A stretch of 64,000 nucleotides of DNA from Candidatus Eiseniibacteriota bacterium (GCA_963823555.1 CAWGMA010000001.1:1088001-1152000); one strand, 5' to 3'. Counted from the first letter of the stretch, positions 1-64,000 are shown. Made by a program: numbers and translations. The notes: generated by a model not told the origin, from the letters alone.

Positions 1-2293
1 GCCACGAGCCGCATCCTCGGCATTCCGCATCAGCCGTCGACGCCGCTGTATGTCCTCATCGGCCGGCTCGCCACGCTCGTCCCGGCGGGCACCATCGCCT
101 TCCGCGTCAACATGCTGTCGGCGCTCTCGACAGCGGCCACCGCGGTCTTTGCCTATCTTGCCGTGCTGCATCTCGTGGGACGCATGGGTCACGCTCGAGG
201 CCCGGCCATCGTGGGCGGGCTCGTGGCCGGCATCCTCACCGCCTTCTCCCGCACGATCTGGTTCAATGCTCTAGAGGCCGAGGTCTACGCGCTCTCGGGG
301 ATGATGGTGGCGATCTCGATCTGGGCCATTCTCTCCTGGGCCGATGGCCGAGAGGAGCGGCGCGACACACGGGTGCTGCTGGTCATCTTCTACCTCTTGA
401 GTCTCTCCATCGGCATTCACCTCGGAACCTATCTCGTACTGCCGGGCTTGGTCGTTCTCGTCATCCTTGAGCGGCCGGCGGGCCTTCTCACCTCGCGGGA
501 CCTCCTCGTGTGGCTCGTGGCCTTCCCCGTGGTGGGGCTCGTCCTCGTGGCCTTCGCCCGCAAGCTCGGGCTCGACGCCGGCGGCGATGCGTTTGCGCTC
601 CTGGCCGCGGCGCTCCTCTGCCTCGCGGCGGTCGAGGATCGGAGGTTCGCGGGCGCCCTCATCGCCCTCTTCCTCTTGGGCGTGAGCGTGCACCTCTTTC
701 TCCCCATTCGCTCCCGTCTCGGACCCATCATCAACGAGGGGCAACCGGACAACTGGCAGGCGTTCTGGGACACGCTGACCCGCGCCCAGTATCCGGCTCC
801 CGATGTGATGGTGCGACGCGCCCCGCTCGACTTCCAGTTCGATCACATGTTCCTGCGCTACGTGCGGGAGCAGTGGCCCGTGATCCCGCGTGTCCTCGGC
901 GGTCTCCTGTTTCCCCTCCTTGCTCTCGGCGGCGCCGTGGCCGAGGCGCGCCGGGACCGGCACGGCTTCTGGATGATGCTCGTCCTGGCCGTGGTCGCCG
1001 GACCCTTGATGGTGCTCTACCTCAACTTCACTGCCAACGAGGTCCGCGAGCGCGACTACTTCTTCACGCTCTTCTATCAGTTGACGGCGCTCTGGGCCGG
1101 GCTCGGAGCGGCGACAGTGGCGGCGATCGCGGCCGGGGGGGCGCGGCGAGCGATCTCGGGTCCGGTTCGTCTGGTGGTGGCCGGCGCGCTCCTTGTTCTT
1201 CTCGCCCTGGTTCCCCTTTCCCGCATGTGGTTCGAGCACGACCGCAGTCACGACTGGATCGCTCGCGATTACGCCTATAACCTGCTCGTGCCCTTGCCCC
1301 GAGATGCGGTCCTCCTCACCAACGGCGACAACGACACGTTCCCCCTGTGGTACCTCCAGGAGGTGGAGGACATCCGCAAGGATGTGCGCGTGGTGAACCT
1401 GAGCCTCCTCAACACGCCCTGGTACTTGAAGCAGATCCGCGACTACGAGCCGCAGGTGCCGCTGGGGCTCTCCGACGCGCAGATCGCCGCCCTCAGACCG
1501 ATCTATGACGAAGCCTCGAGGCGCGTCATCTACGTCAAGGACCTCGCCGTCCAGGCCATCCTGGCCGCCACGCCGCCCGAGCGACCGGTGTACCTGGCCG
1601 TCACCGTTCCCGATCTGATGGGTCTCGATGAACGTCTCACCATGGAGGGGCTGGCGCGCCGCATCCATCCCGGACCCACCGCCGTCCGCGTGGATGTCGA
1701 GACCTGCCGGCGCAATCTGGACGAGGTGTTCACGCCGCTCCGCGGCATCCTGACCCCGTCCGGCGAGACCGATACCTCGCTCTTCCGCGACGAGAACGAG
1801 ACCCGCCTCTTGCAGAACTACGCCGCGATCTCGTTCTACCTGGCGGTCGAGTACGACCGGCAGGGGAACCTCGAGGACGCGCTGGCGCAGTCCGAGCGGG
1901 CGCTCCAGATCAGCCCCGGCTTCTCCGGGAACCGCCTCTTCCTCGGCATTCTCATCGAGAAGACGGGGGATGTGGCGCGCGCGGAGGCGCACTACCGCGA
2001 GGCCCTGCGCTTCTATCCGGACGATGCGCGCTTCACCAACCGGCTCGGGCTCGTGCTGGCCGCCGGGGGCAAGATCGCCGAGGCCGTGCCGATGTTAAGG
2101 AGGGCGATGGTCCTGGGCGGGCCGGGGTACTTCGATCCCTACGCCGGTCTGTTCGAGATCTACTACCAGGTGGGGCACGTGGATTCGGCGGTGGCGGTTC
2201 TCGATGCCTGGCTGGATGGCCACCCCGAACGATGCCGAGGTGCGGGAGGTCCGCGACCGGGCGGCCCGCGGCGAAATGCCGCCGGGGATGTGA
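1..2293 (+). CDS. DUF2723 / TMEM260-like GT-C membrane glycosyltransferase with C-terminal TPRs (5' truncated; apparent +1 frameshift near 2223-2226)
   Basis: Frame 1 from base 1 reads ATSRILGIPHQPSTPLYVLIG (DUF2723 GIPHPPGxPLY-like). It also has EAEVY, INEGQPDNW, EVRERDYFF and TNGDNDTFPLWYLQEVE..R.DVRVVNLSLLNTPWY, many TM segments and TPR-like helices. Removing one C from the C4 run gives HPNDAEVREVRDRAARGEMPPGM* with TGA at 2291-2293, just ahead of the next gene's RBS. Confidence 0.88.
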
Positions 2294-2311
2294 GCCGAGG
2301 GGGAGGACTTG

Positions 2312-3292
2312 ATGGCAGAACGTGCTCTGGTCACGGGAGTGGCCGGGTTCATCGGTTCGCATCTCGCCGAGGCGCTGCTCGCCCGGGGCGATGAGGTCGT
2401 GGGCGTCGACTGCTTCACCGACTACTACGATCCGCGGCTCAAGGAACAGAACCTGGCAGCGATCCGCGATCATCCTCGCTTCCATCTGGTGCGTGCCGAT
2501 CTCAACGAGGTCGACCTCGAGGCGACCGCTGCCGACGTCGAAGTCGTCTACCATCAGGCCGCTCAGGCCGGTGTCCGCGCCAGCTGGGGGAGCGAGTTCA
2601 CGACCTATACCCGCCAGAACGTGGATGCCACGCAGCGTCTGCTCGAGTTCTTCCGGCCGCGGTCGCTCAGGCGCTTTGTCTACGCCTCCTCGTCGTCGGT
2701 GTACGGCGAGACGACCGAGCTGCCGATGCGCGAGGACGCGCCGACGCGTCCCTATTCTCCCTACGGCGTGACCAAGCTCGCGGGCGAGCATCTGGTTCGT
2801 CTCTACCACCGCAACTTCGGGTTGCCTGCCGTGGCGCTGCGCTACTTCACGGTCTACGGCCCGCGCCAGCGGCCCGACATGGCATTTCACCGTTTCATCA
2901 ACGCGCTGCTCGTTCGGAATCCCATCCAGGTCTACGGGGATGGGATGCAGACCCGCGACTTCACCTACATCTCGGATGCGGTGGCGGCCAACCTCGCCGC
3001 CGCCGAGCGCGGGGCTCCCGGCGGGGTCTACAACATCGGCGGTGGATCACGGGTGACGGTGCGGGAGTGCCTCGATCTCGTGCTCGGTCTCGTCGGCCAG
3101 GGAGAGGTGCGCTACGTCCCGCGGCAGCACGGAGACGTGACGCATACCTATGCCGACACCGGGAGGGCGCGGGAGGAGCTGGGATTCAGGCCCGAGGTCT
3201 CCCTGGCTGCCGGGCTCGAGCGCCAGGTCGAGTGGCAGCGGGGGCTCATGGGTGGGGTGCGGGCGGGAGCCGGGCCGGGCGAGGCAGGGTAG
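2312..3292 (+). CDS. NAD-dependent sugar-nucleotide epimerase/dehydratase (UDP-glucuronate 4-epimerase-like)
   Basis: TGVAGFIGSH, AAQAGVR, ASSSSVYG, SPYGVTK (YxxxK), LRYFTVYGPRQRPDMAF; GGAGG RBS upstream. Confidence 0.9.
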   Translation: MAERALVTGVAGFIGSHLAEALLARGDEVVGVDCFTDYYDPRLKEQNLAAIRDHPRFHLVRADLNEVDLEATAADVEVVYHQAAQAGVRASWGSEFTTYTRQNVDATQRLLEFFRPRSLRRFVYASSSSVYGETTELPMREDAPTRPYSPYGVTKLAGEHLVRLYHRNFGLPAVALRYFTVYGPRQRPDMAFHRFINALLVRNPIQVYGDGMQTRDFTYISDAVAANLAAAERGAPGGVYNIGGGSRVTVRECLDLVLGLVGQGEVRYVPRQHGDVTHTYADTGRAREELGFRPEVSLAAGLERQVEWQRGLMGGVRAGAGPGEAG

Positions 3293-3375
3293 GGTCGCCT
3301 TGGAACTCGCGAACGCGCCCGGGGTGCCCTGGGGAGCCTCGAGGCCGATCTCCGCCCAGGGAGCACCCTTTGGGT

Positions 3376-3381
3376 TATGCT
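3376..3381 (+). promoter_or_regulatory. Candidate -10 box (TATGCT) 7 nt before ATG 3389; possible leaderless internal promoter
   Basis: TATGCT-acgggcg-ATG; no obvious RBS and no clear -35. Confidence 0.35.
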
Positions 3382-3388
3382 ACGGGCG

Positions 3389-4369
3389 ATGACGATCGAC
3401 TTGAGGGAAAAGGAGATCCCGCGGCGAGAGCCCGCCGCGGCCGAGCCGCGCGGCGTGAGCGTCGTGGTTCCCGTCTACAACGAGGCCGATTCTGTGCAGC
3501 CGCTGGCCTCGAGGATGGCCACGGTCCTCGCCGAGCTGGGGGTTCCCTACGAGATCCTGTTCATCGACGATGGCTCGACGGACGGGACCTTCGCCGAGAT
3601 CATCAGCGCTCGCGCCACGAACCCCGCCATCCGCGCCATCCGCTTCCGCCGCAATTTCGGCAAGTCCGCCGCCCTGGCCGCCGCCTTTCGCGAGGTGCGC
3701 GGCGATCTGATCGTGACCATCGATGGCGACCTGCAGGACGAGCCGGCCGAGATCCCGGAGCTCCTGCGCAAGCTCGATGAGGGCTACGACCTCGTCTCCG
3801 GCTGGAAACAGAAGCGCCGGGATCCCCTGTCGAAGCGCCTGCCATCCAAGCTCTACAATCTCGTAACTCGCCGCATTTCAGGGCTTTCCATCCACGATTT
3901 CAACTGTGGTCTCAAGGCCTACCGGCGCCACGTGGTGGAGGCCATCGAGATCTACGGCGAGCTGCATCGTTACATCCCCGCGCTCGCCCACTGGGCCGGC
4001 TTCCGGGTGACGGAGGTGCCTGTTCTCCACCATCCGCGCCAGCACGGGAGGAGCAAGTTCGGGAGCTCGCGCTACCTGAACGGGCTCCTCGATCTCCTGG
4101 GCGTCATGTTCCTGAACTCGAGCGAGCGCAGTCCGCTCCATCTCTTCGGCCGGCTCGGGATCTTCACCGGCCTCGCTGGATTCCTGATCTGCCTCGTCTT
4201 CCTCATCGAGTGGATCGGTGGCAGCCCGCTCCGGGTGCGGCCGCTCATGCTGTTCGGCGTCGCCCTGATCCTCCTCGGCGTGCAGTTCGTGAGCATGGGC
4301 TTTCTCGGCGAGCTCATAGCCAAGGAGCGCGGCGCCCGTCCATATCCCATCCGAGAACGACTGGGTTAG
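3389..4369 (+). CDS. GT2 polyprenyl-phosphate glycosyltransferase (ArnC/GtrB-like)
   Basis: VVVPVYNE, IDDGSTDGT, RNFGKSAAL, TIDGDLQDEP, DFNCGLKAY, GELHRYIP; two C-terminal TM helices. Confidence 0.88.
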   Translation: MTIDLREKEIPRREPAAAEPRGVSVVVPVYNEADSVQPLASRMATVLAELGVPYEILFIDDGSTDGTFAEIISARATNPAIRAIRFRRNFGKSAALAAAFREVRGDLIVTIDGDLQDEPAEIPELLRKLDEGYDLVSGWKQKRRDPLSKRLPSKLYNLVTRRISGLSIHDFNCGLKAYRRHVVEAIEIYGELHRYIPALAHWAGFRVTEVPVLHHPRQHGRSKFGSSRYLNGLLDLLGVMFLNSSERSPLHLFGRLGIFTGLAGFLICLVFLIEWIGGSPLRVRPLMLFGVALILLGVQFVSMGFLGELIAKERGARPYPIRERLG

Positions 4370-4375
4370 GGGACG

Positions 4376-5278
4376 ATGGATGCCCCCCGAGTGCTGGTCA
4401 TCGTCGTCCACTGGAACGGATTCGCGGTGAGCGAGCGCTGTGTGGCCTCGCTCCAGGCGCTGACCTACCCGGCCGTCGATCTCCTCGTGATCGACAACGC
4501 GTCGATCGATGGATCAGGGGAGGCGCTGGCGGCGCGCTTTCCCGACGTCGAGATCCTGCGCCTGACCGAGAACCGCCTCTATGCCGGCGGGGCCAATCGC
4601 GGGCTCGAGCGCGCCCTGGCCGCGGGTTACGCTCACGCCGTGGTCCTCAACAATGACACCGAAGCCGAGCCCGACCTGATCGAGCGTCTGGTCGAGGTGG
4701 CGGAGTCCGATCGCCGCATCGCCTTCGTCGGCCCCAAGATCCTCTACCTGGACCGGCCCGATCTCATCTGGTCGGCCGGGGGGAGGATCGACTACTGGCG
4801 CGGGCTCTTCCAGCATCACGGGCTCAGGCAGCCGGATGGCCCCCGTTTCGATGCCGTGCGCGACGTCGATTATCTGACCGGCTGCTGCATCCTGGCCACG
4901 CGCCGCGCCCTCGTCGAGGTCGGCACCCTCGACGAGAGCTATGTCATGTACTCCGAGGATGCGGACTGGTGCCGGCGTGCCCAGCGGCTCGGATTCCGTG
5001 TCGTGTATGCGCCGCGCGCGCGGCTCAAGCACGCCGTCTCCGCGGCCTCGGGCGGTGGGCTCACGCCCTACAAGATGTACCACCGCGTCCACTCGAACCT
5101 CCTGTTCTTCTGGCGTCACGCCCGCCCCTGGCACTGGCTCACCATTCCCATTCTGCTGCCGCTCGCCTTCCTCGGCTTCGCCGGCCGCGAGGTTGCGCGC
5201 GGCAACTTCGCGGTCTTGAAGGCGGCGTTCCGGGCCCTCGGCGAGGTCTTTCGCCGATCCCCGCGCCGGACCACCTGA
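4376..5278 (+). CDS. GT2 glycosyltransferase (WbbL/rhamnosyltransferase-like)
   Basis: VIVVHWNG, IDNASIDGS, LNNDT, DYLTGCCIL, MYSEDADWCRRA. Confidence 0.85.
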   Translation: MDAPRVLVIVVHWNGFAVSERCVASLQALTYPAVDLLVIDNASIDGSGEALAARFPDVEILRLTENRLYAGGANRGLERALAAGYAHAVVLNNDTEAEPDLIERLVEVAESDRRIAFVGPKILYLDRPDLIWSAGGRIDYWRGLFQHHGLRQPDGPRFDAVRDVDYLTGCCILATRRALVEVGTLDESYVMYSEDADWCRRAQRLGFRVVYAPRARLKHAVSAASGGGLTPYKMYHRVHSNLLFFWRHARPWHWLTIPILLPLAFLGFAGREVARGNFAVLKAAFRALGEVFRRSPRRTT

Positions 5279-5297
5279 GGCGTGGAGGAAGCCCGAG

Positions 5298-6341
5298 GTG
5301 CGCGTGCTCCACATCGCGGCCGAGATCGCCGGACAACCGGCCTTGCTTTGCCGCGGGCTGCGCGCGCTCGGCGTCGATGCCCGGTCGCTGTCGTTGCATC
5401 CGTCCTGGCTCGGATATGAGAGCGACATCGCGATCGACGGCCGAGGCGGGGCCGGCTTCTTCCGCCGCGTGGCCGCCCTCGCCCGGCACGGCCGGGGTCT
5501 CGACATCGTGCACATCCACTTCGGCACGACCTTTCTGCCGCGGCTCCTGGATGTGCCTCTCCTCGCCCTGGCCGGGGCCCGACTCGTCTTCCACTTTCAT
5601 GGTTGTGAAGTGCGGCCCCGGGCGGCGATGCTCGAGCGCCATGCGCTTTCCGCGTGCAGCGAATGCCCGGTGTACTGCGTGCCCGAGAAGCAGGCACGGC
5701 TCCTCGAGATCGCCCGCCGCCACGGAGCGCTCTTGATCGTCTCGACGCCCGATCTCCTCGAGGCCGTTCCCGAAGCCGAGCATCTCCCGGTCGCGATCGA
5801 TCTGGAGGATTGGATCGAGCTCGGCAAGCGCGTCGCGGCGGCCCCGGGCTTCGTGGTCCTGCATGCGCCGAGCGACCCTGCCATCAAGGGCACGCCGCAC
5901 GTCGAAGCCGCGCTCCGGGAGGTGGCCGCCGCGCATCCCGACGTCCGGCTCGAGCTGGTCGAGGGAGAACCGGCGGCGAAGGCGCGGCTGCGCTATGCCC
6001 CGGCCACGGTCGCCGTGGACCAGCTGCATCTCGGCTGGTACGGGCTCTTCGCCGTCGAGGCGATGGCCCTCGAGAAGCCGGTGCTGGTCTACATCCGGCC
6101 CGACCTCGATCGGCCCGAGCTCCCGGTCGTGCGCACGACCCGCGAACGTCTGGCCGCGGATCTCGCCCTGCTCCATGGCGATCGCCGGCGGGTCGACGAG
6201 CTCGGCGCGGCCGGCCGCTCCTACGTGGCCCGAGTGCACGATCTCAAGGCCGTGAGCCGTCGGCTCCTCGACCTCTATCGGGGTCGCGTCATGCGCTCCT
6301 CCGGGGTCGAGGCCGTCCGCAGCGCCGCTGGAGGTGCCTGA
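5298..6341 (+). CDS. GT-B fold glycosyltransferase (GT4-like)
   Basis: MRVLHI start, HFHGCEVR, HAPSDPAIKGT, VDQLHLGWYGLFAVEAMALEKPV. Confidence 0.8.
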   Translation: MRVLHIAAEIAGQPALLCRGLRALGVDARSLSLHPSWLGYESDIAIDGRGGAGFFRRVAALARHGRGLDIVHIHFGTTFLPRLLDVPLLALAGARLVFHFHGCEVRPRAAMLERHALSACSECPVYCVPEKQARLLEIARRHGALLIVSTPDLLEAVPEAEHLPVAIDLEDWIELGKRVAAAPGFVVLHAPSDPAIKGTPHVEAALREVAAAHPDVRLELVEGEPAAKARLRYAPATVAVDQLHLGWYGLFAVEAMALEKPVLVYIRPDLDRPELPVVRTTRERLAADLALLHGDRRRVDELGAAGRSYVARVHDLKAVSRRLLDLYRGRVMRSSGVEAVRSAAGGA

Positions 6342-7921
6342 TGGGAGTGGGGACCGACCTCCCGGCGCCGGGTCCGGGCGGGCCCGAGGGCGACAGCACG
6401 CCATCGGTGGCGCGGCGGGTGAAGGGCCTCACCAAGGACTCGATGGTCTACGGCCTCGGCATGGCCGGCCAGAAGCTGATCGGTCTCATCCTGCTCCCCA
6501 TCCTGACGCGGATCTTCGAGCCGGCCGAGTACGGCGCCAGCGAGCTCATCGGTCTCCTGCAACTCCTCATCACGTACTTCGTGGTCTTCGGCAACGATGC
6601 CGCTCTCCTGCGCTACATCTTCGACACGGATTCCGAGATGGATCGGCGGCGAATCGCCGCTCTCGGCCTCTCGTTCCGCGCGATCATGGCCGTCCTGTTC
6701 ACGCTCCTGCTCTTGCCCATGGCCGGCAACTTCTCCCAGCTCATCTTTCGCAACCTCGACTACAGCTCGCTCATCGTTCTCACACTCCTGGATCTACCCT
6801 TCACGACGACGGTCAAGTTCTGTATCGATCTGTTGCGGGTGCGCCTGCGCCCCGGCCAGTTCGTCGCCTACTCGCTCGGCAACCTGGCCGCCATCGCCAT
6901 TCTCACCCTGGTCTTCACGCCGGATGTGCTCCATGTCGAGCTGCCGCTCGTGGGTGCGGAGGTCGTGCTGCACGGGCAGGGGATGGGGCTCACCGGACTG
7001 TTCCTGGCCCGACTCGTTGCCGACGTGATCTTCACGGTCATCGGCCTGATCTGGACCTGGAAGGACCTGAGCCTTCCCAAGTCCCTTGGCGTGCTCGGCG
7101 ACATGCTGCGCTACGGGTTGCCTCTGGTGCCGGTCGGCCTCGCGCAGTTCGTGCTCGCCTACGCCGATCGTTATGTGCTCAACCGCTACGTGTCGCTCGA
7201 TCAGGTGGGGCCCTACTCGGTCGGGGCCAAGGTCGCCTCGTTCATGATGCTGTTCGTCGCGGCATTCCAGTACGCCTGGGGACCGTTTGCCATCTCCATC
7301 TTCCGCGAGGCCAACGCACGCCAGACCTATGCCAAGGTCTTCTCGCTCTACGCTTTCGTTGCCGGCGCGATCGGGCTCGTGCTGACCTGTCTGGCGCGCG
7401 AGTTCCTGGCCTTCATCACTACGGGCCACTACGTGCACGGTTATCGTATGGCGGGCTTCCTCGTCTTCGCCGCCATGGCCAACGGCGCCTTTTTCATTCC
7501 GGCGACCGGGTTGCAGATCGCCAAGCGCACGGGCGTGATGGGCGGGATCGCGGTGTTCGCCGCCATTCTCAACGTGGCGCTCAGCCTCCTCCTGGTGCGC
7601 CCCCTCGACGTCTACGGGGTGGCCACCGCCAGCCTGGTCGCGCAGACCGTGGCCACCGTCGTGCTGTTCGCCGTCGCCCAGCGTATCTATCCGGTGCCCT
7701 TCCATCCCGGGCGGGTGGCCCTCACGTTCTTCATGGCCATCAGCCTGGCGGCGGCGGGCATCTACTTCGGGCGAACCGGGGCGGGTGCTGCGCTCATCTC
7801 CACCCTGGTTGCTCTCGGCCTGTACGTGGTCGGGACCCTGGGGCTCAAGGTCATCGACATGCAAGATTTGACGATCTTGCGCAACTACCTGCAGAAGAAG
7901 ACCGCCACCTGGAGAGGCTAG
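6341..7921 (+). CDS. Wzx-type oligosaccharide flippase
   Basis: TGATG coupling; KDSMVYGLG..ILLPILTRIFEPAEYG, LRYGLPLVP, YADRYVL, VGPYSVGAKVA, FQYAWGPF; many TM helices. Confidence 0.85.
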   Translation: MGVGTDLPAPGPGGPEGDSTPSVARRVKGLTKDSMVYGLGMAGQKLIGLILLPILTRIFEPAEYGASELIGLLQLLITYFVVFGNDAALLRYIFDTDSEMDRRRIAALGLSFRAIMAVLFTLLLLPMAGNFSQLIFRNLDYSSLIVLTLLDLPFTTTVKFCIDLLRVRLRPGQFVAYSLGNLAAIAILTLVFTPDVLHVELPLVGAEVVLHGQGMGLTGLFLARLVADVIFTVIGLIWTWKDLSLPKSLGVLGDMLRYGLPLVPVGLAQFVLAYADRYVLNRYVSLDQVGPYSVGAKVASFMMLFVAAFQYAWGPFAISIFREANARQTYAKVFSLYAFVAGAIGLVLTCLAREFLAFITTGHYVHGYRMAGFLVFAAMANGAFFIPATGLQIAKRTGVMGGIAVFAAILNVALSLLLVRPLDVYGVATASLVAQTVATVVLFAVAQRIYPVPFHPGRVALTFFMAISLAAAGIYFGRTGAGAALISTLVALGLYVVGTLGLKVIDMQDLTILRNYLQKKTATWRG

Positions 7922-7927
7922 GAGCGA

Positions 7928-9964
7928 ATGTGCGGGATTGCCGGCATCTTCCGTCTCGATGGCGCTCCGGTCCCGGTGGCCCGGGTCGAGCGCATGGCGG
8001 CGGCGATGCGCCACCGCGGACCCGATGACGAGGGGTTCGTGGCCCTCGACCCCGCTGGTGTCGAGCCCGCCATCGTCCGGGCCGGCTCGCGGACGGCGGC
8101 CGGAGTTCCCGGCGCGCCCTACCCGTGGTGCCCGCCGGCCTCTCCTGATCCGCATCCCCCGGCGCGCCCGCTCGTGCTCGGCCAGGTCCGGCTGGCCATC
8201 ATCGATCTCTCCCCCGGCGGCCATCAGCCACTGTCGAGCGCCGACGGGGCGATCTGGGTGACGTTCGGCGGGGAGATCTTCAACTACATCGAGCTCCGGC
8301 AGGAGCTCCGCGCCCGCGGGTACGAGTTCCGGTCGGCCACGGATACCGAGGTGCTCGTTCACGGCTGGGCCGAGTGGGGCGAGGGGCTCTTCTCCCGCTT
8401 GAACGGCATGTGGGCGATCGCGCTGTGGGACGCGCGGCAGCGCCGGCTGGTGGTGAGCCGCGATCGGCTGGGCATCAAGCCCTTCTACTACCGTCACGAC
8501 GGGAAGGAGTTCGCGTTCGCCTCCGAGCTCCATGGCCTGCTCGCGATCGCGTCGGCGGAGCCCGATCCCCGGGCCGTGAGCCTTCTCGTCGCCGCCGGTC
8601 GCGTGGACACGGGGGAGGAAACGTTCTTCACCGGCATCCGGAGCTTGCCGGCGGCGCACCACGCGCGCATCGAGCGCGACGGGGTCCACCCCACTCGCTT
8701 CTGGGATCTGCCGGCCGGGCCTGAGGCATCCGCTCGTGAAGTGAGCGCCGCTCACGGCGCCGACCTGAGGCCGGTCGCCGCCGAACTTCGCGACCTCGTC
8801 ACCGATGCGGTGCGCCTCCGCCTGCGCAGCGACGTGCCGGTCGGGACCTGCCTCTCCGGGGGGATCGACTCCTCCTCGATCGTGGCCATCGGCACGAGCT
8901 TGCTCGGGGCATCGATGGACGCCTACTCGGTAGCCTACGACGAGGGCGTCGAGTTCGACGAGCGTTCACACATGCGTGTGGTCGTGACCGCCACCGGGGC
9001 CCGTCACCATCTCGTCGTGCCGCGCGGGGAGAATCTCCTCGCCGATCTTCTCGAGGTCTCGCGCATTCAGGAGGAGCCGACCGCCGGGCCCGGTGTCTAC
9101 TCCCAGTGGCACGTGATGCGTCTTGCCGGGCAGAACGGGGCCAAGGTGCTGCTCGACGGGCAGGGGGCCGACGAGCTGTTCGGCGGCTACTTCGCCTTCT
9201 ACTATCCGCTGCGCCTGCGCGATCTGATCGTGCGGGGAGAGATCCGGGCCGCCAGCGCCCTGGCGCGGGCCGCGGTGCGCCGCGGTCACTCGCCGCTCGA
9301 GGTGGCGGCGCGCGCCGCGGAACCGTGGATCCCCGCCGCCGTCTTCCGCCGCGGCCGGGAATGGCTCGGAGCGGGCGACTGGGCCCGTGTCCTCACGCCG
9401 GAGCTCGGGGGCATGGCCCGCGCGGAGTCCGCGCGCACGCGGCACGCCGCCGGATGGACCGGGGATCCCATGACCGCACGCATGGCCGCCGATGTGCGGA
9501 GTCTCCTCCTGCCATCGCTCCTGCGCTACGAGGACCGCAACTCGATGGCCTTCTCGATCGAGGCCCGCGTGCCGTTCCTCGACTATCGCGTCGTCGAGCG
9601 CGCCTTCACGCTCGGTCCAGAGGCGAAGCTCACCGGCGCCATCACCAAGGTCGTGCTGCGCGAGGCGATGCGCGGTATCGCCCCCGCGGACATCCTGGCG
9701 CGAACCGACAAGCGGGGGTTCGAAACCCCGGTCGTGCGCTGGCTTGCCGCCCGTCACGGCGCCGTGCTCAGGGAAATGCTGGTATCGGGTCGCGCTGTCG
9801 AGCGCGGGTTCCTGCGCCGGCGCGGCGTGGCGGCGGTGGTGGACGAGCTCTTGCGTCGACCGCGCGGCCCGGGCCACGACGTGTGGCGGCTCTTGTCGCT
9901 CGAGGCGTGGCTGCGCACCGCCTTCGATCCCGGAGGTTTCGCGCGAGGGAGCGAACTCGGATGA
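7928..9964 (+). CDS. asnB: AsnB-family amidotransferase, polysaccharide-locus type
   Basis: MCGIAG, HRGPDDEG, RLAIIDLS..GHQP, RDRLGIKPFYY, LSGGIDSS, LDGQGADELFGGY, LLRYEDRNSMAFSIEARVPFLDY, KRGFETP. Confidence 0.9.
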   Translation: MCGIAGIFRLDGAPVPVARVERMAAAMRHRGPDDEGFVALDPAGVEPAIVRAGSRTAAGVPGAPYPWCPPASPDPHPPARPLVLGQVRLAIIDLSPGGHQPLSSADGAIWVTFGGEIFNYIELRQELRARGYEFRSATDTEVLVHGWAEWGEGLFSRLNGMWAIALWDARQRRLVVSRDRLGIKPFYYRHDGKEFAFASELHGLLAIASAEPDPRAVSLLVAAGRVDTGEETFFTGIRSLPAAHHARIERDGVHPTRFWDLPAGPEASAREVSAAHGADLRPVAAELRDLVTDAVRLRLRSDVPVGTCLSGGIDSSSIVAIGTSLLGASMDAYSVAYDEGVEFDERSHMRVVVTATGARHHLVVPRGENLLADLLEVSRIQEEPTAGPGVYSQWHVMRLAGQNGAKVLLDGQGADELFGGYFAFYYPLRLRDLIVRGEIRAASALARAAVRRGHSPLEVAARAAEPWIPAAVFRRGREWLGAGDWARVLTPELGGMARAESARTRHAAGWTGDPMTARMAADVRSLLLPSLLRYEDRNSMAFSIEARVPFLDYRVVERAFTLGPEAKLTGAITKVVLREAMRGIAPADILARTDKRGFETPVVRWLAARHGAVLREMLVSGRAVERGFLRRRGVAAVVDELLRRPRGPGHDVWRLLSLEAWLRTAFDPGGFARGSELG

Positions 9965-11169
9965 CCGTTTCCCCGCGCATGCAGGTCGTCGTCTTCTCCG
10001 AGGTCAAGTGGCGTTACATGCGCACGCGAAAGCGCTTCCTCCTGGCGCGCTTTCCCGCCGACTGGCCGATTCTCTTCCTCGAGCCCATGAACCGCACCGA
10101 CCCGAACCATCTCAAGCCGGTGCGCGAAGGCCGGGTGACCGTGGTCTCGCTTCCCGTCCTCAAGGCCAAGACGACGTTCACGGTGGTGAATGCTCTGCTC
10201 GGTCGCGTCGCGGTGCGCGCCGCGATCACGCGCGGCGTGGCGTGGTGGGTACAGCGAATCCTCGCGACCCGCACCGAGCCGGGGCTGCCGCGGCTCTTCT
10301 ATCTCTCGAACGTGCTCTTCACGCCGATCGCCGAGCGGCTCCCCCACGACCTCTTCCTCTACGATGCCAACGACGACCCCCTGGGGTTCCCGGGGACCCC
10401 CGGTTGGATGGAGTCCTATCTCGACCGCACGATCGACCGGGCGGACCTTGTGGTATCGTGCTCGACCGCGCTGGCCTCACGGCTCCGGGCCCGCGGGGCG
10501 CGCGACGTGCGCGTCATCGGAAACGGAGCGGAGGTCGAGCATTTTGCGGCCGCGGTCGATCCCGAGCGGGTGCCGCCGGCGGTGCGTTCCCTGCCGCGGC
10601 CGCGGATCGGATATGCAGGAGCGATTGCCGAGTGGTTCGACTTCGAGCTGATCGGGGATGTGGCGCGAGCCCATCCCGCGACCCCGATCCTCCTCGTCGG
10701 TCCGGTGGCCGCCCCGGTGGCCGCGGCGGCGGCGGATCTCGCGCGCCGTTACCCCAATGTGCGCTTCCTGGGTCGGGTGCCCTACGAGGATCTGCCCCAC
10801 ATGGTCGCCGCGTTCGACATCGCGCTCATCCCCTTCCGGGTCGGTCCGGCCACCGACGTCTTGAATCCCAACAAGCTCTACGAATACCTGGCCGCGGGCC
10901 GCACGGTGGTGAGCCTCGCCTACTCGCCGGACATGGAGGCGTTCGCGCCGTGGATCGAGCTCGCTCACGACCGGCGCGAGTTCGTGACCCTGGTAGGGAA
11001 GGCGCTGGCCGCTCCGCGCGATGCCGCAGGGCTCCGGGCCGTGGCCTTCGAGAACAGCTGGGATGCCCGCGCGCGCGAGCTGCTCGCGCTGGTGGACTCG
11101 GCGCGCACGGATGCGAGCCGGGTCGAGCCGCCCAAGACAGGGGAGGATGGCGTGCATGACGAGCGCTAG
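9961..11169 (+). CDS. GT4 glycosyltransferase (TuaH-like)
   Basis: ATGA overlap; IGNGAEVEHF, RIGYAGAIAEWFD, FLGRVPY, NPNKLYEYLAAGRTVV. Confidence 0.85.
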   Translation: MTVSPRMQVVVFSEVKWRYMRTRKRFLLARFPADWPILFLEPMNRTDPNHLKPVREGRVTVVSLPVLKAKTTFTVVNALLGRVAVRAAITRGVAWWVQRILATRTEPGLPRLFYLSNVLFTPIAERLPHDLFLYDANDDPLGFPGTPGWMESYLDRTIDRADLVVSCSTALASRLRARGARDVRVIGNGAEVEHFAAAVDPERVPPAVRSLPRPRIGYAGAIAEWFDFELIGDVARAHPATPILLVGPVAAPVAAAAADLARRYPNVRFLGRVPYEDLPHMVAAFDIALIPFRVGPATDVLNPNKLYEYLAAGRTVVSLAYSPDMEAFAPWIELAHDRREFVTLVGKALAAPRDAAGLRAVAFENSWDARARELLALVDSARTDASRVEPPKTGEDGVHDER

Positions 11170-13699
11170 GGATTCGAGGAAGCGAGCGGCTCCCGCCGCT
11201 TCCCGCCGGGGCCAGGCCGCGGGCCGGAGTTCCGAGAGCACCCGGGGTGGGGTACCCACGGAGACCGCGAGTGGTTTCGCCGCCGTTCCCGGGTGGGTAT
11301 GGGCGGTCGCGATCGTGCTCGTCGTCATTGTCTACTTCTATCCGCTGATATTCATGGGGCAGGTCTTCTCATCGCCGGATGCGCAGGCCCCGCAGGGCTT
11401 CGCCGTGTATGCCGCCGAGTGGCGGGCACGCACCGGGGAATACCCACTGTGGAACCCGTTCATGTTCTGCGGCCTGCCCTCCTACGCGGCGCTCGCTTAC
11501 AACCCGGACGTCTACTTTCCGGACTGGATCTTCGCCCTCCTCGGCGGGCTCGCGCCGCCCATGCTGTGGCTCATCGTCTACTACATGATCGGGGCGCTCG
11601 CGCTCTACGCGCTCCTCGGGGATCACGGCGCGGCCCGGGCCCCGGCTGCTCTGGGCGGACTCCTGTTCGCGCTCGCGCCGAACCTGATCGCGGTCGGTGC
11701 CCACGGCCATGGCAGCCAGCTCGTCAACTCGGGGTTGATCCCGGTGGCGCTTCTCGCGCTCCATCGCTTTCTGGCTCGAGGCCGCGCCACGTGGCTCTCG
11801 CTCCTGGCCCTCACTCTCGGCGCCCAGGTCCTGCGCGGCCATGTGCAGATCGCTTACTACACATGGCTCGCGATCGCGATCTATCTCGTCTACTACCTCC
11901 TCGATCGGCGTCGCGGCGGCACGACGTTCGTGGTGGCACCGCGCCGGGGTCTTGGCGGTGTGGGCGCAGCCCTCGCTCTCGGCGCTCTTCTGGGGGCCGT
12001 CCTGGCGCTGCCGGTGGCGGCGTATGCCCCCCATTCGATCCGCGGCGGTGGGGCGACGGGCGGCGTCAGTTTCGACTACGCCACGGGATGGTCGCTCGGG
12101 CTCGGTGAGCTGTGGACCATGATCGTGCCCTCGGCGCTCGGCTTCGGCGGTGAGACCTACTGGGGGACGATGCCCTTCACCGACTATCCGAACGCCTACA
12201 TCGGCATCATCACCCTCTTCTTCGGTGCCATGGTCTTCCTGATCCCGGCCGGCCGCCGCCGACAGCCCGGATGGAGCCCGGCCGTGTTCTATCTGGCACT
12301 GGCCGCGCTCGGTCTTCTCATCGCTCTCGGCAAGAACTTCTTCCTCTATGATCTCCTCTATCGCTTCCTCCCATACTGGAAGAAGTTCCGCGTGCCGGTG
12401 ATGATCCTCGTGCTCACGCATCTCGCCCTGGCCGGTCTGTTCGCCCTGGGGCTGACCCGGCTCTTGCGCCTCGCGGTGGAAGGCGGCCCCGGCGCGTCGC
12501 GCCTGGCTCGCCTCATGGGATGGAAGACGGCGGCGATGGTCGCCGTCTTCGTCCTGGTGATCCTCCTCGGCGGCTCCTTCCGCGACAGGTACAGCGATGC
12601 TTTTCGCCAGAGTCCGCGGATCGCCGCGCAGCTGGCCCGCGCTCCAGACGTGGCCCGTCAGCTCGGGAGCCGCGCGGCCGGACGCGCGCACAAGGACCTC
12701 CTCGTGAACGTGGGACTCGTCGCCGCGGCAGGCGCCCTGGGGGCGATGCTCCTCAGCCGCCGCCTCCGCCCAGAGCTCTTCGTGGGAGGGGTGGCCATCC
12801 TCCTGGCTCTCGACGTGGTGCCCATCGGATACGAGATCATGCGACCCTTGATCACGTCTCCCTCCGACCTCGTGAAACCCACGGCGCCGGACGACGTCGT
12901 CGAGTTCCTGCGCGCGAAGGAAGGCCCGTTCCGCATCTACCCGCTGGAGGAGTTCCGCTCGAATCGTTTCGCCACCTTCGGCATCGCTTCGGTGGGGGGG
13001 TACCATGCCGCCAAGCCGCGGGCGTACCAGGAGTTCATGGATGCGTTCGGCATCGAGACGTTCGAGCTCTTCAGCCACCCCGATCGCTACCGATTGCTCG
13101 ACCTCCTCAATGTCCGCTACCTCGTGACCGCGGCCGAGGCCGGGGACAACCCGCGCTTCCGGAAGGTCCACGATGGGCCGATGAAGATCTACGAGAACCT
13201 CACCGTCGGCCCACGGGCCTTCACCGTGGGGGAGGCCGAAGTGGTCCCGACAGCGGCCGCCGCGCTGGCCCGGCTCGGCGACCCAGAATTCGATCTTTCA
13301 CGCCGCGCCGTGGTGGCCACCGCGGTCGGGCCGCTCGGCGGTCCGGATGCCGTGGGCCGGGCGACGGTGAAGGAGTTCGAGCTCAACCGCGTGGTGGTCG
13401 AGGTCACTGCCGAGGCACCGGTCCTCCTCGTCCTTGCCGATGTGTTCGATCCCGGCTGGCAGGCGCAGGTGGACGGCGCCCGGAGCCCTGTGATCCAGAC
13501 CGACCATATCTTCCGTGGCGTCCGTGTCGATAGTGGAGCACATGAGGTCGAGTTCCACTATGTGGCTCCGGGGTTGCGCCTCGGGTTCCTGCTCTCGCTG
13601 GTGTCTGGAGCCGGGATCCTCCTGATGGCGGCGATATCCCTCATCCACGGACGCCGGGGATCCCGGATGTCACACCAGGGTGGTGAAGTATCGGGATGA
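11156..13699 (+). CDS. YfhO-family GT-C membrane protein
   Basis: PLWNPFMFCGLP, GHVQIAYY, YWGTMPFTDYPNAYIG, KFRVP, SVGGYHAAK, LLDLLNVRY, C-terminal PGWQAQVDG....TDHIFRGV..GAHEVEFHY plus TM; GGAGG RBS. Confidence 0.85.
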   Translation: MTSARDSRKRAAPAASRRGQAAGRSSESTRGGVPTETASGFAAVPGWVWAVAIVLVVIVYFYPLIFMGQVFSSPDAQAPQGFAVYAAEWRARTGEYPLWNPFMFCGLPSYAALAYNPDVYFPDWIFALLGGLAPPMLWLIVYYMIGALALYALLGDHGAARAPAALGGLLFALAPNLIAVGAHGHGSQLVNSGLIPVALLALHRFLARGRATWLSLLALTLGAQVLRGHVQIAYYTWLAIAIYLVYYLLDRRRGGTTFVVAPRRGLGGVGAALALGALLGAVLALPVAAYAPHSIRGGGATGGVSFDYATGWSLGLGELWTMIVPSALGFGGETYWGTMPFTDYPNAYIGIITLFFGAMVFLIPAGRRRQPGWSPAVFYLALAALGLLIALGKNFFLYDLLYRFLPYWKKFRVPVMILVLTHLALAGLFALGLTRLLRLAVEGGPGASRLARLMGWKTAAMVAVFVLVILLGGSFRDRYSDAFRQSPRIAAQLARAPDVARQLGSRAAGRAHKDLLVNVGLVAAAGALGAMLLSRRLRPELFVGGVAILLALDVVPIGYEIMRPLITSPSDLVKPTAPDDVVEFLRAKEGPFRIYPLEEFRSNRFATFGIASVGGYHAAKPRAYQEFMDAFGIETFELFSHPDRYRLLDLLNVRYLVTAAEAGDNPRFRKVHDGPMKIYENLTVGPRAFTVGEAEVVPTAAAALARLGDPEFDLSRRAVVATAVGPLGGPDAVGRATVKEFELNRVVVEVTAEAPVLLVLADVFDPGWQAQVDGARSPVIQTDHIFRGVRVDSGAHEVEFHYVAPGLRLGFLLSLVSGAGILLMAAISLIHGRRGSRMSHQGGEVSG

Positions 13700-14409
13700 A
13701 AGCGCTCATCGTCATTCCCACCTACAACGAGCGGGACAACCTGGGTGAGATCGTGCCCCGGGTCCTGGCTGTCGACTCGCGCTTCGAGGTGCTGATCGTC
13801 GACGACGGCTCGCCGGACGGCACCGGCGCCATTGCCGATGATCTGGCGGCCAGGATCCCGCGCGTGCATGTGATCCACCGGCCGGGAAAGCTCGGCCTGG
13901 GATCGGCCTACCGCATGGGCTTCCGTTTCGCGCTCGAGCGTGACTACGATCTCGTCTTCGAGATGGACGCCGATTTCTCGCACGATCCGGCGAGCCTGCC
14001 GGCGTTCCTCCGCGCCATCGAGGACGCGGATCTCGTCATCGGTTCCCGCTACCTGAACGGCGTCACCGTCGTCAACTGGCCGATCGGGCGGCTGCTCCTG
14101 TCCTACGCCGCCAACCGCTACACGCGCATCATCACCGGTCTTCCGCTCTGCGACTCGACGACCGGCTTCAAGTGTTTCCGCCGCGAGGTCCTCGCCGCCA
14201 TCGATCTCGATCGCGTGCGTTCCGAGGGGTATTCGTTCCAGATCGAGATGAACTTCAAGGCATGGAAGAAGGGATTCCGCATCCGCGAGATTCCCATCGT
14301 CTTCTCCGATCGTCGGGTCGGCATCTCCAAGATGTCGAAGCGAATCGTCCGCGAGGCGGCGACCATGGTCTGGCGTCTCCGATTCCAGGACCTCTTGGGC
14401 CGGCTATGA
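13696..14409 (+). CDS. Polyprenol-monophosphomannose synthase (Ppm1/DPM1-like GT2)
   Basis: IIPTYNERDN, VDDGSPDGTG, GKLGLGSAY, EMDADFSHDP, IGSRY, GYSFQIEM, SKMSKRIVREA. Confidence 0.9.
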   Translation: MKALIVIPTYNERDNLGEIVPRVLAVDSRFEVLIVDDGSPDGTGAIADDLAARIPRVHVIHRPGKLGLGSAYRMGFRFALERDYDLVFEMDADFSHDPASLPAFLRAIEDADLVIGSRYLNGVTVVNWPIGRLLLSYAANRYTRIITGLPLCDSTTGFKCFRREVLAAIDLDRVRSEGYSFQIEMNFKAWKKGFRIREIPIVFSDRRVGISKMSKRIVREAATMVWRLRFQDLLGRL

Positions 14410-14428
14410 GCGCGCGCGAGGGCCGGCC

Positions 14429-16072
14429 ATGAGCACGCAAGAGACGGCAGCGGAATCGGCTCGCCCCGATGCGAGATGGCCGTCGCTCGCTGTCGTCATC
14501 GTCGCCTATGAAACGCCGGACCTCCTGCGGAAATGCCTCGATTCGTTGCGCGCCGCCGGTGTCCTGGGGCGTGATCCGGTGGTGGTGGTCGATAACTCGG
14601 CCGGCGAGGGGTCGGCCGACGTCGCTCGCCAGACACCCGGCGTGACGCTCATTCCCAATCCGAAGAACGTGGGCTTCGCCCGGGCGGTGAACCAGGGGAT
14701 CGCGGCCACCGAGAGCGACTTTGTCCTCGTGCTCAATCCCGACATCGAAGTCGAGCCCGGGGCCATCGATCGGCTCCTCTCGGCCATGGCGGAGGAGCCC
14801 ACGGCCGGCCTGGCCGGGGCCAAGCTCCTCAATCCCGATCGCACCCTCCAGCATTCCTGCCGTCGCTTCTACACGCCGGCGACCATGATCCTGCGCCGCA
14901 CCTTCCTCGGCCGGCTCTTTCCCCGGCACCGTGTCCTGCGCGAGCACCTGATGCTCGACTGGGACCACATGACCCGGCGCGACGTCGACTGGCTCATCGG
15001 CGCTTGCCTCCTCATCCGCCGTGAGGCCGTGCTCGATGTGGGCCCCATGGACGAGCGGTTCTTCCTCTACTTCGAGGACGTGGACTGGTGCGCGCGCATG
15101 CACAACCGGGGCTGGAAGGTGCTCTACGTGCCCGATGCGGTGATGGTGCATCATCACCGCCGCGAATCGGCCAAGAGCGGACTCTTGCACCCGAGTCGCC
15201 GCATGCATCTCGAGAGCGTGCTCCGCTTCTACGAGAAGTGGAGTCTCCTGCTCTATGTCATCAAGCGAAATCGTGATCGGTGGCGTGGCCTGATCCTGGC
15301 CCTGAGCGACTTCATCGCGCTGAACGCGGCGTTCCTGCTTGCCTTCGGCGTGCGCAAACTGCTGGCAGGGTATTTCACCAAGCCGTTGTTCGCCGTCGCC
15401 GACTACTGGCAGTTCCTCCTGGTCTTCAATCTGGCGACGTTCATCGCGCTCCGCCGCCAGGGCCTCTACCGACCTGGTCGCCCCGTGGCGCCGCTCGAGG
15501 TGACGAAACGAATCGCGAAGTCGGTCGTCCTGTCGGCGCTCGCGGTCCTGGTCTCGACCTTCTTTCTCTACATCCAGGCCTATTCCCGCTTCGTGGTCAT
15601 GCTCACCGTCCCCCTGGCGATCGCGGCCATCAGCGGGGCGCGGCTCGTGATCGATCGTATCCGCGATCGGCTCGCGGCCGAGGGCCTGGCTGCTCGTCGC
15701 GTGCTCCTCATCGGCGATCGCGAGCTCGCGGCGTGGATGGCGGAGCGGCTCCTGGCCGAGCGCCAGCCACGGGTCGAGATCGTGGGGCCGCTCGCGGCCG
15801 CAGCGAACCTCCTCGCCGAGCGTGGTCATGTGCTGGAGCGGATGCGGGAGATCTGCCACCGCGAACGCGTCCACGAGGTGATCGTGGCCGACCGCGATGG
15901 GCGCTTCACCGCCCTGGCGCGCGAGCTGGGGCCGCTGGGGCGGGATGGCGTGAGGGTCCAGCTCCTCGGCCCCTGGGCCTGCGAGATCGCCGGATGGCGG
16001 ATCGAGGAGACAGCCGGAGTGGACCTGCTCGTACCGCCCTCGGTCGGACCGAGCGCGGAGCGGGTGGAGTAG
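14429..16072 (+). CDS. GT2 fused to a WcaJ/WbaP-type N-terminal membrane plus Rossmann-like region, without the phosphoglycosyltransferase domain
   Basis: GT2 motifs VDNS, NVGFARAVNQG, LNPD, DERFFLYFEDVDWC; then 4 TM helices (LSDFIALNAAFLLAF..R, GLYR, YSRFVV), RRVLLIG, VHEVIVA, ending at IEETAGVDLL. Confidence 0.78.
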   Translation: MSTQETAAESARPDARWPSLAVVIVAYETPDLLRKCLDSLRAAGVLGRDPVVVVDNSAGEGSADVARQTPGVTLIPNPKNVGFARAVNQGIAATESDFVLVLNPDIEVEPGAIDRLLSAMAEEPTAGLAGAKLLNPDRTLQHSCRRFYTPATMILRRTFLGRLFPRHRVLREHLMLDWDHMTRRDVDWLIGACLLIRREAVLDVGPMDERFFLYFEDVDWCARMHNRGWKVLYVPDAVMVHHHRRESAKSGLLHPSRRMHLESVLRFYEKWSLLLYVIKRNRDRWRGLILALSDFIALNAAFLLAFGVRKLLAGYFTKPLFAVADYWQFLLVFNLATFIALRRQGLYRPGRPVAPLEVTKRIAKSVVLSALAVLVSTFFLYIQAYSRFVVMLTVPLAIAAISGARLVIDRIRDRLAAEGLAARRVLLIGDRELAAWMAERLLAERQPRVEIVGPLAAAANLLAERGHVLERMREICHRERVHEVIVADRDGRFTALARELGPLGRDGVRVQLLGPWACEIAGWRIEETAGVDLLVPPSVGPSAERVE

Positions 16073-16125
16073 GGGCGACCGCCGCCCCCCCCGGGCGCGC
16101 CGCTCTCGCGCCCTTGCCGGCCGCG

Positions 16126-16134
16126 TGCTAATCT
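16126..16134 (+). promoter_or_regulatory. Candidate extended -10 (TGcTAATCT) upstream of the PorZ-like gene
   Basis: TGn-TAnnnT pattern in a 170-nt intergenic gap. Confidence 0.35.
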
Positions 16135-16242
16135 CCCGCCAACACGTCGTTTCTGCGGTGGATGGCGGGGGCGGTTGAGCCTGACCCTGCGCCTGGCCGC
16201 AAGAACCCCTATTGGCCTCGTCGCCCCGCCCCTGGGAGTTCG

Positions 16243-18522
16243 ATGCACAGACGACCCGCCTTCGGCCCGTCCTGTCCCCCCGCGCTTCTGATCGGCCTCT
16301 TGCTCCTGGTCTCGGCACCTCCCTCCAGAGCGGCCGTCGGGGAGTGGTCGACCTTCATCGACGGCACGGTTCAACACGGCATCGCCGCCGGGAACGATCC
16401 AGCCCGCGTGTGGGTCGCCTCGACCGGTGGCGCCACGGCCTTCTCACCCGCCGACTCGTCCTACGGGCGACTCTTTCGCAATGATGGGCTCCCGTCCAAC
16501 GACCTGACGGCGGTGGCGGTCGATGCCGGTGAACGGCGCTGGTTCGGTTCGCGCAGCGATGGACTGCAAGTCGCGCCGAAGGACGGCGGATTCCTGAGTC
16601 GGCCTCTCGATCAATTCGACCTGGGATCCGATTCGGTGCGCGTCCTCCTGGCCGCGGACGATCAGGTGTGGGTGGGGACAGCGACCGGGGCCGCGCTCGT
16701 CGCGTATCCAGCGGATCCTTCCGATCCCGGGAGCGCCGTCGTCTCGACGATCAATCTCGAGGCCATTCTCGGTCGCTCGCCGCTCGTCAACGGCATCGCC
16801 GTCCAAGGGGACACGACGTGGTTCGGCACGGGGCGTGGCGTCGTCCGGCGCGAGCCCGACGGATCGCGCTCGGTCGTGAACGAGGGGCTCACCGACCCCG
16901 ATGTGCGCTCCCTGATCCGCGCCGCGGGGTATCTCTGGGCCGGAACCGCGACCAGCATCTTCCGCCTCGAGGATGGGCGCTGGGTGGAGCGTGCGAGCGG
17001 GCTCACCACCGGCCGGCCCTATGTCTGCTTCGCGGTGCACGCCGGGGCGCTCCACGCCGGAGCGTCGGTCCTGGGGGACAATCCGACCGTCTATCGCTTC
17101 GACGGTGCGGCCTGGATACCCAGCACGAACGGCATCGCGAGCCGGAGCGTGAGCGGCCTCGCCGATCTCGGAGGCGAGCTGTGGGCGACCACCGATCGCG
17201 GCCTGTACCGGCTCGGTCTGAACGGCGTCTGGCGCCGCTTGCCGTCGCCCGATCCGCCGGGCCCGGGCCTTCTTGCCTTCAACAGCGACTATCGTGACGT
17301 GGCCGTGATCCCGGGCACCCCTCGTGCTCGTGCGGTGACCCGGACGTTCCTCACGGAGCTCACGCTCGAGGATGACCGAGGGCCCCATTTCCTCGCCGTG
17401 CCCCGTGGCCAGCAGGGCATCGAGGCTCGTGATTTCGCCACCCTTCATGTCGACCGGAACGACGACATCTGGCTCGGACACTGCTGCTGCGGCACGCTCG
17501 CCAACTGCCGCGGCGAACGCCTGCCCGATCTTGCCGGCACCGCGGAGCCGTTTGCGACCTGGGACGTGTTCGACATTGCTGAAGCCCCTGATGGGAGCAT
17601 CTGGTTCGCCAGCGTGCGGAATGGACCGAGCCAGGGCCAGGGTATCTACCGCATCGATCCCGCGAGCGGCGCCATCGATCATTTCACCGAGGCCGACGGG
17701 CTGGCTTCCGGTTCGGTGCAGGCCATCGCCTTCGACGGCCAGGATCAGATGTGGATCGGGACCACCGACAATTTCGTTGATGTGTGGCGTAACCCCGGCC
17801 GCCGGCCGGCGAACATCGCGCATCTCACGACGGCTGACGGTCTTCCCTCGAGCCGCATCACGGCGCTTGCGGCCAGCGGCGGCGAGATGTGGGTGGGTAC
17901 GGTGAGCGGGATCGCGGTGTTTGCGGGAACCACCCTCGTGCGCACGATCTCGGGAGGTGCGCTGCCCGATCCACTGGTGACGGCCCTTGCTGCCGACGGT
18001 TGCCAGCGAGTCTGGGTGGGAACGCCCGAGGGAGCCGCGGAGCTTGGCCGCGAGGGACAGGTGCTCTCGGTGGTGAGCGCCACGACTCGCCCGGGCCTCT
18101 CGGCTTCGCAAGTCAACGCGATCGCTGTCGATCGCGATGCCGCATCGATCTGGTTTGCCACCCAGGGGGGCCTCGATCGGCTGGTCTATGACAAGGGCTG
18201 TTCAAGTGGTGGGGGTGGCGGGGGCGATGAGGCGCGCGGCTGCACACGACTCTGCCCCTATCCGAATCCGTTCCGTCCCGGAGGCGGGGCGGGCCTGTCG
18301 CTCGCCGAGACGGGAGGCGTGGGCGAAGTGCGCGTCACCGTTCTCGATGCCGTGGGTCATGAGATCGCCACGCGCTTGGCGCCGGCCTCGGGCAGCGTCT
18401 GGGATGGCATGGACGATTCCGGCCATCCGGTGCCGTCGGGCGTCTATCTTCTCCGCATCCTCCCGACCGATGCCACCTGCAACTGCGCCCCCGACTTCCG
18501 CCGCGTGGCCGTGCAACGATGA
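16243..18522 (+). CDS. Secreted beta-propeller (two-component-regulator propeller repeats) with T9SS-like/FlgD-Ig CTD; PorZ-like
   Basis: Signal peptide then AVGEWSTF; repeated GLPSNDLTAVAVD..WFG, GLASGSVQAIAFD..WIGT, GLPSSRITAL..WVGT; tail PYPNPFRP..VTVLDAVGHEI..WDGMDDSGHPVPSGVYLLRI. Confidence 0.8.
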   Translation: MHRRPAFGPSCPPALLIGLLLLVSAPPSRAAVGEWSTFIDGTVQHGIAAGNDPARVWVASTGGATAFSPADSSYGRLFRNDGLPSNDLTAVAVDAGERRWFGSRSDGLQVAPKDGGFLSRPLDQFDLGSDSVRVLLAADDQVWVGTATGAALVAYPADPSDPGSAVVSTINLEAILGRSPLVNGIAVQGDTTWFGTGRGVVRREPDGSRSVVNEGLTDPDVRSLIRAAGYLWAGTATSIFRLEDGRWVERASGLTTGRPYVCFAVHAGALHAGASVLGDNPTVYRFDGAAWIPSTNGIASRSVSGLADLGGELWATTDRGLYRLGLNGVWRRLPSPDPPGPGLLAFNSDYRDVAVIPGTPRARAVTRTFLTELTLEDDRGPHFLAVPRGQQGIEARDFATLHVDRNDDIWLGHCCCGTLANCRGERLPDLAGTAEPFATWDVFDIAEAPDGSIWFASVRNGPSQGQGIYRIDPASGAIDHFTEADGLASGSVQAIAFDGQDQMWIGTTDNFVDVWRNPGRRPANIAHLTTADGLPSSRITALAASGGEMWVGTVSGIAVFAGTTLVRTISGGALPDPLVTALAADGCQRVWVGTPEGAAELGREGQVLSVVSATTRPGLSASQVNAIAVDRDAASIWFATQGGLDRLVYDKGCSSGGGGGGDEARGCTRLCPYPNPFRPGGGAGLSLAETGGVGEVRVTVLDAVGHEIATRLAPASGSVWDGMDDSGHPVPSGVYLLRILPTDATCNCAPDFRRVAVQR

Positions 18523-19910
18523 GTGGATTCGGAGGAACGACGTGGTCCGGCCCGGCATCGACCGCGACGGTGGGCCGCTTTCAATTACGCGGCCGCTCCG
18601 TTGTTCTCCTGCTCGTCCTGGAGGCGGTGCTGACCGTTGGTCTGATCCTGGCCGGCGGCGAGGTCGGAGCGGCGGTGGCTCTTCTCATCGCCGGCGGCGC
18701 CTTGATCACGACCCTCCTGTTCGTGCTTCCCGAGTCCGAGCGCGAGCCCCTGCTCGCCATCTTCGGCCTGGGTCTCATGCTGCGCGTCACGGTGCTCATC
18801 GTGATGGAGGCGATTCTCAGATCGCCGGCCAATCCCTACGGGTTCTTGTTCCCTGATTCGTTCGGCTATGATCGCGTGGGTTTGAATATCGCGGACCACT
18901 GGCGAGCCGGGAGGCCGGCCCGCATCGAGTACCAGACCGCCGGATTCACCATCGGTTATCACTACTTCGTGGCGTTGCTCTACGCGGTCGTGGGACATCT
19001 GCCCTTGTTCGTGAAGGCCGTGAACGTCCTTCTCTCCGCCTCCCTGGTACCGCTCACGTTCCTCCTCGGCCGGCGCCTCGCAGGGAAGAGGGTGGGGCTC
19101 ACCGCCGCCATGTTCATGGCCGTGTGGCCGCCCATTCTCTTCTGGTCCGCGCAGATGTTGAAGGACGCGCTCATCGCCTTCCTCCTGCTCTCCGCTGTCC
19201 TGGGGTGGGTGGGATTCGTCAGGCGCCCCCGTCTCGTGGCGTTGGTCATGGCCGTGCTGCCGGCGATTCCCCTCCTCTTCCTGCGGACCTACATGTTCCT
19301 CTTCTGGGCCATCAGTCTGGCTGCCGGGTTCTTCGTGTGGGCCCGGGAGCGGGGCCAGAAGCTGGTGGCCATGGTCCTGGCCCTGGCCGTGGCCGCCGGT
19401 GGTATCTGGGGCGCCCTCCAGTACTCCGCCCTTCGTTTCGGCGACCTGGATGTCTGGGTCTCCAAGATCTCGGCGGTCGGCACCATGGAGGGTTCGGTCT
19501 TCTCGGGCGTGTTCTACCGCTCGATAGGCGACCTTCTGGCCTTCTATCCTCTGGGATTCATCCGCTTCTTGCTCACCCCTCTACCCTGGAAGGCCGATCC
19601 TCTATACTGGCCCGAGGCAGTGGGCTCGGTCCTGCGCTACATCCTGTTGCCTTTCGCCCCGTTCGGGCTTCTCTATCTGTTGCGAAAAGAGCGATCCGCC
19701 GTCTTTCCCATCCTGGTGATCGGCTTTCTCGCTGTCTCCATCTATGCCACCGCGTTCCGCGGCGGCGGTCCGCGCCATATGACCCAGCTCTATCCCTATC
19801 TCTTCGTGGCCGCCGCAGCGGGATTCGGACGTTTCCCCAGCTGGCCCCTCCCGGTGGCGGTGGGGTGGATCGCTTTCCTCGGTGCTGTGGCCGCACTCGG
19901 CCTGGCCTAG
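18519..19910 (+). CDS. GT-C fold membrane protein (PMT_2-like; candidate Wzy polymerase or ligase)
   Basis: Many TM helices, PDSFGYD in the first loop, WSAQMLKD, late R-x-M motif (PRHM); sits in a Wzx locus. Confidence 0.65.
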   Translation: MSGFGGTTWSGPASTATVGRFQLRGRSVVLLLVLEAVLTVGLILAGGEVGAAVALLIAGGALITTLLFVLPESEREPLLAIFGLGLMLRVTVLIVMEAILRSPANPYGFLFPDSFGYDRVGLNIADHWRAGRPARIEYQTAGFTIGYHYFVALLYAVVGHLPLFVKAVNVLLSASLVPLTFLLGRRLAGKRVGLTAAMFMAVWPPILFWSAQMLKDALIAFLLLSAVLGWVGFVRRPRLVALVMAVLPAIPLLFLRTYMFLFWAISLAAGFFVWARERGQKLVAMVLALAVAAGGIWGALQYSALRFGDLDVWVSKISAVGTMEGSVFSGVFYRSIGDLLAFYPLGFIRFLLTPLPWKADPLYWPEAVGSVLRYILLPFAPFGLLYLLRKERSAVFPILVIGFLAVSIYATAFRGGGPRHMTQLYPYLFVAAAAGFGRFPSWPLPVAVGWIAFLGAVAALGLA

Positions 19911-19934
19911 AGAGGGAGGAGCGAGAGTTCTGTC

Positions 19935-21389
19935 ATGGCCCAGGCATCGGTTCGAGTCCTCATCATTGGCGCAGGGGTCGCCGGTCGCGAAGCCGCCGCC
20001 GAGATGCACGAGCATCCCGAGTTCGGCTACGTGCCGGTGGCCTTTGTCGATGACGACGCGACGAAGCTCGGCAGCGAGGTCGCGGGCCTCAAGGTCCTCG
20101 GCACGCGCCATGACATCTCGCGCCTGGTGACCGAACTCGCGATCGACGAGATCCTGATCGCCGTGCCCTCGGAGACCGGCGAGACCATCCGCGCCCTGGT
20201 TCGCGCCTGCGAGCAAGCGAAGGTCGACTTCAAGATCGTGCCCGGGATTCGCGAGATCATCCTCGGCGAAGTCACGATCGACCGCATCCGGCGCGTGACT
20301 CCGGAGGATCTCCTCGGACGCGAGACCGTGGACCTGGCTCCTGCGGTGGCGGCCGAGACCACCCTCGCCGGTCGCACCGTGCTGGTCACCGGCGCCGGGG
20401 GCTCGATCGGCGCCGAGCTCTGCCGCCAGGTTCTCGCTGCCGGGCCGCGCCGGCTCGTCCTCCTGGGGCGGGGCGAGAACTCGATCTTCGAGATCGAGGC
20501 CGAGCTCCAGGCCGAGAGGGGATCAGCCGAGCTGAGGCCGGTCGTCGCCGACGTCCGGGACCGTCGGTCGCTCGATGTGGCGCTCGGTGAGCACCGGCCC
20601 GAGGTCGTCTTCCACGCCGCTGCGCACAAGCACGTCCATTACATGGAGCGCTTCCCCGAAGAAGCGGTTCTGCGCAACGTCGTCGGTACCGCCAATCTGA
20701 TCGCGGCGGCGCGCGGTGCCGGTTGCGAGCGCTTGGTCGTCATCTCGACCGACAAGGCCGCCGAGCCGCGGAGCGTGATGGGCGCGACGAAGCGTCTGGC
20801 CGAGGAGATGGTGCGCGCGGTGGGGGCGGAGGACCGGCCACGGCTCACCGCTGTGAGGTTCGGCAACGTGCTCGGCAGCCGCGGCTCGGTGGTGCCGCTC
20901 TTCAAGCGGCAGATCGCCCGGGGTGGTCCGGTCACCGTCTCCGATCCCGAGGCCACGCGCTACTTCATGACGGTGCGTGAAGCCGCCGCGCTCGTCATCC
21001 AGGCGGCCGCTCTCGGCCATTCCGGTGAGGTCTATGTCCTCGACATGGGACAGCCGATTCGCATCCTCGACCTGGCCCACGAACTCATCATCTTCTCCGG
21101 CTTCAGGCCCGATATCGATATCCCCATCGTCATCACCGGGCTGCGCCCCGGCGAGCGCCGGCACGAGCGATTGTGGGCCGATGACGAGATCCTCAGCCCG
21201 ACGCCCCTCCCCAAGATCAAGCTGGTGCGGAGCCATACGCCTCCCCGCGCAGACCTCACGGCCATCGTGGGCGAGCTGGAGGCGGCTGCGGTGCGGTGTG
21301 ATCGGCCGCGCGTGCGGGAGCTCCTGGAGCGGGCCGTCCCCAGCTTCCGGTCAGAGCCGGCGCCGGCGGAAAGCCGCGGTGAGCCGTGA
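19935..21389 (+). CDS. CapD/PglF/WbpM-like UDP-sugar 4,6-dehydratase lacking the N-terminal TM domain
   Basis: VLIIGAGVAG, EDLLGRE, VTGAGGSIGAELCRQ, HAAAHKHV, ISTDKA, VMGATKR, RFGNVLGSRGSVVPLF, RYFMT, GLRPGE. Confidence 0.9.
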   Translation: MAQASVRVLIIGAGVAGREAAAEMHEHPEFGYVPVAFVDDDATKLGSEVAGLKVLGTRHDISRLVTELAIDEILIAVPSETGETIRALVRACEQAKVDFKIVPGIREIILGEVTIDRIRRVTPEDLLGRETVDLAPAVAAETTLAGRTVLVTGAGGSIGAELCRQVLAAGPRRLVLLGRGENSIFEIEAELQAERGSAELRPVVADVRDRRSLDVALGEHRPEVVFHAAAHKHVHYMERFPEEAVLRNVVGTANLIAAARGAGCERLVVISTDKAAEPRSVMGATKRLAEEMVRAVGAEDRPRLTAVRFGNVLGSRGSVVPLFKRQIARGGPVTVSDPEATRYFMTVREAAALVIQAAALGHSGEVYVLDMGQPIRILDLAHELIIFSGFRPDIDIPIVITGLRPGERRHERLWADDEILSPTPLPKIKLVRSHTPPRADLTAIVGELEAAAVRCDRPRVRELLERAVPSFRSEPAPAESRGEP

Positions 21390-21441
21390 GATCTGAGGTC
21401 CCTCACCCTTGCGGGCGCGCGCTTCGGCGCGAGGGCGAGCC

Positions 21442-22427
21442 GTGAAGGTCATCCACGATGTCTCGGCAGCCGAGTGGTGGGCCTGGGTCGAGAAGGCAGG
21501 AGATGCCAATTTCTTCCAGACCCCGCTCTGGGCCCAGGTCCTCGTCGAAGCGTTCCCCGACTTCCGTGTCGACACCCGCTTCTATGAGCTGAGTGACGGC
21601 ACCCGGACCCTGGTGCCCCTCATGCGCCGGAGCCGCTTCGGCGGCGCCATGGCCACGCTCGAGTCGATGCCCTTCGGTACCTATGGCGCGTTCCTCGCCG
21701 AGCGCGCTCTCGACCGCGAGGAAGTGCTGGCCATTCTCGCCGATCTCAGGCGATCGCGGCCGGCGGTCGCCCGGCTCATGATCACGCCCAATCCGCTCGG
21801 GCGCTTCCCGCTTCCCGAGGATACGTTCGAGGAACAGAACTTCGTGCACTTCCTCCGACTCGACGAAGGCTACGACCGGATCTGGCGTTTGCGATTCTCG
21901 CGCGGACTTCGCTACTCGGTTCGCAAGTCCCACCGCCGCGGCGTCCGCGCCGGGATCGAGCAAGGCGAGCCAGTGTATCTCGAGTTCTGCCGCCTCTACC
22001 ACGAGACGGCACGGACCTGGGAGCGGAAGCCGCCGTTTGGTGAGCGCTTCTTCTCCGCTGTCTCCCGGCTCGAGCCCGAGCATGCCCAGCTCTGGGTGGC
22101 GCGGCTCGAAGGGCGCATGATCGCCGGGTGCGTGATCTTCACGCTATGGCCAGCACCAGACCCCGTATGTCGGCGGTTTCGATCGGGACTTCCGCGGCTA
22201 CGATCCCAACAACCTCATGTATGCCGAGGCCATGAAGTGGGGTGCGCGCCAGGGCTACAGCTACTTCAACTTCCTGTCCTCGGCCGGCATCAAGGGCGTC
22301 GAGCATTTCAAGTCGTCGTTCGGGACACAGCGCCTGTTCTTCAATTACTACTTGTACGAGAATCCACTGCTCCGGATCTTCAGAGCACAATCCTGTGCGT
22401 GCCTTGTTCCAGCACTCGGATGGGTGA
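21442..22427 (+). CDS. FemAB-like / GNAT acyltransferase (apparent frameshifts near 22141 and 22382)
   Basis: FFQTPLWA, SMPFGTYG, RYSVRKS.RRGV, PPFGERFF; after the shift YDPNNLMYAEAMKW..GYSYFNF..GVEHFKSSFG; best-coding tail EHNPVRALFQHSDG* ends at 22427. Confidence 0.72.
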
Positions 22428-22432
22428 CGATC

Positions 22433-23507
22433 GTGCGCCTCGCTCTGCTCGCCAACGCCTCGGTCATCCACACTCGCCGGTGGGCTGATTGGTTCCACGC
22501 CCGCGGGCATGCTGGTGGAGCTCATATCGCTGGAGCCGGCCGGCGGTTTCGCCTATCCATGTCATGTCCTGCGCTCACGCTTGCCGTGGCGGTTTCTCCG
22601 CTATCCGTTCCTGACTCCGCGTGTGAGGCGGCTCCTGGCTCGGTTCCGGCCGGAGATCGTCAACGCTCATTTCGTGCCCAACTACGGGCTCGTCGGCGCG
22701 CTGGCGGGGTTCCGCCCCCTGGTCGTGAGCGTGTGGGGTTCGGACGTGCTCGTCTCCGGCGTGGCGTCCCCGTTGCACTCCGCCCGCGTGCGCTTCGTCT
22801 TCGATCGCGCCGACCTGGTCACGACCGATGCGGCGATGTTGACGCGGGCCGCGATCGCTCTCGGCGCCCCGCCGGGGCGCATGCTGACCGTGCCGATGGG
22901 GGTCGAGCCGGATCGTTACCGCGCAGCGCGAGAAGCGGTCCATCGCGCTGAACCGCTCGTGGTCTCGACGCGGAAGCTCGAGCCCATCTACAACCTGGGC
23001 CTCCTGGTGGCGGCGATCCCGGCGCTCCTTGCCGCCCATCCCGCAGCCCGCCTCGAAATTGCCGGAGACGGTCCCGAGCGGAGCGCGCTGGAGATGCGGG
23101 CGCGTGCCGCCGGTGGTGAGCGCGTCGCGTTCCTGGGCATGATCCCGCACGCGACGATGGCCGAGCTCCTGGGACGGGCGGCGGTCTACGTCTCGACCTC
23201 GCTCTCCGATTCGACGTCGGTCTCGCTGCTCGAGGCGATGGCTGCCGGCGCGTTCCCGGTGGTGACCGATATCGAAGCCAATCGCGAGTGGATCGAGGAC
23301 GGAGTGAATGGGTTCCTGGTACCGTTGGATGAGCCCGAGGTTCTCGCCGCGAGAATCGCCATCGCCCTGGCCGATCCCGAGCTCCGCGCCCGGGCCGCGA
23401 TCGAGAACGCGCGACGGATCGATGAGGAAGCGACCTGGGACCGGAACATGGCCAAGGTCGAGAGCGCCTTCGCGGCGCTTGCCGCCAGGGGGAAGGGGGA
23501 GCGATGA
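22433..23507 (+). CDS. GT4 glycosyltransferase (apparent frameshift near 22512)
   Basis: GTG-RLALLANASVIHTRRWADWFHARGH, then in the other frame VELISL, NAHFVPNYG, SVWGSDV, STRKLEPIYN, SDSTSVSLLEAMAAG. Confidence 0.8.
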
Positions 23508-24967
23508 GAACCGGTTGCGGTCCGGCCCCGGAAGCGGAACCGGCTCCGCAGGCGGTCCCCATGCCCGATCGGGTCCGGCGAGAGCCCGGGTCGGAGCGCA
23601 CCCTACTGGCCGTGGCCTACTTCTTTCCCCCGCTCGGTGGCGGGGGCGTGCAGCGGACGGTGAAGTTCATCAAGTACTTGCGCCCGCTGGGCTGGCGAAC
23701 CGAGGTCGTCACGGTGCGGGCCGCCGATTACTGGGTCCTCGATCCGGGACTCGCTGCCGACGTCCCTCCCGATACGGTCATTCACCGCACGCGGGCCCTG
23801 ACAGGACTGGGGCTCATGAGCTCGGTGCGCCGGCTCTTGCCCTCCGGTGCGAAGGCGGGAGAGGGGATCGGCCCCGGTTCGGCCGCTGAACCGGGCGGAC
23901 GCAAGCCCGCTGCGGCCGTGCGCTCGAGCGGCACCTTCCGTCGCCTGCGCCAGCTCGCGAGCTTCTTCTTGATCCCGGATGCCTATGCCGGCTGGTTCCC
24001 GTTCGCCCTCGATGCCGCCGCGAAGCGTCTGGCCGCCGGCGGCATCGATGTGCTCTTCACGACCTCGTCACCGGATACCTCCCATCTCGTCGGGCTCGTG
24101 CTGCGCGAGCGCCACCCGGTGCCCTGGGTGGCCGACTTCCGCGATCCCTGGGTGCGCCGCCTGACGTTTGCCGCACCGACTCGAGCCCACGAGAGGCTTC
24201 ATCACTGGCTCGAACGGCGGGTTCTCGAAAGGGCCGATCGCGTGATCGTGACCAATGACGAGACCCGCGATGATTTCCTGCGGCGCCATCCGATGATTCC
24301 ATTCACCCGCTTCGCCGTGATCCCCAATGGATATGACCCGGAAGATCTCGCGGCGCCCGGGCTGTCGTCGCCGCGCCCGGCGCCGGGACCGGCAACCGAT
24401 GATCGCCCCCTCGTTCTGGTCCATACCGGCCTCTTGTCGGGACGGCGCACGATGGCCCCGTTGCTGGCGGGGATCGAACGTCTCCTTGCCATTCGCCCCG
24501 AGCTGCGTCCCCGGCTCTGCGTGCGCCAGGTGGGACCGCGCGAGAGCGTGAACGACGAGCTCGTTCTGGCCTCCGGTCTCAAGGAGATCGTGACGTTCAT
24601 GCCCCCGGTGGATCACCGCCAGGTCCTCGCCGAGATGGTCGCGGCGGATGCCCTCCTCCTGCTCGAGGCCGATGAGCCCAAGGGAAGCCTCATCACTCCC
24701 GGCAAGATCTTCGAGTACCTGGCCAGCGGTCGTCCCCTCCTGGCCCTGGTCCCGGAAGGACCCGCTGCAACGCTCGTGCGGGCCGCCGGTGGGGGAGAGG
24801 TGGTCCCGCCCGGCGCCAGCGGCCCCATCGCCGAGGTCCTCGCCCGCTGGCTCGATCACGGGCCTCCGATCTCCCCCTCGCGCACGGCGCTGCTTGCCGG
24901 CTACGCAAGGCCGGTCCTTGCCGCCCGGCTGGCCACACTGCTCGACTCGGTGAGGCGGGAGGGCTAG
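23504..24967 (+). CDS. GT4-like glycosyltransferase
   Basis: AYFFPPLGGGGVQRTVKFIKYL, IPDAYAGW, WVADFRDPW, IPNGYD, PGKIFEYLASGRP; the start may be 23561. Confidence 0.85.
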   Translation: MRTGCGPAPEAEPAPQAVPMPDRVRREPGSERTLLAVAYFFPPLGGGGVQRTVKFIKYLRPLGWRTEVVTVRAADYWVLDPGLAADVPPDTVIHRTRALTGLGLMSSVRRLLPSGAKAGEGIGPGSAAEPGGRKPAAAVRSSGTFRRLRQLASFFLIPDAYAGWFPFALDAAAKRLAAGGIDVLFTTSSPDTSHLVGLVLRERHPVPWVADFRDPWVRRLTFAAPTRAHERLHHWLERRVLERADRVIVTNDETRDDFLRRHPMIPFTRFAVIPNGYDPEDLAAPGLSSPRPAPGPATDDRPLVLVHTGLLSGRRTMAPLLAGIERLLAIRPELRPRLCVRQVGPRESVNDELVLASGLKEIVTFMPPVDHRQVLAEMVAADALLLLEADEPKGSLITPGKIFEYLASGRPLLALVPEGPAATLVRAAGGGEVVPPGASGPIAEVLARWLDHGPPISPSRTALLAGYARPVLAARLATLLDSVRREG

Positions 24968-24990
24968 AGTGCGTCCAGAGGGATCCCATC

Positions 24991-26115
24991 ATGCGCATCG
25001 GGTTCATGCTCCGCAACCTGCGGGAGCAGGGCGGGATCAAGGTCTATACGATCAACGTGCTCGGGGAGCTGCTCGCTCTCCGGGCCCGTCACGAGTATTT
25101 CTTCCTCTATGATCACCCCGATCTTCTGGGATCCTATGCTGGCCGGCCGGGGGTCACCGAGGTCCTCGTCCGCTTCCCGACCAAGCTAGGCTGGGACCAG
25201 ATCGCCGTGCCGTGGATGGCGCGCCGGCTCGACCTCGATCTCATCGTCAATCCCAAGCTCTCGGTGCCGGTCCTCTCCGGGCGGCCGACGGTGTTCACGC
25301 TCCATGGCGCCGAGCAGTTCGCCGTCCCCGAGCTCTTCGGGCGTCTCGATCACCTCTATACATCGGTCATGATGCCGATCTACTGCCGGCGGGCCGCGGC
25401 CATCATCTCGACGACGCACATGGGTGTCGATGACATCGTGCGCTACGTCGGGGCTGATCGCCGAAAGCTCCACCCCGTGCACGAGGCGGCACACGTCCGG
25501 TTCCGTCGCCTCCCATCCGAGGCTCTGCCGCCGATCAAGGAGCGATACGGTCTGCCCGATCGCTTCATTCTCTTCGTCGGAGGCTTGAGTCCCCTCAAGA
25601 ACTTCTCCAACTTGCTCAATGCGTTCCACCTCATCCGTTCCGAGATCCCGCACCATCTCGTCGACGTGGGTTTCCTGCGCTGGAAGTACGAGCATGACGT
25701 TCATCTCATCGACGAGCTCGGGCTGGGCGATCGTGTGCTGCGAACCGGCTTCGTGCCGGACGAGGATCTTCCGGCGATCTACAATCTGGCGGATCTCCTC
25801 GTCCTGCCCTCGCTCTACGAGGGGTTCGGGATTCCGGTGCTCGAGGCCATGGCATCAGGATGCCCGGTGCTGACGTCGAAGACGGGGTGCACTCCTGAAG
25901 TGGCGGGAGACGCCGCGGTGCTCGTCGATCCCTACCGGCCACATGAGATCGCCGAGGGCATCCACCGCTTGCTCACCGACCAGGCGTTGCGCTCCGAGCT
26001 CATTGCTCGCGGCTATGTCCAGGCCGCCCGCTTCAGCTGGGCGAAGGCAGCGCGTGAATCGCTCGCGGTCTACGAGCTTGCCGCCCAGGCACGCGCAAGC
26101 AAATCCCGGACATGA
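24991..26115 (+). CDS. GT4 glycosyltransferase (MtfB/WbaZ-like)
   Basis: GGIKVY, LFVGGLSPLKN, PSLYEGFGIPVLEAMASGCPV, FSWAKAA. Confidence 0.88.
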   Translation: MRIGFMLRNLREQGGIKVYTINVLGELLALRARHEYFFLYDHPDLLGSYAGRPGVTEVLVRFPTKLGWDQIAVPWMARRLDLDLIVNPKLSVPVLSGRPTVFTLHGAEQFAVPELFGRLDHLYTSVMMPIYCRRAAAIISTTHMGVDDIVRYVGADRRKLHPVHEAAHVRFRRLPSEALPPIKERYGLPDRFILFVGGLSPLKNFSNLLNAFHLIRSEIPHHLVDVGFLRWKYEHDVHLIDELGLGDRVLRTGFVPDEDLPAIYNLADLLVLPSLYEGFGIPVLEAMASGCPVLTSKTGCTPEVAGDAAVLVDPYRPHEIAEGIHRLLTDQALRSELIARGYVQAARFSWAKAARESLAVYELAAQARASKSRT

Positions 26116-27053
26116 ACCCCCAGTCGCCGGGAAGGCGCCGGCTCGCGCTCTATGCACGCATCGTGTTGAGCGCGGTCGCGCTCTTCCTCGTTCTGCGCGT
26201 GATCAGCGGGCGCGAGGTCCTGGCCGCGCTGGCCGGGGCGCGCCCGGTCTGGCTGGTCCTGGCCGGCCTCATCGTGGTGCTCGACCGCATCCTGATGGGA
26301 TGGAAGTGGGGCATCCTGCTCGCCGCCCAGGGTGTGGTGCGTCCACTCGGCGAGCTCGTGCGCGCCTACTTCATCTCGACCTTCTACGGGACCTTCCTTC
26401 CCACCGGGATCGGTGGCGACGTGATCCGCGTGGTCCAGGTCTCGCATGGCCGCGCCGCGGCGATGGCGGTGACCGCCTCGGTCGTGATGGAGCGGGCGCT
26501 GGGTCTCGTTGCCCTCACCGTGCTCGTCGTGCTCACGGCGGCGACCTACATCGTCGTGGCCCACGCCCATCTGATCCCGCTGCTCACCATGGCCGTCGCC
26601 CTGACGGTCGTGGGCGTGGGCGGCCTGGCCTATGCGCTCCATGGCCCCTTGCTCAAGGGTCTGCCCGGTCGCCTGGAGCGCTTCGTGACCGCTTTCCGCG
26701 TCTATGCCGGGCAGCGGGGAGCATTGACCCGCTTCTTCTGGTGGTCCTTCGTCGAGCAGCTGGTGCCCGTGGTGGCGGTCTACTGCCAGGCCAGAGCCCT
26801 GAGCATCGACTTGAGCTTCTGGGTCTTCCTGGTGGTCGTGCCGCTCGACATGTTCATCACGCGGATCCCGATCTCGGTGGATGCGATCGGGATCCGCGAG
26901 GGCCTCTACGTCGCGCTCTTCGGCCAGGCCGGACTGGGGCCGAGCGAGGCTTTCCTGCTCGCCCTGGTCGGGCGCGCCGTGACCTTGCTTGGCCTCCTGC
27001 CCGGAGCCTTCCTCCGGGCCCGATCCGGTGGTGAGGACCTGGCCTCAGCGTAG
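26112..27053 (+). CDS. Lysylphosphatidylglycerol-synthase TM domain protein (UPF0104/AglD-like putative flippase)
   Basis: FLPTGIGGDVIR, SVVMERALG, IPISVDAIGIRE; about 8 TM helices. Confidence 0.8.
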   Translation: MNPQSPGRRRLALYARIVLSAVALFLVLRVISGREVLAALAGARPVWLVLAGLIVVLDRILMGWKWGILLAAQGVVRPLGELVRAYFISTFYGTFLPTGIGGDVIRVVQVSHGRAAAMAVTASVVMERALGLVALTVLVVLTAATYIVVAHAHLIPLLTMAVALTVVGVGGLAYALHGPLLKGLPGRLERFVTAFRVYAGQRGALTRFFWWSFVEQLVPVVAVYCQARALSIDLSFWVFLVVVPLDMFITRIPISVDAIGIREGLYVALFGQAGLGPSEAFLLALVGRAVTLLGLLPGAFLRARSGGEDLASA

Positions 27054-30000
27054 GAGGAGGAGCTTCCGGCTCGTCTGGAAGTCCCCGACGACGAGGCGAG
27101 CGAAGTAGACCCCGGAGCTCGCGCGTTCCCCTCCGGCCGTCCGCCCATCCCAGGTGGCGATGTGGCTGCCGGCGGCGAGCGGGCCCCGCAGGACCTCGCT
27201 CACGCGGCGACCGCTGGCATCGAAGATCAGGAGCTCGACCGTAGCCGGAGCTGGCAGGTCGAAGCGGATCGATGCTGGCGGGGTTGCGGGGTTCGGTGCC
27301 ACGGGATGGAGCGCGAGGACGAGTCCGGGCGCGGAAGCCATGACCGGGCCGTAGCGCTCGCTCGATCCATCCAGCCCCACGGCCTCGATCCAGTAGCGGT
27401 AGCTCTGGCTCGGTGTCACCGCGCGATCGGTGAACGTGTACGGACTGCGTCCGGTGACCAGGGCATCGGCAGCCGTGAGGCGCACGAGGGATCCCGCCGC
27501 GTCCTCGGCGCGCCAGACATGGAACCCGAGGTGGTCGCGCTCGTACGAGGTGGCCCATTCGATGACGATGGCGCCAGGCTCGGTGCGTGCGCTCAGGCTC
27601 GAGAGCTCCACGGGCGAGAAGGTCGTCGTCCGGAAGCGGTGCCAGCCGTTCTCGTTGAAGCTCGAGTTGGGACCATCGGTCGCCCGGACCCGCCACACGT
27701 AATCTGTCGCCAGCGCGAGGGGGGTCGGCCAGGCGGCCGTGGTGTCGGTGAGGGCGGCCACCGAGTCGGCGGTCGCGAACGAGGAATCGGTCCCGACGTA
27801 CACGGTGTAGCGCAGGCCGGGTTCGCCGGCGGCGCGCCAGCGGAACGTCGGTGCAACGGCGACCCCCGTATCCTGGTGGGCGGGCACGAGAAGCGCAAAC
27901 GAGGTCGGGGGCGGTCCGAAGTTGAAGGCGGTCATGGTGAAATCGTCGAGGCTGTTGGCATACCCACCGCGCAACGCCACGCCCGCGTAGAGTACGGTGC
28001 CGTTGCCCTGGCGGCGGTTGGGATCGGACAGTCGCGAGTGGAACACGCCGTCGACGGAGATATCGAAGTGGTGTCCCGCGGCGTCACTCGACAAGGCGAC
28101 CTTGAAGCGCTTGCCCGGGCCCGGCGGATCCGTTTGCCCCGCGGCGTCGGCCAGGGGGGAAGTCGCGTTGCCGTTGTTGATCTGGGCTAGCTGGCTCCGG
28201 TTGGTCACCGGATCGATATAGACGAAGTAGCCGCTGGGGTTGCCGGTGGTGTTGTTGAGGCGGAGCGCGAGACCACCGCGCCGGATCCCATCCAAGTTGG
28301 CCGACGGGCTCCAGGTGAACTCGACGGCATCGGGGTTGGAGCGTGCGGCGTAGACGGCGATGTCGAAGGTCGAGCCGTTCGCCGTGTTCTTGAGTTCATT
28401 GCTCACGATCTTGATGACGTTGGTGTCACCTGACCAGTTGGGGCCGAGCTCGGCCCGGTTGAAGTCGTCGATGAAGGTGAGGATCGGAGCGAACTGGAAG
28501 GACCAGGTCTGGATCGAGGGTGCCGTGGCTCCGGCGCCGTCGGTCACGACCACGCGCCAGTAGATCGGTTCCCCGGAAACGAGGTTCCCCGAATAGGTGG
28601 TCTCGGTGCTCGTGGTCGGCGGCAGGCTGTCGGGCGAGGCGAAGCCGGGATCGGTGTCGTAGATCACGGTGTAGGAGAGCTGGTCGCCCGGATTCGGGTC
28701 GTTCGCGGCTTCCCAGCGCAAGAGTGGCGACAGCGAGTAGATGAGCGAGCCGTCGGCGGGCTCCAGGAGAGCGAACGGCTCGGGCGGCAGGTTCAGGTTC
28801 GCGCCCATGGCGGCGAAGGACTCGACGTTGTTGGCCGCGTTCTCGCCGAGCAGCAGTCCCGAGTAGGTGGCCGGGGCCAGGCCGTAGCGGCGCTGGGAGT
28901 CGGTCATGCGCGCATCGAATACACCGTTCACGTAGCAATCGAAGATGTGCGCGCTCGCCGTCTTCGTGAACACGACCCGGATCACGTCCCCCGGTCCGGG
29001 TAGCGGGCCGCGGCCCGGCTGATCGATGCCGAGGGAGCCGGACAGGACACCATTGACGACCGCGAACACGCCCCAGCGCTGCGCTCCGATCGAATTACGG
29101 AAGACGAAATAGCCGTTGGCCGTGGCGGTGTTGGCGTCGAGGCCAATGAGGCCTCCGGCCTGGCCCAGGGCCACCGGGTCGGCCGTCTCGCTCCACTGCC
29201 ATTCGATCGACACCGGGTTCTCGGCCAGCCGGTAGGTGGCGATGTTCGAGTAGCCGGGCTCGAGGCCGTCGAGCTCGCCGTTGCTCAGGGCATAGGCGCC
29301 TGGAGTCACGGTCCAGTTGGGCCCGATGGCGGTGCGTTCGAAGTCATCCCCCAGCTGCTGGATGTTCCCGGTCGAGAAGCTGCGCGTGGTCGTCGAGTAG
29401 GTGAAGGCGCCCTGCGGGTCCTCCGCCCTCACCTTCCAGTAGAAGGTCCGGTTGGGCAGGATCGGCTCGCCCTGGGCGAAGAAGCTCTCGGTGAGATCCG
29501 CAACGGTGGTGGTCGTGCTGGGGGAGAACCCGGGGTCGGTCGAGTAGTAGAGCGTGTAGGTGATCGGGTCCCCGTTGGGGTCGAGGGAGTTCTGCCAGTC
29601 GAAGTACGGGTTCAGGTTGGCCAGGGTGATGCCGTTCGCAGGGGCCAGCAGATCGAACGGGGACGGCGGGAGGTTGACCGGGTTGGTTTCGACCTGCCAG
29701 TTCGCCACGTTGTTGTTGAGCTGGCCGTCGCCGATCACGCCGCACCAGTAGGTCCCGTTGCCGCGCCGCTTCTGGGGGTCCGTGACCACGGCGTCCGGCT
29801 GGCCGTTGATGAAGGCGGAGAAGTGGTGGCCGGTGGCATCGGTGGTGAGCACGACCTTGAAGCGGTCGCCCGCCTGCGGACCCGCGGCGGCGCCCGGGCT
29901 CGTGGCGATGAGCGCTCCGGGCTGACCGTTCACGACCTCGCGCAGGACCACGGTCTGATCGGTGGGCTCGGTGTTGCGGTACACGATGTAGCCGTCGGCG

Positions 30001-31376
30001 GTCGCCGGGTCGGTGCCTTCCATGCGGCAGGCGATGCCGGCCTGGTCGATGCCGGTGGCATCGGCACCGTCCCCCCATGTGATCTCGACCGAAGCCACAT
30101 CCTGCTGGTAGGTGAAGATGGCGGTGGCGAATCCGGCGGCGGTGTTCTCCAGCTCGGCGCCGTTGACCACGAAATCAGGACCGCGCCAGTCCGGACCGGG
30201 AGCGGGCATGTTCCGCGAGAACGAATCGGCGTACGAGTTGGGATCGACGATGGTGCTTCCGGAGGCGACGTTGGACATCGCCGACAGGTTGCCTGCGTCA
30301 TCCATCAGCTTCAGCGCGAAGTTGTAGCTGGTGGACGGCGCGAGACCGGAGAGGCGGGTTCCGGTGAGGGCGAGCCCGGGACCGATTCGCTCGTAGTCCC
30401 CACCCTGGTTCTGGGCTCGGAAGTTGGCGGCCGAGATACTACCGGTCGCATAGCGGGCGTCGGCATAGGCGGGGTTCCCCGACAGGCCGTCATCCCCGGT
30501 GTTGGTCCAGATGAGGAGCACCCTGTCGCCGCTCACCGTGCCCACCGCCAGGTCGTCGACGGCATCCGGTGGGGTCGCGTCGTTGACCGCCTCGCGCACG
30601 GCCGTGAGGTAGACATCGGCCATCTCGCTGTAGCCGCGGTCATTGGGATGGAGATTGTCGTACATCCAGTCGTTGGGACCGCCGGAGAAGAGGTCGGGGT
30701 TGGTCAGGAAATGCTGGTAATGGTCGGCCAGGGTGACGCGTTCGGGCGTGCCGGTGGCAGCCCCGTTGCGGTAGTCGAGCACCATGCGCACGACCTCGCG
30801 GTTGAAGGTCTGCGTGTCCTCGGCCCGTCCGCCCAGGGGAATGACGCGGCTCACCACCACGCGACCGACCCCCTCGGACAGGGCATATTCGATGAGAGCC
30901 CCCAGATCGCCACTGGCCGTCGTGGTCGGAGTCGAGTGGTTGGTCGACCACGGCGCGTAGGGTCCGGGGGTGGAGTTCAGGTCATTGGTGCCGAGGTGGA
31001 TGGCGATGACCTCGGGGGTGTGACCGGCAATCACCGGCCCCAGATCATAGGTGCCGCCGGAGAGGAAGTTCTCGATGCGGGATCCTCCGTTGAAGAACCC
31101 GCGGTAGGGATCGGTGCCCGAGGGGCCGACGAAGTCATAGGTGCCGACCGCGTTCAGGTACTGATGGAGCAGAGGTCGGAAGCCGCGGTCGTCCGTCGAC
31201 CGCACGCCATGGGTGATCGAGTCGCCGGTCGGCATGAAGCGTACGGCCGTTGCCGCTGGGGCCAGGGCGGCAAGGAGGAGGATTGCGAGGCCGGTGCCCT
31301 GCGTGATCGCGGCCGGGCGGAGGCGCGAGGCATCCGGATTCGGAAGCAGGGCGAAGAGACTCTGGATCCAGCGCAC
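27045..31376 (-). CDS. Large secreted protein: SGNH hydrolase + FN3 + 3x(beta-sandwich + FN3-like) + PVEL domain + T9SS-like/FlgD-Ig CTD
   Basis: AAAGGAG RBS then GTG at 31376; signal peptide; GDSIT, LGTND, DNLHPN; DATPPDAVDDL..WTNTGDDG; three DxF..GPxW modules; SPVELSSLSA..WATSYE; VAPNPAT..FDASGRRV..WDGRTAGGERASSGVYFARL. Confidence 0.85.
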   Translation of the reverse strand: MRWIQSLFALLPNPDASRLRPAAITQGTGLAILLLAALAPAATAVRFMPTGDSITHGVRSTDDRGFRPLLHQYLNAVGTYDFVGPSGTDPYRGFFNGGSRIENFLSGGTYDLGPVIAGHTPEVIAIHLGTNDLNSTPGPYAPWSTNHSTPTTTASGDLGALIEYALSEGVGRVVVSRVIPLGGRAEDTQTFNREVVRMVLDYRNGAATGTPERVTLADHYQHFLTNPDLFSGGPNDWMYDNLHPNDRGYSEMADVYLTAVREAVNDATPPDAVDDLAVGTVSGDRVLLIWTNTGDDGLSGNPAYADARYATGSISAANFRAQNQGGDYERIGPGLALTGTRLSGLAPSTSYNFALKLMDDAGNLSAMSNVASGSTIVDPNSYADSFSRNMPAPGPDWRGPDFVVNGAELENTAAGFATAIFTYQQDVASVEITWGDGADATGIDQAGIACRMEGTDPATADGYIVYRNTEPTDQTVVLREVVNGQPGALIATSPGAAAGPQAGDRFKVVLTTDATGHHFSAFINGQPDAVVTDPQKRRGNGTYWCGVIGDGQLNNNVANWQVETNPVNLPPSPFDLLAPANGITLANLNPYFDWQNSLDPNGDPITYTLYYSTDPGFSPSTTTTVADLTESFFAQGEPILPNRTFYWKVRAEDPQGAFTYSTTTRSFSTGNIQQLGDDFERTAIGPNWTVTPGAYALSNGELDGLEPGYSNIATYRLAENPVSIEWQWSETADPVALGQAGGLIGLDANTATANGYFVFRNSIGAQRWGVFAVVNGVLSGSLGIDQPGRGPLPGPGDVIRVVFTKTASAHIFDCYVNGVFDARMTDSQRRYGLAPATYSGLLLGENAANNVESFAAMGANLNLPPEPFALLEPADGSLIYSLSPLLRWEAANDPNPGDQLSYTVIYDTDPGFASPDSLPPTTSTETTYSGNLVSGEPIYWRVVVTDGAGATAPSIQTWSFQFAPILTFIDDFNRAELGPNWSGDTNVIKIVSNELKNTANGSTFDIAVYAARSNPDAVEFTWSPSANLDGIRRGGLALRLNNTTGNPSGYFVYIDPVTNRSQLAQINNGNATSPLADAAGQTDPPGPGKRFKVALSSDAAGHHFDISVDGVFHSRLSDPNRRQGNGTVLYAGVALRGGYANSLDDFTMTAFNFGPPPTSFALLVPAHQDTGVAVAPTFRWRAAGEPGLRYTVYVGTDSSFATADSVAALTDTTAAWPTPLALATDYVWRVRATDGPNSSFNENGWHRFRTTTFSPVELSSLSARTEPGAIVIEWATSYERDHLGFHVWRAEDAAGSLVRLTAADALVTGRSPYTFTDRAVTPSQSYRYWIEAVGLDGSSERYGPVMASAPGLVLALHPVAPNPATPPASIRFDLPAPATVELLIFDASGRRVSEVLRGPLAAGSHIATWDGRTAGGERASSGVYFARLVVGDFQTSRKLLLLR
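27620..30227 (-). repeat. Three tandem ~293-aa intragenic modules (879-nt period)
   Basis: DSFSR (30227), DDFER (29348) and DDFNR (28469) are each 879 nt apart. Shared motifs: GPxW, PxxGxxFKV, GHHF, DPxRRxGxGT, PPxxFxLLxPA, WxVxAxD. Confidence 0.8.
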
Positions 31377-31720
31377 GGGTGGTGTCACTCCTTTCGCCTT
31401 GACGATCCCATGACCGGGGCGAAAACCGCACCGGAACCGAAAAGCATGCGTCAACCCGCAGCCTGTGTGTTCCGGGAGCAGGCAGGAGCCGATTCCTGCG
31501 GGAGTGTTTGATTCCCCGCGCCGGAGCCCCGAGCTCCTGCTGGGTTCGGCGCGGGATCTTAGCCGGTTCGGGCGGGGGAGGCCAGTGGGCTTTTTGCGGG
31601 GGGCGGTGAAAATCCGAGCGCCCCCGCCGTCCCCCGTCATGTTCCCTAGGTGGTTTGCCTGTCTGTAGTTGTCCGATCCTGGGTGGTCACCTGGGGGATG
31701 GGGCAGGGCAGGCGGGCATT

Positions 31721-32545
31721 CTAGATCTGGAGCAGTTCTCGCACGGGGGCGAATGGGAATTGCCTGAGGAGGCGCTCGAGCTTGGGCTCCACAGTGCCCA
31801 GACCATGGTAGTGCAGCACTCGCTCCTTGAGCGGCAGGTCGAGGCGTGGCTTCTCGCGGTCGAACTCCGGAGGATGGACGTAGATGACCGCCGGTTGTCC
31901 CTGGCGGTTGAGCCGCTCGATCCCCCAGGCCAGAAAGGAGGCGGGAAACAGCCGCATGTAGAATCCGCCGCCGATCGGGATCCGGCGGCCGCCGACGGCG
32001 ATGGTCGCGGGCGGCACCTCATAGAAGCGGCGCCCTCCCTCCTCGCGGAGCAGGTGGGGGCCGGGTGGGGTGCCGGGGATCCCATAGAGGTAGGTCTTCA
32101 CCGGATAGATGCTCGAGTCATAGGTGAACCCCTCGGCGAAGAGAATGTCCAGCGCCCATCGCGAACGCTCGGTGATGGTCCAGTAGGCGGCGCGAAACCC
32201 CATCACCGACTCGCCGGTCACCGTCTCGAGAATGGAACGCGAGCGCCGGAGATCGGCGCGGAACTCCTCCGGGGTCTGGTCATAGACCAGACGGTGGTCC
32301 CAGCCATGGCTCGCGATCTCGTGCCCACCGCGCTGGACCGCACGCACCAGGTCCGGGTGGCGCTCAGCCACCGCGCCGAGGACGAAGAAGGTGGCTCGCG
32401 CCTGGTAGCGGTCGAGGAGGGCGAGCAGCCGGTGGGTGGGGGCGACAAGGCGATCTTCGAGACCGTCCCGCTCGGCCGGCGAGAGGGAGTAGACGGAGTG
32501 GTACCAGTCCTCGAGATCGACGGTGAGGGCGTTCGTCGTGGTCAT
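31721..32545 (-). CDS. Polysaccharide deacetylase (PEP-CTERM/XrtA-locus type, DUF3473 tail)
   Basis: ALTVDLEDWYH, ATFFVLG, GHEIASHGWDH, GFRA, YDSSIYP, IGGGFYMRLFP, YVHPPEFD. Confidence 0.88.
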   Translation of the reverse strand: MTTTNALTVDLEDWYHSVYSLSPAERDGLEDRLVAPTHRLLALLDRYQARATFFVLGAVAERHPDLVRAVQRGGHEIASHGWDHRLVYDQTPEEFRADLRRSRSILETVTGESVMGFRAAYWTITERSRWALDILFAEGFTYDSSIYPVKTYLYGIPGTPPGPHLLREEGGRRFYEVPPATIAVGGRRIPIGGGFYMRLFPASFLAWGIERLNRQGQPAVIYVHPPEFDREKPRLDLPLKERVLHYHGLGTVEPKLERLLRQFPFAPVRELLQI

Positions 32546-32563
32546 GAACCGGGATCCCCGCCT

Positions 32564-33325
32564 TCAGGCCGCGGCCTGGCGTCTCCCGGCCCGGGAGGCT
32601 CTGGCCGCGCGGCTCTGCCGGCGCCAGCCGCGCGACAGCTGGGAGAGGCGGAGCACCTGCTTGAGGGCCCGCGGCACCCGCCGGTAGATGTTGACGGGGG
32701 CCGGGCGGATCTCGTGCACGGCGATCGGGATCTCGACGATCCTGAGTCCCAGGTACTGGGCGCGGACGATGAGCTCGGTGACGAAGACGTCGCGATCGGT
32801 CTCGCAGATCTCGACGATGTCAGCGACCGCCTGGCGGCGGAGCGCCTTGAGGCCATGCGTATCCGTACCACGGAAGCCGACCAGGATCCTGAGGAGAACG
32901 TTGAAGACCTGGGTTGCGAGGCGGCGGGCGAAGGGCCGGGTGTCACGGGCGCCCCGAGCCCGCTTCGAACCGATCACGATGTCCGCGCTATCGAGCTCCG
33001 ACAGGGCGAGGCGGATGAAGGTCACATCCCAGAAATCGATCTCGAAGCAGACAAGCACATCCCCCCGCGCCACCCGCATCCCGGTCCGCAGGGCGCCCCC
33101 GTAGTTCGGTTCGTGGTAGTTGAGGATCCGGACACGCGGAACCTCCTGTGCCAGCCTGGTGCCGATGGCCGACGTCTCGTCCTTGCTGCCATTCTCGCAG
33201 ACGATGATCTCGTAGTCGTAGCCCACCGAGTCGAGTTCGCGGACCAGGGCCCGCAACGACTGCTCGAGGATCCCTTCCTCGTTGTACACCGGGATCAGGA
33301 TCGATAGCTGTGGCGGAGCGTTCAT
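32564..33325 (-). CDS. GT2, polyprenyl-phosphate glycosyltransferase-like
   Basis: LSILIPVYNEE, CENGSKDET, NYGGALRTG, EID in place of DxD, IVIGSKR, TDTHGLKA; TGATG coupling. Confidence 0.8.
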   Translation of the reverse strand: MNAPPQLSILIPVYNEEGILEQSLRALVRELDSVGYDYEIIVCENGSKDETSAIGTRLAQEVPRVRILNYHEPNYGGALRTGMRVARGDVLVCFEIDFWDVTFIRLALSELDSADIVIGSKRARGARDTRPFARRLATQVFNVLLRILVGFRGTDTHGLKALRRQAVADIVEICETDRDVFVTELIVRAQYLGLRIVEIPIAVHEIRPAPVNIYRRVPRALKQVLRLSQLSRGWRRQSRAARASRAGRRQAAA

Positions 33326-34662
33326 CACTCGACCTCGGCGCTGATGATGCGACCGGCCGCATCCTGACCGCTGTGGATCGCGTCTTCCATTGAACTGTAT
33401 TCCCATGCCCCGTACCGGCCAACACTGAAAATACCGCGGCTCTGCAGGTATCGCTGGACCGCATCCACCGCCCTTCTGCGGGCGTGGTCGTACAGGACGT
33501 AGGCGCAGGGGATCTCGAACACGGCTTCGACGCCGATGCGGTCGCCGCGCCTCAAGATCCCGATCCGCTCGAGATCCGACTTCACCTGCTTGACCACTGC
33601 GGCCTGGTCGATGGGGTGCTCTCCGGAGAATGCCACCTCAGCGGTGACCGAACTGGCGCCGGGAGGCGCGACGTGGGGCGAGGAGTTCGAGGGGAAACCA
33701 AGCCGGTAGAAGCTCCACTCCGGTTCGGGGAAGTAGACCCAGTTGTAAGGTGAAAGCTCGCGCCCCTCGATCCCGAGGTGCACTGAAAGGACTGAATTGT
33801 GCCGCAGTCGCGTCCCCGCGGCGCGGACTGCATCCGGGACCGGGCGCAAGATACTGACCAGCCGGTCGAGGGGCATGGTGCTGATGAGCGATTCGTACTC
33901 GAGGACCGATTCACGGTCGCGGAGTCGCAGCCGGCGCTTGTCAGGGTCGATGGCGATGACTTCCTCACCCAGTCGCAGCGCGCCGGCGCCGGCCGCAATC
34001 GCGCTCGGAAGCACCTGGATTCCACCCTGGATGGGGTACAGAAAGTGCGCGTTGTAGCCGAAGGGGCGGTCGCGCTTGTCGACGAGGGCGCCATCGATGA
34101 CCTCCTCGAGGCTCGGGCGCGGGACGAACCGGCCCATCCACTCGGTCGTCATGTCGCGTGGCGGGATGGTCCACAGCTTGGTGTTGTACGGGATCATGAA
34201 GTGCTTGGCAATGCCGGCGCCGAGGGTCGAGAGGATCCACTCCTCGAAGTTCTGATCAAGACTCTCGACGCTCGTCTGGCTGCCCGTCCCATCGGCTCGA
34301 GAGGCCATCGTCGCCTCGACAAAGCCGAGCACGCACTCCTTGACGACCTCGGCCGGCAGGCCATGGGTGTTGGCCTGAAATGGGTAGGGCGTGTAGATCC
34401 CGTGCGAGTAGATCCAGGCCTTGCGCGTGACCTGGTGGATGTTGTCACCGCAGAGCGACAGGATCCACTCCCGGATCTCGGGATGGCGGAAGTGCAGGAA
34501 GTGGCCTGTGTAGTCGAAGGTGTAGCCGTCGATGATCTCCGAGCGGCAGAGCCCGCCGGGGCGGTGCTCCCGCTCGAGGACAGTGACGTCATCGCGCCCC
34601 GCGCGCCGCAGGTCGTGCGCTGCGGTGAGGCCGGCCAGTCCCGCTCCGAGGATGACGATCAT
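33325..34662 (-). CDS. FAD-dependent oxidoreductase, UDP-galactopyranose mutase-like
   Basis: ILGAGLAGL, PGGLCRS..GYTFDYTGHFLH, FMIPYNTKLW, FLYPIQGG, WVYFPE..FYR, GRYGAWEY. Confidence 0.72.
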   Translation of the reverse strand: MIVILGAGLAGLTAAHDLRRAGRDDVTVLEREHRPGGLCRSEIIDGYTFDYTGHFLHFRHPEIREWILSLCGDNIHQVTRKAWIYSHGIYTPYPFQANTHGLPAEVVKECVLGFVEATMASRADGTGSQTSVESLDQNFEEWILSTLGAGIAKHFMIPYNTKLWTIPPRDMTTEWMGRFVPRPSLEEVIDGALVDKRDRPFGYNAHFLYPIQGGIQVLPSAIAAGAGALRLGEEVIAIDPDKRRLRLRDRESVLEYESLISTMPLDRLVSILRPVPDAVRAAGTRLRHNSVLSVHLGIEGRELSPYNWVYFPEPEWSFYRLGFPSNSSPHVAPPGASSVTAEVAFSGEHPIDQAAVVKQVKSDLERIGILRRGDRIGVEAVFEIPCAYVLYDHARRRAVDAVQRYLQSRGIFSVGRYGAWEYSSMEDAIHSGQDAAGRIISAEVE

Positions 34663-34667
34663 GTCGT

Positions 34668-36815
34668 TTACTCGGACCCGGAGCCGCCTTCTCCTGTCGC
34701 GGCGCTTTCGGGTGTCGCCGACGGCTGAGCGGCCGGGAGCGGATTGATGCGATAGAGGGACCAGATGCGATCACGCCCCGTGGTGAAGACGAGTGTCGTT
34801 TGCTCGGCGATGAACTTCTTGCGACGGGCGTTCTCCTCGACGGCCCAGCGGCTCTGGTACACCACATCGGGCCAGCCCGTGCCCATCTTCTCGAGATCCC
34901 ACTCGGGACAGATGACCAGGTATTCCGGGCGGGACTCCCGCTGGGTGACCGGATAGCGCGAGCGGTCCTTGATGTCGCGGTCCCTGTCGATCGAGAGCCA
35001 CCACGGCTTGCTCCAGCTCCACCCGGCGATGATGGCGTCGGGCTCGGTGTTCGTATCCACGAAGGCGACGAACTCGCGATAGGGAGCCCCGATCTCGATC
35101 TCACCACGGTGGATTTCGTCGATCTGGGCGAGGAGCGGGACCGCTGTCTTGCCGATCACGACCAGGGCCAGGGCGCCGAGCAGGCAGCCGCGGAGCGCCG
35201 CCATGCCCGCTGCCGGGCGCCAGCGTTCCGCCGCCTTCCAGCCGTCGACCACGAGCTTCGCCGTGAAGATCTGCAGGAAGGGCATGATGTAGAGGATGTG
35301 TTGCAGGGGCAGATCATAGCTGAAGAGGATCCACCACACGAACCACATCACCGTGAAGACCATGAGATAGAGGGGCACCGGATCGAGCCGCCGCCGCAAG
35401 AGGACGATCGCGTAGGCGATGCCGGGCAGGGTGAGAAACACCCCGAGGATCGACCAGAAGTCCATCTGGGCGAGGGTGACGAAGGGGCGGGCGATGGCGA
35501 AGAGCGACTCCACCTGTCCCTCACCGGTGGAGAAGCCGACGGCGCGCCGCATGTGCTGGTTCCACAGGCGGGAGAGGTGGGCCGTTTCGCCCTGCAGGCC
35601 GAACTGGCTCACCCGCATGATGAAGAACGCGACGGTCGACGTCAGGAGTCCGAGCAGCGGCAAGAGGTATACGCGGCTCGGGAGGCGGCGGCGAGCGAGG
35701 GCCAGGATGCCATAGGTGCCGATCGCCGCCAGGATCGAGAACAGGAAGAGCCACTTGGACTGGAACGAGAGCCCGAAGAAGATCCCGGCGATGTAGAGCT
35801 TCCAGTTGCTCGGGCGTGTAATCGCGGCGCCGAAGAAGATGAGACCCATCATGAGATAGGCGAGTGCCGGGGCCTCGCCCATCCCACCTTCCACGTATCC
35901 GCAGGCGGGTCCGTAGAAGATGTTGGCCGGGTGCAATGTGAAGAAGAGGAGGCCGAGGAGCACGGCCCCACCGCCGTAATGGCGGCGCAGCGCGCCGTAG
36001 CTCAAGAGGAGAAAGAAGACGAAGAAGGCGATCGCGACCGCGTTCGCCACCGCAAAGCGAATGCCGAACACAGCGAAAGCGATGGCGGTGGGAACCAGCA
36101 TCGCCGGTCCGGTCGTGATACGAAACGTGTCCTGGTCGAAGCCCTCGATGCTGCGCAGCGCGTACTTGCCGTAGAGGACCAGGTTCTTCGGCGGCTGCAC
36201 GTTGATGCCTTCGGCATGGAAGAGGGGTTGCACCGATCGGGCCCAGAGGGCCATGCCGATCACGAAGGCGATGAGCAGGATCAGGAAGATCGGTTCGCGG
36301 GCCCGGGAGGGGATGGCGTGGGGGAGGGCACACAGGACGACCCAGATGGCTCCCGCCACGACGCGGGCAAAGCGCCAGACGAGGGCGACCGCGGCGATGA
36401 TGACCGTTTCGAGGCCGCGGTACAGCACGATCGCCCAGTCGGCGGCGATGGCGAGTCCGAGGGCGATGAGGCCAGCGGCGAGGGAGATCGGGCGGAGCGC
36501 GGCCACCTGGCCTGCGGTTCTGGCGCTCAGTTCGCCGTCGGGGCTCAGGTTCGCCGCGACGAAGCGCACGATCGCATCGGCGCTGGCCAGGGCCCCGATG
36601 GCGACGAGCCCAGCGCCCACCACGGCGAGGCCGAGGCGTACGAGGTTGACTGGTAGTCGGGCATCCCAGGCTGAAGCGTCGGCAACAGGAGGAATCGTGC
36701 CATGTCGCACGCCGTCCCTGCTACGTGCCGTTTCCTGAGCCGCCGCGGACCCCGGCCCCCCAGTGGGCTCGTTTCGCGAAGGACTCAATGGACTCCTCGC
36801 GCCGGCATGCTGCAT
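34668..36815 (-). CDS. GT-C (ArnT/PMT-like) multi-pass membrane glycosyltransferase; start uncertain
   Basis: About 13 TM helices; HAEGINVQPPKNLVLYGKY..ITTGP, MGEAPA, GLSFQSK; periplasmic C-terminal domain. Confidence 0.65.
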   Translation of the reverse strand: MQHAGARSPLSPSRNEPTGGPGSAAAQETARSRDGVRHGTIPPVADASAWDARLPVNLVRLGLAVVGAGLVAIGALASADAIVRFVAANLSPDGELSARTAGQVAALRPISLAAGLIALGLAIAADWAIVLYRGLETVIIAAVALVWRFARVVAGAIWVVLCALPHAIPSRAREPIFLILLIAFVIGMALWARSVQPLFHAEGINVQPPKNLVLYGKYALRSIEGFDQDTFRITTGPAMLVPTAIAFAVFGIRFAVANAVAIAFFVFFLLLSYGALRRHYGGGAVLLGLLFFTLHPANIFYGPACGYVEGGMGEAPALAYLMMGLIFFGAAITRPSNWKLYIAGIFFGLSFQSKWLFLFSILAAIGTYGILALARRRLPSRVYLLPLLGLLTSTVAFFIMRVSQFGLQGETAHLSRLWNQHMRRAVGFSTGEGQVESLFAIARPFVTLAQMDFWSILGVFLTLPGIAYAIVLLRRRLDPVPLYLMVFTVMWFVWWILFSYDLPLQHILYIMPFLQIFTAKLVVDGWKAAERWRPAAGMAALRGCLLGALALVVIGKTAVPLLAQIDEIHRGEIEIGAPYREFVAFVDTNTEPDAIIAGWSWSKPWWLSIDRDRDIKDRSRYPVTQRESRPEYLVICPEWDLEKMGTGWPDVVYQSRWAVEENARRKKFIAEQTTLVFTTGRDRIWSLYRINPLPAAQPSATPESAATGEGGSGSE

Positions 36816-37106
36816 GACGGAGCGCCGGAAGGCGGATCCGCAGCGTCGAGGTGAGGCGGACCACGCAGCTTCGCACTCGCTGTCGCTGCCCACCCCACGT
36901 CCAGTTGGCGACCATGAGGCGGCAGGCGATCGTAGGCGGGTATCTTAGCGGCCCCCCGGGCTGGCCGCAAGCCCCGCCAGCCGGACCCCGGCCCCTGCTT
37001 TGGCCGACGGGTCCTCTACGCAGGGGGCTTGAGTTGCGAAACGAGCCGATTTCATGCGAAAATCTATTCCTTGCCGGTCTAGGTCGACCGGCACAGGAGA
37101 CGTCTC

Positions 37107-39119
37107 ATGATGGACGGGCAATTGAACGAGCAGAAGACCAACGGCAGCATGCCCTCCCCGGATCCGGCCGATACGGCGGGCGAGACCGAGGGGCAGCCGG
37201 TGGGTGGTCCCGAATCCGCGATTGCGGGTCCGGAGGCCAGCAAGGAAGGAATCGACGCGGGAGACCCCGCGGCTGTCGCCGCTCCACCCAGCGCGACGGC
37301 TGGAAACCTCGCTGAGAGAGAGCTGCCTGCGGCGGCTGATGCGGCGATGGAAGCGACCACCAGCGTACCGGTGGAAGCGGAGGTCGAAGCGAGAGCGGGC
37401 GGTGCGGAGAACGCCTCCGGTGGCGAGCCCGAGGCTTCCGCTCCCGCCGAGCCGGTGGCGACCGCCAGCAGCGGCACACCGGAGCGGACGGAGGTGCCGA
37501 CTGCGGGCGAGGAGAAACCCGGGACGCCGGCTCAGAAGCCGGAAGCTCCAGAGGAGTCCGACGAGAGCGCGCCCTCGCCGATGGCGGAGCCGGGGTTCGC
37601 CGAACTCCTCGACAAGAGCCTGGAGCGGGTCCGTCCGGTCCGGGCGGGCGACCGGCTGCGCGCGGTGGTGCAACGCATCGAGGACCAGTGGGCGTTCCTC
37701 GATTATGGCGGACCGAGCGAAGCCCTGATCGAGACCCGCGAACTTCGCGATGCTGACGGCAACTTGAAGATCGGGGTGGGTGAACGCCTCGATGTCACCG
37801 TCTCCACTGCGGGCGATCAGGTGATCGTCAATCGCATGGTGCGGGCAAAGACTCGCGACCGGTCGGTGGTCAAGCAGGCCTTCGCCACAGTGGCCACGGT
37901 CGAGGGCAAGGTCACGGGAACCAACAAGGGTGGCTTCGACGTCCTCGTGTCCGGGTTCCGGGCCTTCTGTCCCATTTCTCAGATCGACCGCATCTACTGC
38001 ACCGATCCCCAGTCCTTCGTCGGGAAGACCCTGCCCTTCCGTATCATCGAATACAAGGAGGGTGGACGGCGGATCGTGGTGTCGCGCCGCGTACTTCTCG
38101 AGGACGAACGCAAGAAGGTGGCGGAAGAGACGCGCCGGCACCTCGCTGTGGGTGCGGAGATAGAAGGCACGGTGGTGCGGCTGCAGCCGTTCGGGGCATT
38201 CGTCGACATCGGCGGGATCGATGGCCTGGTCCATGTTTCCGAGCTTCGCCATGCCCGTGTCAGCGATCCCGCCGAGGCCGTCGCGGTGGGGCAGAGGGTC
38301 AAGGTGCGGGTGATCGGGATCGAGAAGCTGGGAGACGAGAAGAACGAGCGCATCTCTCTGTCGGCGAAGGCGCTCGAGTCAGATCCCTGGGGTGGGGTCG
38401 GTGACCAGCTCAAGGTCGGCGATATCGTCCAGGGTCGCGTCCTCCGCCTCATGAACTACGGAGCATTCGTGGAAGTGCTCCCTGGCATCGAGGGCCTGCT
38501 GCACCTGAGCGAGCTCGACAAGCGCGTTCGCCATCCGCGAGAAGCAATGAGCGAAGGCGATGCGGTCGAGGTGCGGATCCTCGAGTTCGACGCCGAGCGC
38601 AAGCGGCTATCGCTCTCGCGACGCCTCGATCCCTCCGCTGAACCGGTTGAAGCCCAACCGCTGAGCCTGGAGGCGGGGATGGCGATCGAGGGCAAGGTGT
38701 CGAACGTGAAGCCCTACGGGGTCTTCGTGCGTATCCACGAACCCAGATCAGGTGCGGATGGCCTGCTGCCGGTCGATGAAACCGGCCTCGATCGCGGCGT
38801 CGACCTGGCCCAGGCCTTTCCGGTCGGGTCCACGGTCGAGGCCGAGGTGCTTCGCATCGATGACCGTGGACGCATCCGCCTGACCAAGCGGTCGGCCGAG
38901 GAAAGGGCGCAGAAGGGCGAGCGCGAGCGCGGGCGACCACGGGGCGAGGGTGCCCGTGGTGCCGGGGAGCGTGGGGCCGAAGGCGGGCGGGGTGGCCGGC
39001 GGGACCGTGAGACCCCGGACGGCGCGGACAGCGACAACGAGCGGCGCGAGTCCAAAGTGGCAAGCGGGTTCGGCATCATGGCCAATGCCTTCAAGCGGGT
39101 GCTCGACGGACGAAGCTAG
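37107..39119 (+). CDS. Ribosomal protein S1-like RNA-binding protein (5 S1 domains, long acidic N-terminal extension; likely paralog)
   Basis: AGGAGA RBS; KGGFDV..RAFCPISQID, FGAFVDIGGIDGLVHVSEL, YGAFVEVLPGIEGLLHLSEL, YGVFV..DGLLP; C-terminal GFGIMANAF. Confidence 0.85.
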   Translation: MMDGQLNEQKTNGSMPSPDPADTAGETEGQPVGGPESAIAGPEASKEGIDAGDPAAVAAPPSATAGNLAERELPAAADAAMEATTSVPVEAEVEARAGGAENASGGEPEASAPAEPVATASSGTPERTEVPTAGEEKPGTPAQKPEAPEESDESAPSPMAEPGFAELLDKSLERVRPVRAGDRLRAVVQRIEDQWAFLDYGGPSEALIETRELRDADGNLKIGVGERLDVTVSTAGDQVIVNRMVRAKTRDRSVVKQAFATVATVEGKVTGTNKGGFDVLVSGFRAFCPISQIDRIYCTDPQSFVGKTLPFRIIEYKEGGRRIVVSRRVLLEDERKKVAEETRRHLAVGAEIEGTVVRLQPFGAFVDIGGIDGLVHVSELRHARVSDPAEAVAVGQRVKVRVIGIEKLGDEKNERISLSAKALESDPWGGVGDQLKVGDIVQGRVLRLMNYGAFVEVLPGIEGLLHLSELDKRVRHPREAMSEGDAVEVRILEFDAERKRLSLSRRLDPSAEPVEAQPLSLEAGMAIEGKVSNVKPYGVFVRIHEPRSGADGLLPVDETGLDRGVDLAQAFPVGSTVEAEVLRIDDRGRIRLTKRSAEERAQKGERERGRPRGEGARGAGERGAEGGRGGRRDRETPDGADSDNERRESKVASGFGIMANAFKRVLDGRS

Positions 39120-39131
39120 GCGCGCTGAGAG

Positions 39132-41003
39132 TTACTCACCCCCGGGAGGAGCCCATTCTCCCGGGGGTATTCTCTTGCCAGCTAGAAGCTCGACCGCGAC
39201 CGCGATGGCCATGAGGATGCCCGCGAGGGCCGCGTCGCGCGGCGACCTGACTGGGGCCGTGGCCAGCTCCGCCAGGCGATCCGCCGCGAAGAGATCATGG
39301 TCGGTCAGGGCCGGGCTCATGATGAGGTTCTGCCGGAGGGGAGCCAGGGGGCCGTCCAGCCAGGCCGGATAGTCGGCCAGCGGTAGCATCCCCTGGAATC
39401 CAAACCGAGAGGCCAGGCGGCCAGCCGAGCGCACAGCCGCGGCGATCGGCCACGGTGTTCCCGGAGGAGCTCCTGTGCGTTGCCATGGGATCCGGGCGAG
39501 CTCGGGATGATGCCGTACGAGGGCCTGAGCCAGCGCCCGTCCGAACCGCCGCTCGGCGAGCCGGAGCTCGGCCATCACGCCCAGGGCTGGCGCCTCCGCA
39601 TAGGGCGTGATCACGGACATGAAGTGGCGGTCGATAGCCAGCCCGGCGGCTGCCAGCCGCCCAACCCGAGTCGCGAGGAGGAACTGCCGCGCCCGGTCGG
39701 GAGCGGGACCCGGGGGCACCGCGGCCAGCGCTCGAACCAGGGCGGCTCGCGGCTGATCGGCGAGATCGGAAGCCATCCTCGGCTGGATGACAGCACTCAG
39801 CTCCCCCGGGCGCAGGATCTGGTTGAAGATCATGAACAGTCGCTCAGGGAGCGGAGGGCCGGGGAAGCTGTAGCGCGGATGCGCGAAGCTGCCGCCGAGA
39901 ACGGCGTCGCCGGCGAATCCGTTCCACTGGTGGGAGGCTCCCTGCCGCATCTCCCAGAGGATGTCCGCGCCATGGAAGTGGAGCGCAGAGACGTGGCCAT
40001 CCGTCAGCGCGGCACAGGGCTCGAGGACGCGTGCGAGGCCGTCCGGCGTCCAGGGTCTCACCTGGTGATCGACACCCACCACGGCGGCTGCACGGCGGGC
40101 AAGCCGCTCGTCGGCACACCCCGGCTGACCAAAGGTGAAGGCCCGGGGGTGGACACCCTGGGTGGCGAGGAGAGCCAGGACGAGACGGGAGTCCAGGCCG
40201 CCTGAAAGGAGGAGGGCAGGACGGTGGTCGGGAGCCAGGATTGATGAAGTGGTTTCGGCCAGGGCGGCGTGAACACGATCCGCGGCCATTGCCAGCGTTC
40301 TCCGCTGAGCCGGCTTGGATGGGACCTCGGTCCGCGTCCGCTCGACCTGAGCGGCGGTCAGCACGAAGCGCGCCCCGGGCGGCAGGGCCTCGACTCCGCG
40401 ATAGAGAGTGTGCTCCGCCAGGAGTTGCCCGAAGGTGAGCATCTCGGAAACACCGATCGGGTCGATGTCCACCGCCGGCGGGAGCTTGGCCAGCGGGAGC
40501 GCCGCGGAGCCGATCGCCACTCCCCGCGGGAGGAGCCGCATGTATAGCGGCCACGCTCCGAGCTGGTCGAGCACGAGCAGGAGACGCGATCCATCGAAGG
40601 CGATCGCCGCATGAGGGCAGGAGGTCAGGGGCCCCGATGGGCCCGGGATCTTCTCTGATCTCAGCGCAGCCAAGAGGGACCTCGCGGCCGGCAGGGCACG
40701 CCCCCCGGCCACAGCGATCGCTAGCGCGCCCTCCTCGTGGAGCAGGGCGGCCGAGCCCAGGTCCACCCCTTCATCCGCACCGGTCGCCGGCCCGGTCCCG
40801 CGGGGCGAGCGCGGCGACCGTTGCTCGGAGGAGATGACCGCAAAGGCACCTCCCGCGAAGTGCGCCCGGGCCAAGTGCTCCCATGTAGCCGACGGGCGCG
40901 AAAGAAGAACGTGCTCGAGATCCGTCGCGCTTCGCCCCGCACTCGATGGGTGATGCGGCGGGACCTCCGGTTCCCAGTGGATGACTGCGAACAGGCCAGC
41001 CAT
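39132..41003 (-). CDS. Asparagine-synthetase-like amide ligase lacking the N-terminal catalytic Cys
   Basis: Start MAGLFAVI; DQLGAWPLY, TLYRGVEALPPG, LLSGGLDSR, FTFG, NGFAGDAVLGG. Confidence 0.75.
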   Translation of the reverse strand: MAGLFAVIHWEPEVPPHHPSSAGRSATDLEHVLLSRPSATWEHLARAHFAGGAFAVISSEQRSPRSPRGTGPATGADEGVDLGSAALLHEEGALAIAVAGGRALPAARSLLAALRSEKIPGPSGPLTSCPHAAIAFDGSRLLLVLDQLGAWPLYMRLLPRGVAIGSAALPLAKLPPAVDIDPIGVSEMLTFGQLLAEHTLYRGVEALPPGARFVLTAAQVERTRTEVPSKPAQRRTLAMAADRVHAALAETTSSILAPDHRPALLLSGGLDSRLVLALLATQGVHPRAFTFGQPGCADERLARRAAAVVGVDHQVRPWTPDGLARVLEPCAALTDGHVSALHFHGADILWEMRQGASHQWNGFAGDAVLGGSFAHPRYSFPGPPLPERLFMIFNQILRPGELSAVIQPRMASDLADQPRAALVRALAAVPPGPAPDRARQFLLATRVGRLAAAGLAIDRHFMSVITPYAEAPALGVMAELRLAERRFGRALAQALVRHHPELARIPWQRTGAPPGTPWPIAAAVRSAGRLASRFGFQGMLPLADYPAWLDGPLAPLRQNLIMSPALTDHDLFAADRLAELATAPVRSPRDAALAGILMAIAVAVELLAGKRIPPGEWAPPGGE

Positions 41004-41290
41004 CCGGCTAATCGTCCATCTGCCGAACCGGGGTCGGCTCGGTCTCGGGCGTGATGGGGCGCGCCCTGCCTCGGCAACAAGGCAAGGACTCTCGAGTCCA
41101 TTGGCATGGGGTTTGTAGGTGGGGCGGCGCACCCTGTGACATCGGCCAACCGCATGTTGCGACGGACCTCGTCATCAGATCCGGAAGGGGGCGCCTCGGC
41201 GTCCTCGCCATAACCTCCGCTCGGGCGCAAAGACCTGTGGATGAGCGGCTTCCGGAAGGTGAAGAAAGCGGCAAACAGACAAAAAAGCCG

Positions 41291-41320
41291 TTGACACCTG
41301 CCGCGTGTGACGGATAAGTT
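41291..41320 (+). promoter_or_regulatory. sigma70-type promoter of the dcw operon
   Basis: A-tract, TTGACA (41291-41296), 18-nt spacer, TAAGTT (41315-41320). Confidence 0.7.
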
Positions 41321-41331
41321 CCCGGCGCTTG

Positions 41332-41379
41332 GTGGTGAAAAGTGGGTTTCAACAGGCACCTATTCCCATCAAGTGGGTT
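41332..41379 (+). promoter_or_regulatory. MraZ-binding operator (GTGG repeats)
   Basis: GTGG-N6-GTGG at 41332 and 41342; AAGTGGGTT repeated at 41340 and 41371, upstream of mraZ. Confidence 0.6.
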
Positions 41380-41458
41380 CACCGTCCAATATCAGACCAC
41401 TTGTTTGAGTAGTCTCCGTGGTGAACTCCTGGGGTGACTCGTCACGATCGAGGTCTCC

Positions 41459-41902
41459 GTGCCGGGCGTATACATCGGGGAAGACCTGCATTCCATCGAC
41501 GCCAAGGGACGCCTCAACGTACCGGCGCGCCATCGCCGGGTCGCGGCCAAGCACGGGGGCCTCACGCTCTGGATCATGCCGGGTTTCGAGGAATGTCTCG
41601 TCATCCTCGATGACGAGGGCTACCACGCATTCGCGGATCGGATTCGAAGCTTGCCCATGAACGCCGAGGAGGCGCGCCTGTTCGAGCGCAAGCTCTACCC
41701 GCGCATCGCCGAGGCGGAACCTGATCAGCAAGGTCGGATCGTCATCCCGGAGAATCTGCGGCGGTATGCCGGTCTCGAGGGCGAGGCTCTCTTGCGCGGG
41801 ACCAACAACCGCATCGAAGTCTGGAATCCGGCTCGCTGGGCGAACTATGAGGCGGCTCACGACCAGTCCATGGCCGAGATTGCCAAGAATCTCATCTTCT
41901 GA
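41459..41902 (+). CDS. mraZ: Transcriptional regulator MraZ
   Basis: HSIDAKGRLNVP, GFEECL, DQQGRIVIP..LRRYAGL, RIEVWN. Confidence 0.95.
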   Translation: MPGVYIGEDLHSIDAKGRLNVPARHRRVAAKHGGLTLWIMPGFEECLVILDDEGYHAFADRIRSLPMNAEEARLFERKLYPRIAEAEPDQQGRIVIPENLRRYAGLEGEALLRGTNNRIEVWNPARWANYEAAHDQSMAEIAKNLIF

Positions 41903-41912
41903 TGGGTGAATC

Positions 41913-42848
41913 GTGGGGCTCCAATCAGCCCACCGTCCGGTCCTGGTCGCCGAGGTGCTCGCGCATCTCGTCACGGACCTGACCGGCAGGTACGTGGACC
42001 TCACGGTCGGGGGGGGAGGACATGCCGAAGCGATTCTCATGGCTCTTGCACCCGCGGGGACACTCCTCGGTGTAGATCGCGATCCGGCACAGGTGGCCTT
42101 GGCCTCCATGCGTCTCGCCCGGTTCGGTGCCCGGGTCGAGGTGGTGGTGGGACGGGCTCAGGATCTTACAGCGATCCTCGCAGTTCGGGGGATCGAGCAG
42201 GTGGACGGCGTGCTGCTCGACCTGGGGCTCTCCAGTGACCAACTAGCTGCGGGCCGGGGATTCAGCTTCGAGGGCGACGCCCCCCTCGACCTGCGATTCA
42301 ACCCCGGCGAGGACCGCGAGACGGCTGCTCAGCTACTGGAGCGGCTCGAGGACACCGAGATCGCCGAGCTCCTCATGAGCTACGGCGAGTTCCCTCGCGG
42401 TCAGGCCCACCGGCTGGCCCGCCGCCTGGTGCAAACCCGGGATCGCGCGCCCTTGGCGCGGGTGGCGGACCTCCGTGCCGCCGTGCTCCCCCTCCTGCCT
42501 CCGGCGCGTCGCGCCCAGACGCTTGCTCGCATCTTCCAGACCTTGCGCATCGCGGTGAACGACGAGCTCGACCAGGTCGAGGGCAGCCTCCATGCCGCAT
42601 CCGATGCGCTGCGCCCGCACGGCGTGCTGTGCGTCATTTCCTACCACTCACTCGAGGATCGCATGGTGAAGCGGTTCTTGAGCCCCCCGGCTCCGCCGCG
42701 ACGCGATCTGCCGCCGCCGCCTGGATGGCCGGTGCCACGTTTCGTTCTGCTCACGCGAGGAGCCGTGCGCCCCTCGCCGGAGGAGATCTCGTTGAACCCA
42801 CGGGCCCGCAGCGCACGCCTGCGTGCGGGCCGGCGGAGGGATGGATGA
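41913..42848 (+). CDS. rsmH: 16S rRNA m4C1402 methyltransferase
   Basis: HRPVL, DLTVGGGGHA, DLGLSSDQL, FQTLRIAVNDEL, ISYHSLEDR, NPRARSARLR. Confidence 0.95.
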   Translation: MGLQSAHRPVLVAEVLAHLVTDLTGRYVDLTVGGGGHAEAILMALAPAGTLLGVDRDPAQVALASMRLARFGARVEVVVGRAQDLTAILAVRGIEQVDGVLLDLGLSSDQLAAGRGFSFEGDAPLDLRFNPGEDRETAAQLLERLEDTEIAELLMSYGEFPRGQAHRLARRLVQTRDRAPLARVADLRAAVLPLLPPARRAQTLARIFQTLRIAVNDELDQVEGSLHAASDALRPHGVLCVISYHSLEDRMVKRFLSPPAPPRRDLPPPPGWPVPRFVLLTRGAVRPSPEEISLNPRARSARLRAGRRRDG

Positions 42849-43426
42849 CAAGCTACCAGCGACCCGGGCGCCGGCCTGGGTTTGGTTCATGGCGGCGCGA
42901 CGCTCTGTTCACCGTCGCGCTCGCCGTTTCGATAGGGCTCATCGTCACGCGCCTCGTGGCCGGTGTCTCCATGCTCGATCAGGCTCAGGCCGTCGGAAAG
43001 CTGGAGCAGGACATCGAGATCCTCGCGCGCGAAGTCGATCGGGAGCACGTGGAGGTGGGGCGTTTGACTGCCTTGTCGCGGATCGAAGGTCGAGCCTTGG
43101 AGCTTGGACTTTCCCGCACCGAATCCGGGGCTGTCAGACTGCTCGCATCCGGCGAGCTCCCCGTGGTACCCGAAGCACGTCCGCTCGGGGCACCCGGAGC
43201 CGGCGCCCGCGGGAGCTGGTTGTTTCGCGTTTGGAATTCGGCGCGAGTGTCGGTCGCGCAGGCCGACATCTCCGCTCGGGAAAGGGCGGGAGCGGTCGTG
43301 GGAGGAGCGGTTCCTGTCGCTCCGGCCGCGGCATCCGCTCTCGCCGCAGGTGGAACTGGCGGCGAGGGCGTTGAGCAGTGCGAGATCTGCCGCGCCATCG
43401 CCGCCGGCAAGAAGGTGAGCCACTAG
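42845..43426 (+). CDS. ftsL: FtsL-like cell division protein with extended C-terminus
   Basis: Between rsmH and ftsI; basic N-terminus, one TM, coiled coil, LSRIEGRA.ELGL. Confidence 0.7.
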   Translation: MTSYQRPGRRPGFGSWRRDALFTVALAVSIGLIVTRLVAGVSMLDQAQAVGKLEQDIEILAREVDREHVEVGRLTALSRIEGRALELGLSRTESGAVRLLASGELPVVPEARPLGAPGAGARGSWLFRVWNSARVSVAQADISARERAGAVVGGAVPVAPAAASALAAGGTGGEGVEQCEICRAIAAGKKVSH

Positions 43427-43515
43427 GGACCGGTGGCGGGTCCGACCCCGGTCGGATCCTGGACAGGACCGGCGTTTCGATCGAAGTTCGGCCCAGGGAT
43501 GGGAGATTGTCGGCA

Positions 43516-45795
43516 ATGCGTCTTGTGATTCGCGGTCGCCGCACGGGCCAGAGCCGCAGCCGTGCATTCAAGCGGCGGCATGCCGGGCGGCCGTGGCGAT
43601 CCGTGGTCGAAGGTGCCCTGGAGGCTCGCGGGGGGGTGCTGCCACCCGTGGCCGCGCGCGTCGCCATCGTTCGGATCCTGCTCGTTATCGGGTTCTCGAT
43701 CCTCGTCGTTCGCCTGTTCTGCCTCCAGATTCTCGATCACAGCGACTTCTCGCGCCGCGCCATGGTCCAGCAGGAGCGGCGGGTCCCGGTAGCCGCCGTC
43801 CGCGGTGATGTGGTGGACCGTGAGGGACGCGTGCTGCTCCATACGCTCACTTGCCGCACGCTCGTGGCTCGCCCGGCCGCAATCGCCGATCGGGACGCCC
43901 TGGCCAAGGCGCTGGCTCCGATCATCCATCGTCCGGCGGCGGAGATCCGCCGCTCGCTGTCGAAGCGCGCTCGCCTGATCGAACTGGACAGCCAGGTGGA
44001 CCTCGAGGAAGCCGCTGCACTCGGCCGCTTGCGCCTCGCGGGTTTGAGCATCGAAGAGGCCGGCCGGCGCGTGAAGCTGATCGATGGCTGCGATCTTCTC
44101 GGGGCCGTGAACCGCGACGGGGTTGGTGACGAGGGCATTGAGCGCGCGATGGAGGAGTTCCTGCGCGGGCAGAGCGGCTGGGAGACGCGCTTCACCAAGG
44201 CCGACGGGCGCGTGATTCCGCTGCCGGGTGGGACGGCCAAGCCGGCCACGCCCGGCGACCGCGTCGTCCTGACCATCGATGCCAGCACGCAATGGATGGT
44301 GGAGGACGCGCTGGCTCGAGCCGTGGACGAGCATTCCGCACGCGGTGGATCGGCGGTACTCGTCGAGGTCGAGAGCGGGGAGGTGATCGCGCTCGCTGCG
44401 GTCGGGGCCGCTGGCCCGGGCGCGGGCCGTCGCGCCAACCGCCTTGCACCCATCGAGGACACCTTCGAACCCGGCTCCACCTTCAAGATCGTGACCTTCG
44501 CCGCCGCCCTCGACAAGGGGTTGGTCGACGACAACTCGGTCTTCTTTGCCGAGAATGGCCGCGCCCGGCTCGGCCCTTGCGAGATCCGCGATGTGAAGAA
44601 GATGGGCTGGCTGTGCACGGCCGACGTGATCGCTCAATCATCGAACATCGCCACGGCCAAGATCGGGCTCCAGGTTGGGGCTCAGGATCTCTACGCCGCT
44701 GCCCGCCGGCTCGGCTTCGGCATGCCAACGCACATCGAACTGCCCGGAGAAGTCGGTGGCATCCTGCGCCCGGTCGAGGCGTGGAGTGGACGTTCGACGC
44801 CGACCGTGGCCATCGGCCAGGAGGTGGCGGTGACGTCGCTCCAGATGGTCATGGCCTATGCCGCCATTGCGGGCGGGGGTGAGCTGCGCCGTCCCCGGAT
44901 CGTGCGCGAGGTCATTCGCGCGGACGGCCAAGTCCGCCTGAGCTCCACTCCCGAGGTGGTGCGGCGGGTGATGAGCCCGGAGACGGCGGCGACACTGACC
45001 CGTTACCTGACCCGGGTGGTCGAGCACGGCACGGGGAAGCGGGCCCGGGTGCCGGGGGTCCTGGTCGCTGGGAAGACCGGCACGGCGCAGAAGGCGCGCA
45101 CCGACGGTCGGGGGTATGCTCAAGGGCGGTATGTCTCTTCGTTCATCGGGTTCTTCCCCGCGGATCGTCCCCGCTATGCGCTGACGGTCTCGATCGACGA
45201 GCCCGCCGGAATGCACTATGGCGGGGAGGTGGCGGCGCCCGTATTCCGGGAGGTGGCCACGGCCCTCTTGGGTCCCACGAACCAGGTTCAAGGATTGGAG
45301 CTGGTCTCGGTTCCCGCCGAGCGGAAGGCGGTTGAGGCCGTGGTCCCCGATCTCAAGTTCCTGACCCCGGAAGCGGCGCGGGCGCGTCTGGCCGCCATGG
45401 ACTTGATCCCGGCCATGGTCGCCGATGGCGAGCGCATCTTGACCCAGGAACCCGAGGCCGGTTCCCACGTTCCGGTGCGAACGGTCATCAAGCTCGGATG
45501 CGAGCCGGCTGCCGCGGCGGCCATGCCCGATGTCCAGGGGCTCTCGCTCCGGGAGGCACTGAGCCGCCTCCGCGGCCTGGGCCTCGAGGTGCGAGTGCAG
45601 GGTTCGGGGCGGGTGGTCACCCAGTCCATCGCTCCCGGCACCGAGCTCAAGGCGGCGCGGTTGTGCCGGCTGGTTCTCGATACCAGCGAGCACGGGCCGA
45701 GAGGGCGCCGTCAGCCCACCAGGCCCGCTTCCGAGCGGGAAGTGCCGTCGATCATCGCCGCAGCCGAAGTCGGCGGCGGTGGCCACCACCGTTGA
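43516..45795 (+). CDS. ftsI: Peptidoglycan transpeptidase FtsI/PBP3 with two PASTA domains
   Basis: RGDVVDREG, EPGSTFK, SSN, GKTGTAQK; VPDL and MPDVQGLSLREA PASTA repeats. Confidence 0.92.
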   Translation: MRLVIRGRRTGQSRSRAFKRRHAGRPWRSVVEGALEARGGVLPPVAARVAIVRILLVIGFSILVVRLFCLQILDHSDFSRRAMVQQERRVPVAAVRGDVVDREGRVLLHTLTCRTLVARPAAIADRDALAKALAPIIHRPAAEIRRSLSKRARLIELDSQVDLEEAAALGRLRLAGLSIEEAGRRVKLIDGCDLLGAVNRDGVGDEGIERAMEEFLRGQSGWETRFTKADGRVIPLPGGTAKPATPGDRVVLTIDASTQWMVEDALARAVDEHSARGGSAVLVEVESGEVIALAAVGAAGPGAGRRANRLAPIEDTFEPGSTFKIVTFAAALDKGLVDDNSVFFAENGRARLGPCEIRDVKKMGWLCTADVIAQSSNIATAKIGLQVGAQDLYAAARRLGFGMPTHIELPGEVGGILRPVEAWSGRSTPTVAIGQEVAVTSLQMVMAYAAIAGGGELRRPRIVREVIRADGQVRLSSTPEVVRRVMSPETAATLTRYLTRVVEHGTGKRARVPGVLVAGKTGTAQKARTDGRGYAQGRYVSSFIGFFPADRPRYALTVSIDEPAGMHYGGEVAAPVFREVATALLGPTNQVQGLELVSVPAERKAVEAVVPDLKFLTPEAARARLAAMDLIPAMVADGERILTQEPEAGSHVPVRTVIKLGCEPAAAAAMPDVQGLSLREALSRLRGLGLEVRVQGSGRVVTQSIAPGTELKAARLCRLVLDTSEHGPRGRRQPTRPASEREVPSIIAAAEVGGGGHHR

Positions 45796-45805
45796 GGGAG
45801 ATGGG

Positions 45806-47364
45806 ATGCTGGTGAACACACTGCCCAAGCCGGGATCGAATCCGGAGCCGGGAGCGGATGTGGGGGGAGGGCCCCGTGCGCTCCCGTTCTCGGACCTCGC
45901 TCGTGGGCTGGGTGAGCTCAAGGGCCATCCGGATGTCCTCGTGCGCGGGCTGGCGATCGACTCGCGGGCCGTCGTCCCTGGTACCTGCTTCGTGGCTCGT
46001 CGCGGCCTTCATGTCGACGGACATCGCTTCGTTGTCGAAGCGGTGGCCCAGGGGGCGGTGGCTCTCGTGGTCGAGACCGTCGATCCTGACGTCGGCGGCC
46101 TCGACGTGCCGATTCTCAGAGTCGCTGCGGCGGACATCGCGCTCGCCCATCTGGCCTGTCGCTTCTACGCGCATCCGTCGCACGAGTTGAGCGTGGTCGG
46201 TGTCACCGGCACCAACGGCAAGACCACGACGACGCATCTCGTGGCCGGCGCCTTCGCCGCCGGGGGCAGCGATCCGCGATCTTCGGCACGCTGGGCTTTG
46301 GCCATCCATCACGGGAGCTCACGAAGACCGAGCACACGACGCCACCAGCCACGGATTTTCAGCGCATCCTGCGCCAGTTCGCCGACAGCCGGGTCCAGGT
46401 GGTAGCCGCGGAAATCTCCTCTCACGCGCTGAAAACAGCGCGAACGCTGGGTACGCGCTTTGCGGCGGGCATCTTCACCAATCTGACGCGCGATCACCTC
46501 GATTTCCATCGGGACGAGAGCGACTACCTGAACTCGAAGCTCCGTCTCTTCGATCGCGCTGCGCGCGGCGACGAACACAGGATGCTGGCCATCGTCAATG
46601 CTGATGATGCGATGGGATCGCTGTTCGCCGCTGCTGCCCGCCGTTCGGGCGATCGCCTGCTTACCACCTCCATGCGTGCCGGAGCGGATGTGGTGGCCGA
46701 AGAGTTGGCCCTCGGTCCCGCCGGATCCGACCTCTGGGTCTCCCATCCGGCAGGTCGCACGCGGCTCCATCTCGCGCTGGCCGGAACCTACAACGTGGCC
46801 AATGCGCTGGGGGCGTTCGCTGCGGCGATCGGCCTCGGCGTGGATGCCGAGACGGCGGCCCAGGGTCTCGCCGGTGTTGATCGCGTACCGGGACGTCTCG
46901 AGCGGGTCGAGGATGCCGGGGAATTCACGGTCCTCGTCGACTATGCCCACACGCCGGACGCGCTGGCCACGGTGCTGGCCACGGCACGCGGCGTGACCCG
47001 GGGACGACTGATCACGGTCTTCGGCTGCGGGGGCGACCGCGATCGGGGGAAGCGTCCCCTGATGGCCGAAGTCGGGAGCCGGCTCGCCGATCTGGCCATT
47101 CTCACCAGCGACAACCCGCGGAGCGAAGATCCCGCAGCCATCCTCGACGAGATGGTCGCCGGCGTGCCCAGTGGACGGACGGTCGAGATCATCGTCGATC
47201 GCCGCGCCGCCATTGCTCGAGCCGTCGAGCAGGCACGGCCGGGAGATGTCATTGTCATTGCCGGCAAGGGGCACGAGACCGTGCAGATCGTCGGCGATCG
47301 CCGCCTACCTTTCGACGACCGGGAGGAGGCGCGGCGCGCGTTGCGCGCTCGCCGGGCGCCCTGA
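45806..47364 (+). CDS. murE: MurE ligase, meso-DAP type (apparent 1-nt deletion near 46271-46277)
   Basis: GVTGTNGKTTT; after the shift AIFGTLG..HTTP, EISSHA, FTNLTRDHLDFH, VDYAHTPDA, FGCGGDRD, DNPR, AGKGHE. Confidence 0.92.
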
Positions 47365-48878
47365 TGGCAGAGAGACTCGTGATGGTGGATCACACGACAG
47401 ACCCCGCAGCGGAGGCGCTTCTCGATCGGCACGATATCGAGATGGCGCTGGCTCCGCTCGGGGCCGAGTGGAGTGCTGATGCCGGTCCATGGCCGCCCAT
47501 CACCGGCGGTGCCCTCGACAGCCGGGTCCTCCGCCCGGGAGAGATCTTCTTCGCGCTGCCGGGCGAGCACGTGCATGGGGCCCGGTTCGTGGTGGAAGCC
47601 CTGGCCCGTGGCGCCGCGCTCGCCATCGTGGCTCGGGGCGATCGGGCCTGGGTGCCCGATGCAGCCGACCCGCGCCGTGTGGTTTGGGTGGACGATGCCC
47701 AGGCCGCGCTGACGGCCCTCGGCCGGACGGCGCGCGCCCGGGCGCGCGATCTCACCGTCATCGGCGTCACCGGTTCCTATGGCAAGACGACGACCAAGGA
47801 CATGATCGCCGCCGTGCTCGCCCCGGCGTTCCCGGTGCACAGGACTCCCGGCAATTACAACAACCATCTGGGTGTGCCGCTGACGCTCCTCGGGCTCAAG
47901 CCCGAGCATCGAGCCGCGGTGATCGAGCTCGGGATGAATGCGCCGGGTGAGATCGCCACGTTGGCCGCACTGGCCGCGCCGCGACTCGGCGTGGTGACCG
48001 GTATCGGGCGGGCGCATCTGGCGGGGTTGGGTTCGAAGGCGGCCATCATCGCCGCCAAGCTCGAGCTGACCGCTGCGCTGGGTCCCCATGGGCTCCTCGT
48101 CATCCCCGCTGATGATCCCGACCTCCTCTCCGCCGCCAAGCGCACCGGAGTGCGGCTACTCACGGTTGGCACGGGATCTTCCAGCGTCCGGCCGGAGCTC
48201 GCCGCGACCTCGATCGCCGTGAATGCGGATGGTGTGAGTTTCCAGCTCCGGGGTCTGGGCCTTGACGGGCTCGGAGTGACCTTGCCGGTCCCCGGACGAG
48301 TGCTGGTCCTGAACGCTCTCCTGGCCCTCGCCGTGGGGGCCACTCTCGGCGTTCCCAGTGCGGCGATGGTGGCGGCGCTGGCGCAGATCCAGCTTCCCGC
48401 CCGTCGCTTCACCCTCCGCCGCGCCGGAGACCTGATCGTTCTCGACGATTGCTACAACGCGAACCCCGAGTCGATGGCCGCCGCGCTCACCATGCTCGGC
48501 GAGCTGGCGGTCAGTCGCCGGATCGGCGTGCTCGGGGATATGCGCGAGCTGGGAGACATCACTCGCGCGGCCCATACGGAGGTGGGGGACCGCGCCGGAC
48601 GGGTGCTCGATCGGTTGTACGTGATCGGGGACGAGGCGGCGACGATGGCGGCAGCGGCCCGGGAGGCCGGCATGGCATCCACGGCGATCGTCATCGCGAA
48701 CGATCGCGATGCGCTGGCGCGGCAGGTCGTCGCCGATCTCGCGGCGGGGGATGGGATCCTCGTCAAGGCATCGCGGGCCCTCGGTCTCGAGGTGGTGGTC
48801 GACTCGATCCTGGCTGCCGAGGCCGGTCGCGCCGCTGACCGCGAGACGGATGGAACGCGGGCGAGGTCGGGAGCGTAA
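47364..48878 (+). CDS. murF: MurF ligase
   Basis: GVTGSYGKTTTKD, GNYNNHLGVPLT, ELGMN, DDCYNANPES, LGDMRELG, VKASR. Confidence 0.95.
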   Translation: MAERLVMVDHTTDPAAEALLDRHDIEMALAPLGAEWSADAGPWPPITGGALDSRVLRPGEIFFALPGEHVHGARFVVEALARGAALAIVARGDRAWVPDAADPRRVVWVDDAQAALTALGRTARARARDLTVIGVTGSYGKTTTKDMIAAVLAPAFPVHRTPGNYNNHLGVPLTLLGLKPEHRAAVIELGMNAPGEIATLAALAAPRLGVVTGIGRAHLAGLGSKAAIIAAKLELTAALGPHGLLVIPADDPDLLSAAKRTGVRLLTVGTGSSSVRPELAATSIAVNADGVSFQLRGLGLDGLGVTLPVPGRVLVLNALLALAVGATLGVPSAAMVAALAQIQLPARRFTLRRAGDLIVLDDCYNANPESMAAALTMLGELAVSRRIGVLGDMRELGDITRAAHTEVGDRAGRVLDRLYVIGDEAATMAAAAREAGMASTAIVIANDRDALARQVVADLAAGDGILVKASRALGLEVVVDSILAAEAGRAADRETDGTRARSGA

Positions 48879-48882
48879 GGCC

Positions 48883-49974
48883 ATGCTCTATTACCTTCTC
48901 TACCCGCTCCACGAGATCGAGGCCCTCTCCTTCTTCAATGTCTTCCGCTATATCACCTTCCGCTCAGCCTACGCGGCGGTGACGTCGCTGACCTTGTGCT
49001 TCCTCTTCGGACCGATGGTCGTCGCCTGGCTCAGGCGGATGCAGATCACGCAGAAGATCCGCCGCGACGGGCCGGAGACCCATCTGGCGAAGGAAGGCAC
49101 GCCGACGATGGGCGGCATCCTCATTGTGGCCGCCATCGTCCTGCCCACCGTGCTGTGGGCGGACATCATGAACCGGTATGTTCTGCTCGCGCTCCTGGTC
49201 ACGGTCTGGCTCGGCCTGCTCGGCTTCATCGACGATTACCTGCACATCATTCGACGTGCTCCCAAGGGACTGCTCGGCCGCTACAAGCTCTTCGCCCAGC
49301 TCCTCCTTGGCATCGTGGTCGGTCTCGTGCTGGTACTGGATCCCGCCGATCCCGCGCTCGCCACCCGGACCAACGTGCCACTGGTCAAGGACATGATGAT
49401 CAACCTCGGGATCTTCTTCGTGCCTTTCGTCGTCCTCGTCCTCACCGGGAGCTCGAACGCGGTGAACCTGACCGATGGCCTCGACGGACTCGCTGCCGGG
49501 CTGGTCGCCTTCGCCGCCGTCGCCTTCGGCGGAATCGCCTACCTGACGGGGCATGCTCGTTTCTCCGAGTACCTCAACATCACCTACATCCCCGGGGCCG
49601 GCGAGCTCACGGTGTTCGCGGCCACCGTGATCGGAGCCGCGGTGGGTTTCCTGTGGTGGAACTGCACGCCGGCCAGCGTCTTCATGGGGGACACCGGCTC
49701 GCTGAGCCTGGGCGGAGGGCTCGCCATCATCGCCATCCTCATCAAACGCGAGCTCCTGCTGGTGCTCGTGGGCGGCGTGTTCGTGCTCGAAGCGGTCTCG
49801 GTCATGCTGCAGGTCATTTCGTTCAAGACCCGGGGGCGGCGGATCTTCCGCATGGCGCCCATCCATCATCATTTCGAGCTCAAGGGATGGGCGGAACCGA
49901 AGGTCGTGGTGCGGTTGTGGATCATTGGGGCTCTGCTCTCCCTGCTCTCGCTCTCGACGCTCAAGCTGCAGTAG
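48883..49974 (+). CDS. mraY: Phospho-MurNAc-pentapeptide translocase
   Basis: YITFR, KEGTPTMGG, GFIDDY, SNAVNLTDGLDGLA, FMGDTGSL, MAPIHHHFE. Confidence 0.97.
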   Translation: MLYYLLYPLHEIEALSFFNVFRYITFRSAYAAVTSLTLCFLFGPMVVAWLRRMQITQKIRRDGPETHLAKEGTPTMGGILIVAAIVLPTVLWADIMNRYVLLALLVTVWLGLLGFIDDYLHIIRRAPKGLLGRYKLFAQLLLGIVVGLVLVLDPADPALATRTNVPLVKDMMINLGIFFVPFVVLVLTGSSNAVNLTDGLDGLAAGLVAFAAVAFGGIAYLTGHARFSEYLNITYIPGAGELTVFAATVIGAAVGFLWWNCTPASVFMGDTGSLSLGGGLAIIAILIKRELLLVLVGGVFVLEAVSVMLQVISFKTRGRRIFRMAPIHHHFELKGWAEPKVVVRLWIIGALLSLLSLSTLKLQ

Positions 49975-50008
49975 GAGTGCGCATTCTGTGGTGGAACAGG
50001 TGATCGCC

Positions 50009-51430
50009 ATGCCAGCCAGGGAGCAAGACGGAACGCCGGCCGCCGCGGTGAACGAGCTCGCGGGCCGGCGCGTCCTGGTTCTCGGCGCCGCGCGCAGCGG
50101 GCGCGCGGTGACCGGGCTGGTGCTGGGCGCCGGAGGGCGGGTCACGCTGGCTGATCGCCGGCGTGATGCGCTCGATGCCGAACAGGTGGCCGAACTCTCG
50201 GCCCGCGGCGCCACCCTCGCCCTTGGACGTGAGGACGAGGAGCTGATCACCGGTCACGACCTCGTCGTGGTCTCGCCGGGTGTCGCCGTCGACCACCCGC
50301 TGGTCGCGGCGGCCCGATCCCTGGGCATCGAAGTGGTCGGCGAACTCGAGCTGGCAGCGCGCCGGGTGCGGGCGCCGCTCGTCGCGGTCACGGGCACGGA
50401 CGGCAAGTCGACGACGGTGACCCTGCTGGGGGCGCTGCTCGGGGCGGCCGGAAGGAAGGCTACGGTAGCCGGAAATGTCGGTCGGGCCCTGGCTCTGGTC
50501 GCCGACGATGTCGGTCCCGACGATGTGCTGGTGGTCGAGGTCTCGAGCTTCCAGCTCGAGACGGTGGACTCGTTCCGCCCGCAGGTGGGCGTTCTTCTCA
50601 ACATCGCTCCCGACCATCTGGACCGCCACCACTCCCTGGCTCATTATCGCGAGCTCAAGCTCCGCCTCTTTGCCCGCCAGCAACCCACGGACGACGCAGT
50701 CGTCCCGGCCGGATTCGGTCCGGTGCCCGGCCGCGGTCGGCGGCTCCTGTTCGGTGTCGATCCGGCGCTGGTCGACCAGGGGGCCACAGTGGTCGATGGG
50801 TGGATCGTGCAGCGGGCGACGGGAGGGGAGGAGCGCATTCTCCCGGCGGCCGATCTCGGCATTCCGGGTCCCCACAATCTCGACAACGCTCTGGCGGCGG
50901 TGGCGGCGCTCATCCGCTACGGCGTCCCGGCGTCCATCCTCGCGGCGGCGCTCGAAGGGTTCCGCGGGCTCCCGCATCGCCTGGAGACGGTGGCCACACG
51001 GGGCGGGGTGCGTTTCGTCAACGACTCCAAGGCCACCAACGTGCACGCCCTGGAGAGCGCCTTGCGTTCGTTCGAGCGCGGCGTCCATCTGATCGCCGGC
51101 GGTCGCGACAAGGCCGGGGACTTCGAATCGGTGTCGCCCTTGCTTGCGGGGCGGGTCAAGAGGGTCTATCGCATCGGGGAAGCCCGGGCTCGCCTCGAGG
51201 TCGCCTGGCCGCAAGTGCCGGGAGAGAACTGCGCGAGCCTCGATGAGGCGGTGGCGCGAGCCGCGAACTCGGCTGAGCCGGGGGATGTCGTCCTCCTGGC
51301 GCCGGGGTGCGCCAGCTTCGACATGTTCCGTGACTTCGAGGATCGAGGTGAGCAATTCCGGCGCCTGGCGCGCGACTTGCCGGGCGCAGAAGCCGTCACC
51401 GGAGCCGGTGAAGGGATGGACCAGCGATGA
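50009..51430 (+). CDS. murD: MurD ligase
   Basis: LGAARSG, VTGTDGKSTT, EVSSFQLE, PDHLDRH, NDSKATN, ASFDMF. Confidence 0.95.
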   Translation: MPAREQDGTPAAAVNELAGRRVLVLGAARSGRAVTGLVLGAGGRVTLADRRRDALDAEQVAELSARGATLALGREDEELITGHDLVVVSPGVAVDHPLVAAARSLGIEVVGELELAARRVRAPLVAVTGTDGKSTTVTLLGALLGAAGRKATVAGNVGRALALVADDVGPDDVLVVEVSSFQLETVDSFRPQVGVLLNIAPDHLDRHHSLAHYRELKLRLFARQQPTDDAVVPAGFGPVPGRGRRLLFGVDPALVDQGATVVDGWIVQRATGGEERILPAADLGIPGPHNLDNALAAVAALIRYGVPASILAAALEGFRGLPHRLETVATRGGVRFVNDSKATNVHALESALRSFERGVHLIAGGRDKAGDFESVSPLLAGRVKRVYRIGEARARLEVAWPQVPGENCASLDEAVARAANSAEPGDVVLLAPGCASFDMFRDFEDRGEQFRRLARDLPGAEAVTGAGEGMDQR

Positions 51431-52554
51431 GACCGCGGCCCCGTCTTGACATGATCCTCCTCGGGGCGACGGCCTTCCTCCTCGTCTTCGGTCTCATCAT
51501 GGTCTATTCGGCGAGCATCATCTTCGCCACCGATCAAGGCCGCGAAGCCCACTACTTTGTCGAACGGCAGCTGATCCGCGCCCTGGTCGGCATCGTGGCC
51601 ATGGTGGCTGCCTACCGCGTGGGGCCGGATCGCCTTCGTCAGGCAGCACCTCTGGTGCTGCTGATAGGCGGGGTGTTCCTGCTCGCCCTGCTCCTGCCCG
51701 GGGTCCGTGGGGAGAGCGTGCGCGGGACCTTCCGCTGGGTGCAGCTGTTCGGGCTGAACCTGCAGCCTTCGGAACTGGTGAAGCTGGCCCTGATCCTGCA
51801 TCTCTGCCGTCTTCTCGCTCGCCGGGGCGACGAGGTGCGTACTCGTCAGGGTCTTTTCGCTCCCCTGGCGCTACTCTTCTTCTTTGCTGGTCTGGTCGCG
51901 CTGCAACCGAATCTCGGGACCGCGGCGGCGATCGGTATGACCGGGTTCGGATTGCTCTTCATCGCTGGAGCGCGCGGGCGCCATCTGGCCGCGCTCGCCG
52001 GCATCGGCGTCATGGCTGTGGTCGTCCGCCTTCTTCAGGTGCCTTACGAGCGGAAGCGGCTCGTCGACTTCGTCGACTTCATGGTCCATGGCAAGGGTGA
52101 CCGGCTGGATGCCGGGTATCAACTCGACCAGTCCCTCATCGCTCTCGGCTCCGGCGGCTTCATCGGTAGGGGCATCGGAGCAGGATTGCAGAAGTTTCGC
52201 TTCCTCCCCGATTCCCATACTGATTTCATCTACGCCATTATTGGAGAAGAGGGTGGATTTCTTGCGGCGGTCTTGGTATTGGGGGTCTACGCTGTCGTCA
52301 TCTGGCGGGCCCTGTCCATCGCGGCTGCGGCCGAGGATCGGTTTTCGGCTCTTACCGCAGCTGGCATCGGCGTCATGCTCGCCGTCCATGTGCTCTTGAA
52401 CGTGGCGGTCGTGACCGGTCTGGTTCCGACGACTGGTCTGCCGCTCCCGTTCCTGAGCTACGGCGGGTCGTCCTTGGTGGTCAATCTAGCGGCCGTGGGG
52501 ATCCTCTTGCGGTTGGCGGCGGACCGATCTCGGCTCGCCTCCGCCCGCTTCTGA
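51427..52554 (+). CDS. ftsW: FtsW SEDS peptidoglycan polymerase
   Basis: MVYSAS, QPSELVK, YQLDQSLIALGSGG, PDSHTDFIYAIIGEEGG, PTTGLPLPFLSYGGSS. Confidence 0.95.
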   Translation: MRPRPRLDMILLGATAFLLVFGLIMVYSASIIFATDQGREAHYFVERQLIRALVGIVAMVAAYRVGPDRLRQAAPLVLLIGGVFLLALLLPGVRGESVRGTFRWVQLFGLNLQPSELVKLALILHLCRLLARRGDEVRTRQGLFAPLALLFFFAGLVALQPNLGTAAAIGMTGFGLLFIAGARGRHLAALAGIGVMAVVVRLLQVPYERKRLVDFVDFMVHGKGDRLDAGYQLDQSLIALGSGGFIGRGIGAGLQKFRFLPDSHTDFIYAIIGEEGGFLAAVLVLGVYAVVIWRALSIAAAAEDRFSALTAAGIGVMLAVHVLLNVAVVTGLVPTTGLPLPFLSYGGSSLVVNLAAVGILLRLAADRSRLASARF

Positions 52555-52580
52555 GGGTGCGGCCGTTGTTCTGGCTCGAC

Positions 52581-53738
52581 ATGCGCGTGCTTATCGCCGG
52601 TGGCGGCACCGGAGGCCATCTCTATCCGGGCATCGCGGTTGCCCAGAAGCTCAAGCAGCGGCGATCCGACTGCGACATCCTCTTTGTCGGTACGCGACGG
52701 GGGATCGAGCAGCGGGTACTGCCGCCGCTCGGCTTTGCCTTTCGGCCGATCGCCGCGCGGGCGCTGCCGCGCCGCCCGACGCTCGAAATGGTGCGGGCCC
52801 TGTGGAGCCAGGGGGTGGGCTTCCTGTCGTCGCTCCTGCTCTGTCTGCGTTTCCGGCCGGACGTCGTGGTCGGTACCGGGGCCTATGCTTCTGCGCCGGT
52901 GGTCCTGGCCGGCTGGGTCCTGGGCAAGCCGACGCTCGTTCTCGAACAGAACCGGGTGCCGGGGCGGACGAACCGCCTCCTCTCGCGCTACGTGAACGAG
53001 GTCCACTTGAGCTTCTCCGAGTCCCGGCGCTACTTCCTGCGCAAGGACAACCTGAGGCTCACCGGCAACCCGGTGCGCGATGGCATTGTCCGGCGGGATC
53101 GGGTCCCGGTCGCCGAGAAGTTCGGTCTTTCGCTGGACAAGACCACGCTCTTCGTGTTCGGCGGCAGCCGCGGCGCACGGCGGTTGAATCAGGCGGTGGT
53201 CGATGCCCTGCCGCTGCTCGAGAAGATCCGCAAGCTCCAGCTCATCGTCCAGACGGGCGAGGAGGATCATGCCTGGGTCCAGGCCGAGGTCGCCAAGGCC
53301 AGGGTTCATGCCGTGGTCGAGCCTTACCTCGATGATATCGCCGACGCCTACTGCATGGCCGATCTCGTCCTGTGCCGGGCGGGCGCGACCACCGTGGCCG
53401 AGATCACCACCTGCGGGCTGGCATCCATCCTGGTTCCCTATCCGCATGCGGCCGACGACCATCAGGTCATGAACGCCGAGAAGCTGGTTGCGCTCGGTGC
53501 CGCCGAGATGATTCGAGACGAGGAGATGACCGGGAAACGTCTATCACGGATCGTCCGCCGGCTGGTGATGAGCGAACATCAGCTCCGGCGGATGGCGGTA
53601 CGGGCGCGGCTGATGGCGCGTCCCGACGCGGCGGCCCGCGTCGCCCAGGCGATCGAACGGCTGGCGGGCGCCCCGCCCGCGAACCGAGCGACCGATCGCC
53701 GGCAGGACCGGGGGCCGCGAGCCGGGGCCCGGGTCTGA
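52581..53738 (+). CDS. murG: MurG GlcNAc transferase
   Basis: AGGGTGGHLYP, EQNRVPG, TGNPVR, FGGSRGA, RAGATTVAE, HQVMNA. Confidence 0.95.
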   Translation: MRVLIAGGGTGGHLYPGIAVAQKLKQRRSDCDILFVGTRRGIEQRVLPPLGFAFRPIAARALPRRPTLEMVRALWSQGVGFLSSLLLCLRFRPDVVVGTGAYASAPVVLAGWVLGKPTLVLEQNRVPGRTNRLLSRYVNEVHLSFSESRRYFLRKDNLRLTGNPVRDGIVRRDRVPVAEKFGLSLDKTTLFVFGGSRGARRLNQAVVDALPLLEKIRKLQLIVQTGEEDHAWVQAEVAKARVHAVVEPYLDDIADAYCMADLVLCRAGATTVAEITTCGLASILVPYPHAADDHQVMNAEKLVALGAAEMIRDEEMTGKRLSRIVRRLVMSEHQLRRMAVRARLMARPDAAARVAQAIERLAGAPPANRATDRRQDRGPRAGARV

Positions 53739-53836
53739 GGCTTGCTCGGCCGGGCTGGTCGAGCAGGGAAGGTGTGGGGGACGGGATTCACCACGAACCG
53801 ACGGCGGCAAGCGAGAGGGAGGGAGACCAAAAGACG

Positions 53837-55219
53837 ATGTACCGGTCCCGGCGCATCCATCTCATCGGCATCGGGGGAGTCGGCATGTCGGGTATTGCCG
53901 AGGTGCTGCTCACCCTGGGCTATGAGGTCTCGGGCTCCGATCTCAGGGACAGCGCCTTGATCGCCCGTCTGCGCACCCTGGGCGGACGCATTGCCATTGG
54001 CCATGCGGCGGAGAACCTGGGCGACGCCGACGTGGTGGTCGTATCGACCGCGGTTCCGCGCTCGAACCCGGAGCGGGTGGCGGCCGAAGAGCGCGGGTTG
54101 CCGGTGGTCCCGCGCGCCGAGATGCTCGGGGAGCTGATGCGCACCAAGTATGCCGTGGCCGTGGGCGGTGCGCATGGCAAGACGACCACGACCTCGATGA
54201 TCGCCTCGGTACTCACGGTGGGTGGACTCGATCCCACCGTCGTGGTCGGCGGCCGCATTCGCGCCGCGCAATCCGGGGCCCGGCTCGGCGCCGGACCGTA
54301 CCTGGTGGCAGAGGCCGATGAGTCCGATGGCTCCTTCCTGAAGCTACAGCCGACGGTCGCCGTGGTCACCAACATCGACCGCGAGCACATGGATCACTTC
54401 GGCAGCATGGATGCCCTGCGCAGTGCCTTTGCCTCGTTCATCGACCGTGTGCCGTTCTACGGCGCTTCGGTCCTCTGTGTCGACGATCCCGAAGTGCGGG
54501 CGCTCGCCGCCGGAGCCAGTCGTCGCGTCATCACCTATGGAACGGCTCCGGATGCCGAGTTCCGCGCGGTCGAAATCGAGATGAGCGGGCTCGCCGCGCG
54601 CTACGTCGCACTCAAGGAGGGTTCCCTCCTGGGACCGGTGACTCTCGACATGCCGGGGCGACACAACGTGCTCAACAGCCTGGCGGCGGTCGCGGTGGGG
54701 ACCGAGTTCAATCTGCCCTTTGCCGTCGTGCGCGATGGTCTCGCGCAGTGTGGCGGGGTCACGCGCCGGTTTGATATCCGGGGCGAGCAGGCGGGCATCA
54801 CCGTGGTCGACGACTACGGGCACCACCCGACCGAGATCGTAGCCGTTCTCGAGACCGCGCGCACGGTATGGCCGGGCCGACGCCTCGTTGCGGTGTTCCA
54901 GCCTCACCGCTTCACGCGCACGCGGGATCTCATCCAACGCTTCGGCACGGCATTCGCCGGCGCCGGGCATGTGATCCTGGCGCCGATCTACGCCGCTGGC
55001 GAGAAGCCCATCCCCGGAGTCTCCGCGGCCGGGATCGCTTCTGCGGTGGAGGAGGGGGCGCACGTTCCGGTCACCCTGGTCGAGAACCTGGGTCAGGCCG
55101 GTGATGTGCTGGCTCGGCTGGTCAGGCCGGGGGATGTCGTCATCACGCTGGGCGCTGGAGATATCTGGCGCGTGGGAGAGGCGTGGCTCGCCCAGGCGAG
55201 CGAAGGGGCCGAGGTCTAG
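53837..55219 (+). CDS. murC: MurC ligase
   Basis: HLIGIGGVGMSGIA, GAHGKTTTTSM, EADESDGSF, DDYGHHPTE, FQPHRFTRT. Confidence 0.96.
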   Translation: MYRSRRIHLIGIGGVGMSGIAEVLLTLGYEVSGSDLRDSALIARLRTLGGRIAIGHAAENLGDADVVVVSTAVPRSNPERVAAEERGLPVVPRAEMLGELMRTKYAVAVGGAHGKTTTTSMIASVLTVGGLDPTVVVGGRIRAAQSGARLGAGPYLVAEADESDGSFLKLQPTVAVVTNIDREHMDHFGSMDALRSAFASFIDRVPFYGASVLCVDDPEVRALAAGASRRVITYGTAPDAEFRAVEIEMSGLAARYVALKEGSLLGPVTLDMPGRHNVLNSLAAVAVGTEFNLPFAVVRDGLAQCGGVTRRFDIRGEQAGITVVDDYGHHPTEIVAVLETARTVWPGRRLVAVFQPHRFTRTRDLIQRFGTAFAGAGHVILAPIYAAGEKPIPGVSAAGIASAVEEGAHVPVTLVENLGQAGDVLARLVRPGDVVITLGAGDIWRVGEAWLAQASEGAEV

Positions 55220-55259
55220 GGCCCAGGTGGAGGCGAACGAATTGCGACAGGTTGAGCCG

Positions 55260-56189
55260 ATGAGCGGGCGATCGATCGCCATACCGGAAGCACTCCGCCA
55301 CATCCCCGATGTGGAGGCGCTGCCGATGGCCCTGCTCGCTCCGCTGACGACCTTTCGTATCGGCGGCCCCGCGGATGTGGTCCTGATTCCCCACACGGTC
55401 TCCAGCCTCGAGGCCGCCGTGGTCGCCGTCCGCCAGCATGAGCTGCCTCTGCTGCCGATCGGAGCAGGCTCGAACCTCCTGGTGAGTGAGGCGGGGTTTC
55501 GCGGTGTGGCGATCAAGATCGGCTCCGGCCTGTCAGCCATCACCGTGGGGGAGGATCGCCTGCGGGCCGACGCCGGCCGGACGCTTCCGGAGCTCATGCG
55601 TCGAGCTCGCCGGGAGGGCCTCTCTGGGCTGGAGTTCGCCGGCGGCATCCCCGGCTCTCTCGGCGGGGCGCTGCGCATGAATGCCGGCGCCTGGCAGCGC
55701 GAGATGTCCGGTATCGCTGATTGGGTCCGCGGCATCAACCTGGCTGGCGAGGTCGTCCGCCTCGATGCGGCGGAGATCCAGTGGGGCTATCGCACGGCCG
55801 TGTTTCCCGAGCCGCTGGTGATCATCGAGGCGGCGTTGCGTCTGGTTCCCGACGATCCGGAGGCCATCGGGGAGCGCGAGGATGGCTGGCACGAGGCGCG
55901 ACGGCGCACTCAGCCGCTGGGCGAGGCCTCGGCGGGGTGTGTCTTCAAGAACCCACCCGGACAGCATGCCAGCCAGCTCATTGAGGCGGCGGGATTGAAG
56001 GGCGAGCGCATCGGCGGCGCAGTCGTGTCTCCGGTTCACGCCAACTTCATCGTCAATACGGGAGGTGCCACTGCCGACCAGGTCGTGCGCCTGGTCGAAC
56101 GGGTGCGCGAACGCGTGCGCAGGGCGCACGGGGTCGAGCTCGATCTCGAAGTGCAGATGATCGGAATCACCGCTGGCGGAGGAGATTGA
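55260..56189 (+). CDS. murB: UDP-N-acetylenolpyruvoylglucosamine reductase
   Basis: TTFRIGGPA, GAGSNLL, GLEFAGGIPGSLGGALRMNAGA, SAGCVFKNP, HANFIVN. Confidence 0.95.
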   Translation: MSGRSIAIPEALRHIPDVEALPMALLAPLTTFRIGGPADVVLIPHTVSSLEAAVVAVRQHELPLLPIGAGSNLLVSEAGFRGVAIKIGSGLSAITVGEDRLRADAGRTLPELMRRARREGLSGLEFAGGIPGSLGGALRMNAGAWQREMSGIADWVRGINLAGEVVRLDAAEIQWGYRTAVFPEPLVIIEAALRLVPDDPEAIGEREDGWHEARRRTQPLGEASAGCVFKNPPGQHASQLIEAAGLKGERIGGAVVSPVHANFIVNTGGATADQVVRLVERVRERVRRAHGVELDLEVQMIGITAGGGD

Positions 56190-56192
56190 GGC

Positions 56193-57053
56193 GTGTTCAC
56201 GCGATTCAAGGGGAATCCTCGCGCTTCGCGCTTCACTCGAAGAAGATCGATTGGGGCTTTGTCGCATCGCGACTTGCGGCTGCAATACCATGGTCGAGGC
56301 CCACGCCGGGGCTGGCTCCGGAGAATCGCGCTGGCCCTGTGCGGCGCCGCCGTCCTCGGCGGCCTCGCCTTTCTCGCCAACGCCACCGCCGAGCTCGTAA
56401 GCGAGTCGCAGTTCTTCGCGGTCAAGGGCGTGAAGGTCCGGGGTGCCAGCTATCTCGCCGAGGAGACCATCCTCGCCCAGATCGGGGAGGTGCGCGGCGC
56501 GAGCCTCATCGATGTCCATCCGGAGGAGATCGCGGAGCGTCTGGAGATGCACCCGCGAATCCGCCGGGCCAAGGTCAGCCGGGGGTTCGATCGCCGCATC
56601 CAGGTCGTGCTGGAGGAGCGAGAGCCCATTGCCCTGGTCGAGACCGGGGTGCTGGTGGAGGTGGACGTGGAGGGCTTTATCTTGCCTCCCATCGAGCGTG
56701 CCGGCTGGCCGGATCTCCCGGTGCTGACCGGCGCCGCAGGACGGGTGCCGACCCCGGGGACCCAGCTCAAGTCTCCGGCCGTGCGCGATGCGCTCGATTT
56801 CCTGGCCGACCTCTCCCATGTCGATGCGGAGTTCCTGGACATGATCTCGGAGATGGATCTCCGTCAGAGTCCAATCTGCAGCATCCACCTGGTCGGCAGG
56901 CCACAGGTGATCAAGGTGAATATCGGTTCCATCAGCGCGGCCAAGCTTGCTGGGCTGCGCCTGGTGCTGAAGGACCTGGAAGCACGCGGCCGGACGAACG
57001 TCGAAGTGGATCTCCGCTTCGAAGGCCAGCTCGTGGTTCGCGACCTCACGTAA
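56193..57053 (+). CDS. ftsQ: Cell division protein FtsQ/DivIB
   Basis: TM, POTRA-like region (VKVRG..HPRIRRAKVSR..EREP), C-terminal VDLRFEGQLVVR. Confidence 0.9.
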   Translation: MFTRFKGNPRASRFTRRRSIGALSHRDLRLQYHGRGPRRGWLRRIALALCGAAVLGGLAFLANATAELVSESQFFAVKGVKVRGASYLAEETILAQIGEVRGASLIDVHPEEIAERLEMHPRIRRAKVSRGFDRRIQVVLEEREPIALVETGVLVEVDVEGFILPPIERAGWPDLPVLTGAAGRVPTPGTQLKSPAVRDALDFLADLSHVDAEFLDMISEMDLRQSPICSIHLVGRPQVIKVNIGSISAAKLAGLRLVLKDLEARGRTNVEVDLRFEGQLVVRDLT

Positions 57054-57072
57054 TACTTGGAGGGCAGGGCGA

Positions 57073-58299
57073 GTGTTGGATTCGATGATCTTCTGCGGTC
57101 TCGACATCGGAACGACCAAGGCAACGGCGATCATCGCCGATGTCGGCGATCCTGCCGCCATCCAGATCCTGGGAGTGGGCACCGCCCCCTCCGACGGCCT
57201 TCGGCGCGGGGTTGTCGTCGATCTCGAGCGCACGACGGCGGCCGTGAGCCGCGCCATCGAAGCGGCCGAGCGCATGGCGGGATTCCCCGTGCGCCAGGTG
57301 ACGGCCGGTATCGCTGGTGACCACATCCGTTCCCTCAACTCGCGGGGCGTGATCGCCGTGGCCGGGCGCGACCACGAGATCGGCCCCGGGGACGTGCGGC
57401 GGGTGGTGGAGGCGGCGCGGGCCGTTGCCATCCCGGCCGACAGGGAGATAATCCACGTCGTCCCGCAAGAGTTCGTGGTCGACTCTCAGCGGGGCATCAA
57501 GGAACCGGTGGGGATGTGTGGAGTCCGCCTGGAAGCGGAGGTCCACATCATCACGGGTGCCACCGCGGCCGCCCGCAATCTGACCCGGGCCATCGAGAAA
57601 GCCGATCTCCGGGTCGAGGAACTGGTCCTGCAGCCCCTGGCCTCGGCCCGGGCCGTCCTGTCTCCGGATGAGGAGGATCTCGGTGTGGTTCTCCTCGACA
57701 TCGGCGGTGGGACCACCGATATCGCCGTCTTCCATCAGGGCGCCATCCGGCACACGGCGGTGATCGGACTGGGCGGAGCGAACATCACCTCCGATCTGGC
57801 CATCGGGCTCAGAACCCCTCTGGAGCGGGCCGAGAGGCTCAAACTCGAGGCGGGGTGCGCCATGGCAGCGCTCACGCCGGCCGGCGAGATGGTCGCCGTG
57901 CCCGGGGTCGGTGGTCGCGAGGAGACCCCGATCCCGCGACAGACCATGTCCGAGATGATCGAGCCACGAGTCGAGGAGATCCTGACCTTGGCGTATCGGG
58001 AAGTGAAGCGGACGGGGTGCGCTGATTTCCTGGGCTCTGGCGTGGTGGTGACCGGCGGCACGGCGGCGATGCGCGGCGTCATCGAACTTGCCGAAGAGAT
58101 CTTCGCCATGCCGGCGCGCCGGGGCTGCCCGCACCCGATCGGATCGGCTCCGGTCTCGCTCGATCATCCGATGTTCGCGACAGCAGTCGGCCTCGTGAGG
58201 TACGCCGCGGGGCAAGCCTCAGAAAATTGCCGACCGGTTGAATCTTTGGTTGACAAGGTGGGGACAAAACTCAAGAATCTCGTCGCCCAGTTCTATTAG
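57073..58299 (+). CDS. ftsA: Cell division protein FtsA
   Basis: GLDIGTTK, GLRRGVVVD, GVRLEAEVHI, LLDIGGGTTD, VVTGG, ATAVGL. Confidence 0.96.
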   Translation: MLDSMIFCGLDIGTTKATAIIADVGDPAAIQILGVGTAPSDGLRRGVVVDLERTTAAVSRAIEAAERMAGFPVRQVTAGIAGDHIRSLNSRGVIAVAGRDHEIGPGDVRRVVEAARAVAIPADREIIHVVPQEFVVDSQRGIKEPVGMCGVRLEAEVHIITGATAAARNLTRAIEKADLRVEELVLQPLASARAVLSPDEEDLGVVLLDIGGGTTDIAVFHQGAIRHTAVIGLGGANITSDLAIGLRTPLERAERLKLEAGCAMAALTPAGEMVAVPGVGGREETPIPRQTMSEMIEPRVEEILTLAYREVKRTGCADFLGSGVVVTGGTAAMRGVIELAEEIFAMPARRGCPHPIGSAPVSLDHPMFATAVGLVRYAAGQASENCRPVESLVDKVGTKLKNLVAQFY

Positions 58300-58350
58300 G
58301 GCAGCGAATCCGATGGGTTCGCGGCGAGATCAAGCGAGGAGAATGACTCG

Positions 58351-59532
58351 ATGCCTTTCGAGTTTGATGTAGAGCACAAGCGCTTTGCGACCCTCAAGGT
58401 CATTGGCGTGGGCGGTGCTGGAGGCAATGCTGTAAACCGCATGATCTCGTCGAGCCTGACGGGCGTTGACTTCATCGTCGCGAACACCGATGCCCAGGTG
58501 CTTGCCGAGTCGAGTGCTCTCAACAAGGTCCAGATCGGGCGCAATCTGACCAAGGGCCTCGGCGCCGGCGGCGACCCCGAGGTCGGGCGGCGCGCGGCCC
58601 AGGAAGACGCGGATGCCCTGGCCGAGATCCTCGAAGGGGCGGACATGGTCTTCGTCACGGGCGGCATGGGTGGAGGTACCGGCACGGGCGCGGCTCCGGT
58701 CATCGCCGAGATCGCGCGCGAGCAGGGGGCTCTCACGGTGGCCGTGGTGACCAGGCCCTTCACTTTCGAGGGCCGCCGGCGTCGGCAGCAGGCCGAGCAG
58801 GGTCTCGAGGAGCTGCGCGAGAAGGTCGACACGCTGATCACGATTCCCAACGACCGCTTGCTCCAGGTCGTGGCCCGGGAGACTCCGGTCGAGAGGGCCT
58901 TCGAGGTCGCCGATCAAGTACTGCTCGAGGCCACGCGCGGAATCTCTGACCTGATCACGGTTCCGGGGCTCGTCAATCTCGATTTCGCCGACGTCCGCAC
59001 GGTGATGCAGTCGCGCGGCAACGCCCTCATGGGCACTGGCCGCGGCGCGGGCGAGCGGCGGGCCGCGGAGGCGGCGCTGGCAGCGATCTCGAGTCCGCTC
59101 CTGGACGATATCTCGATCACCGGGGCCGAGGCCATCCTCGTCAACGTCACCGGTGGCAAGGATCTCACGCTGTTCGAGGTGAACGAGGCGGCGTCGACCA
59201 TCCTCGAGGCCGCGGGCGAAGACGCCAACGTGATCTTCGGCGCTGTCATCGACCCGGAGAAGGAAGGGGAGGTCACGGTCACCGTCATCGCTACTGGCTT
59301 CGCCATGAACTTCGCCAGGGAAAAGCCGATCGTGATCGAAATGGCTCAGCCCCGGTCGGCGGCGCGAGTCATCGAGCCGGCCTTCCCCGACGACGCGCGC
59401 ATCCTGGAAACGCCGGCGTGGTCGCGCCGCGCGGTGGCTGGATTCAACCGAGCGCAATCGGCTCCGGCTCCAGCGCCCACGTTGAGCGACAATCTCGATG
59501 TGCCGACGTTCATGCGGAAGCACGCCGAGTAG
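58351..59532 (+). CDS. ftsZ: Cell division protein FtsZ
   Basis: [36 protein letters not shown]-terminal LDVPTFMRK. Confidence 0.98.
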
Positions 59533-59583
59533 GAGGTCAAGAGCTGCGGTCGCGGCATTCCGAGCCGCCTAGACATTCGGTTT

Positions 59584-59680
59584 GGGCCCGGTCCCTTGAG
59601 GAGGGAGAAGGCGCGGGTTGGACACGGGGCACGTCCCACCCGGCAACGACTCCATCCGAGGGTTCCGGGCCCTTTCCTTT
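59584..59680 (+). terminator. Extended ~90-nt hairpin with U-rich tail after ftsZ (terminator or structured RNA)
   Basis: GGGCCCGG/CCGGGCCC, CCCTTG/CGAGGG, GGAG/CTCC, CGGGT/ACCCG, GGAC/GTCC, then TTTCCTTT. Confidence 0.5.
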
Positions 59681-59795
59681 GCTACGAGCAGGGGCTAGCA
59701 GGATGGATCGCTTGGCGGTGGGCGGTGCGGACGATGGGCGGGAAGCGTGACGGGGGGCCGAGGCGGTGAGCAGCCGTGAGGGGTGGAGGATTCCC

Positions 59796-59996
59796 CTAGC
59801 TGCGGTGGGGTGCCTTCTGGACTCGGTTGGAGCGCAGACACCGCGTGCAGACCTTGATCCGGGCCACCCGGCCTTCGATATTGGCGCGAACACGCTTGAG
59901 ATTGGGCCGCCAGACCCGGTGCGATACGTTGTGGGCGTGGGAGATCCGGTTTCCCCCCAGCGAGCCCTTGCCGCAGACATCGCAACGAACAGACAT
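59796..59996 (-). CDS. rpmB: 50S ribosomal protein L28 (zinc-binding C+ form)
   Basis: CDVCGK..GNRISHAHN..R.WRPNL..KVCTRCLRS; AAGGAG RBS. Confidence 0.96.
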   Translation of the reverse strand: MSVRCDVCGKGSLGGNRISHAHNVSHRVWRPNLKRVRANIEGRVARIKVCTRCLRSNRVQKAPHRS

Positions 59997-60064
59997 GCTA
60001 TCTCCTTGAGCGCCCGGTCCCGCGCGGGCGGACTGCCAAGAATGACGAGGGATGGGCCAACCCG

Positions 60065-62335
60065 ATGAGCCCGATGCCGACCTCAGAGGCGAAAGAGCCT
60101 AGCACCCCGCGCACCGGGCTGGCAAGCCCCGACCCTGGCGCGCCCTCGTCTGGCTCGGGGCCATCTCCTCGACCCGGATCTTCCCTGGCGGGTGAAGGGG
60201 ATGCCGGATCGGCGACCGTGGCGGAGGTCGGGGGGGGCTCGAACCCGCCTGCGGCCCGACCCCGCGGGGGAGGACTCGGCCTCGATGATCCGATCCAGTA
60301 CCTCCGCGGGGTGGGTCCGCGACGGGCCGAGCTCCTCATTCGAATCGCCGTCCGTACGCCCCGCGACCTCCTCCTGACCTTGCCCCGGACCTACTCGGAT
60401 CGAACGCAGATCAAGCCCATCGCCGAGCTGCGGGCCGGCGAGGCCGCCCTCATCATCGGCCATGTGGTCCGGGCGCAAGTCCGTCGTCGCCCGCGGAGCC
60501 GTCCCGACACGATGGCCGTCGTAAGGGATGAGAGCGGGGTCCTGGAGGTCGTGTGGTGGGGTCAGCCGTACATGCTGCGGCTCCTGCGTCCAGGGCTCGC
60601 CGTGGCCCTCTTCGGCGAGGTAGCGGTCTACCGACGGGGATTCACCATGAACTCCCCCGAGATCGAGGTGGTCGAACCAGGAGCCGAGAAGCCGGCCGGC
60701 ATCGTCCCCGTCTATGGCCTGACCGAAGGAGTGAGCCAGCGGACGCTACGTGATCTCGTCCAGCAAGTTCTCCCTCTCGCCCCCGGATTGGAGGAGACCC
60801 TGCCCGATCCCGTGCGTCGTGAGCACGAGATGCCGGGGATCGCCGCGGCGGTGGCGGCGGTGCACGCCCCCGGGTCGCTTGCCCAGGCGGCGGCAGCACG
60901 GCGCCGGTTGGCGTTCGATGAGCTCCTGGAACTCCTCGTCGCCCTCGGCGTCCGGCGCCGCCGGCGCCGACGAGAGCTTCCCGGGTTCGCCCAGAGTCCT
61001 GGACAGCGCTTCGCCGCGGCCCAGGCGGCGCTGCCCTTCTCGCTCACCGCCTCGCAGGAGCGCGTGCTCGGGGAGATCCTCGCCGACATGGCGGTATCAA
61101 GCCCCATGCATCGCCTGCTCGAGGGCGAAGTCGGTTCAGGCAAGACCGTCGTGGCGCTCCTCGCCGCGCTGGCGGCGATCGATTCCGGGCGCCAGGTGGC
61201 GATCATGGCGCCCACAGAGATCCTGGCCGCCCAGCACATGCGGACCGCCCTCAAGCTCCTTCCCGGGGTGCGACCGTTGCTCCTGACCGGCTCCTCAGGA
61301 AGCCGCGAACGACGGGAGCTTCTTGCGTCGCTGGCGCGGGGCGACGGGGAGCTGGCGATTGGTACGCACGCTCTGTTCTCGGCCGACGTCCACTTCCGCC
61401 GCCTGGGGCTCGTCGTGGTCGATGAGCAGCACCGGTTCGGGGTCAGCGAGCGAGTGGCCCTGGCCGAAAAGGGCGCCCTTCCGGACCTCTTGGTCATGAC
61501 CGCGACACCGATTCCACGGAGTCTCGCTCTCACCGTGTTCGGCGATCTCGACCTGAGCCTCATCGACGAGCGACCACCCGGGCGCCGACCGGCGCGAACC
61601 CACGTCGTCGAGACGACGAAGCGCGAGAAGGTGTACGAGTTCGTTGCGGGGCGCCTGGCACGCGGGGAGCAGGCCTTCGTGATCACCCCCCGAGTCGAAG
61701 CGGATCCCGCGAGCGAACTGTCAGCGGCCACCGAAAGGGCGGAGGAGCTTCGCCACCATCCACTCCTTGGCCAGCATCGAATCGGCCTGGTCCACGGCCG
61801 GCTTGACTCGCGCGACAAGGAAAAGGCGATGAGTGACTTCCGCCGGGGTGTCACCCGACTGCTCGTGGCGACGACGGTCGTCGAGGTCGGAGTGGATGTC
61901 TCCACGGTGACGGTCATCCTGATCGAGCACCCGGAGCGCTTCGGGCTGTCACAGCTCCACCAGCTTCGCGGTCGTGTCGGGCGTGGCGATCACGTGGCTC
62001 ATGCCATCCTCCTTGTCGACCCGGATCTCGATCCCGAGGTGCGGAACCGGCTCGAGGCCTTTGCCGGCACCGATGATGGATTTGCCGTGGCCGAGCTCGA
62101 TCTGGCTCAGCGCGGACCGGGCGCTCTTCTCGGCGATGCCCAGCACGGCTTCGGGAGCTTTCGCATCGCCCACCCACTTCGCGATCGCGAGCTCATCGAA
62201 CTTGCGCAGAGGGTCGCCGTCGATCTGGTCGACTCGGACCCGACGCTGTCCCGGCATCCGGCCCTCGCCCGAGCCGTGGAACGGCGCGCGCGAGGGCACA
62301 CCGCCGACCCGGATGACGTGCGGCTGACCGGCTGA
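60065..62335 (+). CDS. recG: ATP-dependent DNA helicase RecG
   Basis: LRGVGP, RRLAFDE, RLLEGEVGSGKT, MAPTEILA.QH, DEQHRFG, MTATPIPR, ERFGLSQLHQLRGRVGRG, DGFAVAELDL..RGPG. Confidence 0.95.
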   Translation: MSPMPTSEAKEPSTPRTGLASPDPGAPSSGSGPSPRPGSSLAGEGDAGSATVAEVGGGSNPPAARPRGGGLGLDDPIQYLRGVGPRRAELLIRIAVRTPRDLLLTLPRTYSDRTQIKPIAELRAGEAALIIGHVVRAQVRRRPRSRPDTMAVVRDESGVLEVVWWGQPYMLRLLRPGLAVALFGEVAVYRRGFTMNSPEIEVVEPGAEKPAGIVPVYGLTEGVSQRTLRDLVQQVLPLAPGLEETLPDPVRREHEMPGIAAAVAAVHAPGSLAQAAAARRRLAFDELLELLVALGVRRRRRRRELPGFAQSPGQRFAAAQAALPFSLTASQERVLGEILADMAVSSPMHRLLEGEVGSGKTVVALLAALAAIDSGRQVAIMAPTEILAAQHMRTALKLLPGVRPLLLTGSSGSRERRELLASLARGDGELAIGTHALFSADVHFRRLGLVVVDEQHRFGVSERVALAEKGALPDLLVMTATPIPRSLALTVFGDLDLSLIDERPPGRRPARTHVVETTKREKVYEFVAGRLARGEQAFVITPRVEADPASELSAATERAEELRHHPLLGQHRIGLVHGRLDSRDKEKAMSDFRRGVTRLLVATTVVEVGVDVSTVTVILIEHPERFGLSQLHQLRGRVGRGDHVAHAILLVDPDLDPEVRNRLEAFAGTDDGFAVAELDLAQRGPGALLGDAQHGFGSFRIAHPLRDRELIELAQRVAVDLVDSDPTLSRHPALARAVERRARGHTADPDDVRLTG

Positions 62336-62547
62336 TCGCTCGGTGATCCCACCAGCGCGTTTCGGCCCAAAGCGGTGGCGGATTTCTTGCATCTCGTCCT
62401 CGTCGGCTCGAAAGACGCCACCCACGCTGATGGGTGCATTCCCCCCAAGCCGCTGCCGCGGATCTGCCGCGTGCGGGCTCCGGTTGCCCGTATCCCTCGT
62501 CCCCGGCCCAACGTGCGCGGCCCCGGCGGCGGGCTGAGGATGATCCA

Positions 62548-63423
62548 GTGCTCGTGGTCTGCCCATACTGCGCCACGCGACACCGCGTGAGCACCGAACA
62601 CATCCCACCGCAAGGTGCACTGGCGCATTGCACGGGGTGTGGGCGTGCCTTCGGCGTGGGTGGGCGCGCGGCTCCGCCCGCGCAACCCCCGGAGGGTCCA
62701 GCGGCGCGGTCCGTCGAGGTCCGGGCGACGAGCCCGGAGAGACGCCAGGCACCGGCACCTGGGCCGGCCCGGCCGGCGCCGCGTCCACCCGAGCCAAGGC
62801 CGAGCCCCGCTCCCAGCGCTGCGAGCCCGGGTTCCGACCCGATCCCCGCCGCCAGGGCGGCGGCGACGAAGCCGGCATCCGAGCCGCGGCCGTCCCCATC
62901 CAGCGGGGAGAGCCCCGCTGCGGATGCTTCAGGGCGTGACGAAGCAGGGGCCAAGCGCCGAGTTCCACCGCGCTCGGCAGCAGCGAGCCCGATCGGTGCC
63001 CACATCCGTCTGAAGGCGCGCACGACCCAGCATCGGTCCCAGAAGCCCATGGCCAGCATTCAACTCAAGCATCAGATGGGCAACGGGGAGCGACCGCTTC
63101 TCGTCACGCATGGCTTCGGACTCGGTGACCAGGTTTCGTCCGGTGACTCGGTGAACCCGAGCGGCGCACCTTCCGATGCTCAGGTCACGCTCTCCGCAGA
63201 GGACCTGAGGCAGATCGCAGAGGACCTGATCACCGCGCTTTGCTCCGCGCATGCCGATCTGGTCGCCGAGGCCCGCGCCGATCATCGCTGGGACGCGCAT
63301 CTCGGCACCCTGGTGCGCGAAGCGTGGAGCGATTATCAGGCGGTGGCCGGAACGCAGGTTTCCGACGCGCACTTTCGGGCCGCGTTGAATCGGATCCTGG
63401 CGGACGGCAGGCCGGTGTTCTAG
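62548..63423 (+). CDS. MJ0042-type zinc-ribbon protein with Pro/Ala linker and helical C-terminal domain
   Basis: GAGGA RBS then GTG; VVCPYCATRHRV..IPPQG..HCTGCGRAF; C-terminal ..EAWSDY..HFRAALNRILADGRPVF. Confidence 0.8.
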   Translation: MLVVCPYCATRHRVSTEHIPPQGALAHCTGCGRAFGVGGRAAPPAQPPEGPAARSVEVRATSPERRQAPAPGPARPAPRPPEPRPSPAPSAASPGSDPIPAARAAATKPASEPRPSPSSGESPAADASGRDEAGAKRRVPPRSAAASPIGAHIRLKARTTQHRSQKPMASIQLKHQMGNGERPLLVTHGFGLGDQVSSGDSVNPSGAPSDAQVTLSAEDLRQIAEDLITALCSAHADLVAEARADHRWDAHLGTLVREAWSDYQAVAGTQVSDAHFRAALNRILADGRPVF

Positions 63424-64000
63424 CCGCGCCGCGCCACGGCCACCGGCTCTTCCGCCTTGCGTACATCCGGGTCGGTGAGAACGCGCGGGCGGTGGGCCAC
63501 AGGAGTCGGCCAGTTCATCCCCGAGGCGGAGAGGGCCCGCGCATAGACCTGGATGAGCTTCTCGACCACGTTGTCCCAGGCATAGGTTCTGGCTCGTCGT
63601 CGGCCCGCTTCCCCCATCCTGGCCCGAAGCGTCGGGTTCATGAGGACGGCCGTCAGCGCCCTGGCAAGGCCGGCTGCGTCACGGGGGGGGACGAGGAGTC
63701 CGGTTTCACCGGGCTCGACGACCTGCCGGTACCCCGAGATGTCGCTTGCCACGACGACGCGAGAGCTAGCCATGGCCTCCAGCAGCACGATGCCGAAGCT
63801 CTCGTTGCGGACCGCTGGCGCGCACAGGCAGTCCGCCGCAGCATAGAGACGAGGAACGTTGGCTGCGGAGATCGGGCCGAGGAAGCGGACGAGGTCGGGC
63901 GCCTTGGTTTGCGCTCGTGCTCGGAGTTGTGTTGCTCGCGGCCCATCGCCGGCGATCAGGAGGCGGACACGACCGAGCTCCCGCGCCACCGAGGGCAGGG
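63420..64000 (-). CDS. GT4 glycosyltransferase, PimA-like (5' truncated)
   Basis: LIAGDGP, CAPAVRNESFGIVLLEAMAS..VVASDISGY, YAWDNV. Confidence 0.85.
   Translation of the reverse strand, partial: LPSVARELGRVRLLIAGDGPRATQLRARAQTKAPDLVRFLGPISAANVPRLYAAADCLCAPAVRNESFGIVLLEAMASSRVVVASDISGYRQVVEPGETGLLVPPRDAAGLARALTAVLMNPTLRARMGEAGRRRARTYAWDNVVEKLIQVYARALSASGMNWPTPVAHRPRVLTDPDVRKAEEPVAVARRG

Follow-up and report, generated by a model that had tools for sequence, protein, structure and literature searches.

The window analyzed here, a stretch of 64,000 nucleotides from a Candidatus Eiseniibacteriota genome, contains in its first 36.8 kb two convergent gene blocks, a plus-strand run that extends to position 27053 and a minus-strand block at positions 27045 to 36623. 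The plus-strand run begins before the first position of the window, downstream of lpxD-lpxC-lpxA-lpxB-waaA-lpxK-msbA-GT9, in a region where envelope genes are grouped (bamA, lpx, msbA, and mraZ/dcw). Figures given below as fractions of 42 refer to PorZ-like gene neighborhoods compared across the phylum. The first gene in the window (positions 1 to 2394) encodes a TMEM260/DUF2723-like GT-C membrane protein with TPRs (PF11028, E = 1e-25; 12/42 neighborhoods), the start of which lies upstream and the 3' end of which is possibly frameshifted. Downstream on the same strand are genes for an NDP-sugar epimerase/dehydratase (2339 to 3292; PF01370, E = 2e-60), an ArnC-like GT2 that is probably a polyprenyl-phosphate sugar synthase (3389 to 4369; NF007986, 215 bits, below the cut-off of 529), a GT2 glycosyltransferase (4376 to 5278; PF13641 and PF00535), and a probable GT-B glycosyltransferase that had no Pfam or NCBIfam match and was assigned by sequence judgment (5298 to 6341; 3/42). 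A preliminary description of this DNA had named a Wzx-type flippase (6341 to 7921; PF01943, 41.5 bits), an AsnB-type amidotransferase (7928 to 9964; TIGR01536, 426 bits, over the cut-off), and many glycosyltransferase genes, all of which were confirmed, the last being of the GT2 and GT4 families; the amidotransferase is accessory, and orthologues of both it and Wzx occur in 7/42 neighborhoods, Wzx each time together with AsnB. The AsnB-type protein scored 350 bits against TIGR03108, below the cut-off of 817, and WbpS-like chemistry is possible. WbpS is nonessential in P. gingivalis.

Next come a TuaH-like GT4 glycosyltransferase (9979 to 11169; NF047676, E = 1e-20; 23/42), a YfhO-like GT-C transferase (11156 to 13699; PF09586; 27/42), and the conserved core of the locus, which comprises a Dpm1-like polyprenyl-phosphate sugar synthase (13696 to 14409; PF00535; 41/42), a fusion of a GT2 with a WbaP-like membrane and Rossmann region (14429 to 16072; 36/42), the PorZ-like gene, a Fem-like GNAT, and GT4 genes. 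The phosphoglycosyl-transferase domain of the fusion protein is missing here and degenerate in relatives. Beyond the PorZ-like gene, and still on the plus strand, lie genes for a GT-C-type membrane protein (18519 to 19910; 1/42, this genus only), a PglF/CapD-like UDP-HexNAc 4,6-dehydratase without the membrane part (19935 to 21389; PF02719, E = 1e-103; 13/42), the GNAT, a GT4 that is broken at position 22514 (22433 to 23507; PF00534; 24/42), a GT4-like glycosyltransferase with a YFFPP-type N terminus (23504 to 24967; PF13439; 25/42), a further GT4 (24991 to 26115; PF00534, E = 5e-36), and a flippase-like membrane protein (LPG_synthase_TM; 26112 to 27053; PF03706, E = 4e-36; 2/42). The protein encoded at 18519 to 19910 had been described as Wzy-like; that identity was rejected, since the protein matches PMT_2 (E = 0.002), its Atlas neighbors belong to PMT_2/GT22 (score, 0.98 to 0.99), and it has no Wzy match. 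Among profile matches and Atlas neighbors, neither a recognizable Wzy nor an intact initiating transferase was found in the locus; intact initiating transferases with the DE motif are encoded at four other sites in the genome.

The PorZ-like gene (16243 to 18522, plus strand) encodes a signal peptide, two predicted seven-bladed beta-propellers, and a FlgD-Ig/CTD tail; a PorZ-like propeller with a CTD had been proposed. The protein scored 64 bits against the PorZ model NF052228, below the curated cut-off of 260; all 28 members of its class matched this model, with a best E value of 1e-42, and none reached the cut-off, while PF21544 was matched by just 1 of the 28. The profile built from these 28 sequences aligned PorZ (PDB 5M11) as one stretch (profile positions 7 to 708 against chain positions 13 to 758; E = 2e-52); two-component sensor propellers outscored 5M11 in total against the same profile, but their alignments were split into four to five pieces. 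Fold searches with the predicted model (pLDDT, 87) were filled by generic seven-bladed propellers (Z of about 31), and the Atlas neighbors were mostly PorZ-family clusters. Judged by these sequence comparisons, the gene is a distant PorZ homologue that falls below the family cut-off. It was present in 120 of 121 phylum genomes, with one match in 115 of these, and the GNAT lies within 6 kb downstream on the same strand in 85/120 genomes (10/17 families), counts that are favored by both profiles having been built from locus members and that span kin genomes, which are not independent. The expectation that the propeller gene would be conserved in the glycan loci of relatives was thus borne out, the gene being in the same locus across the phylum.

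Outside the window, the genome (92.5% complete) encodes homologues of SprA, PorU, and PorV, the search for which had been proposed as a decisive test of a type IX secretion system (T9SS)-like function. SprA scored 451 bits against TIGR04189 (cut-off, 200), and PF14349 was matched in 115/121 phylum genomes. PorU scored 475.5 bits against NF033707, above the cut-off of 420, which was exceeded in 94/121 genomes; it matches the PorU structure 6ZA2 (E = 4e-36), and the catalytic His-Gly and Cys were retained in all 11 aligned sequences. Directly after porU is a PorV-family gene (NF033709, 191 bits; cut-off, 90) that is below the cut-off of the narrower PorV model NF033710 (111 versus 250 bits), and the same gene order was seen in 10/10 relatives fetched. 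About 231 of the 3,463 predicted genes end in a CTD by a local profile, and there were 150 scored FlgD_ig matches among 257 candidates. The PorU-PorV-PorQ-PorZ attachment complex of P. gingivalis and its A-LPS, as far as the available text of PMC8545088 and the structures 5M11 and 6ZA2 describe them, have several features in common with this organism: a PorU that retains the catalytic His and Cys and whose gene adjoins one of the PorV family, an SprA, CTDs resembling type A, and a two-propeller-plus-CTD protein. The organism differs in that its PorZ homologue scores under the family cut-off and is encoded within a glycan operon. PorZ, which had been called the shuttle, is a subunit of the attachment complex, and the shuttle is PorV. 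It is improbable, in our estimation, that the propeller is some other glycan-binding or scaffolding CTD cargo rather than a functional PorZ, with cargo either set free or retained by PorV-family barrels and no glycan anchor involved: the subthreshold PorZ score, the near absence of PF21544, and the several PorV-family paralogues encoded in the genome would fit such a reading, but the end-to-end match to 5M11, the near-universal and mostly single-copy retention of the gene in step with PorU, and the intact PorU active-site residues argue against it.

The GNAT gene (21442 to approximately 22420, plus strand) encodes a candidate aminoacyl transferase that was correctly recognized as FemAB-like: PF13480 was matched by 16/16 and FemAB by 13/16 of the sequences in its class, and its PDB matches are of the FemX type. 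As assembled, the gene is interrupted at 22145 and probably a second time close to its 3' end. The frameshifts at 22145 and in the adjoining GT4 at 22514 are probably assembly errors, since at each position one short-read contig (depth 2, run X4) is without one base and both genes are intact in relatives. The gap between the PorZ-like gene and the GNAT is less than 200 bp in 71/120 genomes; 35/120 have no GNAT in the locus, including all sampled members of 7/17 families, in four of which a separate GNAT clade adjoins a DegT aminotransferase elsewhere. A second such GNAT is encoded within a separate exopolysaccharide (EPS) locus of this genome, and ordinary polysaccharide loci often contain GNATs of this kind. 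The locus GNAT scored 78 to 91 bits against TIGR03019 (cut-off, 260), and weak similarity of VimA to the same model has been reported, a likeness to VimA through a shared model.

The minus-strand block contains the large CTD protein and the deacetylase of the preliminary description, both of which are present. The former (27045 to 31376) is a surface protein with an SGNH/GDSL hydrolase domain, Ig-like repeats, and a type A CTD (PF00657, PF13860, and TIGR04183, the last at 25 bits with a cut-off of 23), and the latter (31721 to 32545) is a CE4 polysaccharide deacetylase of the XrtA type (TIGR03006, 289 bits; cut-off, 276). They are followed by a block limited to this genus (1/42) that encodes a GT2 glycosyltransferase (32564 to 33325; PF00535), an FAD-dependent oxidoreductase of the PRK07208 type (33325 to 34662; PF01593, with NF005547 below the cut-off), and a GT-C-like membrane protein (34668 to 36623; PMT_2, E = 0.006). 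A dedicated Wbp/Vim-type cassette would use AsnB, GNAT, deacetylase, Wzx, and Wzy to make the anchor, with the adjacent large CTD protein as its cargo, and all of these gene types lie within 37 kb both here and in a genome of the same genus, G001. Several counts stand against this reading. The cargo and deacetylase genes were in the locus only in G001 (1/42 neighborhoods), three deacetylase queries having matched no other neighborhood, although a distant CE4 protein could escape them; of 118 TIGR03006 matches, 1 had a PorZ-like gene within 20 kb and 34 had an exosortase within 6 kb; and, with 231 of 3,463 genes CTD tailed, chance predicts 1.8 CTD genes for 36.8 kb, compared with 2 observed, one of which is the PorZ-like gene itself, so that the large cargo gene is here at chance frequency. 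Moreover, AsnB is in 7/42 neighborhoods, the "Wzy" matches GT-C families, and the deacetylase and cargo genes are on the opposite strand. By their sequence distribution, these two genes are passengers, and the single-cassette reading, which we consider very improbable, is largely refuted by the conservation counts.

Nor did the AsnB/GNAT/deacetylase trio prove diagnostic of an anchor pathway: this genome has its own deacetylase/FemAB/AsnB trio in the separate EPS locus, which also encodes a UDP-HexNAc dehydrogenase. The window resembles XrtA/PEP-CTERM EPS loci (TIGR03006, TIGR03019, and TIGR03108) in that its deacetylase passes TIGR03006, but its GNAT falls far short of TIGR03019. The preliminary description saw no exosortase in this stretch, and a search of the whole genome gave none either, an absence that is local, because 89/121 phylum genomes carry one; among the matches listed, 0/87 exosortases had a PorZ-like gene at a distance of 20 kb or less.

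To our knowledge, Porphyromonas and Tannerella are the only genera with identified T9SS anchor-sugar genes. The locus shares with the Wbp/Vim pathway (the available parts of PMC7468200, and of PMC13086638 for the A-LS linker) a Fem-like GNAT, GT4s, and, in some lineages, an AsnB-type amidotransferase, but it has no conserved VimE-like deacetylase, no intact WbaP, and no Wzy, whereas the P. gingivalis linker is WbaP/Wzy dependent in the accessible text of PMC13086638. WbpB/D/E-like genes are patchy and unlinked to the PorZ-like locus. A C-3 amino-sugar trio with WbpB/D/E-type chemistry (dehydrogenase, acetyltransferase, and aminotransferase, with UDP-GlcNAc 3-dehydrogenase-like, QdtC/WlbB, and WbpE/QdtB best matches) lies before lptE and was complete in 21/30 loci examined. 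Its acetyltransferase was found in 36/61 relatives and not found in 25/61, among them every member of families f8, f14, and f16 and almost every f9 member, where PorU and the PorZ-like gene are kept. All three linking sugars described in the portions of PMC7468200 and PMC11969387 available to us bear an amino acid (Ser, Gly, or Ala), and the N-alanyl-deoxyhexose linker of Prevotella intermedia is, in the latter, made without WbpB, WbpD, VimA, and VimE; a non-Wbp route therefore has precedent. Here, a 4,6-dehydratase adjoins the GNAT.

Periplasmic glycosylation can proceed through three-component systems, such as ArnC/ArnT and CsbB/YfhO. With these and with TMEM260-type GT-C enzymes the locus has in common several GT-C proteins and two GT2s that resemble polyprenyl-phosphate sugar synthases, here coupled to a PorZ-like gene. 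It is conceivable, if doubtful, that the run is a general envelope-glycosylation cluster for decoration of the LPS core and for protein O-glycosylation via polyprenyl-phosphate sugars and TMEM260-like and YfhO-like enzymes, that the PorZ homologue acts in anchoring but sits here by envelope clustering, and that the anchor sugar is made elsewhere, for example by the C-3 trio. The best-kept neighbors of the PorZ-like gene are the Dpm1-like synthase, the GT2 fusion, and YfhO (41, 36, and 27 of 42), not Vim-like genes, and this fits such a cluster, as do the GNAT-less loci of 7/17 families, the frequent completeness of the C-3 trio, and the P. gingivalis linker genes, which by the locus tags in the accessible part of PMC13086638 are scattered. 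Against it are the short PorZ-GNAT distance in 71/120 genomes, the 25/61 relatives with no C-3 acetyltransferase found, among them families that keep PorU and the PorZ-like gene, and the Bacteroidota O-glycosylation motif, which was not clearly enriched in exported proteins relative to a cytoplasmic proxy (1.08 versus 0.90).

The gene content and conserved order of the run were observed directly, as were, elsewhere in the genome, SprA, PorV, and a PorU whose catalytic His and Cys are intact. The reading that we favor, and regard as somewhat probable, is that the plus-strand run is a phylum-conserved envelope-glycan operon that builds or aminoacylates an LPS-linked glycan, which the PorZ-like protein would present to PorU as an anchor for CTD proteins. 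Cytoplasmic GT2 and GT4 enzymes would extend the glycan, most simply on lipid A-core, given that genes for lipid A and Kdo, msbA, and GT9 precede the run; pairs of Dpm1-like and GT-C proteins would attach sugars in the periplasm. The Fem-like GNAT would aminoacylate an amino sugar, with aminoacyl-tRNA as the probable donor, providing the free amine required by the sortase. Carried by PorV, cargo would cross through SprA; with the glycan bound by the PorZ-like protein, PorU would then remove the CTD and join the new C terminus to the amine of the sugar; glycan-dependent binding of PorZ to PorU is reported in the available text of PMC8545088. The anchor sugar is unlikely to be identical to that of Porphyromonas.

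The search for PorK, PorL, PorM, and PorN homologues, also proposed earlier, gave a different outcome. GldM (PF12081) was over the cut-off in 0/121 phylum genomes, with 14/61 positive on the Bacteroidota side as a control; GldL (PF22827, a model without a positive control) and GldN (PF19841; control genome G187 positive) were likewise found in 0/121. Local GldL and GldM profiles had no significant match in this genome, although very divergent homologues may escape them, and the GldK profile matched only three FGE-domain proteins, each in part. By these profiles, the canonical motor (GldL/GldM, PorL/M) and the GldK/GldN (PorK/N) ring appear not to be present, a difference from P. gingivalis in an organism of another phylum with approximately 231 CTD proteins. 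Cargo release from SprA reportedly requires the GldLM motor, according to the accessible part of PMC10994853. SprA and T9SS parts beyond Bacteroidota are already in print (PMC12611786, PMC11285876), so that no novelty attaches to the broader distribution itself. We tentatively raise the possibility of a motor-less type IX-like system, in which SprA, PorV, PorU, and PorZ would export and fasten approximately 200 proteins without GldL, GldM, GldK, or GldN and the operon would make a tRNA-dependent, Fem-aminoacylated LPS anchor. Since SprA, PorU, PorV, and PorZ are kept in nearly every genome and GldL, GldM, and GldN were not found, the question of a minimal T9SS becomes testable in this phylum, and its PorZ-GNAT-GT block provides testable gene candidates for a non-Wbp anchor route. 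If the motor-less system is real, the translocon and attachment complex would be an older core, energized differently from the Bacteroidia machine or not at all.

The preliminary description had read window positions 1-36815 as one cassette in which an anchor glycan, a PorZ-like propeller and a type IX secretion system (T9SS) cargo protein were encoded together, and homologues of the T9SS components SprA, PorU and PorV are indeed present in the source genome (4.6 Mb, 67% GC, four contigs, completeness 92.5%), in which the window occupies C1:1088001-1152000 (C1, the contig holding the window). SprA scored 451 bits on TIGR04189 and was found in 115 of 121 sampled genomes of the phylum. PorU scored 475.5 bits on NF033707 (cut-off, 420) and matched 6ZA2 (E 4e-36), and its catalytic His and Cys were kept in all 11 aligned sequences; it was above the cut-off in 94/121 phylum genomes, and all 121 matched at E 1e-10. 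A PorV-family gene lies directly 3' of porU here and in 10/10 relatives. The conserved run dnaE-accA-porU-porV continues into two DUF5683-like genes, an NHL-repeat gene and a gene for a 1106-aa probable beta-barrel (C1:696067-713186); this run and its downstream genes were present in most of the 10 relatives, and the genes 3' of porU-porV are candidate extra T9SS parts. In 9/10 relatives sprA and lptF/lptG point away from each other (in the source genome, C1:1890241-1899522), which ties the translocon to LPS transport genes.

By a local profile, 231 of the 3463 predicted genes encode a C-terminal T9SS cargo domain (CTD). At C1:490795-519084 lie six C25 (gingipain-family) peptidase genes in tandem, each of about 1600 aa and with a CTD tail (PF01364 had 21 matches in the genome), and a TonB-dependent receptor, a CTD-tailed protein and a PorV-family barrel form one cassette without SusD at C1:971701-977712. 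The motif D(S/T)(A/I/L/V/M/T), which we take to be the Bacteroidota O-glycosylation motif, occurred in CTD proteins at 0.73 of the shuffled level, a depletion compared with the 1.08 of other exported proteins.

The search for PorK/L/M/N turned out differently: GldL, GldM and GldN were not found in the source genome or in the 121 phylum genomes. Above the cut-off, GldM was detected in 0/121 (one sub-threshold match; positive control, 14/61 genomes of a Bacteroidota-side phylum), GldN in 0/121 (positive control, a match in another genome, G187) and GldL in 0/121, the GldL model having no positive control. From the source genome, profiles of 12 Bacteroidota-side gldKLMN loci also recovered no GldL, GldM or GldN, and GldK gave partial FGE-domain matches only. 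These proteins are best described as not found in the genomes searched, which falls short of proof of absence. Since GldM was likewise detected in 0/5 genomes of the first control set (titled Ignavibacteria, Kapabacteria, Fibrobacter, Gemmatimonadales and Bacteroidetes), the data from this GldM search suggest that the lack of the motor reaches beyond Eisenbacteria.

T9SS components of other FCB phyla have been described before: PMC11285876 states of six phyla that T9SS "may also be present" in them, SprA is reported across FCB phyla (PMC12611786), and the motor is reported to be necessary for cargo release (PMC10994853, PMC12635249). The accessible parts of PMC11205867 and PMC8542988 added nothing on Eisenbacteria. 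Our literature search, which most subscription papers lay outside, returned no paper on a motor-less T9SS, on a PorZ-linked glycan operon or on T9SS in Eisenbacteria. Older surveys are said to have described incomplete T9SS gene sets outside Bacteroidia.

The PorZ-like gene (window 16243-18522, plus strand), which encodes two propellers and a CTD, was present in 120/121 phylum genomes, with one match in 115. Alone, the protein scored 64 bits on NF052228 (cut-off, 260), a family matched by 28/28 class members, none near the cut-off; PF21544 was matched by 1/28 class members and by nothing in the source genome. The single sequence did not retrieve 5M11 as a query; a profile of the 28 members aligned with 5M11 over one full-length stretch (E 2e-52). 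Two sensor-kinase propellers outscored 5M11 in total with this profile, but their matches were split into four to five pieces. The structure model (pLDDT 87; single-sequence model, pLDDT 36) was all-beta with a separate C-terminal domain; seven-bladed propellers aligned to it with Z of about 31, and the best 50 matches of two VIA fold searches held generic propellers only, 5M11 not being among them. From these sequence comparisons the protein is read as a distant PorZ homologue and, judged by the NF052228 cut-off, not as a member of the curated family. The score below the cut-off and the near absence of PF21544 would suit a propeller protein that does not act as PorZ, and the unbroken alignment with 5M11 would not; we regard that reading as very unlikely. 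Among 80 loci around Dpm1-like genes, many on short contigs, strong PorZ-like matches came from six, titled Eisenbacteria or candidate UBP1, and partial or weak matches came from one Krumholzibacteriia, three Ignavibacteria and one Calditrichota.

By gene calls, the PorZ-like gene belongs to a plus-strand run that starts before window base 1 and ends at 27053, with 15 of 18 intergenic gaps shorter than 60 bases, and that converges on a minus-strand block at 27045-36623. Located 5' of the window are bamA, skp, lpxD, lpxC/fabZ and lpxA (labels read from the sequences), followed by lpxB, waaA, lpxK, msbA and a GT9 gene (Pfam); rpsA, mraZ and the dcw cluster lie 3' of the glycan blocks. A second, divergent AsnB-like gene (window 39132-40766, minus strand) is directly 5' of mraZ, also in G001, a same-genus relative, and in G003. 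The Fem-like GNAT gene (21442 to about 22420, plus strand) and the next GT4 gene are both broken, and one short-read contig each (depth 2) has one base fewer at 22145 and at 22514. As both genes are, moreover, intact in relatives, these breaks are counted as probable indel errors in the assembly; a suspected third break, at the 3' end of the GNAT gene, falls in 22224-22417, which the short-read contigs leave uncovered. A GNAT-GT4 fusion was ruled out by the stop that separates the two genes in G001. murE (window 45779-47364) and clpC (C1:1067565-1070056) are also in pieces, most likely through indel errors of the assembly.

Conservation was assessed in 42 neighbourhoods: seven titled loci and, from 35 genomes, stretches around the PorZ-like gene, each about 20 kb long except in G001 and G003, where they spanned 60 kb. 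A Dpm1-like synthase was found in 41/42, a GT2 fusion in 36, YfhO in 27, two GT4 genes in 25 and 24, mraZ in 24, and AsnB and the Wzx orthologue in seven each; counts 5' of the PorZ-like gene are lower bounds, since many contigs are short and AsnB is 8 kb away, and the 24 neighbourhoods reaching mraZ show the whole span 3' of it. The deacetylase, the cargo gene (window 27045-31376, minus strand) and the GT-C gene called Wzy each occurred in 1/42 neighbourhoods, that of G001; the cargo was dropped as a part of the system. A single-fragment GNAT query matched in 17/42 neighbourhoods. A more sensitive profile placed a GNAT 3' of the PorZ-like gene, no more than 6 kb away and on its strand, in at least 85/120 genomes, and within 200 bases of it in at least 71/120, counts that leave out 19 weak matches and in which at least four misses are contig ends. 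The family matches PF13480 and FemAB, and its PDB matches are aminoacyl-tRNA-dependent enzymes and FemX.

The PorZ-linked GNAT occurs in 10 of the 17 families sampled and not in f3, f4, f6, f7, f13, f15 or f16. Members of a separate GNAT clade are encoded away from the PorZ-like gene in f7, f13, f15 and f16, beside a DegT-type aminotransferase in 9/11 loci; by labels read from sequence, SurA-like and panB/panC-like genes are nearby. This clade could be a relocated aminoacyl-sugar module; the GNAT tree was a quick one with weak deep branches, and the unlinked GNATs are at most candidate orthologues. The phylum was assigned as Ca. Eisenbacteria, since a homologue sharing 62% identity with the same-order GNAT carries the name Candidatus Eiseniibacteriota and sequences titled Eisenbacteria cluster with same-class genomes in this tree.

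The AsnB/GNAT/deacetylase trio had been taken as a marker of anchoring, a use that was rejected. An XrtA-type EPS locus (C1:1337818-1372213) combines Wzx and chain-length genes with a separate deacetylase (345 bits, TIGR03006), FemAB protein (261 bits, TIGR03019) and AsnB-like genes. For 34 of 118 TIGR03006-type deacetylase matches in 94 genomes an exosortase was no more than 6 kb away, and for one, the window's own, a PorZ-like gene was no more than 20 kb away. No exosortase was found in the source genome, its EPS locus included, yet 89/121 phylum genomes have one. A C-3 acetamido sugar trio (dehydrogenase, acetyltransferase and aminotransferase) lies directly before lptE (C1:1329518-1333057); its acetyltransferase occurs in 36/61 relatives, and all three genes occur together in 21/30 loci. 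The trio is missing from f8, f9 (nearly all) and f14, where the PorZ-GNAT pair is strong, and present in f3, f4, f6, f7, f13 and f15, where the pair is broken; this distribution therefore does not point to a fixed Wbp/Vim pathway.

All the gene types named in the preliminary inventory are present except Wzy; the gene so called gives a weak PMT_2 match only and has PMT_2/GT22 GT-C proteins as Atlas neighbours. In this genome and in G001, the GT2 gene fused to a WbaP-like region (14429-16072), which wherever present is directly 5' of the PorZ-like gene, has no catalytic transferase domain, and 8/20 fusion members scanned gave a weak PF02397 match. The DE motif usual in initiating transferases was not recognisable in the 14 aligned members. 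Throughout the class the catalytic domain is degenerate, and this genus has lost it. The locus is therefore without an evident initiating transferase or polymerase; intact initiating transferases are encoded at four places elsewhere in the genome. That the full cassette operates as first described, glycan genes, propeller and cargo together, is hardly credible: its gene types are largely present, and its cargo and deacetylase are confined to 1/42 neighbourhoods each.

In published work, PorZ of Porphyromonas gingivalis binds both A-LPS and PorU (PMC8545088), and cargo is joined by an amide link to an aminoacyl sugar derived from WbpA/B/E/D, VimE and VimA, WbpS being dispensable (PMC7468200); this sugar sits in a WbaP- and Wzy-dependent linker (PMC13086638), unlike anything the window locus evidently encodes. 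The Prevotella intermedia linker is an N-alanyl-deoxyhexose made without WbpB, WbpD, VimA or VimE (PMC11969387), and WaaL is required for anchoring in Cytophaga hutchinsonii (PMC12860637). The requirement that these anchors share is an LPS sugar carrying an amino acid. A locus that keeps a Fem-like GNAT next to a PorZ homologue, after the lipid A genes, is by analogy consistent with it. The lipid A genes on one side and mraZ on the other would also suit an operon in which envelope genes merely cluster and the anchor sugar is made by genes elsewhere; with the GNAT so often adjacent to the PorZ-like gene, we consider this unlikely, though a serious competitor. On balance we favor, by a modest preference, an operon that makes or decorates the anchor for T9SS cargo in Eisenbacteria, each enzymatic step of which we infer.
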